64,000 nucleotides of DNA from the IMG/VR virus record IMGVR_UViG_3300037470_000672, positions 96,001-160,000 of that record, one strand, 5' to 3'. Below the pieces are notes generated by a model that was not told where the DNA came from, did no database searches, and was given only the letters and a program-made list of their open reading frames with translations. Shown one piece after another: positions 1 to 64,000 of the stretch. The DNA is from a virus. The position numbers and the translations under genes were made by a program. Position 1 is the first letter of the stretch. Every line of letters starts with the position of its first letter.

Positions 1-1
1 C

Positions 2-190
2 AGAGACCAACGGAGCGACAAAGGTCCCAAGGTAACCCCCGTCCCCTAGGTCTACAGAAAGATCAACTGGACTCACACCGATAGGTACACCCGATGCGTC
101 CCTCACTGCGGAACGAGGGAACAACCCAACAGACCCGCCCGGACTGACCACTCCAACCAGAACGATTGAGCCTACTTTTGTCTCGATCAT
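2..190 (-). CDS. Partial hypothetical (likely virion/tail-associated) protein running off the left edge
   Basis: ATG at 190, open frame to the window edge: MIETKVGSIVLVGVVSPGGSVGLFPRSAVRDASG...; follows the LamG gene. Not in the ORF track. Confidence 0.6.
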   Translation of the reverse strand, partial: MIETKVGSIVLVGVVSPGGSVGLFPRSAVRDASGVPIGVSPVDLSVDLGDGGYLGTFVAPLVS

Positions 191-206
191 GCGGTCAACC
201 TTACCC

Positions 207-2402
207 CTACACCAAAGAAAGCATTTTCCTACCCTGCCGATAGATGTCGAATATCTGGCTCGTCGTCAATAGCACGCCGGGCCAGAACGCGACCTCGTCC
301 ATCAAGCCGGACCACCACCTAGCTACCGTCCCTGGTAACCCATCGGCGTCGACGCCGATGGTTGACGCGACACCGCTGGTGAAATCTGCGCCAATGAGGG
401 CCGGGTCAGAAGCTGCGTGACGACTGACGCCGTCCACGTACAGCTTGGCTGTACCAGTCGCATTCTCCCACGTGACAGCGATGTGGGTCCACACGTTCCC
501 GGTCACAGGTATCGATACTGGTGAACCAGCTTGAACCACGTTACCTGCACCGTCATCGAGGAAAAAGTTGACGTTTTCTGCGGCCTCAAGGCGCAGAAAC
601 CACCCAGGGAACGACCCAGGCAGTCCAGGCCCGCGATTCTGGATAATCTGTTTCGCGGACGCATCGTTTCCGATGTCCCATAAGACCCAGGCTGCGACTG
701 AAAAGTCCTGGGCATTTATATCTAAACTTCCATCGGGAAGACGGAGATACCCAGTCGTTCCGTCAAAGTCGTACGCTTCTTTCACCTGCCCGACGACACC
801 TGTCGTAATCCCCCCAACGATTGTGGCGTCAAATCCGCCAGTAACGCCGCCATCGGTAAGTACACCTCCTCCCGTGTCGACATCGTCCATGCGCCAGAGA
901 TGCAACGGAGCAGGAAATCCTTCGGCGGCTGGACTGACCAGCGACCGTGACCGCGTGCCCTCACGGTAGACATCGAACATTTCTCCAGCCGTCAGCAATG
1001 CGCTTGGGTAAACCACCACCTCGTCGAGTAATCCAGACCACCACTGAGACAGGGCGCCGGGCAGACCGTCAGCGGCTACACCGATTGTCGATGCGCGTCC
1101 ACTGGTCAAGTTGGCGCCGATCAGTGCCGCGTTGGTAGCCGTACCAGCTTGCTTACCGTTGACGTATACCTTCGCTGTACCGGTCGCATTCTCCCACGTG
1201 ACGCCGATATGGGTCCACACGTTCTGTACGACAGCCGCGACGAGCATGATATCGATGAAGTTTCCAGCACCGTCGTCTACATGCAGAGATGGAACTTCCG
1301 AGTCGAGAATCATGAGATTCCAGCCGGGAACGGTTCCCAAAAAACCGGTGCCTCGGTTCTGTATGATTCGCTTGGAGGCTCCACCAGCCCCGCCGTCCCA
1401 GTTCACCCAAGCCGCGACTGAGAAGTCCTGAGCGTTGACGTCCAGGCTACCATCAGGCAGCCGCAGATACCCGGTAGAACCATCGAAGTCATAGCCCTCG
1501 TTGGCGACGCCGATGTCGCCTGTCTCTACCCCTCCAACGATTGTAGCGTCGGAACCGCCAACGCTCCCAATATCGGTAAGGACTCCGCCGGCAGTGTCTG
1601 CGTCGTTCATGGACCACAGATGCGGAGGGGCTGGAAACGAGGGGTACGCGCCCGTATCGTCTACCTGGGCCTGGTACCTATAGATCGGTACTTCGACCAA
1701 GGCAAAACTGGCATTGACGTTACCGAATTCCGAAAATCGGTATCCTGTAAACCCGTTACTATCCCACGGTTGGTAGTGCGAGGCCGTGTTGGACACCAAC
1801 TCCGTGTGCAGCAGGTTCCATGCACCGCCTCCGACGGTGTCTTCTTGGTAGACATCAATACGGTCCTGAAACGACTCGTCAGTAACCACCAAGCGGAAGC
1901 TGACGACTAGATCGTGCCCTATTGTCGCCCCCGGGACGTTCACGATCGACGTGCCAGACCCGCGAAGGATCAAACGTAAGTCGTATAGACCCGCGGTGTC
2001 TCGCCTGTAAACTAGGCTGTAGCCTTGTGGTGGCACGCCTACAGGGGTTATGGCACTGCGTGCCATCTTAGACGCCAACTCCGAATGGATAGATATCTGA
2101 TCCGATCCAGCCGTCTTAATCATCTTCATGACATACCGGATATCGACTCTGGATCCGAACGGCGGGAATACGAATTTCGCGTCCTGAACCGTGGGTTCTA
2201 GGACTGTTTGAATCATCTCGTCACAGAAAAAGTGCGCCGGCAGCGCGTACATTCTTCCGTACTCGCCTACGTGAAAGCCGATGGCTAGCTCATCGTTGCG
2301 TCGGGCGACAGCCTGCCCTCGCAGACCTAGAAACTGGTTGGTTACGTCGCCACCGCCAGAGCAGCTAAATGCGTTTGAGATGAACCAGTCTTGATTTGCC
2401 AC
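207..2402 (-). CDS. Putative tail fibre/receptor-binding protein with two tandem LamG (ConA-like lectin) domains
   Basis: Two ~225-aa repeats with LamG hallmarks (YDFDGxxGY, FSVAAWV, WTHIxVTW, K(L/V)YV(D/N)G, GL(M/L)DEV); lies downstream of the baseplate genes. Confidence 0.8.
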   Translation of the reverse strand: MANQDWFISNAFSCSGGGDVTNQFLGLRGQAVARRNDELAIGFHVGEYGRMYALPAHFFCDEMIQTVLEPTVQDAKFVFPPFGSRVDIRYVMKMIKTAGSDQISIHSELASKMARSAITPVGVPPQGYSLVYRRDTAGLYDLRLILRGSGTSIVNVPGATIGHDLVVSFRLVVTDESFQDRIDVYQEDTVGGGAWNLLHTELVSNTASHYQPWDSNGFTGYRFSEFGNVNASFALVEVPIYRYQAQVDDTGAYPSFPAPPHLWSMNDADTAGGVLTDIGSVGGSDATIVGGVETGDIGVANEGYDFDGSTGYLRLPDGSLDVNAQDFSVAAWVNWDGGAGGASKRIIQNRGTGFLGTVPGWNLMILDSEVPSLHVDDGAGNFIDIMLVAAVVQNVWTHIGVTWENATGTAKVYVNGKQAGTATNAALIGANLTSGRASTIGVAADGLPGALSQWWSGLLDEVVVYPSALLTAGEMFDVYREGTRSRSLVSPAAEGFPAPLHLWRMDDVDTGGGVLTDGGVTGGFDATIVGGITTGVVGQVKEAYDFDGTTGYLRLPDGSLDINAQDFSVAAWVLWDIGNDASAKQIIQNRGPGLPGSFPGWFLRLEAAENVNFFLDDGAGNVVQAGSPVSIPVTGNVWTHIAVTWENATGTAKLYVDGVSRHAASDPALIGADFTSGVASTIGVDADGLPGTVARWWSGLMDEVAFWPGVLLTTSQIFDIYRQGRKMLSLV

Positions 2403-3559
2403 TACACCACCAAACCGCCGTCGAGCGTCGTGTTCGCCAGGAAGGCTAGTTCGCCCTGCGTGAGGGCCGTGCCCCTGTACACGATTAGGTCATCTATGCG
2501 CCCGTTGTTTAGCGTTTGATCCCAGTCGTTAGGATCTGGATTGCCTGTGGCCCTGCTACCCGCGATTGTCGCGTTTGCGTTGGCGAAACTAGCGCCGATG
2601 AGATTCGTGTCGACGACTTCATTCCGAATCTGTGGCCCGTCAGCTCTAAACGAGCTGCTGTAGAATCTGGCTCTACCGAGAGCGGTTTCCCAGGTAAGGG
2701 CGATGAAGAAGAACGCTGCCGCTTTTACCAAGAGGGCAGCGCCCACGCCTACGTAAGCGGGATGCCAGATTGCATCAAACACGATCACGTTCGCGCCAGA
2801 CTCAAGCCTGATTTCATAGCCGGCTGTGCTGTCTATGGCCCAACCCGTACCGCCAGCGGCTGTGGTGTTGCCGATGATGCGCCCACGATTGACGGAGCCG
2901 GATTCTATCTGGACCCAGCCGGCGACGGTGAAATCTTCGTTGTCGAAGTCACAGGATGCGCCTACAGACAGCGACGGCCCCAAGCCATCACCACCCGGCG
3001 ACGTGGGTATGAACAGTGCGCCGTCAACTGATCGGATTAAGCCTGTCGTAATGACAGATGCCCCGTCTTGTAGGCCGCCGTCTATTCCGCCGGAACCTCG
3101 ATCTGCGACAACCGCGCCGCTGACGTCTGCCGTAGCGAACGCCCAGTAGTGTGTGGGAACGCCCGGGTCTTGGACATCCGTCCCGAGGCCCTGCCCCCAC
3201 AGGCCGTCTTGCTCGAAGTCTTCTACATAGGCGGCTATGGGTTCAACGAATACTGCTAGGGCCACAAAATCAGTTAATTCCGACGCCGGTACGGGAGCTT
3301 GTACTCCTATCGGGTCTGGCGCGTTTTCCGTAATCCAGTACACGTGCCTTTGAGGCAAGGTGAACTTGAACGCGCGGTTGATGAAGTTTTCTACCCCACC
3401 TCCATAGGTGCCCAGATCGATTATGTCAGCCAGCTCCCCTGCTGGCACAGGCGCCTGCGCGCCTGCGGAGTCTGGGGTGTTGATGGACGGCCAGTACACG
3501 AACCTAATAGGGTCCGTGACCTTGAGTGCTCGCATCAGGAAGGTCAGGTCTACTGCCAC
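2402..3559 (-). CDS. LamG-domain tail/baseplate-associated protein
   Basis: C-terminal LamG-like FTVAGWV...GRIDDLIVY; N-terminal short repeat PD(S/P)xGxQAPVPAxEL. Confidence 0.7.
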   Translation of the reverse strand: MAVDLTFLMRALKVTDPIRFVYWPSINTPDSAGAQAPVPAGELADIIDLGTYGGGVENFINRAFKFTLPQRHVYWITENAPDPIGVQAPVPASELTDFVALAVFVEPIAAYVEDFEQDGLWGQGLGTDVQDPGVPTHYWAFATADVSGAVVADRGSGGIDGGLQDGASVITTGLIRSVDGALFIPTSPGGDGLGPSLSVGASCDFDNEDFTVAGWVQIESGSVNRGRIIGNTTAAGGTGWAIDSTAGYEIRLESGANVIVFDAIWHPAYVGVGAALLVKAAAFFFIALTWETALGRARFYSSSFRADGPQIRNEVVDTNLIGASFANANATIAGSRATGNPDPNDWDQTLNNGRIDDLIVYRGTALTQGELAFLANTTLDGGLVV

Positions 3560-3563
3560 AGCG

Positions 3564-4457
3564 CTACCAAGAGGTCCCGTTGTTCAAAGACCGCGTAGCG
3601 CTGTCGTACCCGTCTTGTATAGCGCCCTGGATCGCCTCCGAAGAAGCGAAGAAGTCACCTCCCTCCAAATCCGTCTTGAGCGCCAGCCGTAGAAGCTCTA
3701 CCCCCTCCTCTTCAGCGTCTTCTATGGAGCGGCGCATATTACCGTCAATCGTACCGAGGACGTTGCGCAAGAGCAGATCGATGTTGTCTTTCACCGGTAC
3801 CAGCTCTGCGCCCTCGATAGGGGCAGCCAAAGCTACGAGGCTAATCTCCCCGAAGTAGAGAGCTACGACCCTCTTCTGGTCCTTGGGGATGCTGAGGTTC
3901 GCCAACCACCCGCCGTCCTGAAGCATGGCCTTGCCCCACATCGTCGGATCGAAGATGGGTGCCGGAAGAGTCATCGAAGCGAGGACAGCAAGAGGTAGGT
4001 CGATATCGGAAGCCGTGAACAGCACCGGATGCGTTGTCTGAAGATTCACCTGCGTCGCCGTGATGCGAAGAGGGAGCTGGGCATCGCCTATGGTGGGGGG
4101 CATCAGCTCGCGAAACAACTTGAGCATCTTGGTGGTCTTGAAGACTCCCTTCGGTCCGCGACGAAAGACCTTGGTGAGCGTCCACTCCCAAAATTGCCAA
4201 CGAACCGTGAGATAGCTGAGGAGACGAAACTTCCCGGCAAGCCGAATCAGCTCATTCACGGATTCCGTCGGCTTGGTCGGGTCCCACACCTTTCCCAGCA
4301 TGGCGGCGACCACAGCACCCCCAGACGTCCCTGTAGCACCAGTGAAACGGTACCCGTGCTCTACCAGGGCCTTGAGAGCGCCCAGGAATGCGTAAAGCTT
4401 CATCCCACTACCTGAGAGAACCAGCCAAACCTGCTTCTCGTTCGGGACAGGGATCAT
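3564..4457 (-). CDS. Patatin-like phospholipase
   Basis: Gly-rich loop LVLSGSGMK, nucleophile GTSGG (GxSxG) and catalytic DGG; ATGA overlap with the baseplate J stop. Confidence 0.9.
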   Translation of the reverse strand: MIPVPNEKQVWLVLSGSGMKLYAFLGALKALVEHGYRFTGATGTSGGAVVAAMLGKVWDPTKPTESVNELIRLAGKFRLLSYLTVRWQFWEWTLTKVFRRGPKGVFKTTKMLKLFRELMPPTIGDAQLPLRITATQVNLQTTHPVLFTASDIDLPLAVLASMTLPAPIFDPTMWGKAMLQDGGWLANLSIPKDQKRVVALYFGEISLVALAAPIEGAELVPVKDNIDLLLRNVLGTIDGNMRRSIEDAEEEGVELLRLALKTDLEGGDFFASSEAIQGAIQDGYDSATRSLNNGTSW

Positions 4458-6616
4458 GAGGCTTCCTCATCCAAGACCGTCGAAAGCGTGACCGTCCCCT
4501 TGGTGATGACCTCCGTATCCTCCACAAGGAGGTTTCCCAAGGTGTCCAGCTTGTCGGTCACGAGGTTGTCGTCGCGATCTAGAGACCCATTGACGGTAGC
4601 GTCGATGAAGCTGACTCCCTCAACAAGGGTCGCGACGTCTATGATGTTCGAGCGGAAAAGAGACCTCCCGAACCGGCGATCTCGGAGAAGATTGTCAACT
4701 GCGGTCGCGACCGCAGCGAGGACCGTGCTCTCGGCGTTTCCAGGAATCACGCCGATACGAACGGTAACAACAGCGCGAATGAGGAAGTCCTCACCAGAGA
4801 CTACCTCAACCGTCTGGGTAACCTCCTTGCGCGCTTCGAGAAACTGCTCCAGCGCGTTGATGAGCCCCAGGCTGGGCGCGGCGAAGAACCCGGAGGCGTC
4901 ACGCGCGAGGATGGGCACGATGACCACATTGGACTTGCAGTCGTCGGACAAAATCTTGTCGAAGTGCTCGTTGATGACGGTGGTCTGGTTGGACACCTCG
5001 GTCCGGGTGTCCTGGATAGTCGCTTCGATGCTGTCTACGGACGCTCGGGTGGTGAGTACCTCGGCCGAGATGCTCTGGGTCTGTGCCTGAATTTGCCCCA
5101 ACTCCTCTTCCGTATCCGTAAGGCCGATGTCGGCCAGAGCGTCGCGGGCGCTCCCCATACCTGTGATCTGAGACTCCACGCTCCCCTTCAACGATGACGC
5201 AGCGCCCGAAATAGACCCGTTCTCTGTGTTGATCCGATCAAAGAACGTCTTGATGGAGTCCTTGTCGGCGGTTGTAAGCGTTGAGCTTCCCCCTGTGGTG
5301 ATACCGTCCACGAACGCTTTACCGTCCGTGACCTTGGTCGAGATGCCACCTGTGTCAGCGCCGATCTCATCTGCTCGGTTCTTGGCATCCCGCGCCGCGT
5401 CGATAGCGGTCACCAGGTCAGCGTCCGCAGCAGCGGTCAGAGCCGCGATGTCTGTCCTGTTCTGGTCGATCTCGGCGACGGCCGCGTCGATCGCGTCCAT
5501 GTCCGCTTCGATGGCAGGAGCTTCTGTGTCCACTACAGCTAGGGGCTGGATGGATGCGCCTTCAATGGCGATGGTGGCGCTCTGCACCACCAGATCCGCA
5601 GCCGCCGAACGCGCAGTAAACGCATGAGCCACCGCTACCCGACCAAAGAGCGGGTCTGAGAAGGCGTTGGCAAGGCTCTCGTAGTCCTCGCGGGTGACAG
5701 CCGCGCCTCGGGTCTTGAAGACCTTGGGGCCGTTGATTTTGGCTGAAGAAATCGTCTCAGGATCGTCCCCCGCTACCGAACCCAATGGGTTGTCGATAAC
5801 CAGCCCTATCTCCTGAAACGCTACTACCAAGGGAGTCACCACCCCCTGGATAGTGTTCTGGTTGACCAACCCAGCCTTACCACGAGAAGCCACGTAGGTG
5901 ACGTTGATGGTCGCGCCGGTCGTGGGAACGTTACCCGCTACACCGTCCCCAAAGGTGATCGTTGGGGGCTCGCCGTTGAAGTTGATCTCGTATTGGTCGG
6001 TCTCATCGAAGGCTATGAATTCCGCCTCCTCCCACTCAGCCCCGTCAACCGTGACCGTCGCTGAGCCTTGGACGATGAACTTGTCGTCCGGTACTCTGGC
6101 TAGCTCGAACTCTTGGAGCGCCGTGCCGTCCGAGACGAAGGTCTCGGTGATGGTCTCGCCCTCGAAGCACGGCACAATCTGAAAGTCACTAGGCCCGTCT
6201 CCCGGAGCGAACGTGACCGATTCAGCCGCCTCGAAAATTAGACCGTTCGGGCCGGCGAACTGAAAACCGGACGGAACAGGAACAGCAAAACCCTTCACCT
6301 CCGCAAGGGAGACCTGGAGGTCCACTGAGCTTGCGACTGCGGCCCCCATCTTGTACCCGATCTGTCGGGTGAGCTTAGAAACGCTCTTCCGCGTCCTGGC
6401 TGTGACCAAGTAGCTATCACTGGCGCGTCGATCGAGGAAAAAGCTGAATCCGTCAAGCCCGAACGAGACCATATCCATCAGCAAAATGCCGAGAGAACTG
6501 ACCGCGAAATCGTTGAAATCAGCGGCAAACTGTATTTGCAATCTCGCCCGAAGGTCGTCCTCTATTGTATCGAAATCCAGACCAGTGTACCTGGCTCTGT
6601 TGATCTCTCGACCCAT
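4454..6616 (-). CDS. Baseplate wedge protein (baseplate J / T4 gp6-like) with long helical insertion
   Basis: N-terminal DFDTIEDDL..., ITFGDGVAGNVP, RGAAVTREDYE motifs; follows the gp25-like gene. Confidence 0.88.
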   Translation of the reverse strand: MGREINRARYTGLDFDTIEDDLRARLQIQFAADFNDFAVSSLGILLMDMVSFGLDGFSFFLDRRASDSYLVTARTRKSVSKLTRQIGYKMGAAVASSVDLQVSLAEVKGFAVPVPSGFQFAGPNGLIFEAAESVTFAPGDGPSDFQIVPCFEGETITETFVSDGTALQEFELARVPDDKFIVQGSATVTVDGAEWEEAEFIAFDETDQYEINFNGEPPTITFGDGVAGNVPTTGATINVTYVASRGKAGLVNQNTIQGVVTPLVVAFQEIGLVIDNPLGSVAGDDPETISSAKINGPKVFKTRGAAVTREDYESLANAFSDPLFGRVAVAHAFTARSAAADLVVQSATIAIEGASIQPLAVVDTEAPAIEADMDAIDAAVAEIDQNRTDIAALTAAADADLVTAIDAARDAKNRADEIGADTGGISTKVTDGKAFVDGITTGGSSTLTTADKDSIKTFFDRINTENGSISGAASSLKGSVESQITGMGSARDALADIGLTDTEEELGQIQAQTQSISAEVLTTRASVDSIEATIQDTRTEVSNQTTVINEHFDKILSDDCKSNVVIVPILARDASGFFAAPSLGLINALEQFLEARKEVTQTVEVVSGEDFLIRAVVTVRIGVIPGNAESTVLAAVATAVDNLLRDRRFGRSLFRSNIIDVATLVEGVSFIDATVNGSLDRDDNLVTDKLDTLGNLLVEDTEVITKGTVTLSTVLDEEAS

Positions 6617-6999
6617 CAGATAGCTCCGTTGGTCGGGATCATCGTAGTGATCGTGTCTTGCCGGCCGCTCGACGCTACCACGTAGAGCACGTCCACCTGA
6701 ACTTCCTGAGAGTCGCGAAGGTTCAGGACGTTGACGTCCTGAATGATAGCGCGGGGCTCGTGCTTGCCGATAACGGCGATGACCTCGGAGCGAATCATCT
6801 CTGCTAACACGTCATCGTTGTTCTCGAAAACAAACGAAAAGACGTTCGAGCCCACGCCCGGGCGCATAACGCGCTCGCCTTTGGCCACAAGCATGAGCTG
6901 GATGATGCTCTGGCGGACCAATTCGTCGTCCGTGACGGGCGCCGGAAACTCCGTCTGGCTCTTCTTGAACGGGAAGTTGAGGCCACGAAACAGCACCAT
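6616..6999 (-). CDS. Baseplate gp25/GPW-like protein
   Basis: LVRQSIIQLMLVAKGERVMRPGVGS...EPRA pattern; 127 aa; between spike and baseplate J. Confidence 0.9.
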   Translation of the reverse strand: MVLFRGLNFPFKKSQTEFPAPVTDDELVRQSIIQLMLVAKGERVMRPGVGSNVFSFVFENNDDVLAEMIRSEVIAVIGKHEPRAIIQDVNVLNLRDSQEVQVDVLYVVASSGRQDTITTMIPTNGAI

Positions 7000-7008
7000 G
7001 GTCGGAGC

Positions 7009-7899
7009 CTACTCCAAAAAGACCTTGCGCGAGGCTACGGTCCCTTCAGTGGTGGGTATGGGCGGCCCTGTAACCCCCGCCGCGGTACCAGCGGAAGGCG
7101 TGCCGGGTGGAGACGTAACGGGGACGGCCACGACAAGTCCGGGTACCTGGTGAGAGTGTGCGGCGAACATCGGGAGCCAATCAGCGAACTTCATCGCGGG
7201 GCTGGTCGCCCCCTCGCCCAGCTTGACAGCAGCTTTAGAGTCGATCACGACCGAGCCCGCTTGCATGGTGACCTTGTTTCCTGCTGCGTCCTCCGCTCGG
7301 ATGCCTGTATTGTCGAAAGTGAGCTTGTTCCCCGATCCGTTCTCCACCACCAAAGACCCGTCCGCGTTGCCCGTGACCTTAGCGCCGTTGGGGTTGGTAA
7401 TCTCAAACGTGTCGTCCGGGAACAGCTTGAAGGACGCGCCATCTTCCTGTCGGATGAGGTGGATGAATTCCTCTCCGGGCTCATCGGAGAAGGCAAGAAC
7501 ATGCCCGCCGGGGGTCTTGAAACCGCGCACCGTTGGAAGGTCTTGAGCGCGATGTCCTAGCTCGCTGGGAACCTCGTCCTCGCCGTACCACCCGCCCCAA
7601 TAGATGACGGGCTTGGAGGGGCGGCCTGCTTCAAAGGCCACCCGGACAGAATCCCCTACCTCCGGCGGCCAGAACATGCCGTGACCGGTCCCTGCGTTCG
7701 GGAAGGAGGGGTCGACCCACACGTTGGGAGGATCGCTCTGCTTGTGCCCCACTTCTGGGGATACGATCTGGATGCGCCCCCGCTGCTCGGGGTCGTCGTT
7801 TCGGGTCACGAGCGCGCGGTACACGCCGGGGTAGACCCGGAAATACTCCAGGCCGAACTGAGAGAGCTTCTCTAGGAAGACGCGAAAGCCCTCGCTCAT
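7009..7899 (-). CDS. Central spike (gp5/gpV-like OB fold plus beta-helix)
   Basis: YRALVTRNDDPEQRGRI...WPPEVGDSVRVAFEAG OB-fold; repeated beta-strands; C-terminal HxH (AAHSHQ) apex motif as in P2 gpV. Confidence 0.88.
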   Translation of the reverse strand: MSEGFRVFLEKLSQFGLEYFRVYPGVYRALVTRNDDPEQRGRIQIVSPEVGHKQSDPPNVWVDPSFPNAGTGHGMFWPPEVGDSVRVAFEAGRPSKPVIYWGGWYGEDEVPSELGHRAQDLPTVRGFKTPGGHVLAFSDEPGEEFIHLIRQEDGASFKLFPDDTFEITNPNGAKVTGNADGSLVVENGSGNKLTFDNTGIRAEDAAGNKVTMQAGSVVIDSKAAVKLGEGATSPAMKFADWLPMFAAHSHQVPGLVVAVPVTSPPGTPSAGTAAGVTGPPIPTTEGTVASRKVFLE

Positions 7900-9335
7900 G
7901 CGAATCCCTGGTCTACCGGGACCCCTAGATCCCGAGCAGAGCGGTCCGACTGTTCAGCCGGCACACCCGCGTTCTTTGGGCCTTGCGCAGGAACCCCGGC
8001 AAGGATGGCTCCGCTGTTGCTCACCCCTTCCCACTCGGTTTCGTAACCACCGCCCGCCCCGAAAGAATGAGTCACCTTGTGGACCATGTAGCGGCCGTTC
8101 TTGTCCTCTGAGATGCGGTCACCGAGTCCGCGGACCATGACCATCTCCCCGGGGACCAGCTCTGGTACGCCCGGCGCGCGTATGATCATCTTTACACCCA
8201 TGTTCGATGTCAGGTTCGAAAACTCCGCCTTGGCGGCCTCCTCGACACGCGGGTCATCTGGAGCGCCGAAATGCTGCGTCGCGCCGTCCTGGCTGTCGTT
8301 CGTACCTGGGAAGTCCTCAGATTCACCTGGCGCGGCTGCACCGTCGTTTGCTCGGGCGGGTAGCGCTTCGGCGTCGCCTACGACTTTAGACGTCACCTCA
8401 CGTGTCTTGGAGTCGACCCCCTGGATAACGAAGCCTCGTAGGGCTCCTGGCATGTAGACAGCCGTGGTCGGGCTGGAGGCGGTGATGATGGGCCATATCC
8501 CGGACGCTGGACCGATGCGGCCTTGGAACCGCCCGGGGTAAAGCTGGAAGGTCTTGGTGGGCTCGGCCTGAAAGCGAGCACTTTTGGGCATGACCTTGAG
8601 CGTAGGGACGGTCACTTCCCCTTGCGCTGTGCGTCGCCTAACGTCTGTTTGAGTCATAAAACACTGGCTCTCATTCACCAAGTTGTAGATAAGCTGGTAG
8701 TCCGTCAAGCTGCCTTGGCTTATCGTCACACTGGTATCGAAAAGAAGACGTTGTTCCTCCGATCCTGGTGGAAGTGCCCGGACTTCACTAAAATCGACAT
8801 CCAAGTTGCGACGGTTTGCTGGGTCAGACCCCTCCGCTAAAAAAGAGATGATGTTGGCACGCGGCTGGTCGTTGAACTGCTGGCGGCCCTCCTGCCTTGT
8901 AGCGCTGAACCCTCCCACTCCCTGAGCGTTGAGCACAATCTGGATGTCCTGCCCGATAGTCACATCGGGTTTGAGCAGCAGCCCTGTGAAGACAGGGGTC
9001 ATAATGCCGGACGGGATCGCGCCTGCGGCGTACCCCATCTGGACTTCGAGCCGAGAAACGCCCCATTCGATCAGTTCGGAGTTGAGGAACTTGATACCCT
9101 CCGTGTACGGAGGGGTGAGCGTGGCGCGGATGACAGGCAGGTAGGCGAGCTGAAGGGTGACGTCGAGCTGTTGAAGCCATGGAAGAGACTCAAGTCCCGA
9201 CGCCAGCACGGTGGCTGGGCTTCCTTGGAGTTGCCCACCTGGTCCGTTGTTCGACCATAGTGGGACCCGATCGCCATCGGCAGTGATGATGGCCGCTGCC
9301 ATGAACGGCGAATGGAAGTCGTACGAGATCGTCAC
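7896..9335 (-). CDS. Baseplate hub (gp27/late control D/VgrG N-terminal-like)
   Basis: RLEVQMGY...FTG and PGVPELVPGEMVMVRGLG...GRYMVHKVTHSF motifs; start re-assigned to the GTG at 9335 overlapping the LysM stop (GTGA). Confidence 0.8.
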   Translation of the reverse strand: MTISYDFHSPFMAAAIITADGDRVPLWSNNGPGGQLQGSPATVLASGLESLPWLQQLDVTLQLAYLPVIRATLTPPYTEGIKFLNSELIEWGVSRLEVQMGYAAGAIPSGIMTPVFTGLLLKPDVTIGQDIQIVLNAQGVGGFSATRQEGRQQFNDQPRANIISFLAEGSDPANRRNLDVDFSEVRALPPGSEEQRLLFDTSVTISQGSLTDYQLIYNLVNESQCFMTQTDVRRRTAQGEVTVPTLKVMPKSARFQAEPTKTFQLYPGRFQGRIGPASGIWPIITASSPTTAVYMPGALRGFVIQGVDSKTREVTSKVVGDAEALPARANDGAAAPGESEDFPGTNDSQDGATQHFGAPDDPRVEEAAKAEFSNLTSNMGVKMIIRAPGVPELVPGEMVMVRGLGDRISEDKNGRYMVHKVTHSFGAGGGYETEWEGVSNSGAILAGVPAQGPKNAGVPAEQSDRSARDLGVPVDQGFA

Positions 9336-9646
9336 CGAGGCGCCCCCTTGAAGAGGCGCTGCGTCACAAAGATGGGGGAGGGGATGCGCAAAGTGGCGCC
9401 GATGTGGAAGCCGAACGGCGGCAGCTCGATGTTGTTGGCCGCTGCGATAACCCACCAGAGCACAGGGTCGCCGTAGAAGCGCTGGGCCAGCAGGTCGAAG
9501 CGCTCGCCGTCTTTCACCCGGTAGGTGATGTCATCGGGCTGCTCAGGGATCTCAGGAAGGTCGAGCACGTCAAAGAACTCCGTCCCGTCCACCAACACGA
9601 AGTCAGCGAAGCGTAGGCGGCTGTTCTGGACGACCTTCCGGGCCAC
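9332..9646 (-). CDS. LysM-domain baseplate protein (gp53/tail X-like)
   Basis: YRVKDGERFDLLAQRFYGDPVLWWVIAAAN...LRIP. Confidence 0.9.
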   Translation of the reverse strand: MARKVVQNSRLRFADFVLVDGTEFFDVLDLPEIPEQPDDITYRVKDGERFDLLAQRFYGDPVLWWVIAAANNIELPPFGFHIGATLRIPSPIFVTQRLFKGAPR

Positions 9647-9662
9647 AGGCTCCTCTCAGACC

Positions 9663-12600
9663 TCAAAACAAGTCAGTCGTGGGTACACCGTTGGCCGCTG
9701 TGGCCAGCCTCTGCTCGTAGCCTAGGCTCTGAAGCGCTGTGGACGCCGCTCTCTGAAGCGCACCGCGACGGCCTACCTGAGCACCGGTTCGAGCACGATT
9801 CTCCGCCGCCTGCATAGCTCCCTGGAACATCGGCTTGAAGTCCTCGTAGTACCACCTGGGGGTGTGCACAGCTTCGATGAGGAGAGATAGCTCCGCTCGA
9901 CCGATAGCCGGTGCCATCTGGGCAGGGGAAGTCTCGGCGCGGCCTGGGGTGCGAAGCCCTCCGCCGGCTGTGGGGGTCATGTCGGCGATGCGCGCCATGT
10001 CCTGCGCCATCTTGTCGGTCGAAGAGCTGAAGAAGCCCTCGGCAGATTTCATGGTGGCGCGGACGTCGTCGTCGATGGAGTTACCGAATAGGGAGTCTGC
10101 GAGAGACTTGATCTTTTCAAAGAACTCCAGGGGGTTCTTGAAGGCGTCCGCGATGGCTGAGCCGACCTTCTTGAAAGCGTCGATGACTTTAGTACCGATA
10201 CCCAGCACAAAGTCGAAGAAAGCGGTTATGGGGGCGGTAACAAAGTCGTACCAGAGACCCCCGAGCCCTTTTATCGCCGCCCAAAGACCTCCCAGTATGA
10301 ACCCCGCAAGCTGCTTTAGCCCGTCCCATATGAACATTACAAAATCGCCGATAAAGCTGAAGATTCCTCCACTCTCGTTGACGGCAGTCATCAGCATGCC
10401 CCAACCCTTAAGCCCTTCTTCTATGGCGAAACCGATGATGTCGAAAACAGTGCCTACTGCATCACGAAGCGATTGAAACACTTTCATGATCGTCTCGGCG
10501 TGCTCGGGGAACTTCTCAGCCAAAGACTGGCCTATACCTGTTATCATACCCAGGACGAACTCCTTGAGTATCCCCACCGCTTTCGCGAGCACTTCTCCGA
10601 GAATAGGAAACACCTTGGAGAGGGCGTCTCGGATCATTGGAGGAAGATCGAGGGTTAACCAAAGGAAAGCAGTACCTCCAGCCTTACCGAGAGTCTCGCC
10701 CAAACCAGCCCAGTCAATAGCGGCGCCCAGCGTATCAAGCCCTTCGCTTACCGAACTAGCGAGCTTGGTAAACACACCAGCCCAGTCAATCGAAGTACCC
10801 AGCTTGTCAAAACCTTCGCTAACTGCGCCCGCTAGCTTGGTGATAATACCCACCCAATCAATTTTCTCCAACGCGCTCAGGATCTCCTCTCCAAACTCAC
10901 CAGCCTTCCCCAAAAATTCTCCGATCTTCTCCGGTAGCTTCTCAAAGAAGCCTACGACTCCGTCAGCGATCGTCTGAAGGGCCTCCTCGGTGGTCTTGCC
11001 CTCTCCTCTGAGCTTTACGAACCAGCCTACGAGGGCGGCGATAGCTGTGAGGGGGATGGCGATGACGGCGGCCCAGGCGAGTACGGACGCACCTACCGCA
11101 CTGATTACGATGGCGATGGGCGCGAGGGCCTTCATCAGGTCACCAAGCCCTCCAACGAAAGGTCGGAGAGGTTCGGGGGCGAAGGCGATGGGGCCGAGCT
11201 GGTGGATCTCGGACATCTTCCGAACGATCGCCCCTAGCGGACCCTTCTCTTCGGCGATGCTCTGAAGGCCCTTCGAGAAGGTCTTGAACTGCTTCCTGGT
11301 GTCCCGAACGAACGTACGCGCGCTCTCGCGGCTGATCCCTCGGAAAGACGTCACCATTTGATCGTGCGCAAGCTCCATCTGGTCTGACAGCGTGCGGCCG
11401 GTCGAGAAGCCTTGGTCAGCCAGTGTTTTCAAGCTGGTCGTAGCGGTCTGTGTTCTCTTCATCATCGCGAACGTTTTCTCGTTCGCGGAAGTGAAGAAGG
11501 TCGTGAGCTGTGCCGCCATCTCCGGCCCCATGGCCTTTTCCAGACGGGCGCGGAGGAAGTCGAGCGCCTGGGGAGTGAATTTCCCCATGGCCTTCGACTG
11601 CTGAACCATGTCGAAGAGACCCTGGGTGAAGCCTGCTGGCCCCTGCTGCATCAACTCAAACGACTTGGCGATGTCGCCGGTGCCGATCCCTAGCTCCTGG
11701 GCAAGTGCGCCGATGTCGTCATCGGTGCCGGCCATCATGTTCTGAAGGTTCTTCTGGCCTTCCAGGATGGCATCGGTTAGTCGCCCTGCGCTTGCGCGTG
11801 CCTGATCGCTGTTCTGCCCCATCTGGAAGAAGCCGGTGGAGAGAGCAGCCTGTTGTTTGGCAAAGTCAGCAAGCTGAGCCGGGTCCAGCTCTTCCCCCAT
11901 GAGTGCTGCCTTCTGACGCAATCTCTCCATGGTCTGGGGCAGCTCGTTGAGGGCTCCTCCTACGTCCCCTGTGGCTCGCCCCATGTCGAGCATGGACTTG
12001 AAGACGGAATCGATCTGCTTGGTAGAGAGCTTAAATTCCTTCCGCATCTGAAGCGAGCTGTTGCGAAAGACGTTTGCGCTGACGCCGGTCACCTCTGAGA
12101 GCTTGGCCAAGTCGCTGGCGTTCTTCAGACCCGTAGCACTGAGCGCTTCTTGTGCCTCCGTCCACCCACGGACAGCCATGGCAGCACTGTCGGCGGAGAT
12201 GTTAAGACCGACAGCTATGCTGGTCGCTTGGCGCCGGAACTTGGTGAGCTTCTCTCCGAGAAAGCCCATGTTCGCACCGGTCGCCTTGGTGACCTTGTCG
12301 TGCGCGACGAGTTGGGCTTCGTAGGAGGTTGTCAGGTTTTGGTTGGTGCCGGCTAACTGCTCCAGGTTCTTGTCGACGTCTCGTAGCTGATTGAGCTGGA
12401 ATGCGGCTGCGATGTTGCTGATCTTGAGCTGCCGTATTCCTTCCTTCACCTTGTCCAACGCCTGGGATATCGCATCGAACCCGGACCCCACCCGGCGCTC
12501 ATCCTGCACAACCTTGTTGGTCACTTGCTTGAACTGATCCGAGAACCCGCGCAGCTCGGACACGATCGAAGCCAGGTTCGCTTCGACTCCGCCCAGGTTG

Positions 12601-12719
12601 ATGTGGTCGACAGAGCCCTCAATACCTTTGAAGCCCTCAGACACAGCCTGCTGCATCTTGCGCAGGCCGGCATCTTTGGCGCCAAAACTGAATCCCATGC
12701 CTAAAAAGTTGAGCGCCAT
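9663..12719 (-). CDS. Tape measure protein
   Basis: 1018 aa, helical and Ala/Gly-rich, with a hydrophobic segment and IDW periodic repeats; between the chaperone and LysM genes. Confidence 0.88.
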   Translation of the reverse strand: MALNFLGMGFSFGAKDAGLRKMQQAVSEGFKGIEGSVDHINLGGVEANLASIVSELRGFSDQFKQVTNKVVQDERRVGSGFDAISQALDKVKEGIRQLKISNIAAAFQLNQLRDVDKNLEQLAGTNQNLTTSYEAQLVAHDKVTKATGANMGFLGEKLTKFRRQATSIAVGLNISADSAAMAVRGWTEAQEALSATGLKNASDLAKLSEVTGVSANVFRNSSLQMRKEFKLSTKQIDSVFKSMLDMGRATGDVGGALNELPQTMERLRQKAALMGEELDPAQLADFAKQQAALSTGFFQMGQNSDQARASAGRLTDAILEGQKNLQNMMAGTDDDIGALAQELGIGTGDIAKSFELMQQGPAGFTQGLFDMVQQSKAMGKFTPQALDFLRARLEKAMGPEMAAQLTTFFTSANEKTFAMMKRTQTATTSLKTLADQGFSTGRTLSDQMELAHDQMVTSFRGISRESARTFVRDTRKQFKTFSKGLQSIAEEKGPLGAIVRKMSEIHQLGPIAFAPEPLRPFVGGLGDLMKALAPIAIVISAVGASVLAWAAVIAIPLTAIAALVGWFVKLRGEGKTTEEALQTIADGVVGFFEKLPEKIGEFLGKAGEFGEEILSALEKIDWVGIITKLAGAVSEGFDKLGTSIDWAGVFTKLASSVSEGLDTLGAAIDWAGLGETLGKAGGTAFLWLTLDLPPMIRDALSKVFPILGEVLAKAVGILKEFVLGMITGIGQSLAEKFPEHAETIMKVFQSLRDAVGTVFDIIGFAIEEGLKGWGMLMTAVNESGGIFSFIGDFVMFIWDGLKQLAGFILGGLWAAIKGLGGLWYDFVTAPITAFFDFVLGIGTKVIDAFKKVGSAIADAFKNPLEFFEKIKSLADSLFGNSIDDDVRATMKSAEGFFSSSTDKMAQDMARIADMTPTAGGGLRTPGRAETSPAQMAPAIGRAELSLLIEAVHTPRWYYEDFKPMFQGAMQAAENRARTGAQVGRRGALQRAASTALQSLGYEQRLATAANGVPTTDLF

Positions 12720-12752
12720 TTACTGCATCTTTTCCAGGCTAGGATTAAGAGA

Positions 12753-12932
12753 CTACCGTGTCTTACTCTTGGCTCGCGCCTCTTTCAGCTCATCGCTGTG
12801 CTTCAAGGCAAAACGATACCGCCTCGACGTGGGCATGGCCATCACCGCCTCGTAGTGTTGCTCCATCGCTACCATCACGTAGCGGACCTCCGTCTCGAAC
12901 GCTTCGTGAGAACGGATGGGAAGAAAAAACCC
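12753..12932 (-). CDS. -1 frame extension of the tail assembly chaperone (G-T-like product)
   Basis: -1 frame open from the slippery site to the stop at 12753, encoding FLPIRSHEAFETEVRYVMVAMEQHYEAVMAMPTSRRYRF... Confidence 0.65.
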   Translation of the reverse strand, partial: GFFLPIRSHEAFETEVRYVMVAMEQHYEAVMAMPTSRRYRFALKHSDELKEARAKSKTR

Positions 12933-13711
12933 TCCTGACCGGGATTCACCTCCACTTCTGACTCTTCCATGCACGAGGGGCACTCCACCTCGACGGTGGT
13001 GTTCACGCCGCCGTCGATCTGATCGAAGAACCCCCGAAGGAAGTCCCGATCGCGCATGGTCAGGGCTTGGATGTGACGGACGGTTGGTTCTTTGTCGTCC
13101 AACGAGGCGATGCGAACACGCATCATGCGTGAGAGACGGTCTTCGGCGTTTCGCTTGGCCTTTTGATCGATCTCGAACTCCAGGCGACCGGTCATGACCT
13201 TGATTACGGCTTTGATGCCGGATGGAAGCTGAACTTCCCACAATTCCCGTTTGAGTACGGCCTCGGGCTCATCGGGGTCGAAGCCGTCGGGAAGGGCGAT
13301 CTCCAGCTCGGACAGGTCTACTTCGAGGGTGTGCTTGGCCTTACACGTGGCGTCGGGGCACTTGAACTCGAAGGGGTACGTGTCCCCTAAGGAAACGCGA
13401 CGCAGGGCGAGCAGGATGAACGTCCTGTCCCCCGTGCGCATGTCGAGAACGAGCTTGCTGATCTTTTGCCGATCGGAGATGTGGCCGATCTTGAGTACAC
13501 AGTTGGTCAGCACATCGTTGAACTTGGTGACGATAGATCCGGTCTTGGAGAGGAGGATGTCCTCTTCGACGCCAGTGATCTCGCGAAGCTGGATCTGACG
13601 ATGCAACTCCCCCTCCGCATCGATGACCCCCATCGGCAGGTCGAAGAGACCCAACCCCGAATGCGGTTCCTCCATCTGTTGCTGAAGACGAGCCTCTTGG
13701 TGGGCGGTCAT
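12875..13711 (-). CDS. Tail assembly chaperone / T4 gp26-like protein
   Basis: LREITGVEEDILL, CPDATC...CPSC Zn motifs, C-terminal EGFFFP; directly upstream of the tape measure gene. Confidence 0.8.
   Translation of the reverse strand: MTAHQEARLQQQMEEPHSGLGLFDLPMGVIDAEGELHRQIQLREITGVEEDILLSKTGSIVTKFNDVLTNCVLKIGHISDRQKISKLVLDMRTGDRTFILLALRRVSLGDTYPFEFKCPDATCKAKHTLEVDLSELEIALPDGFDPDEPEAVLKRELWEVQLPSGIKAVIKVMTGRLEFEIDQKAKRNAEDRLSRMMRVRIASLDDKEPTVRHIQALTMRDRDFLRGFFDQIDGGVNTTVEVECPSCMEESEVEVNPGQEGFFFPSVLTKRSRRRSAT
12926..12932 (-). promoter_or_regulatory. Putative -1 ribosomal frameshift slippery heptamer G GGT TTT
   Basis: X XXY YYZ pattern in the zero frame of the chaperone gene; -1 frame stays open about 57 codons. 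Confidence 0.65.
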
Positions 13712-13732
13712 AAAGTCTCCTTGAGAAGCGCA

Positions 13733-14386
13733 CTATCGCTCCTCTAACCTGTACTCAGCCTCCTCCTCAAAGAGCATGACGAGGCTGATGATGGTGCTCG
13801 TGACGGTGTTCCCGTTCTTGGCTGCAAGGGATTGAAATCTCTTGTATTCCGAGGAGGCTACCCAGATCGACATCTTCACCTTGTCAGCGCCTTGGTCCTG
13901 CCACATGTCAAGGTCGGTGAACTTGTCGGGCGCCTCGACGTACTTGCCCATGAGGTAACGACAAAGCGACCCCTTGGAGTTGAAGCCGTTGCGCTTGGAC
14001 AAACCCTGTTCGATGCGCTCGTAAAGGCTACGTGATAGGTAGAAGTTGACCAGGCGACGACCTGGGGTCGCCTTCGAGACCTTGGGATTCCGATCGAACG
14101 CCTCTGCGGCCATCTCGCAGGCTCTACAGAGCAGGGTGGCGTTTTCGACCGCTTGCTTACCTCCTGCCTGTTCGGGCACGATGAGGTGCAGCTTGAGCTT
14201 GGCTGGTTCATCGTAACCACAGTTGCCGCAGCGGTTTTGACAGCGCTCCCAGACCGTCTCTATGAACAGCGCCCGCTTGCGTTGCTCCTCGGAGAGGTCG
14301 ACCTCTATGACCTCGGCAGGCTCTTCGAGCGTAGACAGGTCTATCACTGGAGAGGCGGTCGGCCGCTCAGCTTCGTCGTCGCTCAT
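13733..14386 (-). CDS. HNH-like Zn domain fused to ribbon-helix-helix-like segments (possible regulator)
   Basis: CGNCG...LHLIVP...ENATLLCRAC followed by LVNFYLSRSLYERI and MSIWVASSEYKRF. Confidence 0.55.
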   Translation of the reverse strand: MSDDEAERPTASPVIDLSTLEEPAEVIEVDLSEEQRKRALFIETVWERCQNRCGNCGYDEPAKLKLHLIVPEQAGGKQAVENATLLCRACEMAAEAFDRNPKVSKATPGRRLVNFYLSRSLYERIEQGLSKRNGFNSKGSLCRYLMGKYVEAPDKFTDLDMWQDQGADKVKMSIWVASSEYKRFQSLAAKNGNTVTSTIISLVMLFEEEAEYRLEER

Positions 14387-14470
14387 TACTCGTCAGAGAT
14401 ACTGCTATCAGGCAGCACACGCAAGCGGAACCTTCTCGTGAGACAACGGATGTCTAGGCTTGCGTCGCTA

Positions 14471-14845
14471 TCACGACTCGTCGCCGCACAGCGTAGGCTT
14501 GAGCACAGCCTGAAGCGCATCCCATTCTGCGCGGGCTCGTGCAGTGAAACTTGGGTCGCTGTCCAAGTCGCACCCGGACTCGTGTGAGATCCACCGCACA
14601 TGTCGACCGCGCACCGGACCGTTGCATGCGGGGCAGGTATCTCCCGGCTCTATCGTTTGTTCCGGTACCGACAAGCCGTTCTCCTTAAGGCCGGTGACCA
14701 CTTTAGCGACGACGCGCATGATCGCAGCCTTGGCGCTGTTATGGTTGTCGCCGTAGGCGACAAGTGAGGGAAACTCGTAACAGTAACCGACAAAGATGCC
14801 GTCTTCGTCGGACCATTCGGTGAGGTAGTGGTAGCGCGCAGTCAT
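14471..14845 (-). CDS. HicB-like antitoxin-fold protein with C-terminal Cys/His motif
   Basis: YHYLTEWSDEDGIFVGYCYEFPSLVAYGDNHNSA...GLSVPE resembles the HicB N-terminus; start re-assigned to ATG 14845. Confidence 0.7.
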   Translation of the reverse strand: MTARYHYLTEWSDEDGIFVGYCYEFPSLVAYGDNHNSAKAAIMRVVAKVVTGLKENGLSVPEQTIEPGDTCPACNGPVRGRHVRWISHESGCDLDSDPSFTARARAEWDALQAVLKPTLCGDES

Positions 14846-14858
14846 TTTCCGCCAGGAA

Positions 14859-15077
14859 CTAGCTTCTGCGCCTACGCTCAATCCAGTCGAACGCATCCTC
14901 GTAACCATCAAGTTGCGGGCCAGCACCCGCTCCCGTTCCGAGAGGCCGACCTACCAGGTCTGGCGGGCGCAGGGGTCCTGGAAGAGGCACGACAAAACCA
15001 CCTGCGTGAGCAGCGGTGGTCTGCTCACCCATCACATCCCAGAGGGACAGCAGGTCCAGGGTCTCCCAATCGTCCAT
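14859..15077 (-). CDS. Hypothetical protein
   Basis: 72-aa ORF filling the gap between the tube gene and the HicB-like gene. Confidence 0.55.
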   Translation of the reverse strand: MDDWETLDLLSLWDVMGEQTTAAHAGGFVVPLPGPLRPPDLVGRPLGTGAGAGPQLDGYEDAFDWIERRRRS

Positions 15078-15086
15078 GTACGCAGC

Positions 15087-15782
15087 TTAGCCCACGAGCG
15101 AGACTTCATCCAGTCCCTCAGGCTGGATGTCCAACTCAGCAATGGAGATTCCGCTGGACGACGCATCGAAGTCCGTCCCGCTCTTGTACCGTAGCGGCAG
15201 GCAGCCGGAGAGCAGCCAAGCACGCCCCGGCAGCCTACCTGCGATGTCGAACGGGCCAAGGAACGTACCGAGCACACCCGCGCCCGCCTTGAGCGCGTTA
15301 AGCACACCCGGATCGACAGCGCTCTGCGCTATGTCTTGGATGCCCTCCGCTACAACACGACCTCTTGCTCGCGCTGCGTTGTCGAGGGTAGGGGAGATGG
15401 GCAGCCGGGACAGGAAGTGAACCATTACCAGCGACCGTCTGGGGGTCGGTCCGCCGATTGGAAAACCCCCGGTCAACGCATTGAAGTGCGCCGTGTTACC
15501 TTCGATCGCTGTCACGATCCAACGGTAGAAGTCGTGGTCGGTGAAGCGAACCCCGCGTGTCAGCGTGATGGGGCTGATGCGGGCGTTCTTGATGACCGTT
15601 CGAGGGTAGTGCCAGTTACCCTCTTCGATCTCACGTGTCTGCGCAGTGATCTCGGGCGACGTCATGGTCGTGAACCCGGCCAAGGGGTTCAGCACCGGCA
15701 GTCCGCCTTGGACAACGCTGAAGGCGTCGAACAGCCAGAAGGCGTATTGCTGCATGAGGTCGTGGAAGACGGATCGTGCCAT
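15087..15782 (-). CDS. Tail tube-like protein 2 (gp19/Afp5-like)
   Basis: AGFTTMTSPEITAQTREIEEGN...ITLTRGV...FYRWI...AWLLSGCLPLRYKSGTDFDASSSGISIAELDI. Confidence 0.85.
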   Translation of the reverse strand: MARSVFHDLMQQYAFWLFDAFSVVQGGLPVLNPLAGFTTMTSPEITAQTREIEEGNWHYPRTVIKNARISPITLTRGVRFTDHDFYRWIVTAIEGNTAHFNALTGGFPIGGPTPRRSLVMVHFLSRLPISPTLDNAARARGRVVAEGIQDIAQSAVDPGVLNALKAGAGVLGTFLGPFDIAGRLPGRAWLLSGCLPLRYKSGTDFDASSSGISIAELDIQPEGLDEVSLVG

Positions 15783-15813
15783 AGATCCTTTACACTACCT
15801 CATGTAACGAAGA

Positions 15814-16365
15814 TTACGGCGCGGCGAGCGCCTCCACCTCAAAGTTTTCGACTGAGAAGTCAAACTCCATGAGGTTGATCTCAGAGCTGGTCGCATCCAG
15901 ATCCCCTGCCGGCTTGCAGCGGATCGGCAAGCACTCGCGCAGGTGGTACGCGAATGCAGGCGCGTCGACGTTGATGTTGGTCAGGTTGGGCTGCGTGCCG
16001 TCGGTCGGGAAATCCCGATTGAGCGCCGTGTCGCGGTGGAAGTGGTTGATGTCCACGTCAGCGCGCACCTCCCCCGAACCTTCAACGGCGACGCGCGCCC
16101 AATCCCAGAAGCTCGTGTCCAGACGAGCTGTACCTCGCTGAAGCGAGCAGTCTGAAACGGTGGGCACCCCAGGCTGTTTGCGCGTGTAGACGAACGTACC
16201 TTCCCTGTACTCCGCACCCTCGATGGTGACCTCGGGGAGCGTCGTGGTCGAAAAGCCCGCCTGCGGACGTCCTGCCGGCTGCAACCGCGGCGTGCCGTCG
16301 GGAGAGGTGGCGACGACCTGCCAGCGGAAGGAATGGAGGAAATCCGTTGATTGTGCACGAGCCAA
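15814..16365 (-). CDS. Tail tube protein (T4 gp19/Afp1-like)
   Basis: FLHSFRWQV, AGFSTTTLPEVTIEGAEYREG, LQRG...FWDW, GDLDATSSEI; TTG start with AGGAG RBS. Confidence 0.9.
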   Translation of the reverse strand: MARAQSTDFLHSFRWQVVATSPDGTPRLQPAGRPQAGFSTTTLPEVTIEGAEYREGTFVYTRKQPGVPTVSDCSLQRGTARLDTSFWDWARVAVEGSGEVRADVDINHFHRDTALNRDFPTDGTQPNLTNINVDAPAFAYHLRECLPIRCKPAGDLDATSSEINLMEFDFSVENFEVEALAAP

Positions 16366-16442
16366 GGGCGTCTCCTATGTGCCTAGCACCCGTACTTACG
16401 TACGGGCGAGAAGTCCTGTCACTCTACCAGACCCGTGTCAGA

Positions 16443-17075
16443 TCAGGACTCGGGTCGCAACAGCGCGTAGAGCGTGCCGGCGATGGCGTCGTCGGTCCGC
16501 CGTACGATGAGGCCAATGGTCGCGCCCGGCGCGTCGGTCACCCCGCCGTAGACCGTGTTGGGACCGACGCGGAGTGCTGCGGCGTTGGCGTCGACGTCGG
16601 CGAGCAGGTTGCCGACACCAGCGGCCTGGTCGCGGATCTGAACCGCTTCACCGGCCACGTTGGCCGTAATCTCCGCCCAGATGTCCAAGACGCGGTAGCG
16701 CTTGGTGAGCGACCCCGCCGGGATGACGGGAATGTCGTCCGGCGCCCCGCCGGCCCCCGCCACCAGCGGTACCCGGAGAAGGATGGCGCCAGCAAGCAGC
16801 GTCGCCGCAGCAACTGGCACGATGTCATCCTGGTCCACGCTGTTGGGCGGGGACTGGAGTCCCGAGGCGATCTCGTCGGCGCTGTACGTCACCGAGAGCG
16901 ACACCCGACCTGCTGCCATCTCCGCCTGAAGCGCGCTCAGGTCTGGGATGGCCCCTGCTGGGTAGTCTTCGACGACCCGCGGCGTCCCGAAGAAGAGATC
17001 GATGTAGAAATCCCCCAGGCGGATGGGCGACTCGTCGCCGCTGAGCCCGAGATGCGTGATGGTCAAGTCGGCCAT
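16443..17075 (-). CDS. Hypothetical protein between sheath and tube (probably structural)
   Basis: 210-aa ORF in operon orientation; no recognised motif. Confidence 0.65.
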   Translation of the reverse strand: MADLTITHLGLSGDESPIRLGDFYIDLFFGTPRVVEDYPAGAIPDLSALQAEMAAGRVSLSVTYSADEIASGLQSPPNSVDQDDIVPVAAATLLAGAILLRVPLVAGAGGAPDDIPVIPAGSLTKRYRVLDIWAEITANVAGEAVQIRDQAAGVGNLLADVDANAAALRVGPNTVYGGVTDAPGATIGLIVRRTDDAIAGTLYALLRPES

Positions 17076-17183
17076 GTGTCTTCTCTCCGTCTCGGGTTTA
17101 GAGGCTCCGAGGGCCTTGGTTCTTGTACTACCGACAGCCTTCGCGGCTCAAGGTGTACGAGGGTGAACAGATAGCAGAAACCG

Positions 17184-20111
17184 TCAACTCAGAGTCTTCT
17201 GACTAAATTTGAAGCGGATAAATTCCGCCGGCCGGTTGGGCGCGAGCCCCACATCGATGACTACCTGGCTGGACTCCGCATTGTTGTTCGTCTCGTCGAC
17301 GATGACGAAGAAGCTCTCGGTCGGCGTGTTGCCAGCAAAGAGCCCATCGTTGTGTAGAGGCGTGAGGAAACCACCTAGCTGGGCTTTGATCTTGGCCCAT
17401 AGAGCCGGTCCGTTGTTCTCGAACGCGATCCAGTGGGTCGCATTGAATACCGACTTTTCGACGAACATGAACGTGCGTCGCGCTTGGATAAAGCGCCATT
17501 CCGCTTCGCTGGTGGACGCGAAGGTACGGGCTCCCCATACCACCAAGCCGGTCTGTGGCGTGTTGATGAGGGGGTTGATGTTCGCCGGGTAGACCAGATC
17601 GCGCTCGCCCTGATCGGGGTTGAACTCCAGCCCGAGCAGGAAATTCAACTTGCCGTCGACCGTACCCGCGGGCGCCTTACCCACGTTACGGTTGTTGTCG
17701 GTCCTGGCGTAAATGCCGGCGACGTGCCCGAGAGCGGGAACGGTGATGGGTTGACCGGTTGGGGAGAGCGGATCGGCTACGCGCACGTGCGGCCAGTAGA
17801 TCGCGCCCCACTTCGTGTTGCGCCCCAGGTCGTTGCGAAGCCAATCCACCGCCTCTTGCGCATCCGAACCAACAGGTGGTTGAAGGATAAGGAAGCGATC
17901 ACCGCCCGAAGGCTGGAACGCGCGCCCCTCGGCGTAGTCGATGAGGTCGCCGGTGATGGTCACATCGCCCACGAAGTCGGGAACGATGACTTGCATCAGC
18001 TCTTCGACACGGTTGAGCGCGAACACCCCCTCCCGACCGGCTTCCAAAGATGGGTTGGTGAACTGGTTGCGCCCGTAGGTGGAGGGGGTGAAGGTTCCGT
18101 CAGACCCTGCGTCCCAGGACTGTACAACAGCAGCAACCGTGTCGTAGGTGACCTTGGTCGTGTCTCCGAAGGTCTCCAGGTGCTGGGTCTCGGTCGGAGC
18201 CGTCCACCATGTGGTCTGCACCAAGATACCGCCTACGATGGGCTCCAGGAGCGTTACATCGAGAGCACCGGTGGTGTAGTTGATGGTGTTGTTACCGGTC
18301 GGATCGACGTCTCCGGTGAGATTCCCGTTGCCGTCATCGGTGACGGTCAGCGTTGTTCCTGCGCCGGTGGTCGTGCCTTCGTAGGTGAGCATGAAGGTCC
18401 GCGGCCGAACAGGGAGACCACCGGATGCGAGAGAGGTGACAATGGTGGAGCCACCTGCGGTCTCATCACCGCCCGCGACGACTTGGCCGCGTCCGACGGC
18501 CTGGAGCTGACCGGGGGCCTCGTTGCCGCCCGGATCGGTGACCGAGATGAGGTCGCTCAACTCGTTGATGACGTCGGCCCAGAAACTGGTCGAGGTCGGA
18601 TCGTTGAAGACCAACTCCTCGAAGGTCTCCTGGACGTCGAACACGGTGGGCGAGGAGCTGTTCCGGAGGGCCACGTTGACGTCGAACCGGCTGAACTGGC
18701 CGGTGGCGACGGTGAGGAAGTCGGCGTTGCCGTTGATCTGGATCTGAAGGTCATCGCCCCACACACCCGCTGAGATCGGGTCGAGGTCCCAGGCATCGAT
18801 CTGGTAGTCGACCAGGATACCCGCTTCGTCATGCGGTGCCGTCTCGAAGGTGATGTCGTACGACCCGTCGCCATAGTCGATGGTCGAGTCGACACCGCCC
18901 ACCATGCCGGTGACGCTGAAACCACCGTCAGCTACTGTCTCCAGGATGGCTACGTTTCCAACCGCCCCTTCCACAGTGTTCGTCAGGGACACCAAACCAA
19001 CACCGCCGTTGGCTGCTGTGATGTTGAGGATCCCTGCGGTGTTCGCAGCGTTCACAGCTAAGATGATGCGGTCTCGCACATCATCCGCAGTAACGTCCGC
19101 GGAGACGTCCACCGTTCTGTTTCCAGGAATGACCCCGTCCGGAACGGTGTCGAACTCAAACACCACCGCCGGGTTGACGCCGTCATCGAGGGTGAAGGTC
19201 TCACCATCGATCAAAGCAGCAAACGCAACCGTAGTGATGGAACCCGTAGCTGTGCTGAGCCCTGCGCCTAACAACTTCCCCGTGGCCCCGTCATCTACAG
19301 CGGTCAGGGTTTCTGACGTAGGGGTGTAGCCCAGGCGCAAGTCTCCAGCCGCTCCCACTCCGGGCGACTCTGAACCGGCGAACTTCACGCTGAGGAAGCC
19401 AGAGCGATGGTCGAAGCGGATCACAGACCCCTCGACCGTCGTGACCGTCACGATCGAGCCGGTGCCAGCAGGGATGGCGATGGTTCGGTCACCGTTGCCG
19501 TCGGGGTCGAAGATGAGCGACGCCGTGCCTCTCACCACCGAATCCAGTGCCTCGTCGAAGGCGGGTAGGCTGCCGGGAGCAATGCGCGCTTCGTAGTCGT
19601 CGGTTCCGCTGACGAGTGCCACGTCGGCGCCGTCGGCGCGGTTGCGCAGGTCTTCGGTCGCGACCAACGTGCCGGCTGTGCGCCAGCGAAGATTGAACGT
19701 GCCAGGGATGACCGGTGAATCCCCGTCGTTCGCCTTGACGACGGTGGTGGCGGAGGTCTTGGCGAAGTTGAGGGTAGCGCCGTCACCTGTCTCGATCTGT
19801 TGCTTGTTCGTCTGGCTCTGAACCTTGGCTTCGCTCAAAACCGCGTCGGACGGAACGACGCGATTGATGAACGCCCGCCGTCCGCCGTTGGCGAAGAAGG
19901 CGGCCATCGAGATCGGCAGCAGACCGTTGGAGCTGATGCCTCCGAAACGCGAGAAGAACTGCGGGAAAGAGGTGACCAGCGTCGCTTCGTTGGTCGGCCC
20001 CTTCTCGGTAAAGCCGACACCACCGACGTTGCTGGTGGAGACAGCCTGAATCGTTTGGACCTGGGATGGGACTTCCTCGATGAAAATCCCGGCGGACAAC
20101 AGCTCTGCCAC
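17184..20111 (-). CDS. Contractile tail sheath protein with large inserted domains
   Basis: N-terminal LSAGIFIEEV...FFANGGRRAFINRV; C-terminal YWPHVRVADP, GHVAGIYARTD, WGART, RRTFMFVEKS, PAEFIRFKF. Confidence 0.95.
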   Translation of the reverse strand: MAELLSAGIFIEEVPSQVQTIQAVSTSNVGGVGFTEKGPTNEATLVTSFPQFFSRFGGISSNGLLPISMAAFFANGGRRAFINRVVPSDAVLSEAKVQSQTNKQQIETGDGATLNFAKTSATTVVKANDGDSPVIPGTFNLRWRTAGTLVATEDLRNRADGADVALVSGTDDYEARIAPGSLPAFDEALDSVVRGTASLIFDPDGNGDRTIAIPAGTGSIVTVTTVEGSVIRFDHRSGFLSVKFAGSESPGVGAAGDLRLGYTPTSETLTAVDDGATGKLLGAGLSTATGSITTVAFAALIDGETFTLDDGVNPAVVFEFDTVPDGVIPGNRTVDVSADVTADDVRDRIILAVNAANTAGILNITAANGGVGLVSLTNTVEGAVGNVAILETVADGGFSVTGMVGGVDSTIDYGDGSYDITFETAPHDEAGILVDYQIDAWDLDPISAGVWGDDLQIQINGNADFLTVATGQFSRFDVNVALRNSSSPTVFDVQETFEELVFNDPTSTSFWADVINELSDLISVTDPGGNEAPGQLQAVGRGQVVAGGDETAGGSTIVTSLASGGLPVRPRTFMLTYEGTTTGAGTTLTVTDDGNGNLTGDVDPTGNNTINYTTGALDVTLLEPIVGGILVQTTWWTAPTETQHLETFGDTTKVTYDTVAAVVQSWDAGSDGTFTPSTYGRNQFTNPSLEAGREGVFALNRVEELMQVIVPDFVGDVTITGDLIDYAEGRAFQPSGGDRFLILQPPVGSDAQEAVDWLRNDLGRNTKWGAIYWPHVRVADPLSPTGQPITVPALGHVAGIYARTDNNRNVGKAPAGTVDGKLNFLLGLEFNPDQGERDLVYPANINPLINTPQTGLVVWGARTFASTSEAEWRFIQARRTFMFVEKSVFNATHWIAFENNGPALWAKIKAQLGGFLTPLHNDGLFAGNTPTESFFVIVDETNNNAESSQVVIDVGLAPNRPAEFIRFKFSQKTLS

Positions 20112-20139
20112 GGTTCACTCCACAGATCGATGAAAGGGT

Positions 20140-20580
20140 TCAGGAGCGACTACGGCGCCGCGATGAGGAGGAACTGGATGAATCGGACTCGCCGACCACT
20201 TCGGCAGAGGGCGTCTCTTCCTTGGGAGGGTCGGCTGGCTTGGGCGCTGTCGACAGCGCGACTGCGGCTGTTGCGCTCACGCTCACCTCCGGCTTGGAAG
20301 CGACCGGCTTGGGCACCGGCTTCTTCGCTTCCTTGACCTCTGGAGCACCTTCTTTGCCCTTCGCCCCAGCATCCGGCTTGGTAGCGACCTCGGGCTTGGC
20401 AACCTCCGAGACCTGCTTGAGGATGAGAAGCCCCTTCTTTCGCTTGCGGATGATATCGGCTGAGCCTACCTGACGCGCGTCCAGGACGAGCGTACCTTTT
20501 CCCGGGACAGACGTAGATGTCCCATCCCGTAAAGAGACTGGACAGGGCACGCGCTTGGGGTTGTAGAGCCGGAAGGCCAT
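20140..20580 (-). CDS. Hypothetical protein with Pro/Lys/Ser-rich tail
   Basis: Start re-assigned to ATG 20580 (MAFRLYNPK...). Confidence 0.6.
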   Translation of the reverse strand: MAFRLYNPKRVPCPVSLRDGTSTSVPGKGTLVLDARQVGSADIIRKRKKGLLILKQVSEVAKPEVATKPDAGAKGKEGAPEVKEAKKPVPKPVASKPEVSVSATAAVALSTAPKPADPPKEETPSAEVVGESDSSSSSSSRRRSRS

Positions 20581-20590
20581 TGAAACCGTC

Positions 20591-21358
20591 CTACGTCTGG
20601 GAAAGGTTGAAGACCGGTGCATCGGTGACGGCGGTCTTGGTCTCGTCATCCGTCAGATCTAGCTCACCCTCCACCCGGAGATTGAGGGTAAACCCGATCT
20701 TGCGCTTGGTGACGTCCTGCGTCTCATCCAGGTTGGAGCTGGACTCGAAGAAGCAGTCGTACGTGCGGATGTCCCCGATGGAGTCGAACAGGCCGATCTT
20801 GGCATACGGTTGAAAGCGCCGGATGGCGTACATGAACATCACGTTGGCGTTGTTGCGGGTGGCGGCTTCTTGCCGATTTTCGATGTTCAGCACATACGCC
20901 AGATCGTAAGGCACCGCCTGTTGGCGGTCATCGAAGCTGCTCCACCCGGACAGGTCCCCAGAAACGACAGGAAGGGCACCTTTGGAGGGGGCGCGGTACT
21001 GCCTGGACCCGGGGTGCCAGCGGTTCATCGCCGGATCGAGGGATTCCCTGGACACCCAAAAAACAGGCATCTGGTAGCGCTCGAACAAGTCTTCCGGGAA
21101 GCTCCACGTGACGGGAACGCCCGGGAGCCCGGCGGGAGGTGAAACCCCTTCGACCTGGACGAAGTAGTTGGGAAAGATGCCGAGCTTTTTCAACGCCGGA
21201 TCGCACTCGACGTCGGGGTCTTTGGAGGTGGGGGAGTACCATACTTCTCCCCCCAGGGTCTCAACGATCCCGCGATCGAAGTCGCGCAAAGTGACCGTGC
21301 CGTTCTGACGGCGGCCCTCTGCTCGTTCGCGCAGTTCTTCGAGACCTACCAACGCCAT
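20591..21358 (-). CDS. Putative tail terminator/sheath stabiliser (gp15-like position)
   Basis: TVTLRDFDRGIVETLGG..., VPYDLAYVLNI, FTLNLRVEGELD; upstream of the sheath; start at ATG 21358 with RBS. Confidence 0.55.
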   Translation of the reverse strand: MALVGLEELRERAEGRRQNGTVTLRDFDRGIVETLGGEVWYSPTSKDPDVECDPALKKLGIFPNYFVQVEGVSPPAGLPGVPVTWSFPEDLFERYQMPVFWVSRESLDPAMNRWHPGSRQYRAPSKGALPVVSGDLSGWSSFDDRQQAVPYDLAYVLNIENRQEAATRNNANVMFMYAIRRFQPYAKIGLFDSIGDIRTYDCFFESSSNLDETQDVTKRKIGFTLNLRVEGELDLTDDETKTAVTDAPVFNLSQT

Positions 21359-21389
21359 GTGCAGTCCTCTCCTCTGATGCGATCGGGTG

Positions 21390-21839
21390 TCAGTCCCCGG
21401 GGTACTCTTGCTCGGCACGCCGCAAGATCTCGTTGTGGAGCATCACGCTCTTCGCACGACCGAGGAACGCGGCCAGGTAGTTGGCATCGGCAGCATCCTC
21501 ACCCGGCCAGGCGGGAAGCAACCCTTGCTCCTCGTAGTCCTCGATGGTGCCGAACACGAGCCCTTCGGCGTCTTCGATGCTGATGCCGTGCTTCTCCATC
21601 AGTCCAGCGATCAGAGATGCGACGTACTTCTCGAAGGTGTCCGAGACGTCTGGGACGTTCACAGCCCCAACCGTGTAAGCAGGCGTGTCCTGCCCGGACC
21701 CTGCCTCCTGGGGCTCTGGGGACGTGCCGGCGAGGCTGAGGCCCCCGGTCTCGGCTGGGGGCATCGGCATGTTGGCGGCCTCTTGAAGGCGCTGCCGGAT
21801 CTGACCCAAAATCTGGGTCGCTTCGGTGTAGATGCTCAT
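21390..21839 (-). CDS. Hypothetical protein
   Basis: Start re-assigned to ATG 21839 (MSIYTEAT...) after GGAGAG. Confidence 0.6.
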   Translation of the reverse strand: MSIYTEATQILGQIRQRLQEAANMPMPPAETGGLSLAGTSPEPQEAGSGQDTPAYTVGAVNVPDVSDTFEKYVASLIAGLMEKHGISIEDAEGLVFGTIEDYEEQGLLPAWPGEDAADANYLAAFLGRAKSVMLHNEILRRAEQEYPGD

Positions 21840-21867
21840 CGTCGTCTCTCCCTGATTTGAGCCCGGC

Positions 21868-22668
21868 TCAGAAACTACCCAGTCTCTCGGCGAAGGGTAT
21901 GTACTTGGCCGCCTCTGCCGGTGTGATGTGTCGTTGGACCCTAGCGGGCCAACTTCTCCAACCCTGATACGAAGCGCGCGTGAACGCAAAGGTCAAAGTG
22001 GAATGCGCTTTGAGAATACCCTGCATCCCACCAGCAATCTGCCTGAGGGCCGGGCGCCAGTGGGGTTTCGCATTCTGTCCACCCATTCCAAACTCCAACC
22101 GCAACCCCTCAAACGCGATGTCCGGAACAGCCGTCTGTTGGCGATTTCGCTTATCGCTCAGCTTGAGACGTACTCCAGCTCGGGCTAACTCTCTTTGCCA
22201 CTTCGACTTGTCGCGGCGTCTGTCTTTCCTAACCTGTTCCACCTCTTTCGGGGTGACCTTTCGTACCACCAACCGCGCTTCGTTGCGCTTAGGAGTGAAA
22301 GGTAGCGCTTCTGCTGTCCAGGGTGAATACTTCTCTAGTACAGCAACACCGGGATGCGTTTTAGCCATCCGTCTTCGGGGCTCAATGTACAAAACGCTCA
22401 CGGAGCCGTCAACTTCACGTACACCCGAACGCCGCGAGTTAAGGCGCACCGCGAATGCAGGAACGACTGCGTTTACTTGAGCGACTTCGAGCGCTTTCCT
22501 GTATTCCTCCCACTCGGGAGCAGAAGGAATGCGCTGGAGAAGCTCTTCGTGTAATCGCTTAGCGGCGTAGTACACGAGCTGGGCTTGAAACGCCTCCGTA
22601 CGCTCGGGCCACTCTCTGACGACGGCAAAATAGCTCCGCGTCCGCTGAGTCGGACAGATGGACAGCAT
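21868..22668 (-). CDS. Hypothetical basic protein in the neck/tail-completion region
   Basis: 266-aa ORF with TAATG overlap with the upstream gene. Confidence 0.6.
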   Translation of the reverse strand: MLSICPTQRTRSYFAVVREWPERTEAFQAQLVYYAAKRLHEELLQRIPSAPEWEEYRKALEVAQVNAVVPAFAVRLNSRRSGVREVDGSVSVLYIEPRRRMAKTHPGVAVLEKYSPWTAEALPFTPKRNEARLVVRKVTPKEVEQVRKDRRRDKSKWQRELARAGVRLKLSDKRNRQQTAVPDIAFEGLRLEFGMGGQNAKPHWRPALRQIAGGMQGILKAHSTLTFAFTRASYQGWRSWPARVQRHITPAEAAKYIPFAERLGSF

Positions 22669-23147
22669 TAGAGCTTTCCGCCGCTGTTGAGGCGCGAGGT
22701 CACCTCCCTGACAATCTGGGTGAAGAGTAACAGAGCTTTGGGGAGGTGCTTGTCGAGGTTGCCCCAGGTTTCTCCATCAGAGACCTCGAAGCTGGGCTCT
22801 GCCTGATCGGTATCCGGGCGGTATTCCGCCAGGTACCGCAGGTGCTGCCGGCAGATCCCTACGATACGGGTTTCAGATCCTTTGACCCGGATGGCGAATT
22901 CCTTCGGCTGCCCACAGACAAAACACCACCGATCGAGGCTCGGCATGATGCCCTCATACTCGGGGAAGGCGTGCCCGGCCATGGGGGAGCCACACGGCTT
23001 GCTCGCTAGGCAGAGGTGTCCGGGAAGTCCTGCATCCCTGGCTCGCCAGTAGTAGATACAGGACGAGCAAACCGCGGAGAGCCCGGCCTCTTGAGCCGCT
23101 TTCATCCTGTCAACGTCCAACCAGCTCGGCTTTGGGAGATGGGTCAC
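22668..23147 (-). CDS. Cys-rich hypothetical protein
   Basis: CSSC, CFVC and CRQH motifs; overlaps neighbours on both sides. Confidence 0.6.
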   Translation of the reverse strand: MTHLPKPSWLDVDRMKAAQEAGLSAVCSSCIYYWRARDAGLPGHLCLASKPCGSPMAGHAFPEYEGIMPSLDRWCFVCGQPKEFAIRVKGSETRIVGICRQHLRYLAEYRPDTDQAEPSFEVSDGETWGNLDKHLPKALLLFTQIVREVTSRLNSGGKL

Positions 23148-23719
23148 GGCGCGATCCTACGCTCCGGCGTGAACTCGGTCCGCCTCTTGACCGTGAGCCG
23201 GAAATTGACAAAGGCAGCTTCGTTGTTGACGTGCCCATCGCTGTCGACGTTTTCGACGTCGAAGGCGAACTTTCGACCGGGTACCGGTGCATGATCGACA
23301 CCTTCCTCATTGAAGAAGGGTATGTCCCAAACCTGAACCACATCCCCTACGAGAGGGACGCGCATGCCGGCGGCCTCCACAATGGAGCGGGGAATGGTGA
23401 TGATGGCATCCCATTCGGCGCGCTGACCTTGTTCGATGGTTTCGCGGATAGGCTCAGGTTTGTCGAAGGAACCCTTGAGCTTGTAGGGACCTATCCAGAC
23501 AATGTGGACCGGCTCATCATAGAGCGGATCGCGCTTGGACCGCTCCATGTCGCGCACGAAGTACAGTATCTCCGTCCCCGAGATGGTCGCGCTGTGCTCG
23601 GTGGCGTAGGTGTCAAACAAAAGACGCTCGACCTGAGCAGCCAAGGACAAGTCGAACGAGCCTTTGCAGGGCTCGCAAAAGCTGGTGGTAGGGAACGGCT
23701 CCAGTTTACCCTTGGTCAT
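23144..23719 (-). CDS. Neck/head-closure protein (T4 gp14-like)
   Basis: Follows the gp13-like gene; GTEILYF...DPLYDE, PLVGDVVQVW pattern. Confidence 0.65.
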   Translation of the reverse strand: MTKGKLEPFPTTSFCEPCKGSFDLSLAAQVERLLFDTYATEHSATISGTEILYFVRDMERSKRDPLYDEPVHIVWIGPYKLKGSFDKPEPIRETIEQGQRAEWDAIITIPRSIVEAAGMRVPLVGDVVQVWDIPFFNEEGVDHAPVPGRKFAFDVENVDSDGHVNNEAAFVNFRLTVKRRTEFTPERRIAP

Positions 23720-23738
23720 GCGGCCTACCCATCACCCC

Positions 23739-24485
23739 TTAACCTGTCAGGAAACCAAGCGGGAAGCCGCTGTCAAAAATCTCCTCTTCCAACCGATCTC
23801 GCTCCTCTTGGGCTTGCTCGTACAGCCGGTCTGCGTTGAGCGTGAGCGTACCTTGCGCGGAGGGGTATGCATCGTACTTGCCGCGCACCAGGGACAACGT
23901 TCCCTTGGCTTCGGCCAGTGCTTTGCGTCTGATCAGATCGTGGTCTCGGAACTTCAGGTGCTCCAGGGTGACGCAGTTGGGTTTGTAGAAGATGACCGCC
24001 TTTAACGGGTTGGAACCCAACGCATCAGAGCTGATCCTATAGACGAGAAAGTAGCTGCGCTCGCCTCGTACCACCTCCCATTCAGGCTCTACCGAGATGA
24101 TGCGCTTGGCCATCTCAATGTACTGAAGAGACTGCACGAACGAACTGTAGAGCCCTCCTCCGCGTGGGTTGGCGAAGACGTCGTACGGGATCTTATCCAC
24201 GAACGCGAACGGACTGAAAATTGTCGCGAAGTCCAATTCCCGCTCGGCGAACACCACCTCGAAGACAGTGTCAACGTCATCGGGTAGCTCGACGCGCGTT
24301 TCGTTCGGGATCAAGTCTTTCTCTAAGACCCTTTCGATACCCTTCTTGGCGATGAACCACTCGATGGCGTCATCGATGGCGTCGTCGAGCTGCTCCTGTG
24401 ACAACTCGACACAGATCAGTGGCCCTCCGAGCTTGCGAAGAAGCCACTGTTCCAGCTCTGCTCGGGTCATCAGCCGCTGGGCCAC
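23739..24485 (-). CDS. Neck/adaptor protein (T4 gp13-like)
   Basis: LEQWLLRKLGGPLICVELSQEQLDDAIDDA and LAEAKGTLSLVRGKY...GTLTLNADRLY motifs. Confidence 0.85.
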   Translation of the reverse strand: MAQRLMTRAELEQWLLRKLGGPLICVELSQEQLDDAIDDAIEWFIAKKGIERVLEKDLIPNETRVELPDDVDTVFEVVFAERELDFATIFSPFAFVDKIPYDVFANPRGGGLYSSFVQSLQYIEMAKRIISVEPEWEVVRGERSYFLVYRISSDALGSNPLKAVIFYKPNCVTLEHLKFRDHDLIRRKALAEAKGTLSLVRGKYDAYPSAQGTLTLNADRLYEQAQEERDRLEEEIFDSGFPLGFLTG

Positions 24486-24496
24486 AAGCTCTCCTG

Positions 24497-24520
24497 TCTC
24501 GGAATTTCAAAGATCCGAAC
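24497..24520 (-). repeat. Dispersed motif A copy 1
   Basis: Plus strand TCTCGGAATTTCAAAGATCCGAAC; abuts the SD of the gp13-like gene. Confidence 0.85.
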
Positions 24521-24558
24521 GCTCTTCTGTGCATCCTTTCATCGCTGGGACGACGGGA

Positions 24559-25098
24559 TCAACTCTCCTCGACGTCGAACATCACCTTCAGCAGGTACGC
24601 CCGCAGCTCACCGACGAGTCGGACTTCGGCAGGGATCTCGATCTTGGCGGCGTCCGCCACCGCCTTCAGGTCTTTGCCCGTCATCCCCATCAGGCTGTCC
24701 GCCGTGAGCGCAGATTCCTCAGCCTGCTGTTCTTCTTGCTGCTCTTCCTGCTTCTCGACTTGCTGCTCTTTCGCCCCCTGAGCCTCTGCGTCACCCGCTG
24801 CCTTCTCTTCCTCGCGCGTCTGCGTGACCGGGTCTTCTTGGGGCGGCACAGGGGTCGCGGAGGGGGTAGATGACGCAGCCAGGTCGGGCTCGGTCTTCTT
24901 CGCAGGAGGTGACAGCGCAGGGATCACACGCACGATGGACGGAGCGGGCGGTGTGAACGGCACGAGGAGCTTTCCACCGGCCGGAGTCGCGAACTTCGCC
25001 CACTGCTCGCCAATGAGCACGGCGCCGTCTCGGACGCGACCGTAGCCGGGGACAAACGCCTGCTGGACGTCAGGATTCTTGGTGTACTGATGTTCCAT
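24559..25098 (-). CDS. Hypothetical protein with low-complexity linker and C-terminal Rho-N/HeH-like helical motif
   Basis: MTGKDLKAVADAAKIEIP...ELRAYL. Confidence 0.55.
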   Translation of the reverse strand: MEHQYTKNPDVQQAFVPGYGRVRDGAVLIGEQWAKFATPAGGKLLVPFTPPAPSIVRVIPALSPPAKKTEPDLAASSTPSATPVPPQEDPVTQTREEEKAAGDAEAQGAKEQQVEKQEEQQEEQQAEESALTADSLMGMTGKDLKAVADAAKIEIPAEVRLVGELRAYLLKVMFDVEES

Positions 25099-25363
25099 TT
25101 GACGATGTCTCCTGTTTCTCGTGGGGAACAGCGGCCAGGTCTTCCAAGCCCTGGGCGAGGGCCTTCAGTTCTGCGAGTTGGCCCTCGATGAAGAGTACCT
25201 TCTGCTGGATGCGAAGCGCCACTTGTCGGACGAGTTGGCGGTCTTCATCGGGGAGAGGAGCGGGCGGCGTCTTGCTACGCATCTTCGCGGCCTCGCCCAG
25301 GGAGGGCGCGTTCAGGGCGCCGATGGCGTTCAGCTCGCGCTCGATCTCTTCGGGGGTGGGCAT
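25070..25363 (-). CDS. Hypothetical coiled-coil protein
   Basis: 97-aa ORF with an AAGGAG RBS. Confidence 0.55.
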   Translation of the reverse strand: MPTPEEIERELNAIGALNAPSLGEAAKMRSKTPPAPLPDEDRQLVRQVALRIQQKVLFIEGQLAELKALAQGLEDLAAVPHEKQETSSNGTSVHQES

Positions 25364-25443
25364 GAGGAGGCTCCTTGGTCCGACATCCTGGGGCTGGGAA
25401 ACAGAGTAGCGCGGGGAGAACGAAGAACCAACCGCCTACTACT

Positions 25444-26472
25444 TCAAACCACATTGGCGAGGACAGAACCCTTTCGGCGCTTGAGGCGCAAGAATTTACG
25501 CTCTAGCCGCAATCCGGGAGCGGTGCCCGTATAGAGCCTACGAGCAACAAGGTCACGAGCGTCACCATTGAACCACACGGTGCGGGCACTGATATAACGT
25601 TCTCTGTCGTCGGTCTCCCACTCGACTTCCTGAATATGCCCTGGTTTCTCGCCGATGAAGTCAAGCAGCCAGTCTAAGAAGAAAGGAGACCCAGATGTAA
25701 ACGCCAATGAGTTACCACGTTTGTTAGCGTGACCGTCCCCATCAAAGCAACCCCGGAGAAAGTGCCATAACAGAGTATCGTCTCGAATCTTTGGCGGCTT
25801 CAGTGTTAGAGATTTTGCCGGGGTTATGCTGTAGTACCTTTCCAGGGCCTCTACCCAATCGACACTACACACATCCAACCAGCTATACACACGACCTGTG
25901 TTGTTGGGTTTGTCCCTTATGGGCTGGTCTAGGGTAGCGAACAGCTTGAGACTTTCGAGAATGCAGCGGTCCTTTGGGTGTACTCCAAAGGCTACAGATC
26001 TACGATTTTGCGGGACACACCCATCGGCTGCCACGAAGCCGGCGAAGTACGCAGAAACTGGGGTAGGGGTGCGAAAGAAGTCCCGATCGCACTCGGTATA
26101 CTTTGCGTACACCCGATCGGGTTTCGCTTCTCGTCCGCTGCGTCGGACGGCTTCTTGGATCCGGCCGAACGAGACCCCAAAGATCGCCCCCACCTCCGCC
26201 ATGGTCATTTTCTCGTTTGCGAAGTACATCTCGACCGCGGCGTCTGTGTCAAAAGTTGGCGGACTCGCTTCGCGATGAGAACGCGTTCGGACGCCTCGCT
26301 CCCGTAATATCTGACTCACACGCCCTTGGCTTACCCCAAACTCGGCCGCAAGTTGCGCCTGGGTCAGGTTTTTTCCTTCAGCAAGGGCCTGCGTATAGCG
26401 GTCAACCACGGCCTGGGCCGAGTGGATACGACCTCGTGGTTTGAGGTCTTTACGTCCTTTTGGCCTTCCCAT
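25444..26472 (-). mobile_element. Free-standing LAGLIDADG homing endonuclease with N-terminal HTHs
   Basis: SAYFAGFVAADGCV and HFLRGCFDGDGHA motifs; HTH-like segments QAQLAAEFGVSQGRVSQIL and MAEVGAIFGVS; appears more AT-rich than its flanks. Confidence 0.9.
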
Positions 26473-26480
26473 AGTCGGGC

Positions 26481-26509
26481 ATAGTAGTACATCAGAAGAA
26501 GAACGTAAA
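26481..26509 (-). promoter_or_regulatory. Sigma70-type promoter for the homing endonuclease (probably leaderless)
   Basis: TTTACG-N17-TACTAT, 8 nt before the ATG at 26472; no SD. Confidence 0.55.
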
Positions 26510-26539
26510 GAAAAGGGCGACCTTAGGCCGCCCTTTTCT
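26505..26539 (-). terminator. Intrinsic terminator after the major capsid gene
   Basis: Minus strand AGAAAAGGGCGGCC-TAA-GGTCGCCCTTTTCTTT: GC stem plus U tract 20 nt after the MCP stop. Confidence 0.8.
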
Positions 26540-26558
26540 CAAGCTATCTCTAGCGCGG

Positions 26559-28082
26559 CTAGAGATTTTGCACCCTGATCTGACCGTAGTAGTCAGGGCG
26601 GAGGAGCTTCTTCGCGTACCGGGTCCGCAGACCCTTCCTGAAGCTGAAGTCACTCGGATCCAGGAATGTTGGGGTGACCTGGAGCGGGATGTAGGGCGCC
26701 CACACGAAGCCGGCTTCCAGGAAGTGCATGCCCTTGAGCCCCACCAGCATCTGGTCGGTGCTGAAGAACGGGTCCTCGTAGACGCGCCACTTGTTCATCA
26801 TGGTGCCGGTCCGGTAGATGCCGAACTGACCGTGGGTACCCATGGGGCGCGGCAGATCGACCGGAGCGTCGATGGCCATGCCTGCTGAGTACAGGGGCTT
26901 GAAGTCGCCGTGCGTGGTGAGTTGGGCGAACAGGGCCGAGACCTCGGGCGAGGTCACGATGAAGTTCGCCGGCTGCCGCAGGGTCTTCTTGTGGATGGTG
27001 TTGGCCACGGTCGAGATGACCGTGATCATGGATCGCAGGTGGTCGTGCTCAGTGATGCCAGCGGGTACGGCGCGGTCGAAGACGCCGGTGGTCCCGGTGC
27101 TGTTCTGGAACAGCTCCTGGATGATCTCGCGGTCAATCTCCAAGGAGATCTCTTGCGCCACCGCCGAGACCAACTCGGTCTCCGCATCGATGCCGTGGAA
27201 GGCCCGGAGGTCTTCCGCAGCCTCACTGCTCCACAACGCCTTGAGGCGGCGCGGGACCGCTTCGACGGGCGCCTTGCGGACGTCCAGGTTCACCTGCGGG
27301 ATCTTGGTGTTCAGCTCGCCGTCGTAGAAGTAGAACACCTTGATCGAGTTGCCCGCTACCGGCGCAACCGTGAACAGGAACCCGGTGAGCGAGCCGTTGG
27401 CGTAGTTGAGCGAACCGGCGGTCACGTCGCCCGTGAACCCACCCGCGCCGTTGTCCACTGCTTCCTGCACAGTCGCGCCCGCCGAATCCAGCTCGCGGAC
27501 GGTGACCGAGAAGCCGCGCTCTGCGTTGAGCGGACGGACCGGCGTGAAGCCGAGGTTGACGTCCAGACCGGTGCCCACACCACCGAAGGCTGCGCCGTCC
27601 CCCACCGCGGCGATTTCACCGTCGATGAACTCGGACGAGTAGTCGCGGTTGAAGTCGCGTGGGAAGACGTTACCTGCGGTCGTCGACCCCTTGGTCGTGC
27701 CGTAGATGTAGTCCAGGAAGAAGACGGCGCCGATCGGCGCAGTCATTGGTTGGACAGACACCAGCTCGTGCGCGATGAGGTTGGGAAACACCCTCCGCAA
27801 GATCGGGAAGATGTACTTGGTGAACGGGCCGACGTTGCCACCGCGCGTCTCCTCGTCGATCAGGCGCATGGTCTGTGCATCGACGCCGCGGAGGTGCTGG
27901 GACTGGTTCTCCATGAGCATCGCGGTGAGGCCGAGCACGTACCGCTGCTGCTCGCTGCGATCCGGGATGCCCTCCAGCAGCGCTCCCCACTTGTTGATGC
28001 ACTGATTCACGTAGCCCCGTGCGAGGACCGTACCCTGACGATCCTCCCCCGGGACGCCTTCGACCATCTGTCGCGCTTCCAT
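26559..28082 (-). CDS. Major capsid protein (T4 gp23-like)
   Basis: RRVFPNLIAHELVSVQPMTAPIGAVFFL, RRLKALWSSEAAEDLRAFHGIDAETEL, EIDREII, GFVWAPYIPL, KGLRTRYA. Confidence 0.95.
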   Translation of the reverse strand: MEARQMVEGVPGEDRQGTVLARGYVNQCINKWGALLEGIPDRSEQQRYVLGLTAMLMENQSQHLRGVDAQTMRLIDEETRGGNVGPFTKYIFPILRRVFPNLIAHELVSVQPMTAPIGAVFFLDYIYGTTKGSTTAGNVFPRDFNRDYSSEFIDGEIAAVGDGAAFGGVGTGLDVNLGFTPVRPLNAERGFSVTVRELDSAGATVQEAVDNGAGGFTGDVTAGSLNYANGSLTGFLFTVAPVAGNSIKVFYFYDGELNTKIPQVNLDVRKAPVEAVPRRLKALWSSEAAEDLRAFHGIDAETELVSAVAQEISLEIDREIIQELFQNSTGTTGVFDRAVPAGITEHDHLRSMITVISTVANTIHKKTLRQPANFIVTSPEVSALFAQLTTHGDFKPLYSAGMAIDAPVDLPRPMGTHGQFGIYRTGTMMNKWRVYEDPFFSTDQMLVGLKGMHFLEAGFVWAPYIPLQVTPTFLDPSDFSFRKGLRTRYAKKLLRPDYYGQIRVQNL

Positions 28083-28137
28083 TGTTTCTACTCCTCAGAG
28101 GGGTTTTTGTGGGAGGGGATCTCCCGGGGGTGGCCTG

Positions 28138-29928
28138 CTACGAGGCCGACAGTCGCTTGATTTCATCGAGAGAAAGGCCGGTGCCGTTGTAACTCGCCCC
28201 GGATCGAGCGTCGCTGCTTGCGTGAGCTTCCATCACCGGTTCGTTCGGGTTGGAAATGTCGTAGTCCAATCCGCCCGTACGGGCGGATTGGGGCAGTTGG
28301 GGCGCCGGCTCGACATGGCTGACGGAGTTGGAGCCTGCCAAAGCGCGCACACGGGCACGGATGGCATCGACCTGGTCCGATTCGGACATCGGGCGGCGGA
28401 ACTGGTCCAACACCTGATCCACTTCCGCTCGGTTGGTCGGCGGGTTCTCCTCGAAGTGGCTGACCATCTCCGCACGGCGGGGGTGGTGACGAAGTCGCTC
28501 GGCGATGTAGGCGTCGATCGCTTGGGCCTTGTTGAGAGTTACCGACTTCTCCAACGCCTCTTTGAGCTGGGTCATCTGCGTTTCGAGGGCCTGAACTCGC
28601 CGATCGGACTCAGACTTGACCTTGTTCATCTCCTTCTGCCGCGCGTCCTCTTGTGCCTTCTTCTCGGCCGCGCGGCGATCCAGCTCTTCTTGGACAGCGG
28701 AGACCTTGGTGGCGATCTCTTCAACAGATCCGTAGCTCGCCACGTCACCGACGATGCTGCGGATCAGATCGGCGTCGGCGCTCCCTTGAAGCTGTTGCTC
28801 CAGATAGAAGCGGTAGCCTGCCTTCTTGGCCATCGCTGCGAGCTTGTTGACCTGGTCTTCGAGCTGGACCTTCTCCTTGGAAAAGGAGCTGCGCTCGGTC
28901 GCGAGCTGGCCTTCCAGCTTGTCGATGCGGTCTTCGAGCTTGGCGACGACCGATTCCTCATCCTCGGAGAGGACGTAGGGTCGGATGACGGTCTTGATCT
29001 GTTCGACCGCCTTCATCGCGCCAGCCAACTTCGGATCGGAGAGCATGTCACCACGAACCTGCTCGGCAATCTGCTCTTTGGCGTCGACGATCTGCTGGGT
29101 CACCTTCTCGGTGACCTGTTTGACCGCCTCGTCCTTGCCCTTTTCGCGCCCGGCCTCTTCGGCTTGGAGGACGCGCTTCTCGGCATCCTCGGTGAGCTTG
29201 GCGAGTAGGGCATCTTTTTCGGCGAGCTGCTCTTGCATCTCTCGGGTCGCCTGGGCCGAGATGGCTTCAAACAGCTCGGGATGCTGTTCCTTGAGCTGCT
29301 CCTCGGTGAGGTCTTGGATCTCCATACTCAGGTTCCCCTTGTTCTCTTGGAAGGATTCTGGCCACGCATCGCGGTCTGCTGGATCGGCGACGGCGTCGAA
29401 GGTGACCAACCGGAAGCCGGGTTGGACTACAGATTCACCTTGCGCGTTGGTCCGTGTTGCGCCGAAGCCTCTGGAAGAAACACCGACCTGACAACCTGCT
29501 TCGACGATGGCTTTGAGGTTCTGTCCGCGCGCGGTGTTGAGAATCTCTGCTTCACCGTACATCACACCATCAGGTTGAAGGTCCAACTTTGTGATAACGT
29601 GAGAAATACGGTTGAGGCTTGTACGACCATCCAACGGATGGTCGGCTTCCCCGAATACACGACGCTGTTCAATCAGAGGTTGGAGGCGCTTCAGCTCCTC
29701 CGCTACGAGATTGCGCGGGTATAGGCGCTTGTTTTCGGTGGCCCGATCAGCGCGACCGAACTCACCCTTAAGGATCCACTTCTTCGGCGCACCCTCTACG
29801 ACTTCACGCTCTTCAACGACCAGAGGTGTCGACGGGTAGTAGACCCCTTCGATGAGACCCACCTGTCCCTGCGTGTCCTCCAAGAGGGCGCGACCGATTT
29901 TTTTGGCTGGGGTAGGGGGTGTACTCAT
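28138..29928 (-). CDS. Prohead protease (gp21-like) fused to coiled-coil scaffold (gp22-like)
   Basis: ENKRLYP, GEADHP, SHVI, GVSSRGFG, TFDAVADPA, then a long Glu/Lys/Ala coiled coil. Confidence 0.9.
   Translation of the reverse strand: MSTPPTPAKKIGRALLEDTQGQVGLIEGVYYPSTPLVVEEREVVEGAPKKWILKGEFGRADRATENKRLYPRNLVAEELKRLQPLIEQRRVFGEADHPLDGRTSLNRISHVITKLDLQPDGVMYGEAEILNTARGQNLKAIVEAGCQVGVSSRGFGATRTNAQGESVVQPGFRLVTFDAVADPADRDAWPESFQENKGNLSMEIQDLTEEQLKEQHPELFEAISAQATREMQEQLAEKDALLAKLTEDAEKRVLQAEEAGREKGKDEAVKQVTEKVTQQIVDAKEQIAEQVRGDMLSDPKLAGAMKAVEQIKTVIRPYVLSEDEESVVAKLEDRIDKLEGQLATERSSFSKEKVQLEDQVNKLAAMAKKAGYRFYLEQQLQGSADADLIRSIVGDVASYGSVEEIATKVSAVQEELDRRAAEKKAQEDARQKEMNKVKSESDRRVQALETQMTQLKEALEKSVTLNKAQAIDAYIAERLRHHPRRAEMVSHFEENPPTNRAEVDQVLDQFRRPMSESDQVDAIRARVRALAGSNSVSHVEPAPQLPQSARTGGLDYDISNPNEPVMEAHASSDARSGASYNGTGLSLDEIKRLSAS
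28267..28290. repeat. Palindrome B copy 1 (intragenic)
   Basis: CAATCCGCCCGTACGGGCGGATTG, a perfect 24-bp palindrome inside the protease-scaffold gene. Confidence 0.9.
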
Positions 29929-30110
29929 CGTTCTCGTTTCCAGAACTTGGCTTTGAAGGGACCTCGATCGAGGATGCTGGGCTTCTTCTTGACTTCGCGC
30001 TTCTTCGGTTTGAGCCCCGTCATCAGGTCGCTGACTCCAAGAATCTCCCGCCAGGTACTACGGTAGGCGGTCCGTCGCTTTCGATGACCACCATAACCCT
30101 CGTGGATCAC
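29925..30110 (-). CDS. Small highly basic protein (61 aa)
   Basis: GTG start overlapping the upstream TGA; MIHEGYGGHRKRRTAYRSTWREILG...KKREVKKKP; ATGA overlap with the protease gene. Confidence 0.6.
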   Translation of the reverse strand: MIHEGYGGHRKRRTAYRSTWREILGVSDLMTGLKPKKREVKKKPSILDRGPFKAKFWKRER

Positions 30111-31651
30111 TGCGGTCCTGGCTTGCCCTTCTCTTTCGCAGCCCACTGGGCCATCTTCTTGGCGCCGTACTTCTTCTGTCCGATGGCCGCCGCCACCGCT
30201 TTGGGATCTTGGATGTCGGGGCGCTTCTCCAACTCCTTCGCCAGGGCGGCGAAGCGACCCCCCTTTCCCGTCTCGGAATTCCAAGGATCCGAGCGTCCTT
30301 TCAACCCAAAAGGGGCCTTCTCAGCTTCCATGACGGCCTCCTCGGGGAGAAGGTGCTCGTAGCAGGCTGCGAGAAAGGTGATGTCGTTGTCGTCGATGGA
30401 TTCCTTCTTGTAGCCGTTCTTCTTTGCGGCCTTCATCCCCTTGACGACCTTCATCGCCTCATCGCCGGGCATGTTGGCGAGCTTCACACCCATCTCAACC
30501 ATACCTTGCACAGCGTCCAGGGTGTCATCCTCGGACATGGTCGCCATGCCGACGAGCTTGTTCTTAAGACCCCTCACGTATGCCGGGATGTCGTCATCGG
30601 AGAGCGACTCCAGCTTGACGGCGACGCCCTTCATGAGGGCCAAAGCGTCATCGTCCGACAGTCCTTCGAGCGCGCTTGCGGCAAGCGCGATGACAGCCAG
30701 GTCTGAACCCTCAACCTGGTCCTCCTCCTCCGAGTCGGCGAAGAGGCTCACGTCTTCGATGAGGTCGTCGTAAATCTCCAACATCTCCAGAAACGTGCTG
30801 AAGAAGAGCTTGAAGTCCTCTTCAAATTCCGCCGCGTCGGTGTCGCCCAACTCGTACTCATGCAACGTCTCTGCATAGTCAGCAGCGGTCTCGGCCAGGG
30901 CGTTGACGGCCTGGCAGAACTCGATGACGCCTTCGCGGATCTCGTCATCCCCCTCCTCATCGAAGAGGTCTGCCTCGACCATCTCGGCGAGGGTCTCCTC
31001 GACCGGGACGAGTTGATGGGCAAGATCGTTGGCAGCCAGCGAGAGCGACGCGAACGCCTGCGTGTTCTCCAACACCTTGGGCGCGAGCGAGACCTTACCG
31101 GCTGCCTCCATCAGATCGTTGAGATCGGCGATCAACGCCGTCAGCGCATCCGCCTCCACCCCTTCCTGTGCAGGCGACGGACGGCGCAACGTGATGCGCT
31201 TGACACCTGACTTGCGCAGGTGGCCGAGGCGGGACTGCGCTCGCTTGTAGAGGCGCTTGAAGCGTCGGCCCGCGGCCGATCGGCGCCACTTCTTGACCAT
31301 GCGCTTCTTGACGGCCTTGACACGGCGGTACTTGCGACGGGCGAGACGTCGTTCACGACGAATCTCAGCGCCGCGCTCCTGTCGCATAATACGTGCGGCT
31401 TGCTCAGACAAGTCCGCCAACTGGTCGTCGTCCAGATCTGCTTGGTCGAGAAGCCGGGAGATCTCCGCCGCGACGCGCGCCACGTCCAGATCGACCACTT
31501 CTGCTGGGTGAGGGTCTTCCTGACGAGTGGAGTCCTCCACGATAGGAGCAGACGGCGGGGGGTTGACGATTCGCTGCACCCTTTCATCATCGCGTACCAA
31601 CCCGATGAGGGCGAAGTCTTCGGCAAGAGAAGAGAGCTTGGGCTGGGTCAC
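30107..31651 (-). CDS. Putative prohead core/internal protein with basic and acidic blocks
   Basis: Start re-assigned to GTG 31651 (GTGA overlap); Arg/Lys-rich block then Asp/Glu-rich block; sits in the T4 gp67/gp68 slot between portal and protease. Confidence 0.6.
   Translation of the reverse strand: MTQPKLSSLAEDFALIGLVRDDERVQRIVNPPPSAPIVEDSTRQEDPHPAEVVDLDVARVAAEISRLLDQADLDDDQLADLSEQAARIMRQERGAEIRRERRLARRKYRRVKAVKKRMVKKWRRSAAGRRFKRLYKRAQSRLGHLRKSGVKRITLRRPSPAQEGVEADALTALIADLNDLMEAAGKVSLAPKVLENTQAFASLSLAANDLAHQLVPVEETLAEMVEADLFDEEGDDEIREGVIEFCQAVNALAETAADYAETLHEYELGDTDAAEFEEDFKLFFSTFLEMLEIYDDLIEDVSLFADSEEEDQVEGSDLAVIALAASALEGLSDDDALALMKGVAVKLESLSDDDIPAYVRGLKNKLVGMATMSEDDTLDAVQGMVEMGVKLANMPGDEAMKVVKGMKAAKKNGYKKESIDDNDITFLAACYEHLLPEEAVMEAEKAPFGLKGRSDPWNSETGKGGRFAALAKELEKRPDIQDPKAVAAAIGQKKYGAKKMAQWAAKEKGKPGPQ
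30271..30303 (-). repeat. Dispersed motif A copy 2 (intragenic)
   Basis: TCTCGGAATTCCAAGGATCCGAGCGTCCTTTCA. Confidence 0.85.
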
Positions 31652-32562
31652 GGCGAATCCTCCGGACTCACGTCGGCTTGGGCAGCAGCTTCTACAAAAC
31701 ACCGCGCCACAGAGATTGGAAAGAGAACTTCCGACAGAACGTTGCGAAAATCGGCAAGTGTGTTGACGCTCGCGTCCTGTTGGATTGTGAGCACCTTCTC
31801 CGCAGCGGTACTGACCGTCTCTAGGTGCTCGGACAACTCCACTTGGACCCTGTCCGCGAGGCTATCAGCGCCATCTCGGAATTCCAAAGAACCGAGCGGC
31901 CTCGCATCCCCAAAGTCGAAGCTGTTGAGCTTGTTGCGCTCATCCCTAAGCATGCGCACCAGGTCTTCAAGATCGGTAACGACCTGCATTCGGTCATCAT
32001 CGCCGACGATGTTCTCGTCTAGCTTTTGGAGCTGACGCTCCTCGATCTCTTTGAGCCCTTTATGCCAACAGGCCCGCTTCAGCGTGTTTTCGTGCTCAAC
32101 CCACAGGGAGCGGAAGTCCGACCGCTGGAGGATCTCGGCCTTCGCCTTGAGAACCACTGCGGCCACATCCTGTTTTGCTGGTCGAACAGACTCTACCAGG
32201 GAAGCGAGCCGAAGAGCAGCATCTGGGTCACCGCTGAGCAAGCCCTTCACAACCTGCTCAGCTTCCTCCTGTACAAACGCCTCAAGGTTCTCCTCGGAGT
32301 AAACCTTCAGCGGTACCTGCTCGTGCCCTGTGATCCGCAAATCACCATTGCTGTCCTCATCAAAGCGCACCCTGACAGCCTTCGACGAAGCCGAGAGAAC
32401 GATGGCGTGACCAGGGAAGGTTGCCACCACCCGTGTTTCTACCCGCTCACCAAACAACCGGGGCGAGGATTCCTGCACAGCCTCCACAAGCCGCGCAATG
32501 AGGTGCTCAAAACTCCCGTTGCTGAGCTTCCTGATGTCTTCGGTGGCGAGTAAGCTGGTCAT
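31648..32562 (-). CDS. Hypothetical head-module protein
   Basis: 304-aa ORF directly downstream of the portal gene. Confidence 0.65.
   Translation of the reverse strand: MTSLLATEDIRKLSNGSFEHLIARLVEAVQESSPRLFGERVETRVVATFPGHAIVLSASSKAVRVRFDEDSNGDLRITGHEQVPLKVYSEENLEAFVQEEAEQVVKGLLSGDPDAALRLASLVESVRPAKQDVAAVVLKAKAEILQRSDFRSLWVEHENTLKRACWHKGLKEIEERQLQKLDENIVGDDDRMQVVTDLEDLVRMLRDERNKLNSFDFGDARPLGSLEFRDGADSLADRVQVELSEHLETVSTAAEKVLTIQQDASVNTLADFRNVLSEVLFPISVARCFVEAAAQADVSPEDSP
31874..31897 (-). repeat. Dispersed motif A copy 3 (intragenic)
   Basis: TCTCGGAATTCCAAAGAACCGAGC. Confidence 0.8.
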
Positions 32563-32577
32563 AGGTGTTTGGGCGAG

Positions 32578-32605
32578 TCTCGGAATTTCAAGGGTCCGAG
32601 CATCC
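32578..32605 (-). repeat. Dispersed motif A copy 4
   Basis: TCTCGGAATTTCAAGGGTCCGAGCATCC; just after the portal stop. Confidence 0.85.
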
Positions 32606-32617
32606 TTTTCTCCTGCG

Positions 32618-35600
32618 TCAGGTGCCTCTCCTTACGCTTATCTCCTGCGTCAGGTGCCGTAGTTCTTCAAGACGGCGGGCCAAGTCCTTGTCGTTTTTCA
32701 ACAAGCGATCGAGCTTTTCGCTAGCCCTCTTCTCCGCTTCACGGTCGCCCGCAAATAGCTGTCGTTCCGATATACCACTACCCTTAGAAGGGGGCAAGCT
32801 ACCAGAAACTCTGTCTGAAACGTACTTCCCACGGGACGCACGAGTAGACTCCGGAACCCCTTCCGGTGCAGGTTCTGTCGCCTGGGCTTGAATCTGCGCT
32901 GCCTTAGCCTCTTGCCGTGCTTGGGATTCGGCCTCTTGTTCCCGCTGCTTCATGATGGTTTGAATGGCGTCGTCGTTCATCCCAAAAATCGTGGACAGTA
33001 TCCAGTAGGCGGACACAAACTCCCTCATCCGCCCCGCCAGGTCGGCCCGCGCGTTCATCACCTCCACCTGCGCCAGCTCGAAAATAGCTGACGGGACGGT
33101 CATGTGAGTAGTGAAGGGTGCCTGCGCAGGGTCGATGCCCAACGCCGCCAGGTGTACGCGACCGATCTTGTGCGTACCGTTGATGATCTGCCGCTGCACC
33201 CTGAGAACCGTGCGCGCGAAGCGCACATCCTGGCTGGATAGGATGTTCCGGACTACACCCTCTTCCTGACCAAGGTACGCCTTGGGGATCTTGATTGATG
33301 CCCATAGCTTATTCTTAAAGTAGTCAACATCATCAATCGCTTGCCACTGCGGTCCTTGAAGTACCTCTATTCTAGAGCCTTCCTGACCCTTTCTAACAGG
33401 CACGTAGAAATCTTCGTCTTGGCCAAAAGCGTTGTATCTAACATCCAGCTTTCCGGTGCCTGCGTTGAAGAACTTCTTCTTGCGGTGCTGCTGGCGTACG
33501 TTATTGACGTGAGCCATAGCCTCCCTTGGAGGGAGGTCCCCAACGTCCACATAGAAGACCCGTCGCTCCGGCGACCGTCGTAGACGGTACACAAGCATGG
33601 AGTCTTCTAACAAAATCAGGCGTTTGTAGAGCCAGCGAGCGGACTCCAGGACCGAGTTGTGAACCACAACACCGTCAGCCACAAAGTTGTGTTCCGGATC
33701 GGCTACTTCGATGTCGTAGACCGGTTCCTCCCCTTGCATTTCAATTGAGAGTATCTTCTCCTCAGCAAAATCAGCTCCCTCGGCGATAGGCGTCTCATTG
33801 AAGGTGAGGAGGTACTGACGACCGGAATGAATGACGTCCGTCGTTGGATGGGTAGCGATGGGGTTATCTCGCGGCTCTCGCTCCCGGATGCGCCCGGATT
33901 TCCAGCCCAACCCGTCGACCAGCGTCTTTATATCTCGCACCAAGTCTCTGTTACAAAGCTCGATGTGGTGGTCTTTATGGCTGCGTGTGTCCCAACCATC
34001 CGCATCCATGAAACCGTGCAGGAGCGCGAGCCGGATTTCTTCGGGAGCCCCAAAAACCCAATACGGAAGACGCTTCGCGTGTGCCCCGCCGTCTACCCAA
34101 CCGAGTTTGCGGAAAAGTGCCGCAAGCGCTTGGCTTGAGACGTAGCTCTGGGTCTCATCCGGCAAGGTGCTAACAGGTAGTCCAGTGCTTGCGAGGAGTC
34201 CCTCGTAAAAAGAGTTACGATCGGGGTATTCCCCGCGAGCGAAGTACACTTGCCCGTCTGTAATCCACCCGTCTCCTAGGAGAAACCCCCACAACCGAGC
34301 AAAATCAGGCGTAACAAAATCAGGGAGAGTGATCCTCTCATCCTCTATCTTGGGTTCAAAAGCACCGTAGAAAAACGGCACTTTCACCTCACAAAAGAGA
34401 TCACGCAGTACGGGCAACGGAACCGATGACTGTCCTTTAAGCAAACTTTCCAAAGTTCCGCGAGCGATACCCAACTTAGCGGCTAGGGGCCGGAGACCCT
34501 CATCCTTGGGCGTATACCGCCCTATACGGGACGCCGCCCTAAGCGCGCTAGCGCCGCGCTCCGTGAGTCGTACAGGACCCTCCTCCTCTATCTCACGTAG
34601 GTGTAACCCAAGCGGCGGCGGCGGGTTCGTATCCGGCATTCGGGTGGTGATAACGATCCGATCCCCCTCCTGTAGCTCGCACAGCGGTTTCCAAGCGTTT
34701 CGTCCCCCCCTACCCTTCCCTACTGCTAAAAGAGGGTGCTCCGCTGTAAGGCAAAGCTCTCGGTGCTTCGTACGAACCCGATAGACGGTCTTCGTCCCAG
34801 AGCAGACATGGTCAAGCACCCTCGTCGTTCGGAGCTTTCCTGCGTGCCGCAAAAGAACGCGCTGGCCTGGTTGGATGTCGGATATCGGCCTCGGCCCTTC
34901 CGTCGTCCAAACTTGCGAACCCCCCGCGAGACAGTGCCCGTAAACAGAGCGCCTGAACTTGCTGTGCAGTCGGAAGTGAGCGATCTCCCAATCCTCGAAC
35001 ACCGGGTTTGGACCCGTGTCCTGCGATGCAAGATTCGAGGTGTCAGAAAAACCATCTTGGCCGCCGCCGGGGAGGGAGGTCGCGTTCTGGCCGTATCGGT
35101 TGACGAGGAGCTTGCGGTAATCCTCGGGCGTGAAGTCAAACCGCCCCTTGAAGTCTTGGATGAATCCTAGAAGCTGCCCTTTAGGGCCTTCGATTCGCCG
35201 CATGGTCGCAGGTGGGAGGTAGTTGATACCTTCTACCCCATTCTGGGTAACAAGTATCTCCTCAAAGTTCGATCCGTACTTGCAAGCTGTACGAGCGATG
35301 GACCATATCTCGTCTTCGTACCTCAAAGTCTTGAAGTAGAGGTCGTCAACAATCTCTTGGACTGTTCGATCAGGAGAGGTTATCCAGAGCGATCGCTTGA
35401 GCTGTGTGTCGGGTTGTGTTACATCATCGGCGTAAATATCGATCGCGGAGTTGTGTACAAACACCCCCTCACAGGCGAAATTCTGGTAGACCGGTACCTC
35501 GATATCGTACACATCCTCGACACCGTCGGGCTCTACACGTACCACCATGTGGTTGTTGTAGTCGTCTTCCCCTTCTTTCGGACCGGTAAGCGACGATCCA

Positions 35601-36745
35601 AGCATATAGCGACCTAAGCCGTACTGCTGCATACGTCGAACAAGAGTATTCCAACTTACATTCAGGTTACGCGCCGCTTCCGAAAGCGAGGATGACGCCC
35701 TGACAGCCGCTTCCACTGAGTCTCGTGCCAGCGGAATAGTATGGCTTTGCGCAATCGCCTGACGGTGCGCTTCGGACAGACATCCTGTCGGTGGCGGGTT
35801 GTTGCAGGAAACGTCTGGAAGGCTCGTAGACCGCTGCTGTGCGCGAACCCACTTCAATTTCTCACGAGGGTTGTTCCAGCGTTTTTTGGCAGCTTCTCGG
35901 ATCTTAGCGCGGACTTCCGGGCGCTTGGTTATCTCGTGTATGCGGGAATGCTCTGCTCGCGTCTCAACGGAGAGGTTACCAGGATGAGGGTTTGTCTTGT
36001 CTCCGTCTCTGTGATGGACAACAAAACCTTCCGGAATCGGTCCGCTCAGTAGAACCTCCTCAGCCATCCGCCGATGCAGGTACTCTCTGCGGAGTCGACC
36101 CTTCCCCCAAGGATCCGTGACCATCAGGTAGCCGTTCTTCTCTACGCGAGCCGAGAGCGGCATCAACCGTTCCTTAGGCTCAAGCGCCCCTGCGGTCTTG
36201 TAACTGCCATCCCTAAGCATGAAGAGATGGTTAGCCGTGCATCTGATCGACCAGCGCCTCTTTTCCTTTCCGGGCTGCGCCCGGTACTCCTCGAACGTGA
36301 CCTTGAAAACCGGTACGCGACTGCCGGTTTTCGTCGGACCTACAGCTTCGGCTGGGACTACTCTCTGGCGCCTCAGATCAGCCGCTAACACGTAGAACTT
36401 CTGATCTGGATTCTCAGACCGCCATCGAAGCAACTCCTCGATGGTGCGATAACCAGTGCCTTCTGGCAGCACCGTGTAGACTCTAGAAGTTCCGCATAGA
36501 CAAGCTATTTCGCCGTAGTCGTCCATCTCTTCGTAATCAATGTATCGTGAAACGAGGTCTTGATCGAGCTTAAGATACTGTGAAACAGTGTCGTAGCCGT
36601 GGATAGAGAAAAGGTCCGCAGGACGACCTCGGGGGAAGACGTCCCCCTTGGCAATTTCGACCGGAGCTTGCTCAGGATCGTTCCGCCACGACCGGCGGAC
36701 ACGATTTGCCACTCCGTTTACGAAACCTTCAAAAAGTCCTGCCAC
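32618..36745 (-). CDS. Portal protein (T4 gp20-like) precursor with two inteins; about 598 aa after splicing
   Basis: Exteins YEEMDDYGEIA/SAIDIYADD, VYGH/SVLESARW and LEDSMLVYRLRRSPERRVFYVDVGDLP, EDFYVP match the gp20 family. Confidence 0.92.
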   Translation of the reverse strand: MAGLFEGFVNGVANRVRRSWRNDPEQAPVEIAKGDVFPRGRPADLFSIHGYDTVSQYLKLDQDLVSRYIDYEEMDDYGEIACLCGTSRVYTVLPEGTGYRTIEELLRWRSENPDQKFYVLAADLRRQRVVPAEAVGPTKTGSRVPVFKVTFEEYRAQPGKEKRRWSIRCTANHLFMLRDGSYKTAGALEPKERLMPLSARVEKNGYLMVTDPWGKGRLRREYLHRRMAEEVLLSGPIPEGFVVHHRDGDKTNPHPGNLSVETRAEHSRIHEITKRPEVRAKIREAAKKRWNNPREKLKWVRAQQRSTSLPDVSCNNPPPTGCLSEAHRQAIAQSHTIPLARDSVEAAVRASSSLSEAARNLNVSWNTLVRRMQQYGLGRYMLGSSLTGPKEGEDDYNNHMVVRVEPDGVEDVYDIEVPVYQNFACEGVFVHNSAIDIYADDVTQPDTQLKRSLWITSPDRTVQEIVDDLYFKTLRYEDEIWSIARTACKYGSNFEEILVTQNGVEGINYLPPATMRRIEGPKGQLLGFIQDFKGRFDFTPEDYRKLLVNRYGQNATSLPGGGQDGFSDTSNLASQDTGPNPVFEDWEIAHFRLHSKFRRSVYGHCLAGGSQVWTTEGPRPISDIQPGQRVLLRHAGKLRTTRVLDHVCSGTKTVYRVRTKHRELCLTAEHPLLAVGKGRGGRNAWKPLCELQEGDRIVITTRMPDTNPPPPLGLHLREIEEEGPVRLTERGASALRAASRIGRYTPKDEGLRPLAAKLGIARGTLESLLKGQSSVPLPVLRDLFCEVKVPFFYGAFEPKIEDERITLPDFVTPDFARLWGFLLGDGWITDGQVYFARGEYPDRNSFYEGLLASTGLPVSTLPDETQSYVSSQALAALFRKLGWVDGGAHAKRLPYWVFGAPEEIRLALLHGFMDADGWDTRSHKDHHIELCNRDLVRDIKTLVDGLGWKSGRIREREPRDNPIATHPTTDVIHSGRQYLLTFNETPIAEGADFAEEKILSIEMQGEEPVYDIEVADPEHNFVADGVVVHNSVLESARWLYKRLILLEDSMLVYRLRRSPERRVFYVDVGDLPPREAMAHVNNVRQQHRKKKFFNAGTGKLDVRYNAFGQDEDFYVPVRKGQEGSRIEVLQGPQWQAIDDVDYFKNKLWASIKIPKAYLGQEEGVVRNILSSQDVRFARTVLRVQRQIINGTHKIGRVHLAALGIDPAQAPFTTHMTVPSAIFELAQVEVMNARADLAGRMREFVSAYWILSTIFGMNDDAIQTIMKQREQEAESQARQEAKAAQIQAQATEPAPEGVPESTRASRGKYVSDRVSGSLPPSKGSGISERQLFAGDREAEKRASEKLDRLLKNDKDLARRLEELRHLTQEISVRRGT
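33656..34933 (-). mobile_element. Intein 2 of portal (426 aa) with LAGLIDADG endonuclease
   Basis: Starts CLAGGSQVWT, ends NFVADGVVVHN before Ser; block B LTAEHPL; LWGFLLGDGW and LLHGFMDADGW. Confidence 0.92.
35450..36502 (-). mobile_element. Intein 1 of portal (351 aa) with HNH endonuclease
   Basis: Starts CLCGTSRVYT, ends NFACEGVFVHN before Ser; block B CTANHLF; YLHRRMAEE...VVHHRDGDKTNPHPGNL HNH motif. Confidence 0.92.
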
Positions 36746-36774
36746 GTTCTCCGCCCACGACGCATAGGCTCAAT

Positions 36775-36790
36775 CCGCCCGTACGGGCGG
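36775..36790. repeat. Palindrome B copy 2
   Basis: CCGCCCGTACGGGCGG between terL and portal, within a larger AGGCTC...GAGCCT inverted repeat. Confidence 0.9.
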
Positions 36791-36798
36791 GTCAGAGC

Positions 36799-38913
36799 CT
36801 ACCAGTTTTCCCAACCGTCTCCGCCTGTTGGGTCCCAACCATCGCCGCCCCAGTTCGTCAGGATGGGCAGTCCTACCCCTCCTGACGCTGGGCGGTAATC
36901 CGACAACGGCAAATTCTGCCCAGCTCCGGGCACCATGGCACGTCTCTGCTCATCCATCCAGGGGTCTTCTGGTTGTACCCCGTCTTGGAATATAGGCATC
37001 GCCTGCATAGCGCTGGCTTCCGTCAGCGTGTGGACAACCCCTGCAAGCGCATCCGAGACGTCCTTGCTGTGCCCTTTGCCGGACGGGTGGTCGATCTTAG
37101 CTTTCTTTCGGATCGACCCCACGATGTTCCGTTGGAGCTTCTTCAGTTCGTCGATCAGTGGTTGGTACTCGTAGAAGAGGAGGCGCCCTTCATAGAGCGC
37201 GTTGCGCAGCTCGTCGTAGGGCTCGGTGGTCATGTCCACCGAAAGCAGCTCGGCGTTGAAACCGTTGCGCTTGAGGGTCTGAATTGTATCCACGGACTGA
37301 AACTGATCTAGGGTCACCTTCGATACGCTAAAACCCATCTGGCTCAGCTCGTACAACAGCCGGCGGTTGTCTGCGAGCATCAACTCCCCGCCCGACGGAG
37401 GAACAACGCGGAGCAGAAAGTCGACCACGACAACAGGGGCGCGCTCCCGGTAGAGATTACCAGCAGCATCTCGGCGCTGGACGTCCTTGAACCCCGCCAC
37501 GTGAGCCAAACAGAAGCCAGTGGCGTCCTGCCGCAAGGACACGTCGAACCGCGCATGACGCAACGCGGTAGGGGAAAGGATTGGCCGGGTGGTTGTGACC
37601 ACCTGACCATCGGGTAACCGCTCTTGGACGTTGTGAACGAGGCGCTCGGGGATGAGCTTACCGCTCGGCCCCTCTCCTGGGCACCACTCTGTGACGGTGA
37701 AGGGGTGCTTACGTCCCTTGAACCGGCGTTGGTCCTCAGCGACCGCCTCGAAAATCTTGTCTCGTTGCCCAATGAACGGACGGATCGAAACGGTCGCGAG
37801 CCCGGCGACGTCCCTTATGCTGCCCTCAAGGTCCGTCTCGAAGTCCCGCCGGAACTCCTCCGGAACATCGATCAGTACAGCCCCTTCAGGAAGGTTGTGG
37901 CGGAGCTGCTGCGCGTCTTCTTCGATGAGGAGCTTGGAAGGGATCTTCTCATTCCCGACCAGCACCGGGAACTTCCTCACCCCGAAGTATTCGTCCGGCT
38001 TGACGTCCCAGATCGCGTAGTCGCGCACAAAGACCTTTGGGTCGTCTAGGGATGCGGCGACGCGCTTGGCCGTGAAGTCCTCGCTGGTCTGCTTTGATGA
38101 GATCACGAACATGATCCCAGGCACCCTTCCGCGGCGGTCAAAGCGGGACTTGATGCGACGCTTGAGGGTCGCATAGATCGATTCCGCCATGTCAGAGTAC
38201 ACCTCATGCGCGGAGTTCTTCCGGTTCTTCGGTAAAAAATTGCTCTCATCGAGCATAAATGCAATAACATTCAAGCCAAGAGCCGACGTGTCATTTGTAG
38301 CTCTTGGGGCTACCCACACCTTGTGAGGAAATCGTATCTCTTGCTTGGTAGGCGAGAAGGGGAAATACTTGACGAAATACTGGCTTGCCTGAATCTTAGA
38401 GGTGACGTTCTCGAACGCCGCCTTCATGGCGAGTTTCTCGGTGATGGACAGAACCACCAGACCGATGATGGAACCAGGGGACAGCCCGAAGGACTTCTGG
38501 GGGTCCTTCATGCAAGAGATTTCGTAGAGGATCCTGCACAGACCTATCGACCCCAGGTAGGTTTTACCATATCCGATGCTGCCCGTCAAGACTACCTCTT
38601 CGTAGTCCCCTTGGAACATTTCCTTAAGGTCTTCGAGCAGCTTTGGGTAGATATTCTCGCACGTGTTGCCGAGGAAGTACGGGTCTTTTACGAAGGTCTC
38701 CATGTCCACGGGCTTGTGCTTGTAGTCTGCTTCTCTGAGCGTCTGGAAGAGGGACCCTGGTCCGGGAGCGGTGCCTGAGCGCAGCTCTTGGATGAGAAGG
38801 AGCAGCGCCTTCTTCTCGTCTGGGGATAGTGCGTCGATGTCCTTGCGGAGTAGGGCTTCCAGCTCGTCCGGTGTCCGAACAGAGAAGGTCCGGCCGTTCT
38901 CTTCGCGGATCAT
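36799..38913 (-). CDS. terL: Terminase large subunit
   Basis: Walker A LTGSIGYGKT, Walker B FMLDESNF, nuclease-domain acidic residues (RFDVSL, TLDQFQS, KDVSDALAG); adjacent to the portal. Confidence 0.88.
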   Translation of the reverse strand: MIREENGRTFSVRTPDELEALLRKDIDALSPDEKKALLLLIQELRSGTAPGPGSLFQTLREADYKHKPVDMETFVKDPYFLGNTCENIYPKLLEDLKEMFQGDYEEVVLTGSIGYGKTYLGSIGLCRILYEISCMKDPQKSFGLSPGSIIGLVVLSITEKLAMKAAFENVTSKIQASQYFVKYFPFSPTKQEIRFPHKVWVAPRATNDTSALGLNVIAFMLDESNFLPKNRKNSAHEVYSDMAESIYATLKRRIKSRFDRRGRVPGIMFVISSKQTSEDFTAKRVAASLDDPKVFVRDYAIWDVKPDEYFGVRKFPVLVGNEKIPSKLLIEEDAQQLRHNLPEGAVLIDVPEEFRRDFETDLEGSIRDVAGLATVSIRPFIGQRDKIFEAVAEDQRRFKGRKHPFTVTEWCPGEGPSGKLIPERLVHNVQERLPDGQVVTTTRPILSPTALRHARFDVSLRQDATGFCLAHVAGFKDVQRRDAAGNLYRERAPVVVVDFLLRVVPPSGGELMLADNRRLLYELSQMGFSVSKVTLDQFQSVDTIQTLKRNGFNAELLSVDMTTEPYDELRNALYEGRLLFYEYQPLIDELKKLQRNIVGSIRKKAKIDHPSGKGHSKDVSDALAGVVHTLTEASAMQAMPIFQDGVQPEDPWMDEQRRAMVPGAGQNLPLSDYRPASGGVGLPILTNWGGDGWDPTGGDGWENW

Positions 38914-38919
38914 GGGGGT

Positions 38920-39657
38920 TTACCCGTCAACATCTTCGGACAGCGGATCAACCTCTTCTGGCGACGGAGGACCCTTCGCGTCGCTGTACTCGGCGTCGAT
39001 GATACCGTCGATCTTCTTCTCGCCGGCTAAAGACACCAGTTTGTCGGCCAAACCCATGAGCCGGAGGCGACTCTCCGGGTTCTCCAACACCTTGCGTACG
39101 CCTTCGTCCTCTACACGGGCGGTGAGATTCTCGATTGGGTCGGACTCTTCTTTGCCGCCATAGACCGCCTTGGCGATGCCAAGATCGAGCTTGATGCGCG
39201 CGCTCTTGTCGAGGATGTCCAACGCCACACGCACTTCCTGGGCGGTGGTGGGCAGGAGCTTGTTGATGTTCCGCTCCAACTCGGCGTCGATGTCTACCCG
39301 CGCGCGCTGGAGCCGGTAGAGGTCTTCCATCTCGTTTAGCTCGTGCAGCCCTTTGCGCGCTTTGGCGATGCTCCTCTGGAGATGCTGCGGCAGCACCGGG
39401 ACTTTGTCCTCCAACGGAAGTTCCCCTCGGTAGCCGCAAAGAATAACGCCCAAAGACTCTCTAGTAACGTCCGTGTACTCCTGACACTCCTCCTGGATGA
39501 AATCGGCTACGTGTTGCGGCGGCAACCCGTCCAGCAGCATCTGGTGCGCCTCCTCAAAACAATCCAGCGCCCTGAATCGTTGAAAGCGCGGCGCCCGGCT
39601 TTTGGGCGGGGTGCCCCTCACCGGAAACGGGATGACATCCGAACCAGGCTCGTCCAT
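38920..39657 (-). CDS. Probable terminase small subunit
   Basis: Helical 245-aa protein with an N-terminal HTH-like region immediately upstream of terL; call is mainly positional. Confidence 0.5.
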   Translation of the reverse strand: MDEPGSDVIPFPVRGTPPKSRAPRFQRFRALDCFEEAHQMLLDGLPPQHVADFIQEECQEYTDVTRESLGVILCGYRGELPLEDKVPVLPQHLQRSIAKARKGLHELNEMEDLYRLQRARVDIDAELERNINKLLPTTAQEVRVALDILDKSARIKLDLGIAKAVYGGKEESDPIENLTARVEDEGVRKVLENPESRLRLMGLADKLVSLAGEKKIDGIIDAEYSDAKGPPSPEEVDPLSEDVDG

Positions 39658-39683
39658 ACGCTGACTCTAGCATGTCGCAATGG

Positions 39684-40298
39684 TCAAGCGGGGCGCTCTG
39701 GTCCCAAAGCGGGGGACTCCGGTTCCTCTGGGAGCCAGCTCTGTCGCTTCTCATCCCAATTTCGGAACATGAGCGACCGCATCGGAACAGCGCGATGGTT
39801 GTTGTACTTGGCGGTGTTCTTCTGGTCGTAGGGCTTGTCGACGAGCCCTTCTGTTCGCCAAAAGATGAGCTGCCCTATCGGCATGCCCGCGTAGACCCTG
39901 ACCGGCTGAACGACGTCGATCTCCAACGTCCAGTGCCCTACGAAACCTGCGTCTCCCTTGCCGGCCGTAGCGTGGATACGGATGCCCAGTCGACCCAGAG
40001 AGGACTTACCTTCCAGAAAAGGCACGATCTGTCTGGAGCACTTGGTGTGCTCCTCGGTGACGGCCAGGTAGAGCCGCCCTGGCCGAAGGACGTACCCTTC
40101 CTCGGGGATAAGGCACTCGTCGATCTCGTGATCTTTCTTGGCGTCCAAGGGCACGTCGCGGTATCGATCCGAATAGGTAAGGAACCTATCGCCAAGATGC
40201 ACGTCGTAGGAGTTAGAACCGAGGCAACCGAAGCGGAAGGGGGTGATAGTGATCTTCCCCTCTTCAAGAGCGCGACGGATGGAGCGATCGGAGAGCAT
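39684..40298 (-). CDS. dcd: dCTP deaminase
   Basis: SNSYDVHL, EGKSSLGRLGI, GFVGHWTLEI, PIGQLIF trimeric dUTPase-family motifs. Confidence 0.92.
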   Translation of the reverse strand: MLSDRSIRRALEEGKITITPFRFGCLGSNSYDVHLGDRFLTYSDRYRDVPLDAKKDHEIDECLIPEEGYVLRPGRLYLAVTEEHTKCSRQIVPFLEGKSSLGRLGIRIHATAGKGDAGFVGHWTLEIDVVQPVRVYAGMPIGQLIFWRTEGLVDKPYDQKNTAKYNNHRAVPMRSLMFRNWDEKRQSWLPEEPESPALGPERPA

Positions 40299-40771
40299 CA
40301 GGTCACCTTGGTGTGGATCTCATGTACTGCAAGCCAGTGAAGCATCGTAGCTGCGTAGTATTTTTCAGGTAGGTGGGTCGCGGTAACGGTACCCATCACG
40401 GCCTTCCCCTCCAGCTCTCGACCGGGGAGGGTCCAGTAAAGACCACACCTGGGACAAGAAACCTGCGCCAGGGCACCCGGACTTACCAGAAGGTTTGGGA
40501 TCTGTACCGGCAGGTCGTCTGCGTCGACGCCCCACACACCCTCCTCCACTTGGTAGGGGTCGGCATTCGCCCGGTGAAGCGGCGACTCTCGAAGACCCGT
40601 AACGAGAGAACCTTCGGGCTCCATAACCACGAAGAGCTGTCCTGGTGTGAGGTCTTTCATCTGAGCAGCCACCCACCCTTGAATCTCAGACCACCTCAGG
40701 ATGGTGCGCTTTGCGCCGTCTGGGTGTTCCAGCGACGCCTTGGGGTGTGTCGCCATGGTCTTCTCCTGCAT
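40298..40771 (-). CDS. Hypothetical protein
   Basis: 157-aa ORF with a CPRC motif; overlaps dcd by 1 nt. Confidence 0.55.
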   Translation of the reverse strand: MQEKTMATHPKASLEHPDGAKRTILRWSEIQGWVAAQMKDLTPGQLFVVMEPEGSLVTGLRESPLHRANADPYQVEEGVWGVDADDLPVQIPNLLVSPGALAQVSCPRCGLYWTLPGRELEGKAVMGTVTATHLPEKYYAATMLHWLAVHEIHTKVT

Positions 40772-40788
40772 CCGGGGTGAGTCGTCTG

Positions 40789-41085
40789 TTAGAGGTTACC
40801 GTCCTCATCCTCGTCGAGAGGTTCTTGCTCCGCCACGTTGGCGTCGATGAGTTGTTGGCCCAGCTCGTCAGGTACCTCGGCTCCGACGAAGTGGGTATCG
40901 GCGTGCAGCTCGATCTCCTTGGCGCTCTCGAAAAGGGCTGCTGCTCTTCGGATCATCTCAGCGCCGGTTTCGAGTTGCTTGGCATAGCGCGCCAGCGCCT
41001 TGAAGGGATCGTTATCCTCCTCCCGAAGGTGAAAAGCGACGTCGTCGCCGAACTTGTAGATGGGGTTGTGAAAACGAACGTACAC
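40789..41085 (-). CDS. Hypothetical acidic protein
   Basis: Start re-assigned to GTG 41085 after GAGGAG. Confidence 0.55.
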   Translation of the reverse strand: MYVRFHNPIYKFGDDVAFHLREEDNDPFKALARYAKQLETGAEMIRRAAALFESAKEIELHADTHFVGAEVPDELGQQLIDANVAEQEPLDEDEDGNL

Positions 41086-41095
41086 GCCGGACTCC

Positions 41096-42949
41096 TCAGT
41101 GGACGGATGCCCACGTCTTACCACTCGCCGGGTCCACGACAACCGGAACCCGCTTCAGAAACTGCTCCATCGATTCCTTCATCCCCGCCTGAAGGTCTTG
41201 CTTGACTGCATCCACCAGCTCTGGATCGTCTTTGCACTCGACGGTGATCTCATCGTGGACGTGGTGCACAATACCTTTTACGTCACCTCCGTACTTCTTT
41301 AGAAGAAGGTGAACGTTGCGAAGGGAGGATTTCAAAGCGTCGGCGGCCGTCCCTTGGATCGGGGTATTCAGCAGCTCATTATGCTGGTGTTCGCTTACGA
41401 ACCTGCGACGTCCTGATAGGGTACGCACTTCTCCGAGACGAGCGCCCTCGCGTAGCTGGAAATCGTGCCAGGAGGCTATCCCCGAATAGGCGCCGAAGTA
41501 ACGCTTGTGGAAGGTCTTTGCCTGGGCAAGCGTCATGTTCACGCCATAGTTAGCCTTGGCGTAAATGACAAGTTTCTCAGGCATCATTCCGAATACCAGT
41601 CCAAAGTTGATGGGCTTTGCCTGTTGCCTTTCTTCCTTGGTAATCTGGTCCTCTGGTTTACCACTAACAATCGACGCTGTGAACCTATGCGCGTCTTTCG
41701 CTTCCTGGAAGACGCGGATGAGTGTCTCATCGCCGGATATCTCCGCAGCGATGCACATCTCGATTCCGCTATAGTCAGCGGCTACGAGAATGTTCCCTGG
41801 TTCAGCTTCAAAACAGTCCCGGTATGCAGCATCCCGAGGAACGTTATGTAGTTGGGGCGCGCTTGTTGCGTAGCGACCAGTAGCAGTAAACGGAAAGAAG
41901 TGGGTGTGAACCCTACCAGTAATAGAGTTGATGTGTTCAAGGTACGCTGGTCCGAACGACTTAACCCGCTGATTGTACCCTCTGTACTCCAGGATAGGCG
42001 GTATACAATCGTACTTGTCCGCCACCTGAGCGAGGAGCAGCTCGTTGGTTCCGATGGTCTTGGTCTTGCCTGTTTTGCGATCGGTATAGGTGTCACCGAT
42101 GAGCTGAATCTGTCCGCTGGGAGACGGGACTCTCACCCCTAGGCTACGTAGCGCCTTGCCCATCTGCTGTGTGGAATCCACGTTCCACGGTGCGACCAGG
42201 CCGGGGAGGCTGAGCATACCGGAGGGGTGGGGAAGGATCTTCAACAGCGCATCACGACATGCTTTGCGCTTGAGAAAGTTATTCTCGTACAGGGCAACCC
42301 ACTTGTGACGGTTGAGGAAAAAACCGGTGTTCTCGATGGCCGCTTCGGGGAGACAGGCTCCAAACTCGATGAGCGCGACCCGAATGAGCCCCGCTTCAAC
42401 AAGCTTCTGCTTGAGCACGTCGCGTAGCTCATGCAACCAACCAACGTCCTCCGCGGCGTAGTCGAGCTGGCGTTTGCTCAGCTCGGGGGCGCTCCAGTCG
42501 GAGCCGCCCATCATAACCTTGGAAGGGGTGCACCCGAGAGGTTGCAGCTCACGGTTGTAGAGGGCATCGAGGTTGTGGGAGACATTCACCCACCCGTTGT
42601 AGAGGAGAGAGCTTGCGCGGAACGGGTCGAAGACAGGCCACAGCTCGACGTTGTGGTGGTGGAGGAACCACGCTTGCTCGAAGCGAGCGTTCTGGATGAC
42701 CTTGATGGTGGGGGAGGCGATGGCGCGGATGAGGGGGTTGAGGGCTTCTTTGGGAACCTTGAAGCAGTCGACGACGTAGATCTTCTCACCGGTGCTCACC
42801 TGGATGAGGCGGATCTGCCCCTCGAACGCCTTGAAGGCTGTCGTCTCGATGTCGAGGCCGATGACCGGCGCAGCTTCCACCTCACGAGCGATCTGAGGGA
42901 TCAGATCAGGCGTCGTGACGTAGGTGTACTCACCGGTGTAGACCATCAC
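41096..42949 (-). CDS. polA: Family A DNA polymerase (3'-5' exonuclease plus polymerase, no 5' nuclease domain)
   Basis: ExoI IGLDIETT, ExoIII YAAEDV, motif A AADYSGIE, motif B QAKPINFGLVFG, motif C VHDEI. Confidence 0.95.
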   Translation of the reverse strand: MMVYTGEYTYVTTPDLIPQIAREVEAAPVIGLDIETTAFKAFEGQIRLIQVSTGEKIYVVDCFKVPKEALNPLIRAIASPTIKVIQNARFEQAWFLHHHNVELWPVFDPFRASSLLYNGWVNVSHNLDALYNRELQPLGCTPSKVMMGGSDWSAPELSKRQLDYAAEDVGWLHELRDVLKQKLVEAGLIRVALIEFGACLPEAAIENTGFFLNRHKWVALYENNFLKRKACRDALLKILPHPSGMLSLPGLVAPWNVDSTQQMGKALRSLGVRVPSPSGQIQLIGDTYTDRKTGKTKTIGTNELLLAQVADKYDCIPPILEYRGYNQRVKSFGPAYLEHINSITGRVHTHFFPFTATGRYATSAPQLHNVPRDAAYRDCFEAEPGNILVAADYSGIEMCIAAEISGDETLIRVFQEAKDAHRFTASIVSGKPEDQITKEERQQAKPINFGLVFGMMPEKLVIYAKANYGVNMTLAQAKTFHKRYFGAYSGIASWHDFQLREGARLGEVRTLSGRRRFVSEHQHNELLNTPIQGTAADALKSSLRNVHLLLKKYGGDVKGIVHHVHDEITVECKDDPELVDAVKQDLQAGMKESMEQFLKRVPVVVDPASGKTWASVH

Positions 42950-43206
42950 TCACCTCGGACGTCTTCCTCGTTGGGAGGCTCCTCTTTCTCATGACGATGC
43001 GTAATGACTACGTGTCCTCTTTCCCCCTCTGGCGCTTTCTCGAAACCCAGTTCGATGTGGCGTACCCCTCCCTCCTCTGAGCGGGGAAGCGTCCACCTGG
43101 CAGCCATCTCCGCGCGATCGATCATCGCGCCGAGGCTCTTCCCATCACCTTTGCGGACAGGGAACTTCACGGAGAGCTTGTCGCCCTTGCTCTGGTCTTC
43201 TGTCAT
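42946..43206 (-). CDS. Hypothetical protein
   Basis: 86-aa ORF overlapping both neighbours by 4 nt. Confidence 0.55.
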   Translation of the reverse strand: MTEDQSKGDKLSVKFPVRKGDGKSLGAMIDRAEMAARWTLPRSEEGGVRHIELGFEKAPEGERGHVVITHRHEKEEPPNEEDVRGE

Positions 43207-44012
43207 GCCTCGGCCTCTTCTTCCTCCCCTTCTTGGGGGACCTCCTGGTCCCGTAGCTGGTCCACGAATCCTCTCAACATCGGCCCCATGAGGAGGTTGA
43301 TGTTAGTCATCCGCTCCTCGGTGATGGTGATCAGCTCGTGCATTGCTTCGCGGGACTCGGGGGTCATGGCGATGTAGATCTGTTCTTGCCCGCCGAAGCT
43401 GAACACCATGAAACCGTGCGCCAAGCTGGCACCATGCTTCTTCATGATGTGGTTGATGATCTTCCCGATGTCCGACCCTGGGGAGGCTCCCTGGATCGCC
43501 TTGTCGATGGCTGAACCGACATCCCCTTTACCCGCGTCCCCCAAGGCTTTCTTGACGCCACTGGCGACCTGCTTGGTGAGCGCCTTCCACGCAGCCTGGT
43601 CTGTGAACGCCAACAGTTTCTTGAGTTGGTCCTCCGAGTATCGGAGGCGCATGTCGGCGTAGAGACGGGCAAACTTGGCGGGGTTGATCTTACCTCTGAG
43701 GTTGAGGCGGAAGGTCATGAACTTCTGGAGGTCTTGGTCATCAAACGCATCGCCCAGGACAATACAGGGGATGGTCTTTAGGCCCACCTCCTTGGCCGCC
43801 ATCCAGCGGTGCTGCCCGCCCAGGATGACAAACAACCCACCTTGCGTGCCGGCAACATGGATGGGGTCGATGAAACCGTGCTCGCGAATCTCATCACAGA
43901 GCGCCTCAAACGTTGAGCTGGACTCCTCGTAGGGGTTCCAATCGTTCGGGCGAATCTGCTCAACGGGGACGTACCGGAGGTCTAGCGTTTGATCGCCGGC
44001 AGGTTTGCTCAT
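43203..44012 (-). CDS. ParB/Srx-like N-terminal domain protein
   Basis: IRPNDWNP...IREHGFIDPIHV...ILGGQHRWMAAKEVGLKTIPC. Confidence 0.85.
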   Translation of the reverse strand: MSKPAGDQTLDLRYVPVEQIRPNDWNPYEESSSTFEALCDEIREHGFIDPIHVAGTQGGLFVILGGQHRWMAAKEVGLKTIPCIVLGDAFDDQDLQKFMTFRLNLRGKINPAKFARLYADMRLRYSEDQLKKLLAFTDQAAWKALTKQVASGVKKALGDAGKGDVGSAIDKAIQGASPGSDIGKIINHIMKKHGASLAHGFMVFSFGGQEQIYIAMTPESREAMHELITITEERMTNINLLMGPMLRGFVDQLRDQEVPQEGEEEEAEA

Positions 44013-44043
44013 AACCAGTTTCTACCATCTAGTCCGCAGATTG

Positions 44044-44298
44044 TCAGCCTAGATCGGCGTTCAGGATGGTCGTAAGTGTTTCGCACTTCCCCGACACGAG
44101 GAGAAGCTCTCCTGAGAGCTTCTCGTAGAACTCGGCCGGGTTTCGCGGAGCTTCCGGGTTGTCGAGGCCCGTAGACCCGTCCACCTGGTAGTCTTCGCCA
44201 GGGACGCCGTCCGCGAGCGCAGCGACCCACTTGGTCAGGATATCCCGAGCGGTCTGGACCTCCTTGAGGACCAAGGACTGTGAGACGTTACGCATCAA
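44044..44298 (-). CDS. Hypothetical protein
   Basis: 84-aa ORF in operon orientation. Confidence 0.55.
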   Translation of the reverse strand: MMRNVSQSLVLKEVQTARDILTKWVAALADGVPGEDYQVDGSTGLDNPEAPRNPAEFYEKLSGELLLVSGKCETLTTILNADLG

Positions 44299-45227
44299 CC
44301 GGCCGCCTCAACCTCAACCTCGTCGTCTTGATCGAGCTTGTTGAGGGCTTCGAGGTGCTGGAAGCCGTAGATGATCTTCTCTTCCCTCGGCGCGGAAGGG
44401 TCGATGACGACGAGGTTGAGCCCGAAGAACATGCCGATCTTGTGCAGCATGCCGATCTTCGTAGCCTTGTCTAGCTTCTCGAAGGCATTGGTGGCGAGGA
44501 ACTCGGTACAGACGAGGTCGAGTAGCTGACCATCGTTCGCCTTACCTTTCTTCCAGCCGGTGATCTCTCTTGCGCGTTCGATAGCCTGCTCGACGTTCTC
44601 GTGCTGGCCGTCGTAGAAGAAGTAGGTCTTCTGGACGCACACCTTCGGATCTGGCAGCACATCCTGCTTTGCCTCTTCTCGGGCGGCTTTCGCTTCTTTG
44701 GCAGACCCACCTTGCCCACGGATGCGGTTGTACTCGGCGGTCACCTTCTGGAAAGCCTCGGTGATCTCGACAATGAGGAAGTCATAGTTGACCTTCTCCG
44801 CCTTTTGGATCCAATCCTGCGCCGTCTCGGCCGTCATGATTCGGACCAACTCGCGGACCTTGGCGTATCCGAGCTGGATGAGCCTCTCCTCCCAGTCCTT
44901 GGGTAGGTTCATGCCGCCGTCTTCGACGTAGAGCCTGTACCAGATCCCTTTGAGGTACTCCGCCTTACGACCGCTGAGCCCCAGCTCCTTCTGAGCGTAC
45001 TCAGTGAAAGTGCTGTAACCCCAGGACATGTAAATACCCGCGCGAAGGGGGTTGCCGTCGATGGGCGTGTCGTAGACCTCCCACAGGTACTTGGCCAACC
45101 GCATGTAGCCGGTGTCCATGTCCCGAGCGAGTTTGCGAGCTTCCCTGCGGATGTAGGTAGCCCACTCCTTCGACCCTTTCGTGCTCTTGGAGCTTTTCTT
45201 CCCGCCGTCGACCACTTCCAGCGCCAC
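44295..45227 (-). CDS. Hypothetical protein, possibly DNA-binding
   Basis: WGYSTFTEYAQKELGLSGRKAEYL HTH-like segment; GGGAGG RBS; preceded by a motif-A copy. Confidence 0.6.
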   Translation of the reverse strand: MALEVVDGGKKSSKSTKGSKEWATYIRREARKLARDMDTGYMRLAKYLWEVYDTPIDGNPLRAGIYMSWGYSTFTEYAQKELGLSGRKAEYLKGIWYRLYVEDGGMNLPKDWEERLIQLGYAKVRELVRIMTAETAQDWIQKAEKVNYDFLIVEITEAFQKVTAEYNRIRGQGGSAKEAKAAREEAKQDVLPDPKVCVQKTYFFYDGQHENVEQAIERAREITGWKKGKANDGQLLDLVCTEFLATNAFEKLDKATKIGMLHKIGMFFGLNLVVIDPSAPREEKIIYGFQHLEALNKLDQDDEVEVEAAG

Positions 45228-45239
45228 GGTTACCTCCCA

Positions 45240-45263
45240 TCTCGGAATTTCAAAGATCCGAGA
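45240..45263 (-). repeat. Dispersed motif A copy 5
   Basis: TCTCGGAATTTCAAAGATCCGAGA. Confidence 0.85.
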
Positions 45264-45319
45264 GCCGTTTCCATGATGACGTACACCCCTCGCTTGAGGG
45301 AGTCACGACAGATTTTTCA

Positions 45320-45883
45320 TCAGCCCTTCCCCGTAACCATCTTGCGAGCCATGCGAATCACGTCACTGTCCAGACTGGCTACCACGCTACCTAGCGCATC
45401 GTACGGGTGCTCCCACTTACCCTTGGGTAAGCCCTCTAAGAGGGGGGTAAGTTGATACTCAAACATCTCGTCTAGTGCCGTCTGCACTTGGTCTTTGCTG
45501 GCGTTGTTTGCGCCACACAGCTTCTTCTTGATCGCTTGTGGGCTCACTTGATTAACCGGGAGATTATTCTCCGTTACCAAAGCACCGATGATGCCCCAAC
45601 TACGCCCAATGAGCTGACAGCTTCGATTGTTGCGTGGCCAAGAAGCCCCCTCCAACGTAACAACCTCCACGCCATCGAATTTCGGGAGGAGAAAGCTGGC
45701 GATTTCTCGTGTACGTCTGAAGTCATCGTCCCCTGAGAGAAACTTCAGTTTCTTGTCGCTCTTCTTAGTCTCGACACAACCCATTGCTACAGGCACAACA
45801 CGGTCTGGCCACAGATCGCAGCGACACCAGCCGAGCTTGGCTAGTCCGAGATCGAGGCCAAGCACCGTTACCGAACGACTCAC
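45320..45883 (-). CDS. ruvC: RuvC-like Holliday junction resolvase
   Basis: VLGLDLGLAKLGW, VVTLEG, VSPQAIKKKLCG...ASKDQVQ, HPYDALG. Confidence 0.9.
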   Translation of the reverse strand: MSRSVTVLGLDLGLAKLGWCRCDLWPDRVVPVAMGCVETKKSDKKLKFLSGDDDFRRTREIASFLLPKFDGVEVVTLEGASWPRNNRSCQLIGRSWGIIGALVTENNLPVNQVSPQAIKKKLCGANNASKDQVQTALDEMFEYQLTPLLEGLPKGKWEHPYDALGSVVASLDSDVIRMARKMVTGKG

Positions 45884-46347
45884 GGATTGTCCTCATCAAG
45901 AATATTGCCGGCATCTTCGGTGACGCGGGTAGTGATCTGTTCGACCAGCCGATCTTGACGAGAAAAAGCGATCGAGGTGGCTACCACCGAACCAACAACA
46001 CGTTGCGCGTCTGCTTCTTCCGTTAGCTGACCATCTCGCTTGCGGAAGATCTTCCCGACCTCGCTCTCTACATCCTTGATGAAGTTCTTCACCTTGGTGC
46101 GATGACCGCGAAAAAGCACCGAGCAATGAAGCGTGCACACCGAGCACATCGGTACCAACTCGGCCTTCCCGGCTTCCACTTGCTCGACAACCTGCGCAGG
46201 CGTAGGAGGAACCTCCCAAAAGGCGGGTCGAGGGCAGACCGAACAAGTAGGGCGCGGTTCGCGCTTCTCGACGAAGAAACTCTCCGGGGGGAGAGGTCGA
46301 CAAGCTCCCGGGTTGATCATCAAAGGCTTCTTGTGACGCCGCGTCAA
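45880..46347 (-). CDS. Zn-finger hypothetical protein
   Basis: CSVC...CSVCTLHC; TTG start with GGGGAGG RBS. Confidence 0.55.
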   Translation of the reverse strand: MTRRHKKPLMINPGACRPLPPESFFVEKREPRPTCSVCPRPAFWEVPPTPAQVVEQVEAGKAELVPMCSVCTLHCSVLFRGHRTKVKNFIKDVESEVGKIFRKRDGQLTEEADAQRVVGSVVATSIAFSRQDRLVEQITTRVTEDAGNILDEDNP

Positions 46348-46359
46348 CCGTCCTCCCCT

Positions 46360-46392
46360 TCTCGGAATTTCAAGGATCCGAGCATCCGTTCA
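46360..46392 (-). repeat. Dispersed motif A copy 6
   Basis: TCTCGGAATTTCAAGGATCCGAGCATCCGTTCA. Confidence 0.9.
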
Positions 46393-47364
46393 ACTTTCCC
46401 CAAAGCATTGGTCGCTCACAGGGCAACCAAGAGCGCGTTTGCAGTCGGCAGTCTCGCAAATGCGCTCCGGGACGACTCCCAACCCCACGAGCGCAGGAAG
46501 CGCACCCGCGCTCTCCGTCTCAGACGCTTCTTCCATAGCTTGGTGCGCTTCTGCAACCGCTTGCAACCCACTATTGAGCCGTCTAGCCGCCTCCCGAATG
46601 TTCTCGATCGTCTCCTCGTCGCGATCGACAAAGTGCTCCTGAAACGCGCTTATACCGTTTGTCCCCTTGTGCCAGTAGAGGATGACAGCCCACTGAAGAC
46701 CCGTGAACATCATGTAGACGTGCGCTTGGATTACATGGTCAAACATCGGCGACTTTTTGACCTTCCAGATGTTGCCGATGCTCTTGGCTTCGAGGATCCC
46801 CAAACCGTCACGCCCTGGGATATCGAGCACCCCGTCGCAGTGCCCCGACAGCTTCAGCTCCGGGTCTTGGAATAATAGCTCTTCATGGGATAGGACGTTG
46901 CCCGGAGCGTCACAGAAGAGACACCTCTCTGGACGCAATGTGACGATCTCTCGCCACGGCGCGTAGGGCGGCGGTTCCCAATCGTTTGGTGGCTCTCCGT
47001 AGACCCAACTCTTCTCACGAGGCAGTGTCTGATCTTTTCGATGCAGAGAGCCGCACGCACGGCATCGCCACTGACCGAGGAGGAGACCTGGTACCTGCGG
47101 AAGGATCAGGTCTTGGAGCGCGTAGTGCAACGCCGTTCCGTGATCAAAGATCAGCCTGAGGTCGGTGTCGATCTCGCTGGTGCGTGTCACCCGAAACAGC
47201 GCCGCCAGTACCTCCTCACGCAAGCACAAGGAGTGGAACCCCGAAGCCCGGTACACTCGCCCCAGCGACGGCGGGGGTTCCTCACTACGCTCAGTGAGAT
47301 GCCGGTTGATGAGGCGCACGAGCGAGTCGCTGCCTACCGACTGAAGAAAATCCGCCACAACCAC
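46390..47364 (-). CDS. Cas4-like/RecB-family PD-(D/E)xK exonuclease
   Basis: SLCLRE, HGTALH, SGHCDG...ILEAKS, QAHVYM and a C-terminal Cys cluster (CETADC...CPVSDQC). Confidence 0.8.
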   Translation of the reverse strand: MVVADFLQSVGSDSLVRLINRHLTERSEEPPPSLGRVYRASGFHSLCLREEVLAALFRVTRTSEIDTDLRLIFDHGTALHYALQDLILPQVPGLLLGQWRCRACGSLHRKDQTLPREKSWVYGEPPNDWEPPPYAPWREIVTLRPERCLFCDAPGNVLSHEELLFQDPELKLSGHCDGVLDIPGRDGLGILEAKSIGNIWKVKKSPMFDHVIQAHVYMMFTGLQWAVILYWHKGTNGISAFQEHFVDRDEETIENIREAARRLNSGLQAVAEAHQAMEEASETESAGALPALVGLGVVPERICETADCKRALGCPVSDQCFGES

Positions 47365-47666
47365 GACCTCCCCTGGAGCTTGTCGATCTCATCCACAAGA
47401 CCCCTCAGCGCTGTCCGGGCCTGGGTAGCGAGGGACCTGGCACCCTCCGACGGAAGATACGTCGTACAGTTACCACATAGCAGTAAGCCGGAGTCATTGT
47501 CAAGACGTGCCGGATTTTCACAGCACATACACACGTATTCGACCGTGTTTCCACGGATCTCAACGTAGAAGTTGAGACCCCTGGCCAGCAAACGTTGCTG
47601 GCGCAGATTTCGCGCATAGGAGGCGTTGTGGATCGCACGAGCCTCCACGTTCGTGTGGTCAGTCAC
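47334..47666 (-). CDS. Zn-ribbon hypothetical protein
   Basis: CMCC...CGNC. Confidence 0.5.
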   Translation of the reverse strand: MTDHTNVEARAIHNASYARNLRQQRLLARGLNFYVEIRGNTVEYVCMCCENPARLDNDSGLLLCGNCTTYLPSEGARSLATQARTALRGLVDEIDKLQGRSWLWRIFFSR

Positions 47667-48064
47667 TCCTCCTCCGTGGTCAAACCCAAAACCCGTTGCG
47701 CGACAGACAAGGGTATTAGAATCCAGTCTTCCGACGGATGTCCGTCTTCCTCAAAGGTGATGACTACAGCGGGGTCTTTGTCCGCTCGCTTTGCCCCTTG
47801 AGAGACTTTGTCAAGCCACGCGCGTTTCAAGCTGAGCGACTTGCACTCGGTGCGCTTGTGCTCGACATGGAGCAACGGCGTTCTGATGTCCGCGCGATCT
47901 GTGACGCTCGATTGTGCGGACCACGCCGCGCCCCCAGATCGTCGGATACGTTTCCCACCGAGAGAAGCGGCGATACGTCTTTCAGCTTTGGTCGACCGGC
48001 GGGTTCTTTCCCCCGAAGGAGCACCGATCAACCAGCCGGGTTTTGGTGGTTCGTTTTCAGGCAT
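47663..48064 (-). CDS. PD-(D/E)xK nuclease, Hjc-like resolvase candidate
   Basis: AERRIAASLGGKRIRRSG...ADI...VEHK...W...PAVVITF. Confidence 0.65.
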   Translation of the reverse strand: MPENEPPKPGWLIGAPSGERTRRSTKAERRIAASLGGKRIRRSGGAAWSAQSSVTDRADIRTPLLHVEHKRTECKSLSLKRAWLDKVSQGAKRADKDPAVVITFEEDGHPSEDWILIPLSVAQRVLGLTTEEE

Positions 48065-49760
48065 CCGGGGGCGCGTTCATGTCCAGGTCGTCTTCGTTCT
48101 GATCGGAACTCGTTGTTGTGTTTGTGGTGTCTGTCGCTTCCCCGAGCCGATCGAACAACTCGAAAAGCGTGTCGTAGACCTCCCAGTAGTAGCGCCGATC
48201 AGTCATCATCTTCAGCAAGATGGGCTTCTTACCGGCGTACTTCTCACCAAAGATCGTGTAGCTAGCGCCAGCTCCGGTTAGCAGGCCGACCTTTTCGCAC
48301 TGGTCGAGGAGCCAAGACTCGTCGGCGATCTCACCCATTTTCTTGTGCTCACCGTTAGCTGTGAGCATCCGAAACGTACCTTCGTACTTGGCAACAGACG
48401 TCTTGTTCTTCTCTATGCGATAGTGGAAGTCGGCATAGACGGGCGCTTCATCATCCCCTTTTTCTTGCTTGTACTCTGCGTAACCAAACCGTACTTCTGT
48501 TCCAGCAGCAAACTGCGGAGCCTGACCTCCAGGCTGAACTTCGGGGGAATTGTGAACCACAATCCCACGAGAGTCCCCGCCCACAAGGTAGAAGCTGTCT
48601 CCTTCGATCTTTAGATCAAACTTCCGGCGATCGCGGTGCTTCTTCTTCGATAGGTGAATGGAGCGGACTTTTACCTCTATAGGTATCCTACGCACAGTAG
48701 GGGAAAGAGATGCCTCGTACCAAGACAAAAGGGTGTCTCCAGGACGAACTTCAGAAGCTCTAACTTCTTGACCACCCCCTCCAATGAGGAGGTGGTTCTC
48801 TGTGCACGTGAATCCGTGTGCTCCTCTTCTTCCCCCAGATCCGTCGACACGGAAAGTCAACCAACGCTCGTCTTCGCTCAACTTTCCGTTCTCGTACCAA
48901 TCCACGATGGGGCGTTCGACGATCCTTTCCCCGTCCCACGATAGTACAGGACCTGTAAGACGACGCCGAACAACCTCAACGATGGGAACAACAGACCCGT
49001 CAGCAAACATGACAGGGGTTTGCGAATGAAAACAGCCAAACATCACCCCTAGCTTCATGCGGATCTGGTTCGTCAAGAATACGGTAGGGGGTTGCCCATC
49101 TTCCCGCCTTCTGACAGTAATGGCGCTGTTGATCTTTCGAATACCTCTACCGAGGGCTCGGGATTGGAGCGCTTGGTTCTCTTTGGCGACGGAGTCTTGG
49201 ATCTCTTTGACCGGTGTGAGGAAGGCGATGGAGTCGATGCCGATGACATCGACCTCTCCCGAGAGGACGAGTCCTTCAGCGATGTCGAGCGCCTCTTCAG
49301 CGTAGACGGGCTCCGCAAGGGCGATCTCAGAGATGTCGCAAAAACGCCCGGCCCACTCAGGATCCCACTCCTCCAAGCGGATGTGAGCGCACACATGCGG
49401 ATCGAAGCTCTTCTTTCCGCAGGCGCAGTTTCCAGGGTCGAGCACAGTGAGTTGCCCACATGTACGACAGGTGAGCTGTGCCATCCCGTACGTGCGGAAG
49501 AGAGTGGTCGTCTTGCCGCAAGATTTCTTTCCGAAGAGGGTGTGGAAGTAACCCTTGGCCCACCCGCCTCCCAGATGTTTGTCCATCGGCGCGATGCCGG
49601 AACAGATTCTTGTGATCTTTGGCGCTTCGTTACCTGCACGCAAAACGTTGCCGTACAGCTTTGTGATAGCAGCGACCTCGCTGGACTCCATAAGCCGTTT
49701 GACACCACGCCGCTTGGTCTTCGGCTCGGGTCGGTCGTCGGACTTCTTCTTGCGGGCCAA
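48057..49760 (-). CDS. recA: RecA/UvsX-like recombinase precursor with mini-intein
   Basis: Walker A FGKKSCGKTT, IGIDSIAFL, FLTNQIRMKLGVMFG/SPEVQPGG. Confidence 0.92.
   Translation of the reverse strand: MARKKKSDDRPEPKTKRRGVKRLMESSEVAAITKLYGNVLRAGNEAPKITRICSGIAPMDKHLGGGWAKGYFHTLFGKKSCGKTTTLFRTYGMAQLTCRTCGQLTVLDPGNCACGKKSFDPHVCAHIRLEEWDPEWAGRFCDISEIALAEPVYAEEALDIAEGLVLSGEVDVIGIDSIAFLTPVKEIQDSVAKENQALQSRALGRGIRKINSAITVRRREDGQPPTVFLTNQIRMKLGVMFGCFHSQTPVMFADGSVVPIVEVVRRRLTGPVLSWDGERIVERPIVDWYENGKLSEDERWLTFRVDGSGGRRGAHGFTCTENHLLIGGGGQEVRASEVRPGDTLLSWYEASLSPTVRRIPIEVKVRSIHLSKKKHRDRRKFDLKIEGDSFYLVGGDSRGIVVHNSPEVQPGGQAPQFAAGTEVRFGYAEYKQEKGDDEAPVYADFHYRIEKNKTSVAKYEGTFRMLTANGEHKKMGEIADESWLLDQCEKVGLLTGAGASYTIFGEKYAGKKPILLKMMTDRRYYWEVYDTLFELFDRLGEATDTTNTTTSSDQNEDDLDMNAPPDA
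48549..49034 (-). mobile_element. RecA mini-intein (162 aa, no endonuclease)
   Basis: Starts CFHSQTPVMFADG, block B CTENHLL, ends GIVVHN before Ser; inserted in GVMFG/SPE. Confidence 0.9.
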
Positions 49761-49787
49761 AAACCCTCCCAGTGCGCTTCATGTGCG

Positions 49788-49820
49788 TCTCGGAGTTTCA
49801 AGGATCCGAGCATCCGTTCA
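49788..49820 (-). repeat. Dispersed motif A copy 7
   Basis: TCTCGGAGTTTCAAGGATCCGAGCATCCGTTCA; upstream of recA. Confidence 0.9.
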
Positions 49821-49826
49821 CACCAC

Positions 49827-50161
49827 TCAGAACGGCTCGTCGAGCACGTTCTTCATCTTCCCACCCCGCACTCGATTCCGAGCCTCTTGGATGCGCTGGC
49901 CAACCCAATCCTCCGCGAAGGCGTAGGCGTCGTTCAGCTCCTCCTTGTAGCAGGGTACGGTGACACCGACATCGACCCGAACAGTCTCGTAGTTACCTAC
50001 GTTGAGCGTCAGACCGACCGCAAACTTGACCTCGGCGGGTTGGACCCGTCGGGAAAACGAGCCACGTGAAGGGTCTCCTGCTCGCTCTCCTGCGACCCAA
50101 CATCTTCCCCCGACTTCTTGAACTGGGCGGTCATGCTGACCGTGGCCTCTTTCTCCTGCAT
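49827..50161 (-). pseudogene. Hypothetical protein split by a single -1 frameshift (sequence error or real)
   Basis: MQEKEATV...LHVARFPDG continues in the -1 frame as VQPAEVKFAVGLTLNVGNYETVRVDVG...EPF*; the span is 335 nt, one short of a full frame. Confidence 0.6.
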
Positions 50162-50192
50162 CTTGACTTCCCCTGCATCTGTCTTTGTGAAC

Positions 50193-50960
50193 TTATTGGG
50201 GATCAACGACCTCGACGTCGTAAACACCCAAACCTTGCCAACCCGTCTCTACCTCCTCGCGGAACACGGTCTGAGCGTCTTGTCCGCGCACTTCCCCACC
50301 TTGGCGGATGAACGCTTCGCGAACGACTTCTATCATGGGGCCACTGAACAACCGCCGTCCCAGGGTGCCGTAGCGCAGCGGGGTCGACGGCAACGCACCT
50401 TTGGACTCCATGACGTCGAGCGTCACGATCGACCGATCACACGCTTGGGCCAGCACACTGATCGGATACAACTCCATCTCGGTAAACTGACCGTTTTCAC
50501 GTACCTGATAGGCGGTGCGCATGACGGGTCTGCTGCGAGCCTCCCCGAGCCGACCAGCCTTTTCCAGGTCTTTGCAGATGTCGGCGATCTGTTTTTTCGT
50601 GTACAGCCGTTCACCTCGGGCGGTCCGATGGGGGGTCTCTGGGATCCACCCCTTCTTCTCCCACCCCCTCACCGTTTGAATGGACCTATCCAGCGCTTGG
50701 GCCAAGGCCCCTACGGAACTAGCCTCCTCCCCTGTGTCGAGCTTGACGGTCTTGTATGCCGGCGTGGGCTTGGCCGACTTCACGACGCGCTTTGTCCGCC
50801 GCTCTTCGAGCGTTTCTTCGCGTTTTCGGGTGCGGCTCTGGCGGTTGTGCTCCAGCACCCGCTCTCGATAATTCGGATCGAGGTGGTAGCGAAACCTACG
50901 CCCGCTGTTGAGCGCGTCTCCGTGCTGGCGGTACCAGTCTTTGAACGACCAGGATCCCAT
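50193..50960 (-). CDS. DNA-binding protein with two MerR-like HTH repeats
   Basis: SVGALAQALDRSIQTVRGWEKKGWIP...RLYT and ISVLAQACDRSIVTLDVMESKGALP...RRLF; start re-assigned to ATG 50960. Confidence 0.75.
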   Translation of the reverse strand: MGSWSFKDWYRQHGDALNSGRRFRYHLDPNYRERVLEHNRQSRTRKREETLEERRTKRVVKSAKPTPAYKTVKLDTGEEASSVGALAQALDRSIQTVRGWEKKGWIPETPHRTARGERLYTKKQIADICKDLEKAGRLGEARSRPVMRTAYQVRENGQFTEMELYPISVLAQACDRSIVTLDVMESKGALPSTPLRYGTLGRRLFSGPMIEVVREAFIRQGGEVRGQDAQTVFREEVETGWQGLGVYDVEVVDPQ

Positions 50961-50967
50961 ACGCCAT

Positions 50968-50996
50968 AACCTAACGCTAAGGGGAAGGATAGTCAA
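50968..50996 (-). promoter_or_regulatory. Sigma70-type promoter for the MerR-like gene (probably leaderless)
   Basis: TTGACT-N17-TAGGTT, 7 nt before ATG 50960. Confidence 0.6.
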
Positions 50997-51018
50997 GCCT
51001 GTAATAGTCAAGCCTGTA
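50989..51018. repeat. Exact 15-bp tandem duplication ATAGTCAAGCCTGTA x2
   Basis: 50989-51003 and 51004-51018; spans the helicase stop codon. Confidence 0.9.
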
Positions 51019-52357
51019 AGCGCGTGTAGAGCTTCTCTCTGTTGAGCCCGGCGCGCTTGAACATCGGCACGTTATCGTCCCGGATGTCGATGACAATAGG
51101 GTCCTTCTTGCTCGGGTACGGACGGAGGATGCGCCCGACCGCTTGCTCTGCATCCCAGATAGGGGTGGCCAGGCAAAGCGTATCCAGGGGTGGGTAGTCG
51201 AAACCCTCTGACACGAGCTGCGCTGTGGCGAAGAGGACCCGCGCTTGGTCGAATGCCGCGCCCCGCTCAGCATCCTTCATTTCCTTGGCGACCTTGCCGG
51301 TGTAGACCAGGGAGGGTGGAACTGTCCCGAGACGCTTCTTTGCGATGCTTTGGAACACACTCTGTAGCTCAGAACAGTGCGGTACCCTCTCTGACAAGAC
51401 CAACACCTTTCGGCCGGCGTCTACTGCGCCTGCGACCTGTTCGGCGACGCGACTGTTCCGGGACTTGGACGCACAGAGGAAGCGCAGGAGCAGGTTCTTA
51501 CCGGCCACGCTCGTGCCCTCTGCGTCGCGCACCCGAAAGTCGGTCCACACCCGCTTGACCTGGAACCCCAAGCGCAGGGCCGTTCCCCGATAAACGATCG
51601 GCCCGATGTGATGGAGAAAAACATCATCGCCACCGTCGCGTCTTCGAGGAGTAGCAGACAATCCAAGCCTATGCCTTGCGGGGAAACAAGGGGCTACTGG
51701 GCTCCATGTTTCCGCAGAGATTCTGTGGACTTCATCAGCTATTACTAAGCCAGGCCAAACGGATAGTTTTTCGTCCACACCTCTCTCTGCAAGAGTTTGC
51801 AACATGGCTATGCAAACATGGCTACCATCCAATTCCCGCTTGTCGGCTTGGAGGATACCCACCTTAGCGTCTGGGAGGAACTGCGCTAGGCGCTCCTTCC
51901 ACTGGCTGAGGAGAAATTCCTTGTGCACCAGGACGAGGGTAGGTCGCTGGAGCTGCGCAATGAGGTAGGCCGCCAGGACGGTCTTTCCGAAAGCGGTAGG
52001 GGCTTGGACGATACCGCCTAGCTTACCGGCCTGGAAGTGGTCGAGGACCGCCTTGGCGGCGTCTGGCTGATCGTTGATCAATTCACCATGGAACCGCACG
52101 TCTCCTGGCCATTGTGCGCCGTCTGTAAGCCCGTAGGTAACGTCGTGCCCGCGACTCTGGTTACCGAGGAAGTATTCTCTCGGCACTCCGAAGTGCGTAC
52201 CGGTCTCCCGGTAGAGTTGGATAGGCGCAGGGGTGGGACCTGGGTGATCGCCGAGCTTCCGGCGCTTGATGGTCAGACGATTGCGCAGGAGGGGGACATG
52301 ATCAGCCTGTAGATCGTTCAGATCCAACCAAGCCCACCCGTCGATAAAAACCCGCAT
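51008..52357 (-). CDS. Superfamily 2 DNA helicase (UvsW/XPB-like)
   Basis: APTAFGKT, IADEVH, GLSATP, EGFD.P.LD, QAVGRILR; start re-assigned to ATG 52357. Confidence 0.9.
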   Translation of the reverse strand: MRVFIDGWAWLDLNDLQADHVPLLRNRLTIKRRKLGDHPGPTPAPIQLYRETGTHFGVPREYFLGNQSRGHDVTYGLTDGAQWPGDVRFHGELINDQPDAAKAVLDHFQAGKLGGIVQAPTAFGKTVLAAYLIAQLQRPTLVLVHKEFLLSQWKERLAQFLPDAKVGILQADKRELDGSHVCIAMLQTLAERGVDEKLSVWPGLVIADEVHRISAETWSPVAPCFPARHRLGLSATPRRRDGGDDVFLHHIGPIVYRGTALRLGFQVKRVWTDFRVRDAEGTSVAGKNLLLRFLCASKSRNSRVAEQVAGAVDAGRKVLVLSERVPHCSELQSVFQSIAKKRLGTVPPSLVYTGKVAKEMKDAERGAAFDQARVLFATAQLVSEGFDYPPLDTLCLATPIWDAEQAVGRILRPYPSKKDPIVIDIRDDNVPMFKRAGLNREKLYTRLQA

Positions 52358-52379
52358 CAGTGCCTTGCAACCATGCGCA

Positions 52380-52628
52380 TCAGTAGCGGTTGAAAAAGGC
52401 GGCGCTGCCTTTTGTCTCGGCCGAGCGTTGGAAGCTGGTCTCTTTGACCACCGCACCCCACCAGATGTCCGGCAGGGCGATCGGCTCACGGGACTTCCAG
52501 GAGTAGTCGATCTGACGTCGATGACCGCCGGGATCGTCTACGACGACCTCTACCTTCTTGGCTTCGGGGTTCAAATGGGCTCTAACGAGAGTGGGCTCGT
52601 GGGCCGGTTTGGTGAGAGGTTCTGTCAT
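52380..52628 (-). CDS. Hypothetical protein
   Basis: 82-aa ORF between the SSB and helicase genes. Confidence 0.5.
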   Translation of the reverse strand: MTEPLTKPAHEPTLVRAHLNPEAKKVEVVVDDPGGHRRQIDYSWKSREPIALPDIWWGAVVKETSFQRSAETKGSAAFFNRY

Positions 52629-52637
52629 CAGGTACCT

Positions 52638-52659
52638 AATCCGCCCGTACGGGCGGATT
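52638..52659. repeat. Palindrome B copy 3
   Basis: AATCCGCCCGTACGGGCGGATT. Confidence 0.9.
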
Positions 52660-52699
52660 GGCTAGCGAGCCTAGGCGCCCTCATAGACGCCTAGGCTCG

Positions 52700-52719
52700 T
52701 CTCGGAATTCCGAGCATTC
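52700..52719 (-). repeat. Dispersed motif A copy 8 (8-nt internal deletion)
   Basis: TCTCGGAATTCCGAGCATTC; collapses to the perfect palindrome CTCGGAATTCCGAG. Confidence 0.7.
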
Positions 52720-52729
52720 TTTAATCAAC

Positions 52730-53533
52730 TCAAAAAGGCGTTTCGTCCTCTTTGAGATCCGTGTGTTTGGTCGACTTGGTGTTGTCATCGCTGTCGTTGT
52801 TGCGGTCCCGTGGCGTGCTGTGACCGATGACGCGAGACTTGATCTCTGCCGGGCTGAGCGGCTTGAACAGCTCGAAGTAGTTGAAGGTGGGAACCTCGCG
52901 GAGCAATGGCTTGGCCGTGTCGTCGTCGACGTGGCGCACAGCAAAGGTCTTCTTCAACTCCTTCATCTTCTCGTCGTCCTTCTCCGCCTCCTCGAACAAG
53001 TCCTTGAGCAACTTGCCCTTGTAGCTGACCTTCTCGAACATCTTCGATGTGTCGACGTCGCGATCGAAGTCGAAGTCGTCGCCGGTGTTGGGGCTCTTGC
53101 CGGAGGCGCGGGATACCGTGACCATCTTGCCCGTGAGGTTCCCCTTCGCCTCCTTCTTCATCTCCATTTTTTTGCGGACGACCCCCTTGGCGGGGAACAG
53201 CTCCAGACCGTACTGGTGCACCTTGCCGTCCTTGTCGGTCCACGGCGTGCAGTTGACGACCGTGTACTGCCCGATCAGATCGGGCGACCCCAACTCCTTG
53301 AGCAAGAACTCGTAGGCCGCCGACTCGGCGCCGGGGTTCGTGAGCCAGTTCTTCCAGTCGCTACCGACACGGAACTGATGCTCGTAATAGAGGAAAGGCG
53401 AGTCGTCGACAAAGACGAGCGCCACCGACGACTCCGGTTTGAGCCACACACGGCGGGGGCCGTACTTGGACGCCTTCGCCGCACGATCGCGCTTCTCCAG
53501 ATCGGAATTGTACCCTGTGCTGTACCAGCTCAT
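52730..53533 (-). CDS. Single-stranded DNA-binding protein (gp32-like)
   Basis: RRVWLKP...FVDDSPFLYYEHQF core, acidic C-terminal tail ending ETPF; position in the replication module; start ATG 53533 after AAGGAG. Confidence 0.7.
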   Translation of the reverse strand: MSWYSTGYNSDLEKRDRAAKASKYGPRRVWLKPESSVALVFVDDSPFLYYEHQFRVGSDWKNWLTNPGAESAAYEFLLKELGSPDLIGQYTVVNCTPWTDKDGKVHQYGLELFPAKGVVRKKMEMKKEAKGNLTGKMVTVSRASGKSPNTGDDFDFDRDVDTSKMFEKVSYKGKLLKDLFEEAEKDDEKMKELKKTFAVRHVDDDTAKPLLREVPTFNYFELFKPLSPAEIKSRVIGHSTPRDRNNDSDDNTKSTKHTDLKEDETPF

Positions 53534-53617
53534 GTGTTCTCCTTGTCGTGGCCGGAACCCCCGGCCTGTGACGTTTTTGGCATCGTGAGCAGAACCCCTG
53601 CTCATTGACGTAGCCGT

Positions 53618-53645
53618 ATCCTAAGGATTGTCGTCGGATTGTCAA
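53618..53645 (-). promoter_or_regulatory. Sigma70-type promoter upstream of SSB
   Basis: TTGACA-N16-TAGGAT; the -35 overlaps the primase stop codon. Confidence 0.65.
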
Positions 53646-54724
53646 GAGCTTCGCTGAGGGGGTCCCAGATGCTCTATCAGGAAGGGCAGGGCCAGCTCGT
53701 CTGGGTCTACACCGTCTGGCGGATCGACCACTCGGGCACCCTTGCGCAAACGAGCCGAGAGTTTTTGCAGCGTACCGGAAATCTTCTTGACGCCGTGGGC
53801 TGTCGTCCGCTCAGACCCGTAGACCCCTTGTTTTCCCGCGTCGTCGCCGTCACGAACGATGACGACCTCATCAAACCAGCGCACCAACTTCTCCACCTGG
53901 AAGTCCGAGATGTAGGCGCCGAGGGTGGCGAGGCAGTTGACGTAACCGTGCTTCCAAAGCCCTGCGACATCAAACATACCCTCGACCAAGTAGCAGACGG
54001 GGTAGTCTTTGACGATCTTGTCCTCTCCGTAGAGGTACAAATCCCGTCGGAAACCCTTGGCGTGCAACCACTTCGGTTGCACCCCCCGAAGGATTGTACG
54101 CCCCGAGATATTGACGAGCTTGCCTTTGCAGTCACGCATGGGCACCACAATGCGCCTGTTTCTCGGGTGGAACCCGTACTCGAAAAACCGGATGGTGATC
54201 TCGTCTAGGTTCCTCTCCGGGCCGGTCAGGTAGCTCCAAGCCTCCTCCGGCAGGTCTCTCAACGGTCGCAAATCCTGCTCAGGGATGCCCGGTTTTTCAT
54301 CCAGATCGGCAAACATCTCCGCTTGAACCGCGAGCTTGTTGCTGACTTTGATACCTGCGACCTCTTTTGCGCCGCTAAAGTAGGCCGCCCTTCGTACTCT
54401 GTTCTGAATACGCTCCAGCGACGGCTGATTGCTGTGCCGTAGTAAACCTTGTAGCTGAGAATAGTCCTCTCCCGAGAATGACCGTAGCTGCCACAGCAGA
54501 TCGTTGAACCCGCCGTACATAGGACCAACAGCGTTGCACGATTGACACTTGAAAAAACTCAGGTCGTTGGCCGCAATCTTGACCGCAAACGACGGCTTGG
54601 TGTCCGATCTCTTTTTGTGGGTCCACTTAGAAAAAGGACAGTTACCTCGCACCCATTCCGGCCCGACCCTAACGTCCGCGCACCCTAACGTACGTAACGT
54701 TTTGACGATGGTCTCAGCGTCCAT
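53642..54724 (-). CDS. DNA primase (Zn-binding plus TOPRIM)
   Basis: CPFSKWTH...CQSC, GRTI, YLVEGMFDV, LATLGA, VRDGDDAG. Confidence 0.9.
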   Translation of the reverse strand: MDAETIVKTLRTLGCADVRVGPEWVRGNCPFSKWTHKKRSDTKPSFAVKIAANDLSFFKCQSCNAVGPMYGGFNDLLWQLRSFSGEDYSQLQGLLRHSNQPSLERIQNRVRRAAYFSGAKEVAGIKVSNKLAVQAEMFADLDEKPGIPEQDLRPLRDLPEEAWSYLTGPERNLDEITIRFFEYGFHPRNRRIVVPMRDCKGKLVNISGRTILRGVQPKWLHAKGFRRDLYLYGEDKIVKDYPVCYLVEGMFDVAGLWKHGYVNCLATLGAYISDFQVEKLVRWFDEVVIVRDGDDAGKQGVYGSERTTAHGVKKISGTLQKLSARLRKGARVVDPPDGVDPDELALPFLIEHLGPPQRSS

Positions 54725-55037
54725 CGGCGCTACCTTCCTGGGTACGCTGCCAAGCCTCAAATAGCCGATCGAATTCGGCCTGTTTTTGTGATGTGCCGGG
54801 GGAGTTACGCTTCTTCCTCTCTAGGTCATGACCTTTGCCGGTCAAGCGTATCTGTTCAACAACCCCTTCCGCCTTTGAGGCGGGGGAAAGGTACCCGTAC
54901 TTGACGAGATTGTCCCTGGCGATGCTGAAAGCGCTCTCGAACCGCGTAGCGCCGGCACCACTTAGACCCTTTCCCTTCTGGTAAATCGCCAGGGTATTGT
55001 GCTTGAGGCAAACCGGGATGTTGGGTGGTACGGCCAT
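54714..55037 (-). CDS. Hypothetical protein
   Basis: 107-aa ORF between the helicase and primase genes. Confidence 0.55.
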   Translation of the reverse strand: MAVPPNIPVCLKHNTLAIYQKGKGLSGAGATRFESAFSIARDNLVKYGYLSPASKAEGVVEQIRLTGKGHDLERKKRNSPGTSQKQAEFDRLFEAWQRTQEGSADGR

Positions 55038-55052
55038 GTAGATCCTTTCACC

Positions 55053-56381
55053 TCAAAACAACTTGAGAATATCAGCATCCCCTGAGTCCCCAGAACTAGG
55101 CCCTGATGGGGGTGATCCTCCACCTGACGGCCCAGCGGGACCACCTGGACCACCTGGCGGTGTGTGGGTGACCCTCTGACATTCGGAAAAGTCCATGCGC
55201 TCGAAGTCCCAGTGGCATTCGACCTCGAACATGTCACCTTCGCGAATCTTGAGCGGCTTGATCGACATCCGCCGCATCTTCTTCTGGCTGTCCGTACGCC
55301 CAAGCGCGTAGGCCGCGTCCGCGTTCCAGCCCGCAGCGTCGGTCTGAGCGATGTTTGCGATGTCAGGGTTCGCCGAGCTGACTTTCACCTGGCGATTGAA
55401 CTGGGTTGTACCCAAGATGCCGATCTTGAAGCGCTTAGCTCCCCGCTTAAGGTCGTCGTACACGTTCGCCGCACGCTCGTTCTTTTTCTCAGATCGTTCG
55501 TCAGTCTTCAACAGGTAAAGCCCGTCGACGACCAAAAGGTCGGGCCTGAAATCATCCACGTAGGCCCACAGCGTCTCGACACGGAAGTCGAAGTCGCCGC
55601 CAACGATCTGCCAGCGCTCGTCCTTCTGTAGCTCCGGTAGAGCGTCCTTCCAGCGTTGCTCCTCGAAAACACCCAACTCCCCGCGGCGCATCTTGCCGTA
55701 GTCGAGCTGGAGATGGATGGCTGTGAAGCGTAACGCGACCGCGAGCTGGGACATCTCGGTGGTGAGGAAGAGAACCTTCTTGCCCTGAAGCCAGGCTTCA
55801 CGAGCGATGAGGATGGCGGCGAAGCTCTTTCCTACCCCGCCGCGGGCCACGAAGAGGATGAGGTCTTCGGGCCAGATACCCATCGTGGTGTCGGTGATGG
55901 ACGGCCACGGGAAGGGTATACCGCGCTCGCCGTTTCGGATCCGTTCGTACCAGTCCTGACCGGACTCGCTCAGCCCGGGCAGTGACTGGAGGAGGGCATC
56001 ACTGGTGTGCAGATAGTCATGGGTCTGCCGAGAGTTGGTGTACAGCAGGTCTACCGCTTGGCGCGGATCGCCGGCCAAAAGAGCCGTGTTCGCCTGGGAG
56101 ATAACGTCCTGGCAAGCACCGAACGCATAGCGGTTGCGCAGCTCCCCCACCCAGAAATCGACCGGCTCGGTGACTGGGTCGAGCACGAGTCCAAGCCGCC
56201 CCTCAACAGCGCCTACAGACGGCATGACCTGGTGTTTGGCGTAGAAGTCGATCACGAACGTGAACGCCGCGAGCCCGTCCCCTTCAAGAAGGTCAGCGCG
56301 AAAATTTTTGCGGACTATGTCTGCCAGCTTGTCCTTGTCCTCTTGCAGAAGCGAGAAAACAAAGGACTTGTCCAAGTCCAT
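55053..56381 (-). CDS. dnaB: Replicative DnaB-like helicase
   Basis: ARGGVGKS, FLTTEM, LVVDGLYL, TTQFNR, IAQTDA. Confidence 0.9.
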   Translation of the reverse strand: MDLDKSFVFSLLQEDKDKLADIVRKNFRADLLEGDGLAAFTFVIDFYAKHQVMPSVGAVEGRLGLVLDPVTEPVDFWVGELRNRYAFGACQDVISQANTALLAGDPRQAVDLLYTNSRQTHDYLHTSDALLQSLPGLSESGQDWYERIRNGERGIPFPWPSITDTTMGIWPEDLILFVARGGVGKSFAAILIAREAWLQGKKVLFLTTEMSQLAVALRFTAIHLQLDYGKMRRGELGVFEEQRWKDALPELQKDERWQIVGGDFDFRVETLWAYVDDFRPDLLVVDGLYLLKTDERSEKKNERAANVYDDLKRGAKRFKIGILGTTQFNRQVKVSSANPDIANIAQTDAAGWNADAAYALGRTDSQKKMRRMSIKPLKIREGDMFEVECHWDFERMDFSECQRVTHTPPGGPGGPAGPSGGGSPPSGPSSGDSGDADILKLF

Positions 56382-57010
56382 CAGGCGCCCCCGTCCAGAA
56401 GTTGCTGGGCTTTTTGCTCCTCCAGCGCACGCAAGTTGTGCCCTTCTACAATCAGGAAAGGCATTTTGTAGCGCGAGCGGCCAAGGATCCCCGGAAAGAC
56501 CTCCTCCACCTGGCGTTGCGACATCTGCGTTGTCACCACCGTAGGACGCTGGTGAGAAGCCCGCAGCGCTAAGAAACTGGAAAGCGCAGTAGCCCCGAAT
56601 ACGGGATTTGTGGCGTCTTGGGAGGTTAGGTCGTCAAGCGCCAAGAAGCAGACTTCCTGCGCCCGGATCAGCGCAGGCTGGTCATCCTCGTATGCACGCC
56701 GATGCCGGATGTCTTCCTGTAGCTGGGCGACAGATACGAACCGCGCGTCGAATCGATGAGCGAAGGCCACCTTGGTCAGCAGAGCAGCGATGCCCGACTT
56801 ACCAACCCCTGGGGGGCCAAAGACCCACATCCCCATCCCCTTGCACAACCACGGCACGGCGTTGTGGACGAATCGTTCGACCTTGCTCCGGACGGACTCC
56901 TGCACCCCAGCGAGCTGACAGTGCCACAGGTCGTGCGGGACGCAGATGAACTGGTAATCGCTCTCGTCGAGCTGGCGGCGAGCGTGCAGGTCTGCTGGGT
57001 CGTACATCAT
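56381..57010 (-). CDS. DnaC/IstB-like AAA+ helicase loader
   Basis: FGPPGVGKS, FLALDDL, RPTVVTTQM. Confidence 0.85.
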   Translation of the reverse strand: MMYDPADLHARRQLDESDYQFICVPHDLWHCQLAGVQESVRSKVERFVHNAVPWLCKGMGMWVFGPPGVGKSGIAALLTKVAFAHRFDARFVSVAQLQEDIRHRRAYEDDQPALIRAQEVCFLALDDLTSQDATNPVFGATALSSFLALRASHQRPTVVTTQMSQRQVEEVFPGILGRSRYKMPFLIVEGHNLRALEEQKAQQLLDGGA

Positions 57011-57035
57011 CCCCCACCCTCCGGGTCGTACATCA

Positions 57036-58640
57036 TCAGCTAACCTCCAGCTTCTCCTTGGCCTGCTTCACAGCCTCCACAAGCCGCGGACGCTCCTCTG
57101 AGAGGAATCCGTAGGGGTTGGCCTCATCCCAGGCATCCAGAGCCGCCTGAGCCGCCTCCAGCTCGCGCTGAGCTTGGATCGTGACCGAGCTGAGATTCGC
57201 CTGCTGCGCCTGTACCAAAATCTGATCGTGGAACTTCACGAGGAAACCGAGCGTGGGCACACCCAACGTAGACTTCTTCGGGAAAAACGCCCCGTGGATC
57301 GTGCGCCACTGGCACACGAGGTACATAACCCCCTTCTCGACCACGTCCTTGCTGTAGCCGTAGCCCTTCTCGGGGCTGATGAGCTTGTTGAGCATGCCCA
57401 GCTCCTTGACCTCCCACTTGGGCACCTCGACCTCCGGGAACAACTCGCGGAAGTTGGGCTCCCAGACCTCACGCCAGAGCCGCTGCGCCCAGCCGCGAAC
57501 CTTGGGCGGGCCTTTGGACTGGAGATTCGCCATCCGCTGCTCTCTGGCCTGCGCACGCCGTGCGTTCTCGCTCACCTGGGTTTTAGCCTTATGCCGCGCC
57601 GCGCCGATCACAGCGTCAATCGCCGCTTTGTTTGATCCTTGACGCGCCATGTCGGAGTCCTCCTCTTCTTCCGCCCCCTGAAGGGCCTGTGTCGCATGCT
57701 GGTACTGGTCCTGACGCATAGCGTCATCAACGCAACTGGTATTTCCCACGAGAACGGGCGGCGCCGTAGGCGCCTGGTCTTCTGTGTCTTGACCCGTGAG
57801 GTTCGTGAGGTTCGTGGTTTCTTGTGGGATTTCACCCACCCCCCTCACGGCGAAGCTATCCGATGTGTGAGCCGGCGACAGCCGGCCAATTCGCATCCTT
57901 TGGATGGCGTCTTCTTGGGGAGTGTCTTCGTTATTCTCGTTTGTTTTATGAATGACCGCCCGGTCAGAACTTTCCTGACCGGGCGGACAGAACTCGGATG
58001 ACCGGGCGGTCACACGATGGCTGACCGGACGGTCACTGGTCTCCGAAGGGGGCGTGACGCAGACGACACGTCCCCCTGACGTAAAGACCACCTCTGGGTG
58101 CAGCATTCGGCGGGGTACTTGCGGACCCTTCCCAAAGAAAGGATCGTCCCCCCGATCAGCAAGTATTCCGATCGACCATAGATTGGTAACAGCCTTGCAA
58201 AGAGGAGACAGGTCCCACACAGAGGACCGCTTGCGACCGTTTTTCGGGTTGGGGTCGGGCGTTCCCTTTTTTCTCCAATAAGCTGCACGCTTTTGTTGAG
58301 CCTGAGGGTCTGTGGAGGCTTTGAAAGCGCGCTTGTTGCGTATAAGGTACCCTTTCTCTTCCAGAGATGCTGCGGCGCGGTGAACGGACCTGGGATCGCA
58401 TCGGCAGTAGCGTGCGATCCTACCAATGCTGACATACGAGTAGTTTTTGTTGCCGTGGGCGTGCATGCCGATACACAGGAGAAGTTCAAGCTCCACCCTG
58501 GTGTGGCACATGTACCCGAGTGCCATAGTAACCAAGTTGGGCCAGCTCTGGAAAAACCCAACGAAAGGTTCCGCACACCAACTCGTCATGTGGACGTAGT
58601 CGTCATTCTCGTTCGCATTCTTCTTTACTGTGCGTGCCAT
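57036..58640 (-). CDS. Replication initiator with N-terminal winged HTH
   Basis: SIGRIARYCRCDPRSVHRAAASLEEKGYL; upstream of the loader and helicase; contains iterons; start ATG 58640 after AGGAGA. Confidence 0.75.
   Translation of the reverse strand: MARTVKKNANENDDYVHMTSWCAEPFVGFFQSWPNLVTMALGYMCHTRVELELLLCIGMHAHGNKNYSYVSIGRIARYCRCDPRSVHRAAASLEEKGYLIRNKRAFKASTDPQAQQKRAAYWRKKGTPDPNPKNGRKRSSVWDLSPLCKAVTNLWSIGILADRGDDPFFGKGPQVPRRMLHPEVVFTSGGRVVCVTPPSETSDRPVSHRVTARSSEFCPPGQESSDRAVIHKTNENNEDTPQEDAIQRMRIGRLSPAHTSDSFAVRGVGEIPQETTNLTNLTGQDTEDQAPTAPPVLVGNTSCVDDAMRQDQYQHATQALQGAEEEEDSDMARQGSNKAAIDAVIGAARHKAKTQVSENARRAQAREQRMANLQSKGPPKVRGWAQRLWREVWEPNFRELFPEVEVPKWEVKELGMLNKLISPEKGYGYSKDVVEKGVMYLVCQWRTIHGAFFPKKSTLGVPTLGFLVKFHDQILVQAQQANLSSVTIQAQRELEAAQAALDAWDEANPYGFLSEERPRLVEAVKQAKEKLEVS
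57930..58035. promoter_or_regulatory. Putative replication origin: four iterons plus AT-rich tract
   Basis: TGACCG-NN-CGG(T/A)CA at 57953, 57976, 57999 and 58022 (exact 23-bp period) next to TTATTCTCGTTTGTTTTATGAA. Confidence 0.8.
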
Positions 58641-58648
58641 CGGTTCTC

Positions 58649-59215
58649 CTAGTACCGGCGCGGGCCGGGGACTATCCCTTGAGCGTCCCAGGTGTCGGGA
58701 TCGGTTTTGTAGAAGGGGGCGATCTCGCCGACCGGCCAATATTCGGCCTCGCCGTCGCTGACGATCGGCTCTCTAAGAAGTTCGGGTGGAGCATCCTTTA
58801 GACGCTCGTGATAGCGCTCGTAGAAGCGTTCCAGCTTCTTGGCGTACTCAGTCTCTTCGCGGTACGCCTGCCACAGAAGCACAAGCAGCGGGGATAGGTC
58901 CCATTTGTTCCCGACGGGATACCCCATGTCGTAGCGATCCCAGTCCTCAGCGATTACGTACTGAGAAACCACTCGTATAAGTCCTTTATCCACAAGACTT
59001 TTTTTCCATCGATAAAGAGTTCGGGTCCCTACTCCGAGGGCGCCTGCGATCTCTCTGTAGTCGATGCGAGGTGGGCCTGGGTCATGCCACGCCAGGATGT
59101 ACATGAGGAAGGTCGCTTCTTGGGGAGTGATGCCCAGCCGCCAGATTGCGAGCGGTAGCATCTTGCGTGCCCAATCCAACGACCCGCTCACGGTGATCTC
59201 CAGATAGACCCCCAC
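58649..59215 (-). CDS. Winged-HTH DNA-binding protein
   Basis: YREIAGALGVGTRTLYRWKKSLVDKGLI. Confidence 0.7.
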   Translation of the reverse strand: MGVYLEITVSGSLDWARKMLPLAIWRLGITPQEATFLMYILAWHDPGPPRIDYREIAGALGVGTRTLYRWKKSLVDKGLIRVVSQYVIAEDWDRYDMGYPVGNKWDLSPLLVLLWQAYREETEYAKKLERFYERYHERLKDAPPELLREPIVSDGEAEYWPVGEIAPFYKTDPDTWDAQGIVPGPRRY

Positions 59216-59584
59216 CCGCCGCCGCGTCTAACCAAGACGGCGGCGGTTGGGGAGCAAACTAGACAAGGTCCCTAGCTCGCAAATCGATTGTCGAGAGGTG
59301 GTTAGACTTCTCGATTGACCACGTACACCTACAAAGAGTTGGGGGGACGATCAAGAAAATTCGACCGACCGTCCCCGCCGGATAGAGGGCACGCCCGTCT
59401 GCAAAGTTTCTCCGATACCTAAGCTAAACAGAGAATACCGTCGGATCTGTTCGGTTTTCGATCCTGCGGTCCCACCAAGCCGAGCGCTTGACGTACCCTT
59501 GCAAGTGGGCCAGGCTATCGTTAAACACACGCATCGGGCACACACCCCGCCCCGATCACAAGATCAACAAAGGACAAAATCAGA

Positions 59585-60037
59585 ATGGCCACCAAGAAGA
59601 AGACCGCAAAGAAGACCGCCAAGAAGACCGGTCGGTCGCCGGGTGCGACGACGTACAAGGACGTGCAGACCGCATTCGCTTTCGGTGGTATCGAGGCTGT
59701 GAAGGCTATGAACGCACACCCCCGAACCATCGCCAAAGCGCACCAAGGGCTCATCACGGCCGTCGCCGCCGGGTCGCTCAATCTCCGAGCCGACCACAAC
59801 CTCGACGATCTCGCCGCGCTGATCCCTGAAGCGAAGCACGGTCGTCGGGCACCGGCGGTCGGCGAGACCCGCGACTACAAGGTGCAAAAGATCAAGGACG
59901 CTCCCGTCTTCCTGCGCCTCGCCCTCTTCAACCTCGGCGTGAAGAAGGGACAAGTGGTTTCGGTGACCTTCGAGGAGGATGAGATCCGCGTACGCCGCAA
60001 AGGCGCGGGCCTGCGCGCGGTCACCGAAGCGGCCTGA
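59585..60037 (+). CDS. Putative regulator with C-terminal AbrB/SpoVT-like domain; the only clear plus-strand gene
   Basis: AAAGGA RBS; Lys-rich N-terminus; LGVKKGQVVSVTFEEDEIRVR; paralogous to 62768-63136. Confidence 0.7.
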   Translation: MATKKKTAKKTAKKTGRSPGATTYKDVQTAFAFGGIEAVKAMNAHPRTIAKAHQGLITAVAAGSLNLRADHNLDDLAALIPEAKHGRRAPAVGETRDYKVQKIKDAPVFLRLALFNLGVKKGQVVSVTFEEDEIRVRRKGAGLRAVTEAA

Positions 60038-60056
60038 TCTGCGAGCATGCGGCAAC

Positions 60057-60072
60057 CCGCCCGTACGGGCGG
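60057..60072. repeat. Palindrome B copy 4
   Basis: CCGCCCGTACGGGCGG just after the plus-strand AbrB-like gene. Confidence 0.9.
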
Positions 60073-60111
60073 ACCGGCGAGCGCGCTGTACTCTCTAGAG
60101 AGTACCCCTGA

Positions 60112-60243
60112 CTATGTATGGTAGCGCTCGCCGGTCAGGACGTTGACGACGTCGACGAGGTACCAGCCCGACCCGGAGTGGTGATCCCCCTCGATGAACG
60201 TGATGGCGGTGATCACGCCCTTGGTGTTGAAGCGCTTGGGCAT
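60112..60243 (-). CDS. Small hypothetical protein (43 aa)
   Basis: MPKRFNTKGVITAITFIEGDHHSGSGWYLVDVVNVLTGERYHT; GAGGAGG RBS; not in the ORF track. Confidence 0.6.
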   Translation of the reverse strand: MPKRFNTKGVITAITFIEGDHHSGSGWYLVDVVNVLTGERYHT

Positions 60244-60261
60244 ATCAGTCCTCCTCAGCAT

Positions 60262-60507
60262 CTAGCGGCCCTGGAGAACCGCGGCGCGCGCCATGAAGAT
60301 GGCCGCGATTCGGGCCTGGACGGCCGAGCCGAACACCGCCGGCACCTGGAGCGCAGCAGCCCCGCGGCGGTGGGCCTTGTCCGCGTGGGTGATGGCCTTC
60401 GCCATGTTCTCGGCGAAGCGAATGGCCTTCGCCGAGCTGCCGCACGCGCGGCCGTAGATGCTCTTGGAGATGCGGCTGATGTCCTTGGACTCGGGGATGC
60501 GGTTCAT
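60262..60507 (-). CDS. Small Ala-rich hypothetical protein
   Basis: ATG 60507 after AAGGAG, downstream of a consensus promoter. Confidence 0.6.
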   Translation of the reverse strand: MNRIPESKDISRISKSIYGRACGSSAKAIRFAENMAKAITHADKAHRRGAAALQVPAVFGSAVQARIAAIFMARAAVLQGR

Positions 60508-60548
60508 GTCGGGCTCCTTTTCGTCGAGCACCCTTGCTCGATGTCCAC

Positions 60549-60577
60549 ATCGTAACAGATCACTTTTCGATTGTCAA
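60549..60577 (-). promoter_or_regulatory. Strong sigma70-type (early) promoter
   Basis: TTGACA-N17-TACGAT with a TG extension. Confidence 0.8.
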
Positions 60578-60645
60578 CAATAGGAAGACTTCAGATCCGC
60601 AGATCTGTGAGGTATGTCACTTCAGCGATCTTTCTTGGGGCGGCC

Positions 60646-61082
60646 CTAGAAGTTGGGCGGCCAGAAGCTCCGCTCTCGCTCTGCCAGGACGGCATTGAGG
60701 AGCCGTGTGGCTTCTTCCTGCGACACGCCGATCTCACTGGCGGCAACCAACAGAGACAGGTGCAGCGCGTCGCGAGATAGGGTGTGGCGCACGAGCTGCC
60801 GGGTGAAGGCTACGAGCAGCTCTACGGAGACGGGCGCGGGGCTGGCTTGCCCAGGCGGATCATGTCTTGCCGGGTGCTGTTCAGGGACGAGCAGCATCCC
60901 GCCCCGATCGCCAGCGGCTCTTTCAGCTCCGGATCTTTCATCACTTCGCCGCACCAGTACCTCCCTTGGCGCTCGTCGTAGACGAGGGACGGACACGGAG
61001 CGATCGGTCCGTGTAGCTGCATTCCGAGTACGCAAGGGGCTTTCGAGCAGCAGTAACCGCTACCTACACAAGGTGCGACCAC
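60646..61082 (-). pseudogene. Cys-rich (Zn/Fe-S-binding-like) protein, possibly split by a -1 frameshift
   Basis: CVGSGYCC...C...C...WC...GCC; after KPA the -1 frame continues PAPVSVELLVAFTRQLVRH... with no start of its own. Confidence 0.5.
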
Positions 61083-61333
61083 TACGTCATCTCGGCGCGA
61101 ATGACCTCCAACCGCTGGTCGATCAGTGATTGGAGTTTCTTGCCCGCAGCGTGATGTTCTGCACTTTCAGCGATCATATGGCGCCGCCTGTACTTCACTC
61201 GGAGGATGTGCTCCAGGACCCCTCCCTCAGTCGGACGAGAGGCACCGAGCGTGAAAAAATCCGCGGCGTCGAGCAGGTTCAAGGTCTCGGTCAACAGAAT
61301 GATCTCGCGAAAATCCATGTGAAGCGGTCCCAT
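61082..61333 (-). CDS. Hypothetical protein
   Basis: ATG 61333 after GGAGAGG. Confidence 0.5.
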   Translation of the reverse strand: MGPLHMDFREIILLTETLNLLDAADFFTLGASRPTEGGVLEHILRVKYRRRHMIAESAEHHAAGKKLQSLIDQRLEVIRAEMT

Positions 61334-61427
61334 CTCTAATTCCTCTCCTTCGCACCCGCGGGGGCGTGGTGCGGGAGCCGATCCCCGCGTTGGCTGGTGC
61401 CGGGTGATGCGCCCGCCCGGCAAGCGG

Positions 61428-61643
61428 TCAGTCGTCGTCGATCACGGCCTGGAGATCGGCTCCTCGATCGGTCAGCCACTGCCGGATCGTCGGGTCCGTA
61501 TCCCCATCGCCGACGAGCACCTCGTCGAGGACGTCCCGCCTGTCGGCCACGGCGACGAGATCGGCTACGGTCGTCGGCACCGGACACCGGAGCGCCGTCA
61601 GCAGCCTGTCGTACAGAGAAATTGTGGCCATGTTGGTCGTCAT
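61428..61643 (-). CDS. Hypothetical protein
   Basis: 71 aa; AGGAGA RBS; overlaps the upstream gene stop. Confidence 0.55.
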   Translation of the reverse strand: MTTNMATISLYDRLLTALRCPVPTTVADLVAVADRRDVLDEVLVGDGDTDPTIRQWLTDRGADLQAVIDDD

Positions 61644-62011
61644 CGTCTTCTCCTGTGAGGGTTGTATCCGTCGTCGCAGCCCTCGTTGTAGAGGGCGTCA
61701 TGTCGGCGCGCTTTTGCCGCCCGCGTCGCCGCCGCTCGCCGCTCTTCAGCGACCAGCTCGCCCCACACACCTTCGATGGAGGCAGGGACGACGACAGCGC
61801 CGAGCAGGCGATGCTCGGCAGGGTCTTTTCCCGCGGCCTGTACCACCTGGCGGCAGTTGTCGGGGATGGGCCGCAGGCGCGTCGACAGGCCCACGCTGAC
61901 CGTCTTGCCGGCCGGTGTGATGATGGTCGCCAGCGATCCGGTCACGCGGATGATGTAGCCGGCGTGCTCGACCACGGCCCATCCCCGTCCGAGTGCGAAC
62001 GTCTCGATCAT
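61640..62011 (-). CDS. Hypothetical early protein
   Basis: 123 aa ending LYNEGCDDGYNPH. Confidence 0.6.
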   Translation of the reverse strand: MIETFALGRGWAVVEHAGYIIRVTGSLATIITPAGKTVSVGLSTRLRPIPDNCRQVVQAAGKDPAEHRLLGAVVVPASIEGVWGELVAEERRAAATRAAKARRHDALYNEGCDDGYNPHRRRR

Positions 62012-62043
62012 TTTACATCCCCTGTTTATCGGCGCCGGTGAGG

Positions 62044-62268
62044 TCAGCAGAGAAGGGCTCGGCCGGCATCGGTGATCTCGGCCGTTTGTGCGTCCCCCGT
62101 TCGGCGGAGCGTCACAAGGCCGCGATCGGCCAGGGACTGCGCCGTGCGATACCAGGCGCTGGCCACTCGCCCCGCGTTCCTGCCTCCCGTAAAGGGGGTT
62201 CGGTCGCCACCGGCCTGGGCAGCGGCGAGGAGCAGCTTTTGTTGTGGAGCGCTTAGCTTCGTGGTCAT
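62044..62268 (-). CDS. Small winged-helix-like hypothetical protein
   Basis: LSAPQQKLL...AQSLADRGLV...ITDAGRAL; first gene after the promoter at 62295-62323. Confidence 0.55.
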   Translation of the reverse strand: MTTKLSAPQQKLLLAAAQAGGDRTPFTGGRNAGRVASAWYRTAQSLADRGLVTLRRTGDAQTAEITDAGRALLC

Positions 62269-62294
62269 GGTGAAACTCCCGGTCGACTGAAACC

Positions 62295-62323
62295 AGTCTA
62301 GGAGATCACTTCAGCACTGTCAA
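62295..62323 (-). promoter_or_regulatory. Strong sigma70-type (early) promoter
   Basis: TTGACA-N17-TAGACT. Confidence 0.8.
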
Positions 62324-62442
62324 GCGGTAGGTTGCTGATCCAGATCAGGTTCTACCCACGCGGTAACCAGCTCACCGGGCGCCAACCTCCAGATAGCTGC
62401 GGCCAGGGTGATCTTTTCTTGTGGCGTGATCTGTACAATCAT
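62320..62442 (-). CDS. Small hypothetical protein (40 aa)
   Basis: MIVQITPQEKITLAAAIWRL...; ATGA overlap with the upstream gene. Confidence 0.45.
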   Translation of the reverse strand: MIVQITPQEKITLAAAIWRLAPGELVTAWVEPDLDQQPTA

Positions 62443-62771
62443 GGGCCACCTACCCCTGTTTCTCCTGTTTCTGACCGTGCGTCCACGTACATGAGGAAAG
62501 GAGGCGTTGGCGGACCGTCCAACCCGAGACGCCAGTACATGCGCTGGACAACGGTCTTGAACGCCTGGGTATCCCGGCGGCACAGGGACAGCGCCTGAGC
62601 ATTGCTCTTTTGCTCCAGATCGAGGAGCCGCTTGTACAGGTTGCTGTTCTCTTCTTGGAGGTTCAGCTTGATCTGAGACTTTTGAAGGAGCTGGTGTTGC
62701 CAGAGATTGAGCCACGCTGAACTGGCGAACATACCCCCTAAGAAGATCGCACAAGATAGGCCCAGTCTCAT
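62439..62771 (-). CDS. Hypothetical protein with N-terminal hydrophobic segment and coiled coil
   Basis: MRLGLSCAIFLGGMFASSAWLNLW... Confidence 0.5.
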   Translation of the reverse strand: MRLGLSCAIFLGGMFASSAWLNLWQHQLLQKSQIKLNLQEENSNLYKRLLDLEQKSNAQALSLCRRDTQAFKTVVQRMYWRLGLDGPPTPPFLMYVDARSETGETGVGGP

Positions 62772-63136
62772 GTTATCCGCCTGATCTCGATGCGCTCTCC
62801 GGTAGGGTTGTACGTCACCTGGACGTCTTCGCCCTTACTCACCCCTAATTCGTCCACGTTGACCACCAAAAAGTGCCCGTTTTTGTGCCGCTGCACGCGA
62901 CGAGTCACGACTCTCGTCCCGTCGGGACGAACAGACCTACCGCGAACAGACCTACCCACCCACTGTTCTAGGGGGCGGACATCTCGGCCCTGTGCCTTCA
63001 TTTCTCGCATAGCACGCAAGATTGACTCGGCGCCCACAGCCATTTCTTGGACGGCCTGAAGACCGCCCATCATGAAGGCGACCTGCACGTCGCGGTAGTC
63101 AGCGGAAGCGCGCTTCCGCCTTGGGCTACCAGGCAC
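62768..63136 (-). CDS. Paralogue of the 59585-60037 AbrB-like protein
   Basis: DYRDVQVAFMMGGLQAVQEM and LGVSKGEDVQVTY...IEIRR align with the plus-strand gene. Confidence 0.7.
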   Translation of the reverse strand: MPGSPRRKRASADYRDVQVAFMMGGLQAVQEMAVGAESILRAMREMKAQGRDVRPLEQWVGRSVRGRSVRPDGTRVVTRRVQRHKNGHFLVVNVDELGVSKGEDVQVTYNPTGERIEIRRIT

Positions 63137-63149
63137 CGATGACCCCTCG

Positions 63150-64000
63150 CTAGAGGTTCTTGAGGTACGTCAAGAACGACGCGGAGACGAGTCCTATCAG
63201 ATCCGACCCAAAAGTCGAGGTTGTCACACGCTTCCAGTGCCGAGGGTTCCAAAACATGTAGCTCAGCTCGTGGTCTCTCATGTCTCCGCCGATCACGACG
63301 CCTGTCACGTTGATGCCGCGCTGGCGCATACTGCGCACCTCGGAGCGGATGAAGGTCTGGAGGGTGGAGCTGTTGAACCAGCCTTTCCCAGATCCGTAGG
63401 TCGGCTGCCCATCGGTGATGACCACGAGCTGCTTGACGTCTTTGGACGTTTCCAGCTCGCGCCTGGCCACCCGGATAGCAGTGTGCAGCGGGGTAAGGCT
63501 GTTTTTGGCGCCGCCGAAGAAGTCGGTGTCCTTGTGGAAGCGATCGATGGTGACTTCCCCGTTATTGGTGGAAGCGAAACCCCATACAGACTGGTCAACG
63601 AACGGGAACCTGAGCGCCTTGGAGAGGACCCGACAGGCGCGGTTGGCCTGTTGCATCTTGGCCCCGTCCATGGACCCGGATTGGTCCAAGAGCAGCTTCA
63701 CCCGGAAACCCCTCCCCGAGACCTCGTGTCGGAACACCGGGTTGGGGAGACCAGTGATTCGTCTCTCGATCAGAGCGTTGACGTCCACCTCTGTGCCTGC
63801 GTCTTCGAGAGAAAGCCGCTTCTTGCCGAGCACGCGGTTGAAGATGGCGCGGAGCCGACGGACGGTGTCCTGATCTTCGGGTTCTAGTGGCTCGGGAGCT
63901 TTGGTAGCGGGCAGATCTGTGAAGGTCACCTTCGCCATCGCCCCCTGGGTCAGAAAGTCATTCCGAGACATCGCTCGACCCATAGCCTTGCGAGCATCGA
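63150..64000 (-). CDS. von Willebrand factor A domain protein (CobT/NorD-like), 5' end outside the window
   Basis: MIDAS LLLDQSGSM, LTPLHTAI, LVVITDGQP; frame open to the window edge. Confidence 0.85.
   Translation of the reverse strand, partial: DARKAMGRAMSRNDFLTQGAMAKVTFTDLPATKAPEPLEPEDQDTVRRLRAIFNRVLGKKRLSLEDAGTEVDVNALIERRITGLPNPVFRHEVSGRGFRVKLLLDQSGSMDGAKMQQANRACRVLSKALRFPFVDQSVWGFASTNNGEVTIDRFHKDTDFFGGAKNSLTPLHTAIRVARRELETSKDVKQLVVITDGQPTYGSGKGWFNSSTLQTFIRSEVRSMRQRGINVTGVVIGGDMRDHELSYMFWNPRHWKRVTTSTFGSDLIGLVSASFLTYLKNL

Follow-up and report, generated by a model that had tools for sequence, protein, structure and literature searches.

Solitary repeats of a phage-encoded CRISPR-Cas12m system are dispersed between and inside the phage's own genes

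Results

A co-oriented hairpin motif lies against gene starts and within head-region genes

The window analyzed here, a 64-kb stretch of DNA, is part of a 175.9-kb record of a T4-like phage. The original prediction had singled out eight co-oriented copies of a hairpin motif in this window. A search with the hairpin core (6-nt arms and a 10-nt loop, accepting exact matches or a single mismatch) recovered seven full copies, with core matches at window positions 24498, 30272, 31875, 32579, 45241, 46361 and 49789; one loop-deleted copy completes the same set, where the chance expectation is 0. The 33-nt consensus, searched with up to 3 mismatches, gave 4 matches, compared with 0.00 expected from 100 shuffles. 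All copies in the window share a single orientation, the minus strand, which is the gene strand. Taken at their full 36-nt length, the seven full copies are listed below as solitary Cas12m repeat units (SRUs), a designation that we justify in the following section, together with the eighth, degenerate copy.

24496–24531, minus strand: SRU with intact hairpin and AC tail; an insertion of about 11 nt displaces its 5′ part
30270–30305, minus strand: SRU inside a 514-aa head-region gene, in frame, 12 codons
31873–31908, minus strand: SRU inside a 304-aa gene, the next after the portal gene, in frame
32577–32612, minus strand: SRU between the portal gene (32618–36745) and the 304-aa gene (31648–32562)
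45239–45274, minus strand: SRU before a 310-aa gene (44295–45227), with GTG 11 nt downstream; abuts GGGAGG
46359–46394, minus strand: SRU before a 155-aa gene (45880–46347), with TTG 11 nt downstream; abuts GGGGAGGA
49787–49822, minus strand: SRU before a 567-aa UvsX/RecA-like gene (48057–49760), with the gene start 26 nt downstream
52698–52725, minus strand: degenerate repeat derivative; 8 nt of the loop deleted

Measured from the end of the 36-nt unit, the start codon follows after 10, 14, 11, 11 and 26 nt for the copies at 24496, 32577, 45239, 46359 and 49787, respectively. These are the same values as the 11–15 nt and 27 nt reported originally, which were counted from 1 nt earlier. The unit at 24496 stands before the GTG of a 248-aa gp13/head-tail adaptor-like gene (23739–24485) and touches its AGGAG, while the unit at 32577 occupies most of a 55-nt intergenic gap that leads to an ATG. 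At 46359, the first 6 nt of the unit contain the TGA stop of an upstream 324-aa ORF.

The two copies described as intragenic do lie inside genes, as gene calls made independently by JGI on contigs with 100% identity place those at 30270 and 31873 within the 514-aa and 304-aa genes. Downstream of the former, a 61-aa gene starts after 159 nt, and downstream of the latter, an in-frame GTG occurs after 30 nt. The frame through the unit at 30270 reads CCT TGG AAT, and the loop variant common among the other copies would put a TGA in frame, bearing out the earlier proposal that the change at this copy avoids a stop codon. The 8-nt loss noted for the last copy is likewise real. It leaves a 14-nt perfect palindrome, and two more hairpins come after it.

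The hairpin motif is the repeat of a type V-M CRISPR-Cas12m system encoded by the phage itself

The motif extends beyond the window: the 175.9-kb record contains 31 copies, some of them in three tandem arrays of identical 36-nt repeats separated by spacers of 37–42 nt. The main array, with 6 repeats, is found at the contig ends behind a tRNA cluster; another, with 2 repeats, is located at 78.5 kb of the genome. The third array, of 3 repeats, directly follows a cas12m gene that lies outside the window (genome 56196–57974, minus strand). Its 592-aa product matches Cas12m in PDB entry 23vw_A (E=2e-80, residues 18–544 of 592) and, over its full length, PADLOC Cas12u1 (E=2e-103, 1–545 against 1–530 of 533), and it also matches the Pfam Cas12f1-like TNB domain. 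The RuvC-like residues D293, E443 and D534 and the zinc-ribbon cysteines C505, C508, C524 and C527 align with PDB Cas12m and are invariant with the corresponding protein of a second phage, G001, described below. As judged from these alignments, the product is a full-length Cas12m (type V-M/V-U1). It belongs to the D-E-D variant, one of the known D-E-D, H-D-D and N-D-D variants; the published Cas12m proteins with D-E-D nevertheless leave DNA uncut (PMC11013384). Cas1 and Cas2 profiles found no match across the record. One degenerate repeat copy lies antisense at genome 62486–62521 and might give rise to an anti-repeat RNA, although Cas12m does not require one.

The repeat consists of 36 nt with a 6-bp stem at positions -24 to -19 and -8 to -3, followed by AC, and the same hairpin and tail design is found in the Cas12m2 crRNA scaffold (PMC10442227). 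The dispersed hairpin and the direct repeat of the phage's type V-M CRISPR-Cas12m system are one and the same 36-nt element, the crRNA scaffold. A solitary CRISPR-repeat-like RNA had been raised by the original prediction as a less likely alternative; the identity was right, and the low ranking was not.

Racrs, RNA anti-CRISPRs (PMC10651486), are defined by the presence of solitary repeat units in viral genomes, and decoys of this kind could titrate a host-encoded Cas12m. Against this, the cognate effector and arrays belong to the phage itself, and the units form part of mRNAs instead of being small RNAs transcribed from their own promoters. Nor did the repeat core have an exact match in 185,579 species genomes, in IMG/VR or in JGI metagenome contigs, collections in which the phage's host may not be represented. 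We consider a decoy role highly improbable.

Solitary units are uniformly sense-oriented and conserved in their scaffold

Genome-wide, we counted 17 SRUs scattered over 165 kb, situated within long minus-strand transcription units and mostly in short intergenic gaps. Every one (17/17) is sense-oriented on the gene strand, and 10 are intergenic, compared with 12.8% expected (P about 1e-5, on a deliberately crude gene map). A start codon lies 10–26 nt beyond the unit end in nine SRUs, stop codons of upstream genes fall inside some units, and other units precede 130–160 nt of non-coding sequence. One SRU heads a tRNA trio instead of an ORF, an arrangement more in keeping with RNA processing than with translational control alone. 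The terminal repeats of the arrays relate to the next gene as SRUs do.

Conservation across the 17 units is concentrated in the Cas12m-binding scaffold, the hairpin plus AC (positions -24 to -1, 95%), falling to 76% in the 5′ part and to 38–45% in the flanks. All other contigs found for this phage are 100% identical.

The conserved features, an RNA scaffold and strict sense orientation, bear on the promoter or operator for a DNA-binding protein that was the first choice of the original prediction. The motif is dispersed, co-oriented, partly palindromic and upstream of genes, and its loop has a TTGAAA, all of which would suit a phage-specific element of that kind. However, a consensus scan of 19.5 kb, confined to sigma-70 promoters (-35 and -10 at proper spacing), found none at any copy, and the start codon 10–14 nt downstream of four window copies leaves no room for a -10 element and leader. 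The motif is, moreover, identical to the CRISPR repeat beside cas12m, and its stems covary between systems as RNA would. The promoter or operator reading is thus unsupported, and we regard it as hardly credible.

Comparison of the 40 nt after each unit with the rest of the genome gave no match beyond chance (best 14–18 nt, not seed-anchored). No self-target of the phage guides was found, and each guide's only perfect target is its own locus. Cas12m naturally blocks transcription under RNA guidance (PMC11013384, PMC10442227), and with its own locus as sole perfect target, a unit-derived guide could return Cas12m to its own site at a gene start, to act there as a roadblock to transcription or a feedback insulator. 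Such binding requires a PAM, however, and known PAMs are T- or C-rich, whereas a conserved GAC or CAC repeat end fills the PAM position in every system examined. By the same logic, the arrays would silence themselves. DNA-level self-binding is therefore very unlikely.

Other Cas12m phages scatter unrelated repeats of their own

Three other Cas12m phage contigs (G001, L025 and L026) scatter their own, different repeats. Phage G001 encodes a Cas12m with 34% identity and a repeat of unrelated sequence, present as 7 array repeats and about 8 solitary copies. L025 has at least 18 extra units, located between small genes, and L026 has extra units before cas12m and elsewhere. As the extra units of G001 and L025 are mostly 40–300 nt from the next gene, abutment to the Shine-Dalgarno sequence is not general. 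In these two contigs, the regions after the units also lack a seed-anchored match elsewhere in their own genome. Across ten systems, stems differ by compensatory changes, with the design of a 6-bp stem and AC kept. Dispersal is not obligatory for a Cas12m system, as the GenBank phage Rctr197k carries Cas12m and an array of ~19 repeats without dispersed copies.

Genes neighboring cas12m in this clade encode ThyX, UvrD helicase, Dam and MT-A70 methylases, a DNA polymerase exonuclease and an integrase. Our survey of homologues shows the Cas12m clade of this phage to be largely phage-borne, extending beyond the single published phage case.

The scattered units could be debris, non-functional or selfish: single repeats spread by recombination with arrays and kept wherever a 36-nt (12-codon) insert is tolerated. 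The 36-nt length is divisible by three, two in-frame copies are tolerated, and degenerate derivatives exist (the loop deletion at window 52698, the 5′ insertion at window 24496 and the antisense copy at genome 62486); Rctr197k, for its part, manages without dispersed units. On the other hand, 17/17 sense orientation and 95% conservation of the scaffold against about 40% of the flanks would be unexpected under neutrality, and at least three other Cas12m phage contigs scatter repeats in a like manner although their repeat sequences are unrelated. This explanation seems to us unlikely.

A candidate role for Cas12m on phage mRNAs

The function we favor is the second choice of the original prediction, an RNA hairpin for processing or translational control, with Cas12m now named as its partner. 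Characterized Cas12m proteins bind the hairpin and cut pre-crRNA within the repeat independently of RuvC (PMC11013384, PMC10442227), so that each SRU is expected to be a docking and cleavage site. Processing of mRNA-embedded units by the phage Cas12m is extrapolated from orthologues no more than 35% identical to it. On our analysis, there is about an even chance that SRUs are Cas12m docking and processing sites on phage mRNAs, controlling cistron separation or translation.

Under this model, Cas12m would dock at each SRU on a polycistronic phage mRNA and cut upstream of the hairpin, separating the downstream cistron. It would then stay on the new 5′ end, with the following ~17–20 nt held in its guide channel; in nine cases, these nucleotides would comprise the Shine-Dalgarno sequence and start codon. 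The model predicts that about 15 phage genes and one tRNA cluster are controlled post-transcriptionally by Cas12m. Candidate effects are cistron uncoupling, translational repression or 5′-end stabilization, and the effect could be of either sign.

Several observations temper this cis-acting model. Shine-Dalgarno abutment is not shared by most extra units of G001 and L025, and Rctr197k has no dispersed copies at all. Two units lie inside coding sequences, where cleavage would truncate two head-gene mRNAs, which the model does not predict. Additionally, the genome is tightly packed, and any tolerated 36-nt insert between a stop codon and a Shine-Dalgarno sequence will abut the latter; the characteristic geometry could thus be a by-product of insertion constraints.

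The in-frame units inside conserved head genes are better accommodated if the SRUs act in trans. Here, an SRU and the following ~17–20 nt would form a one-unit crRNA gene with a hard-wired guide, the phage's own gene start, and a co-infecting relative lacking the insert would be silenced, in the service of inter-phage competition or allele exclusion. By its established activity, Cas12m binds DNA in a PAM-dependent manner and thereby blocks transcription, its PAMs being T- or C-rich; the repeat end GAC in the PAM position would spare the phage, and a T/C-rich PAM in the relative would allow binding. The conserved part of the SRUs is the scaffold needed for guide loading, array-terminal repeats share the placement of SRUs, and genuine single spacers could follow the units that precede 130–160 nt of non-coding sequence. 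However, we found no relative of the window phage or of G001 that could reveal insert-less alleles, and by reading of the sequence, the nucleotides just upstream of the units share no T/C-rich motif that would mark an ancestral PAM. The tRNA-heading unit also has no obvious target in a competitor. We therefore treat trans-acting guides as a possibility, though a distinctly less probable one than action on mRNA in cis.

CRISPR repeats are usually regarded as components of arrays, and those that occur singly in viruses as decoys for host Cas proteins. The window phage instead combines an effector and arrays with about 17 lone cognate repeats, sense-oriented between or inside its own genes, which suggests that a CRISPR protein is employed on the phage's own messenger RNAs. 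Units acting in cis would represent natural regulation of mRNAs by a Cas protein via its repeat, a role new to type V effectors, and would offer a compact, ready-made module for RNA processing and translation control. Units acting in trans would be a new kind of fixed guide, through which the phage's own gene starts become weapons to use on its relatives. In both cases, the arrangement makes testable why non-cutting Cas12m systems persist on mobile elements.

Comparison with known systems

The phage effector is a full-length homologue of the type V-M (formerly V-U1) proteins MmCas12m2, GoCas12m and MsCas12m (PMC10442227, PMC11013384). The phage system shares with them the 36-nt repeat with its 6-bp 3′ hairpin and AC, the array right after the effector gene and carriage on a mobile element; as no Cas1 or Cas2 profile matched the record, it probably also shares the lack of adaptation genes, and it probably has no need for tracrRNA. 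Unlike the type V-M systems described in these papers, it adds 17 single repeats in transcription units and against ribosome-binding sites. For MvCas12m of myxophage MV-1, only the effector with an adjacent array is reported (bioRxiv 10.64898/2026.09.14.751636), and we found no description in the literature of a Cas12m phage that scatters its own repeats among its genes.

The likeness to Racrs (PMC10651486; reviewed in PMC11656645) lies in single CRISPR repeats in a virus genome that keep the Cas-binding structure, here 17 units with an intact hairpin. Racrs, however, mimic host repeats and poison host Cas proteins, whereas the repeat here belongs to the effector of the phage itself, the searches revealed no host array with it, and the 17 copies lie inside mRNAs. 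Like the SRUs under the favored model, crRNA-like regulatory RNAs (tracr-L, CreR/crlRNA and phage crlRNAs, bioRxiv 10.1101/2024.10.29.618823) are repeat-derived units serving regulation, not immunity. They differ in that crlRNA guides are partly complementary to a promoter elsewhere, whereas the window phage has no seed-anchored match to other genome sites.

T4 RegA is a translational repressor of many early mRNAs and RegB an endoribonuclease that cuts at Shine-Dalgarno sequences, while the MS2 operator hairpin is an RNA element recognized by the phage coat protein. If the favored model is right, the window phage resembles these in pairing one phage protein with a short RNA element at many ribosome-binding sites; there is no homology, and here the RNA element is a CRISPR repeat and the protein a Cas12 effector. 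With somewhat less than even confidence, we propose more broadly that a CRISPR effector has been co-opted as a phage expression factor: Cas12m would cut and/or sit on phage mRNAs via hairpins before about 15 cistrons and a tRNA cluster, a natural counterpart of RegA and RegB common to a clade of soil Cas12m phages, each with its own repeats. In engineered constructs, Csy4/Cas6 or Cas12a repeats placed between cistrons or in UTRs let the cognate Cas protein cut the transcript and insulate the cistrons. Those insulators are man-made, and the phage SRUs would be their natural counterpart.

The dispersed hairpin is the repeat of the phage's own CRISPR arrays

The hairpin motif originally predicted in the window is real: a search for two 6-nt arms spaced 10 nt apart recovered seven copies at 0-1 mismatch. 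The predicted 33-nt consensus had four matches at ≤3 mismatches in the window and none in 100 shuffles. The single orientation ascribed to the copies was confirmed, as each, read on the minus strand, runs as the genes do, and the supposed eighth copy, near 52700, derives from the motif by loss of 8 nt from the loop. Reading the sequence, with gene calls made independently, also bore out the distances given between copies and start codons, the presence of two intragenic copies, and, from the sequence reading, the in-frame TGA that one copy was said to avoid. Extending the motif search genome-wide, as had been proposed, yielded 31 copies in the whole 175,906-bp IMG/VR virus record, of which the window covers positions 96001-160000.

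Two interpretations of the motif fared less well. It had been taken foremost for a promoter or operator; this was rejected, as a sigma-70-like scan found no site at any copy and the start codon lies too close to leave space for a sigma-70 promoter ahead of it. A CRISPR-repeat-like RNA had been ranked as a less likely alternative; the likeness to a CRISPR repeat held up and the low ranking did not, given the tandem arrays and the cas12m gene in the record.

The motif is the repeat of the phage's own Cas12m CRISPR arrays. At the start of the contig, six copies lie head to tail with periods of 73-78 nt; the 36-nt repeats are identical, the spacers (37-42 nt) are unique, and an AT-rich leader is found on the side where minus-strand transcription would place it, which together identify a CRISPR array. 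The first two copies of this main array recur as the two copies at the contig end, indicating that the contig closes on itself within the array. Two shorter arrays occur elsewhere.

Further arrays of the repeat in the record
Directly downstream of a 592-aa ORF (genome 56196-57974, minus strand): second array, three repeats
At 78.5 kb of the genome: third array, two repeats

Sequence comparison identifies the 592-aa protein as a Cas12m. It matches the Cas12m structure PDB 23vw over nearly its full length (E=2e-80), with 8pm4 and 23vu also matched, and the PADLOC Cas12u1 model from end to end (E=2e-103), V-U1 being the earlier name of V-M (PMC11013384). It contains a Pfam Cas12f1-like TNB domain, and the Cas12m residues D293, E443 and D534 and four zinc-ribbon cysteines are all there. 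Neither Cas1 nor Cas2 is encoded in the record. The repeat is 36 nt long and forms a 6-bp stem between positions -24 to -19 and -8 to -3 (counted from the 3' end) with AC after the stem, the same design as the Cas12m2 crRNA (PMC10442227); this stem is the predicted fold both of the repeat alone and in four mRNA contexts. An Rfam search of the phage returned tRNAs only and no CRISPR-DR family. The array spacers gave only chance-level matches to the phage's own genome, GenBank phages and PLSDB plasmids, from which no target or PAM could be inferred. As to restriction sites in the repeat copies, the one at window 30270-30305 among them, the array repeat contains an EcoRI site (GAATTC), and a BamHI site (GGATCC) is found in most solitary variants as well; both are probably incidental to the palindromic stem.

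Solitary repeats share the gene strand and a conserved scaffold

Seventeen units lie outside arrays in the whole record, and all 17 are on the minus strand, which is the gene strand. Among them the scaffold at positions -24 to -1, the part touched by Cas12m in the solved complex, is 95% conserved and the 5' part 76%, while the 12-nt flanks on both sides are at background (38-45%). Intergenic positions account for 10 of the 17 scaffolds (P about 1e-5, on a crude gene map, our own outside the window, that is 12.8% intergenic).

Nine units end 10-26 nt ahead of a start codon, several of them directly abutting a purine-rich Shine-Dalgarno (SD) sequence. In some cases the TGA stop of the upstream ORF falls within the unit, so that unit and SD make up the entire intercistronic region; by JGI gene calls, the gap between the portal gene and a 304-aa gene is 55 nt, of which the unit takes 36. 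Two units are intragenic, in frame within the 304-aa gene and a 514-aa gene of the head region, one lies 42 nt upstream of the tRNA gene trio that precedes the main array, and each of the remainder is followed by 34-160 nt of non-coding sequence. The genes downstream of units are of mixed classes, encoding an HTH regulator, a gp13/adaptor-like protein, UvsX and proteins without assigned function.

Other features lie beside the units. Eight minus-strand tRNA genes (Met, Phe, one via Rfam, Tyr, Gln, Trp, Arg; genome 600-1260 and 2728-2803) stand immediately upstream of the main-array leader with a solitary repeat in their midst; a single precursor may give rise to both tRNAs and crRNAs. Also dispersed is a second element, a GC-rich palindrome of 16 nt centered on GTAC, with 13 exact copies genome-wide, mostly intergenic and usually flanked by AAT and ATTG. 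Three of them (genome 914, 42183 and 62461) are directly upstream of a solitary Cas12m repeat, and the palindrome could be a terminator-like or regulatory hairpin.

Copies of the GTAC palindrome in the window
28271-28286: palindrome
36775-36790: palindrome
52641-52656: palindrome
60057-60072: palindrome

At genome 62486-62597 (8486-8597 of L008, a stretch of the record), a degenerate copy of the repeat in antisense comes 40 nt after a solitary repeat, with the GTAC palindrome next. The transcript of this region is predicted by folding to form a long imperfect duplex and a hairpin (-76.9 kcal/mol, z = -7.2), which could sequester that unit, be cleaved by RNase III or serve as an anti-repeat RNA.

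The phage and its relatives

The phage is T4-like, with an intein-bearing gp20 portal, gp21 protease, gp23 capsid protein, gp13, sheath, UvsX, DNA polymerase A and at least seven tRNA genes. The T4-type portal gene (window 32618-36745, minus strand) reaches 1375 aa because of intein splicing domains and an HNH endonuclease domain. Just downstream of gp23, a 342-aa ORF (window 25444-26472, minus strand) has weak sigma-70 region 4, HTH and LAGLIDADG matches in the JGI precomputed table and may be a homing endonuclease or late regulator.

The record ends (genome 1-116 and 175765-175880) have 116 nt in common inside the array and then run into different spacers, indicating that the assembly broke or collapsed there. 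A 222,336-bp JGI contig, 100% identical over 21.5 kb, exceeds one genome length by coordinate arithmetic, so the phage genome is probably complete and circularly permuted despite a CheckV estimate of 83%. The same phage, 100% identical, is present in at least five JGI samples, and it is abundant and clonal across several JGI metagenomes of soil type.

No divergent relatives were found in the collections searched. No GenBank phage matched 20 kb of the window by megablast, and the exact repeat core occurred only in the window's own record across IMG/VR, JGI metagenome contigs and 185,579 GTDB species genomes. A Cas12m-based locus search found one IMG/VR relative (G001) and none among species genomes; searches via UvsX and via a G001 protein found none. 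Homologues of the 514-aa head protein were confined to its own 90% cluster, and the retrievable contigs that carry it are all 100% identical to the window (one 99.995%).

Dispersed repeats recur in other Cas12m-encoding elements

G001 is a complete 109.8-kb phage of 65.6% GC whose Cas12m is 34% identical to the 592-aa protein. A 7-repeat array follows its cas12m, with a repeat of unrelated sequence and the same design, and about eight solitary copies of that repeat, including two immediately ahead of cas12m, are spread across 65 kb. Among 282 Cas12m homologues of a large protein collection, ten contexts, a small and non-random set with metagenome contigs covered over 21 kb each, were nearly all phage-like DNA. 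One contig (L025) has at least 18 extra repeat units within 8 kb, single or in short arrays, all lying in one orientation between small genes, and another (L026) has extra units ahead of cas12m and at two other sites. Dispersed repeats are therefore not peculiar to one genome.

Other elements differ or are less informative. The plasmid-like L024 has a single long array only, and Rctr197k (GenBank KX853510), whose Cas12m is annotated 'similar to transposase', has an annotated CRISPR of ~19 repeats and no dispersed copies. In Rctr197k a second annotated CRISPR with a different repeat (L031:4939-6834; KX853510.1 119281-121176) lies beside a 467-aa 'transposase-like protein', so that this phage may carry two systems of TnpB/Cas12 type. 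Contigs L028 and L030 end right after cas12m, L019 and L020 are too short for judging lone repeats, and L027 and L029, each with an array after cas12m, stand outside the lone-copy comparison.

The 6-bp stem and AC tail are maintained across Cas12m systems while the stem itself covaries, for example from G-C to A-T between this phage and Rctr197k, and L029 has four different stems inside one array; such compensatory change is the hallmark of RNA structure under conservation. The arrays of L029 (11850-12900) and L027 (11875-12720) have strongly heterogeneous repeats in which compensatory changes keep the hairpin, which suggests that these arrays are old and do not turn over their spacers, in keeping with guide sets that are fixed and not adaptive.

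That the solitary units are neutral debris is improbable, as their orientation, conservation and recurrence all argue against it.

Possible roles of the solitary units

In published work, Cas12m enzymes bind the hairpin of the repeat and, without needing RuvC, cleave the precursor inside the repeat on the upstream side of that hairpin (PMC11013384, PMC10442227). By analogy, a unit within a polycistronic phage mRNA should be bound and cut by Cas12m, which would cap the 5' end of the downstream cistron with Cas12m and place the next ~17-20 nt in the Cas12m guide channel. For nine genes those nucleotides would be the SD and start codon, so that under this model translation would have to be affected. 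We favor this action in cis on phage mRNAs, giving it about an even chance, on the strength of the strict sense orientation, the occupation of whole intercistronic gaps and the one unit heading tRNA genes. In the main rival model, every unit would serve as a guide gene of one unit, with a gene start of the phage itself as the guide that silences co-infecting relatives lacking the insert. This model seems to us rather unlikely, though it accommodates the in-frame intragenic copies better and relies on the one proven activity of Cas12m. Action in cis and guiding in trans are not mutually exclusive.

A crlRNA-type regulator was rejected, as the 40 nt after each unit have only chance-level matches elsewhere in the genome, and the guides of G001 and L025 likewise had no self-targets. 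The units are probably not DNA-level self-targets: the Cas12m PAMs known are rich in T or C (PMC11013384), and here the conserved GAC/CAC end of the repeat occupies the PAM position. A 'Cas12 hacker' preprint has no bearing here, as it concerns a tracrRNA-dependent Cas12p.

Solitary repeats in viruses are known as RNA anti-CRISPRs (Racrs; PMC10651486), and a Racr decoy against a host system was rejected as far as testable, the repeat core having been found nowhere else and the effector being the phage's own. Type V-M systems are likewise known, and are reported to be enriched on plasmids and present in some prophages (PMC11656645), and one phage Cas12m was published as the 'first' in September 2026 (bioRxiv 10.64898/2026.09.14.751636). 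A full-text search found no account of a phage or plasmid scattering its own Cas12m repeat through its genes.
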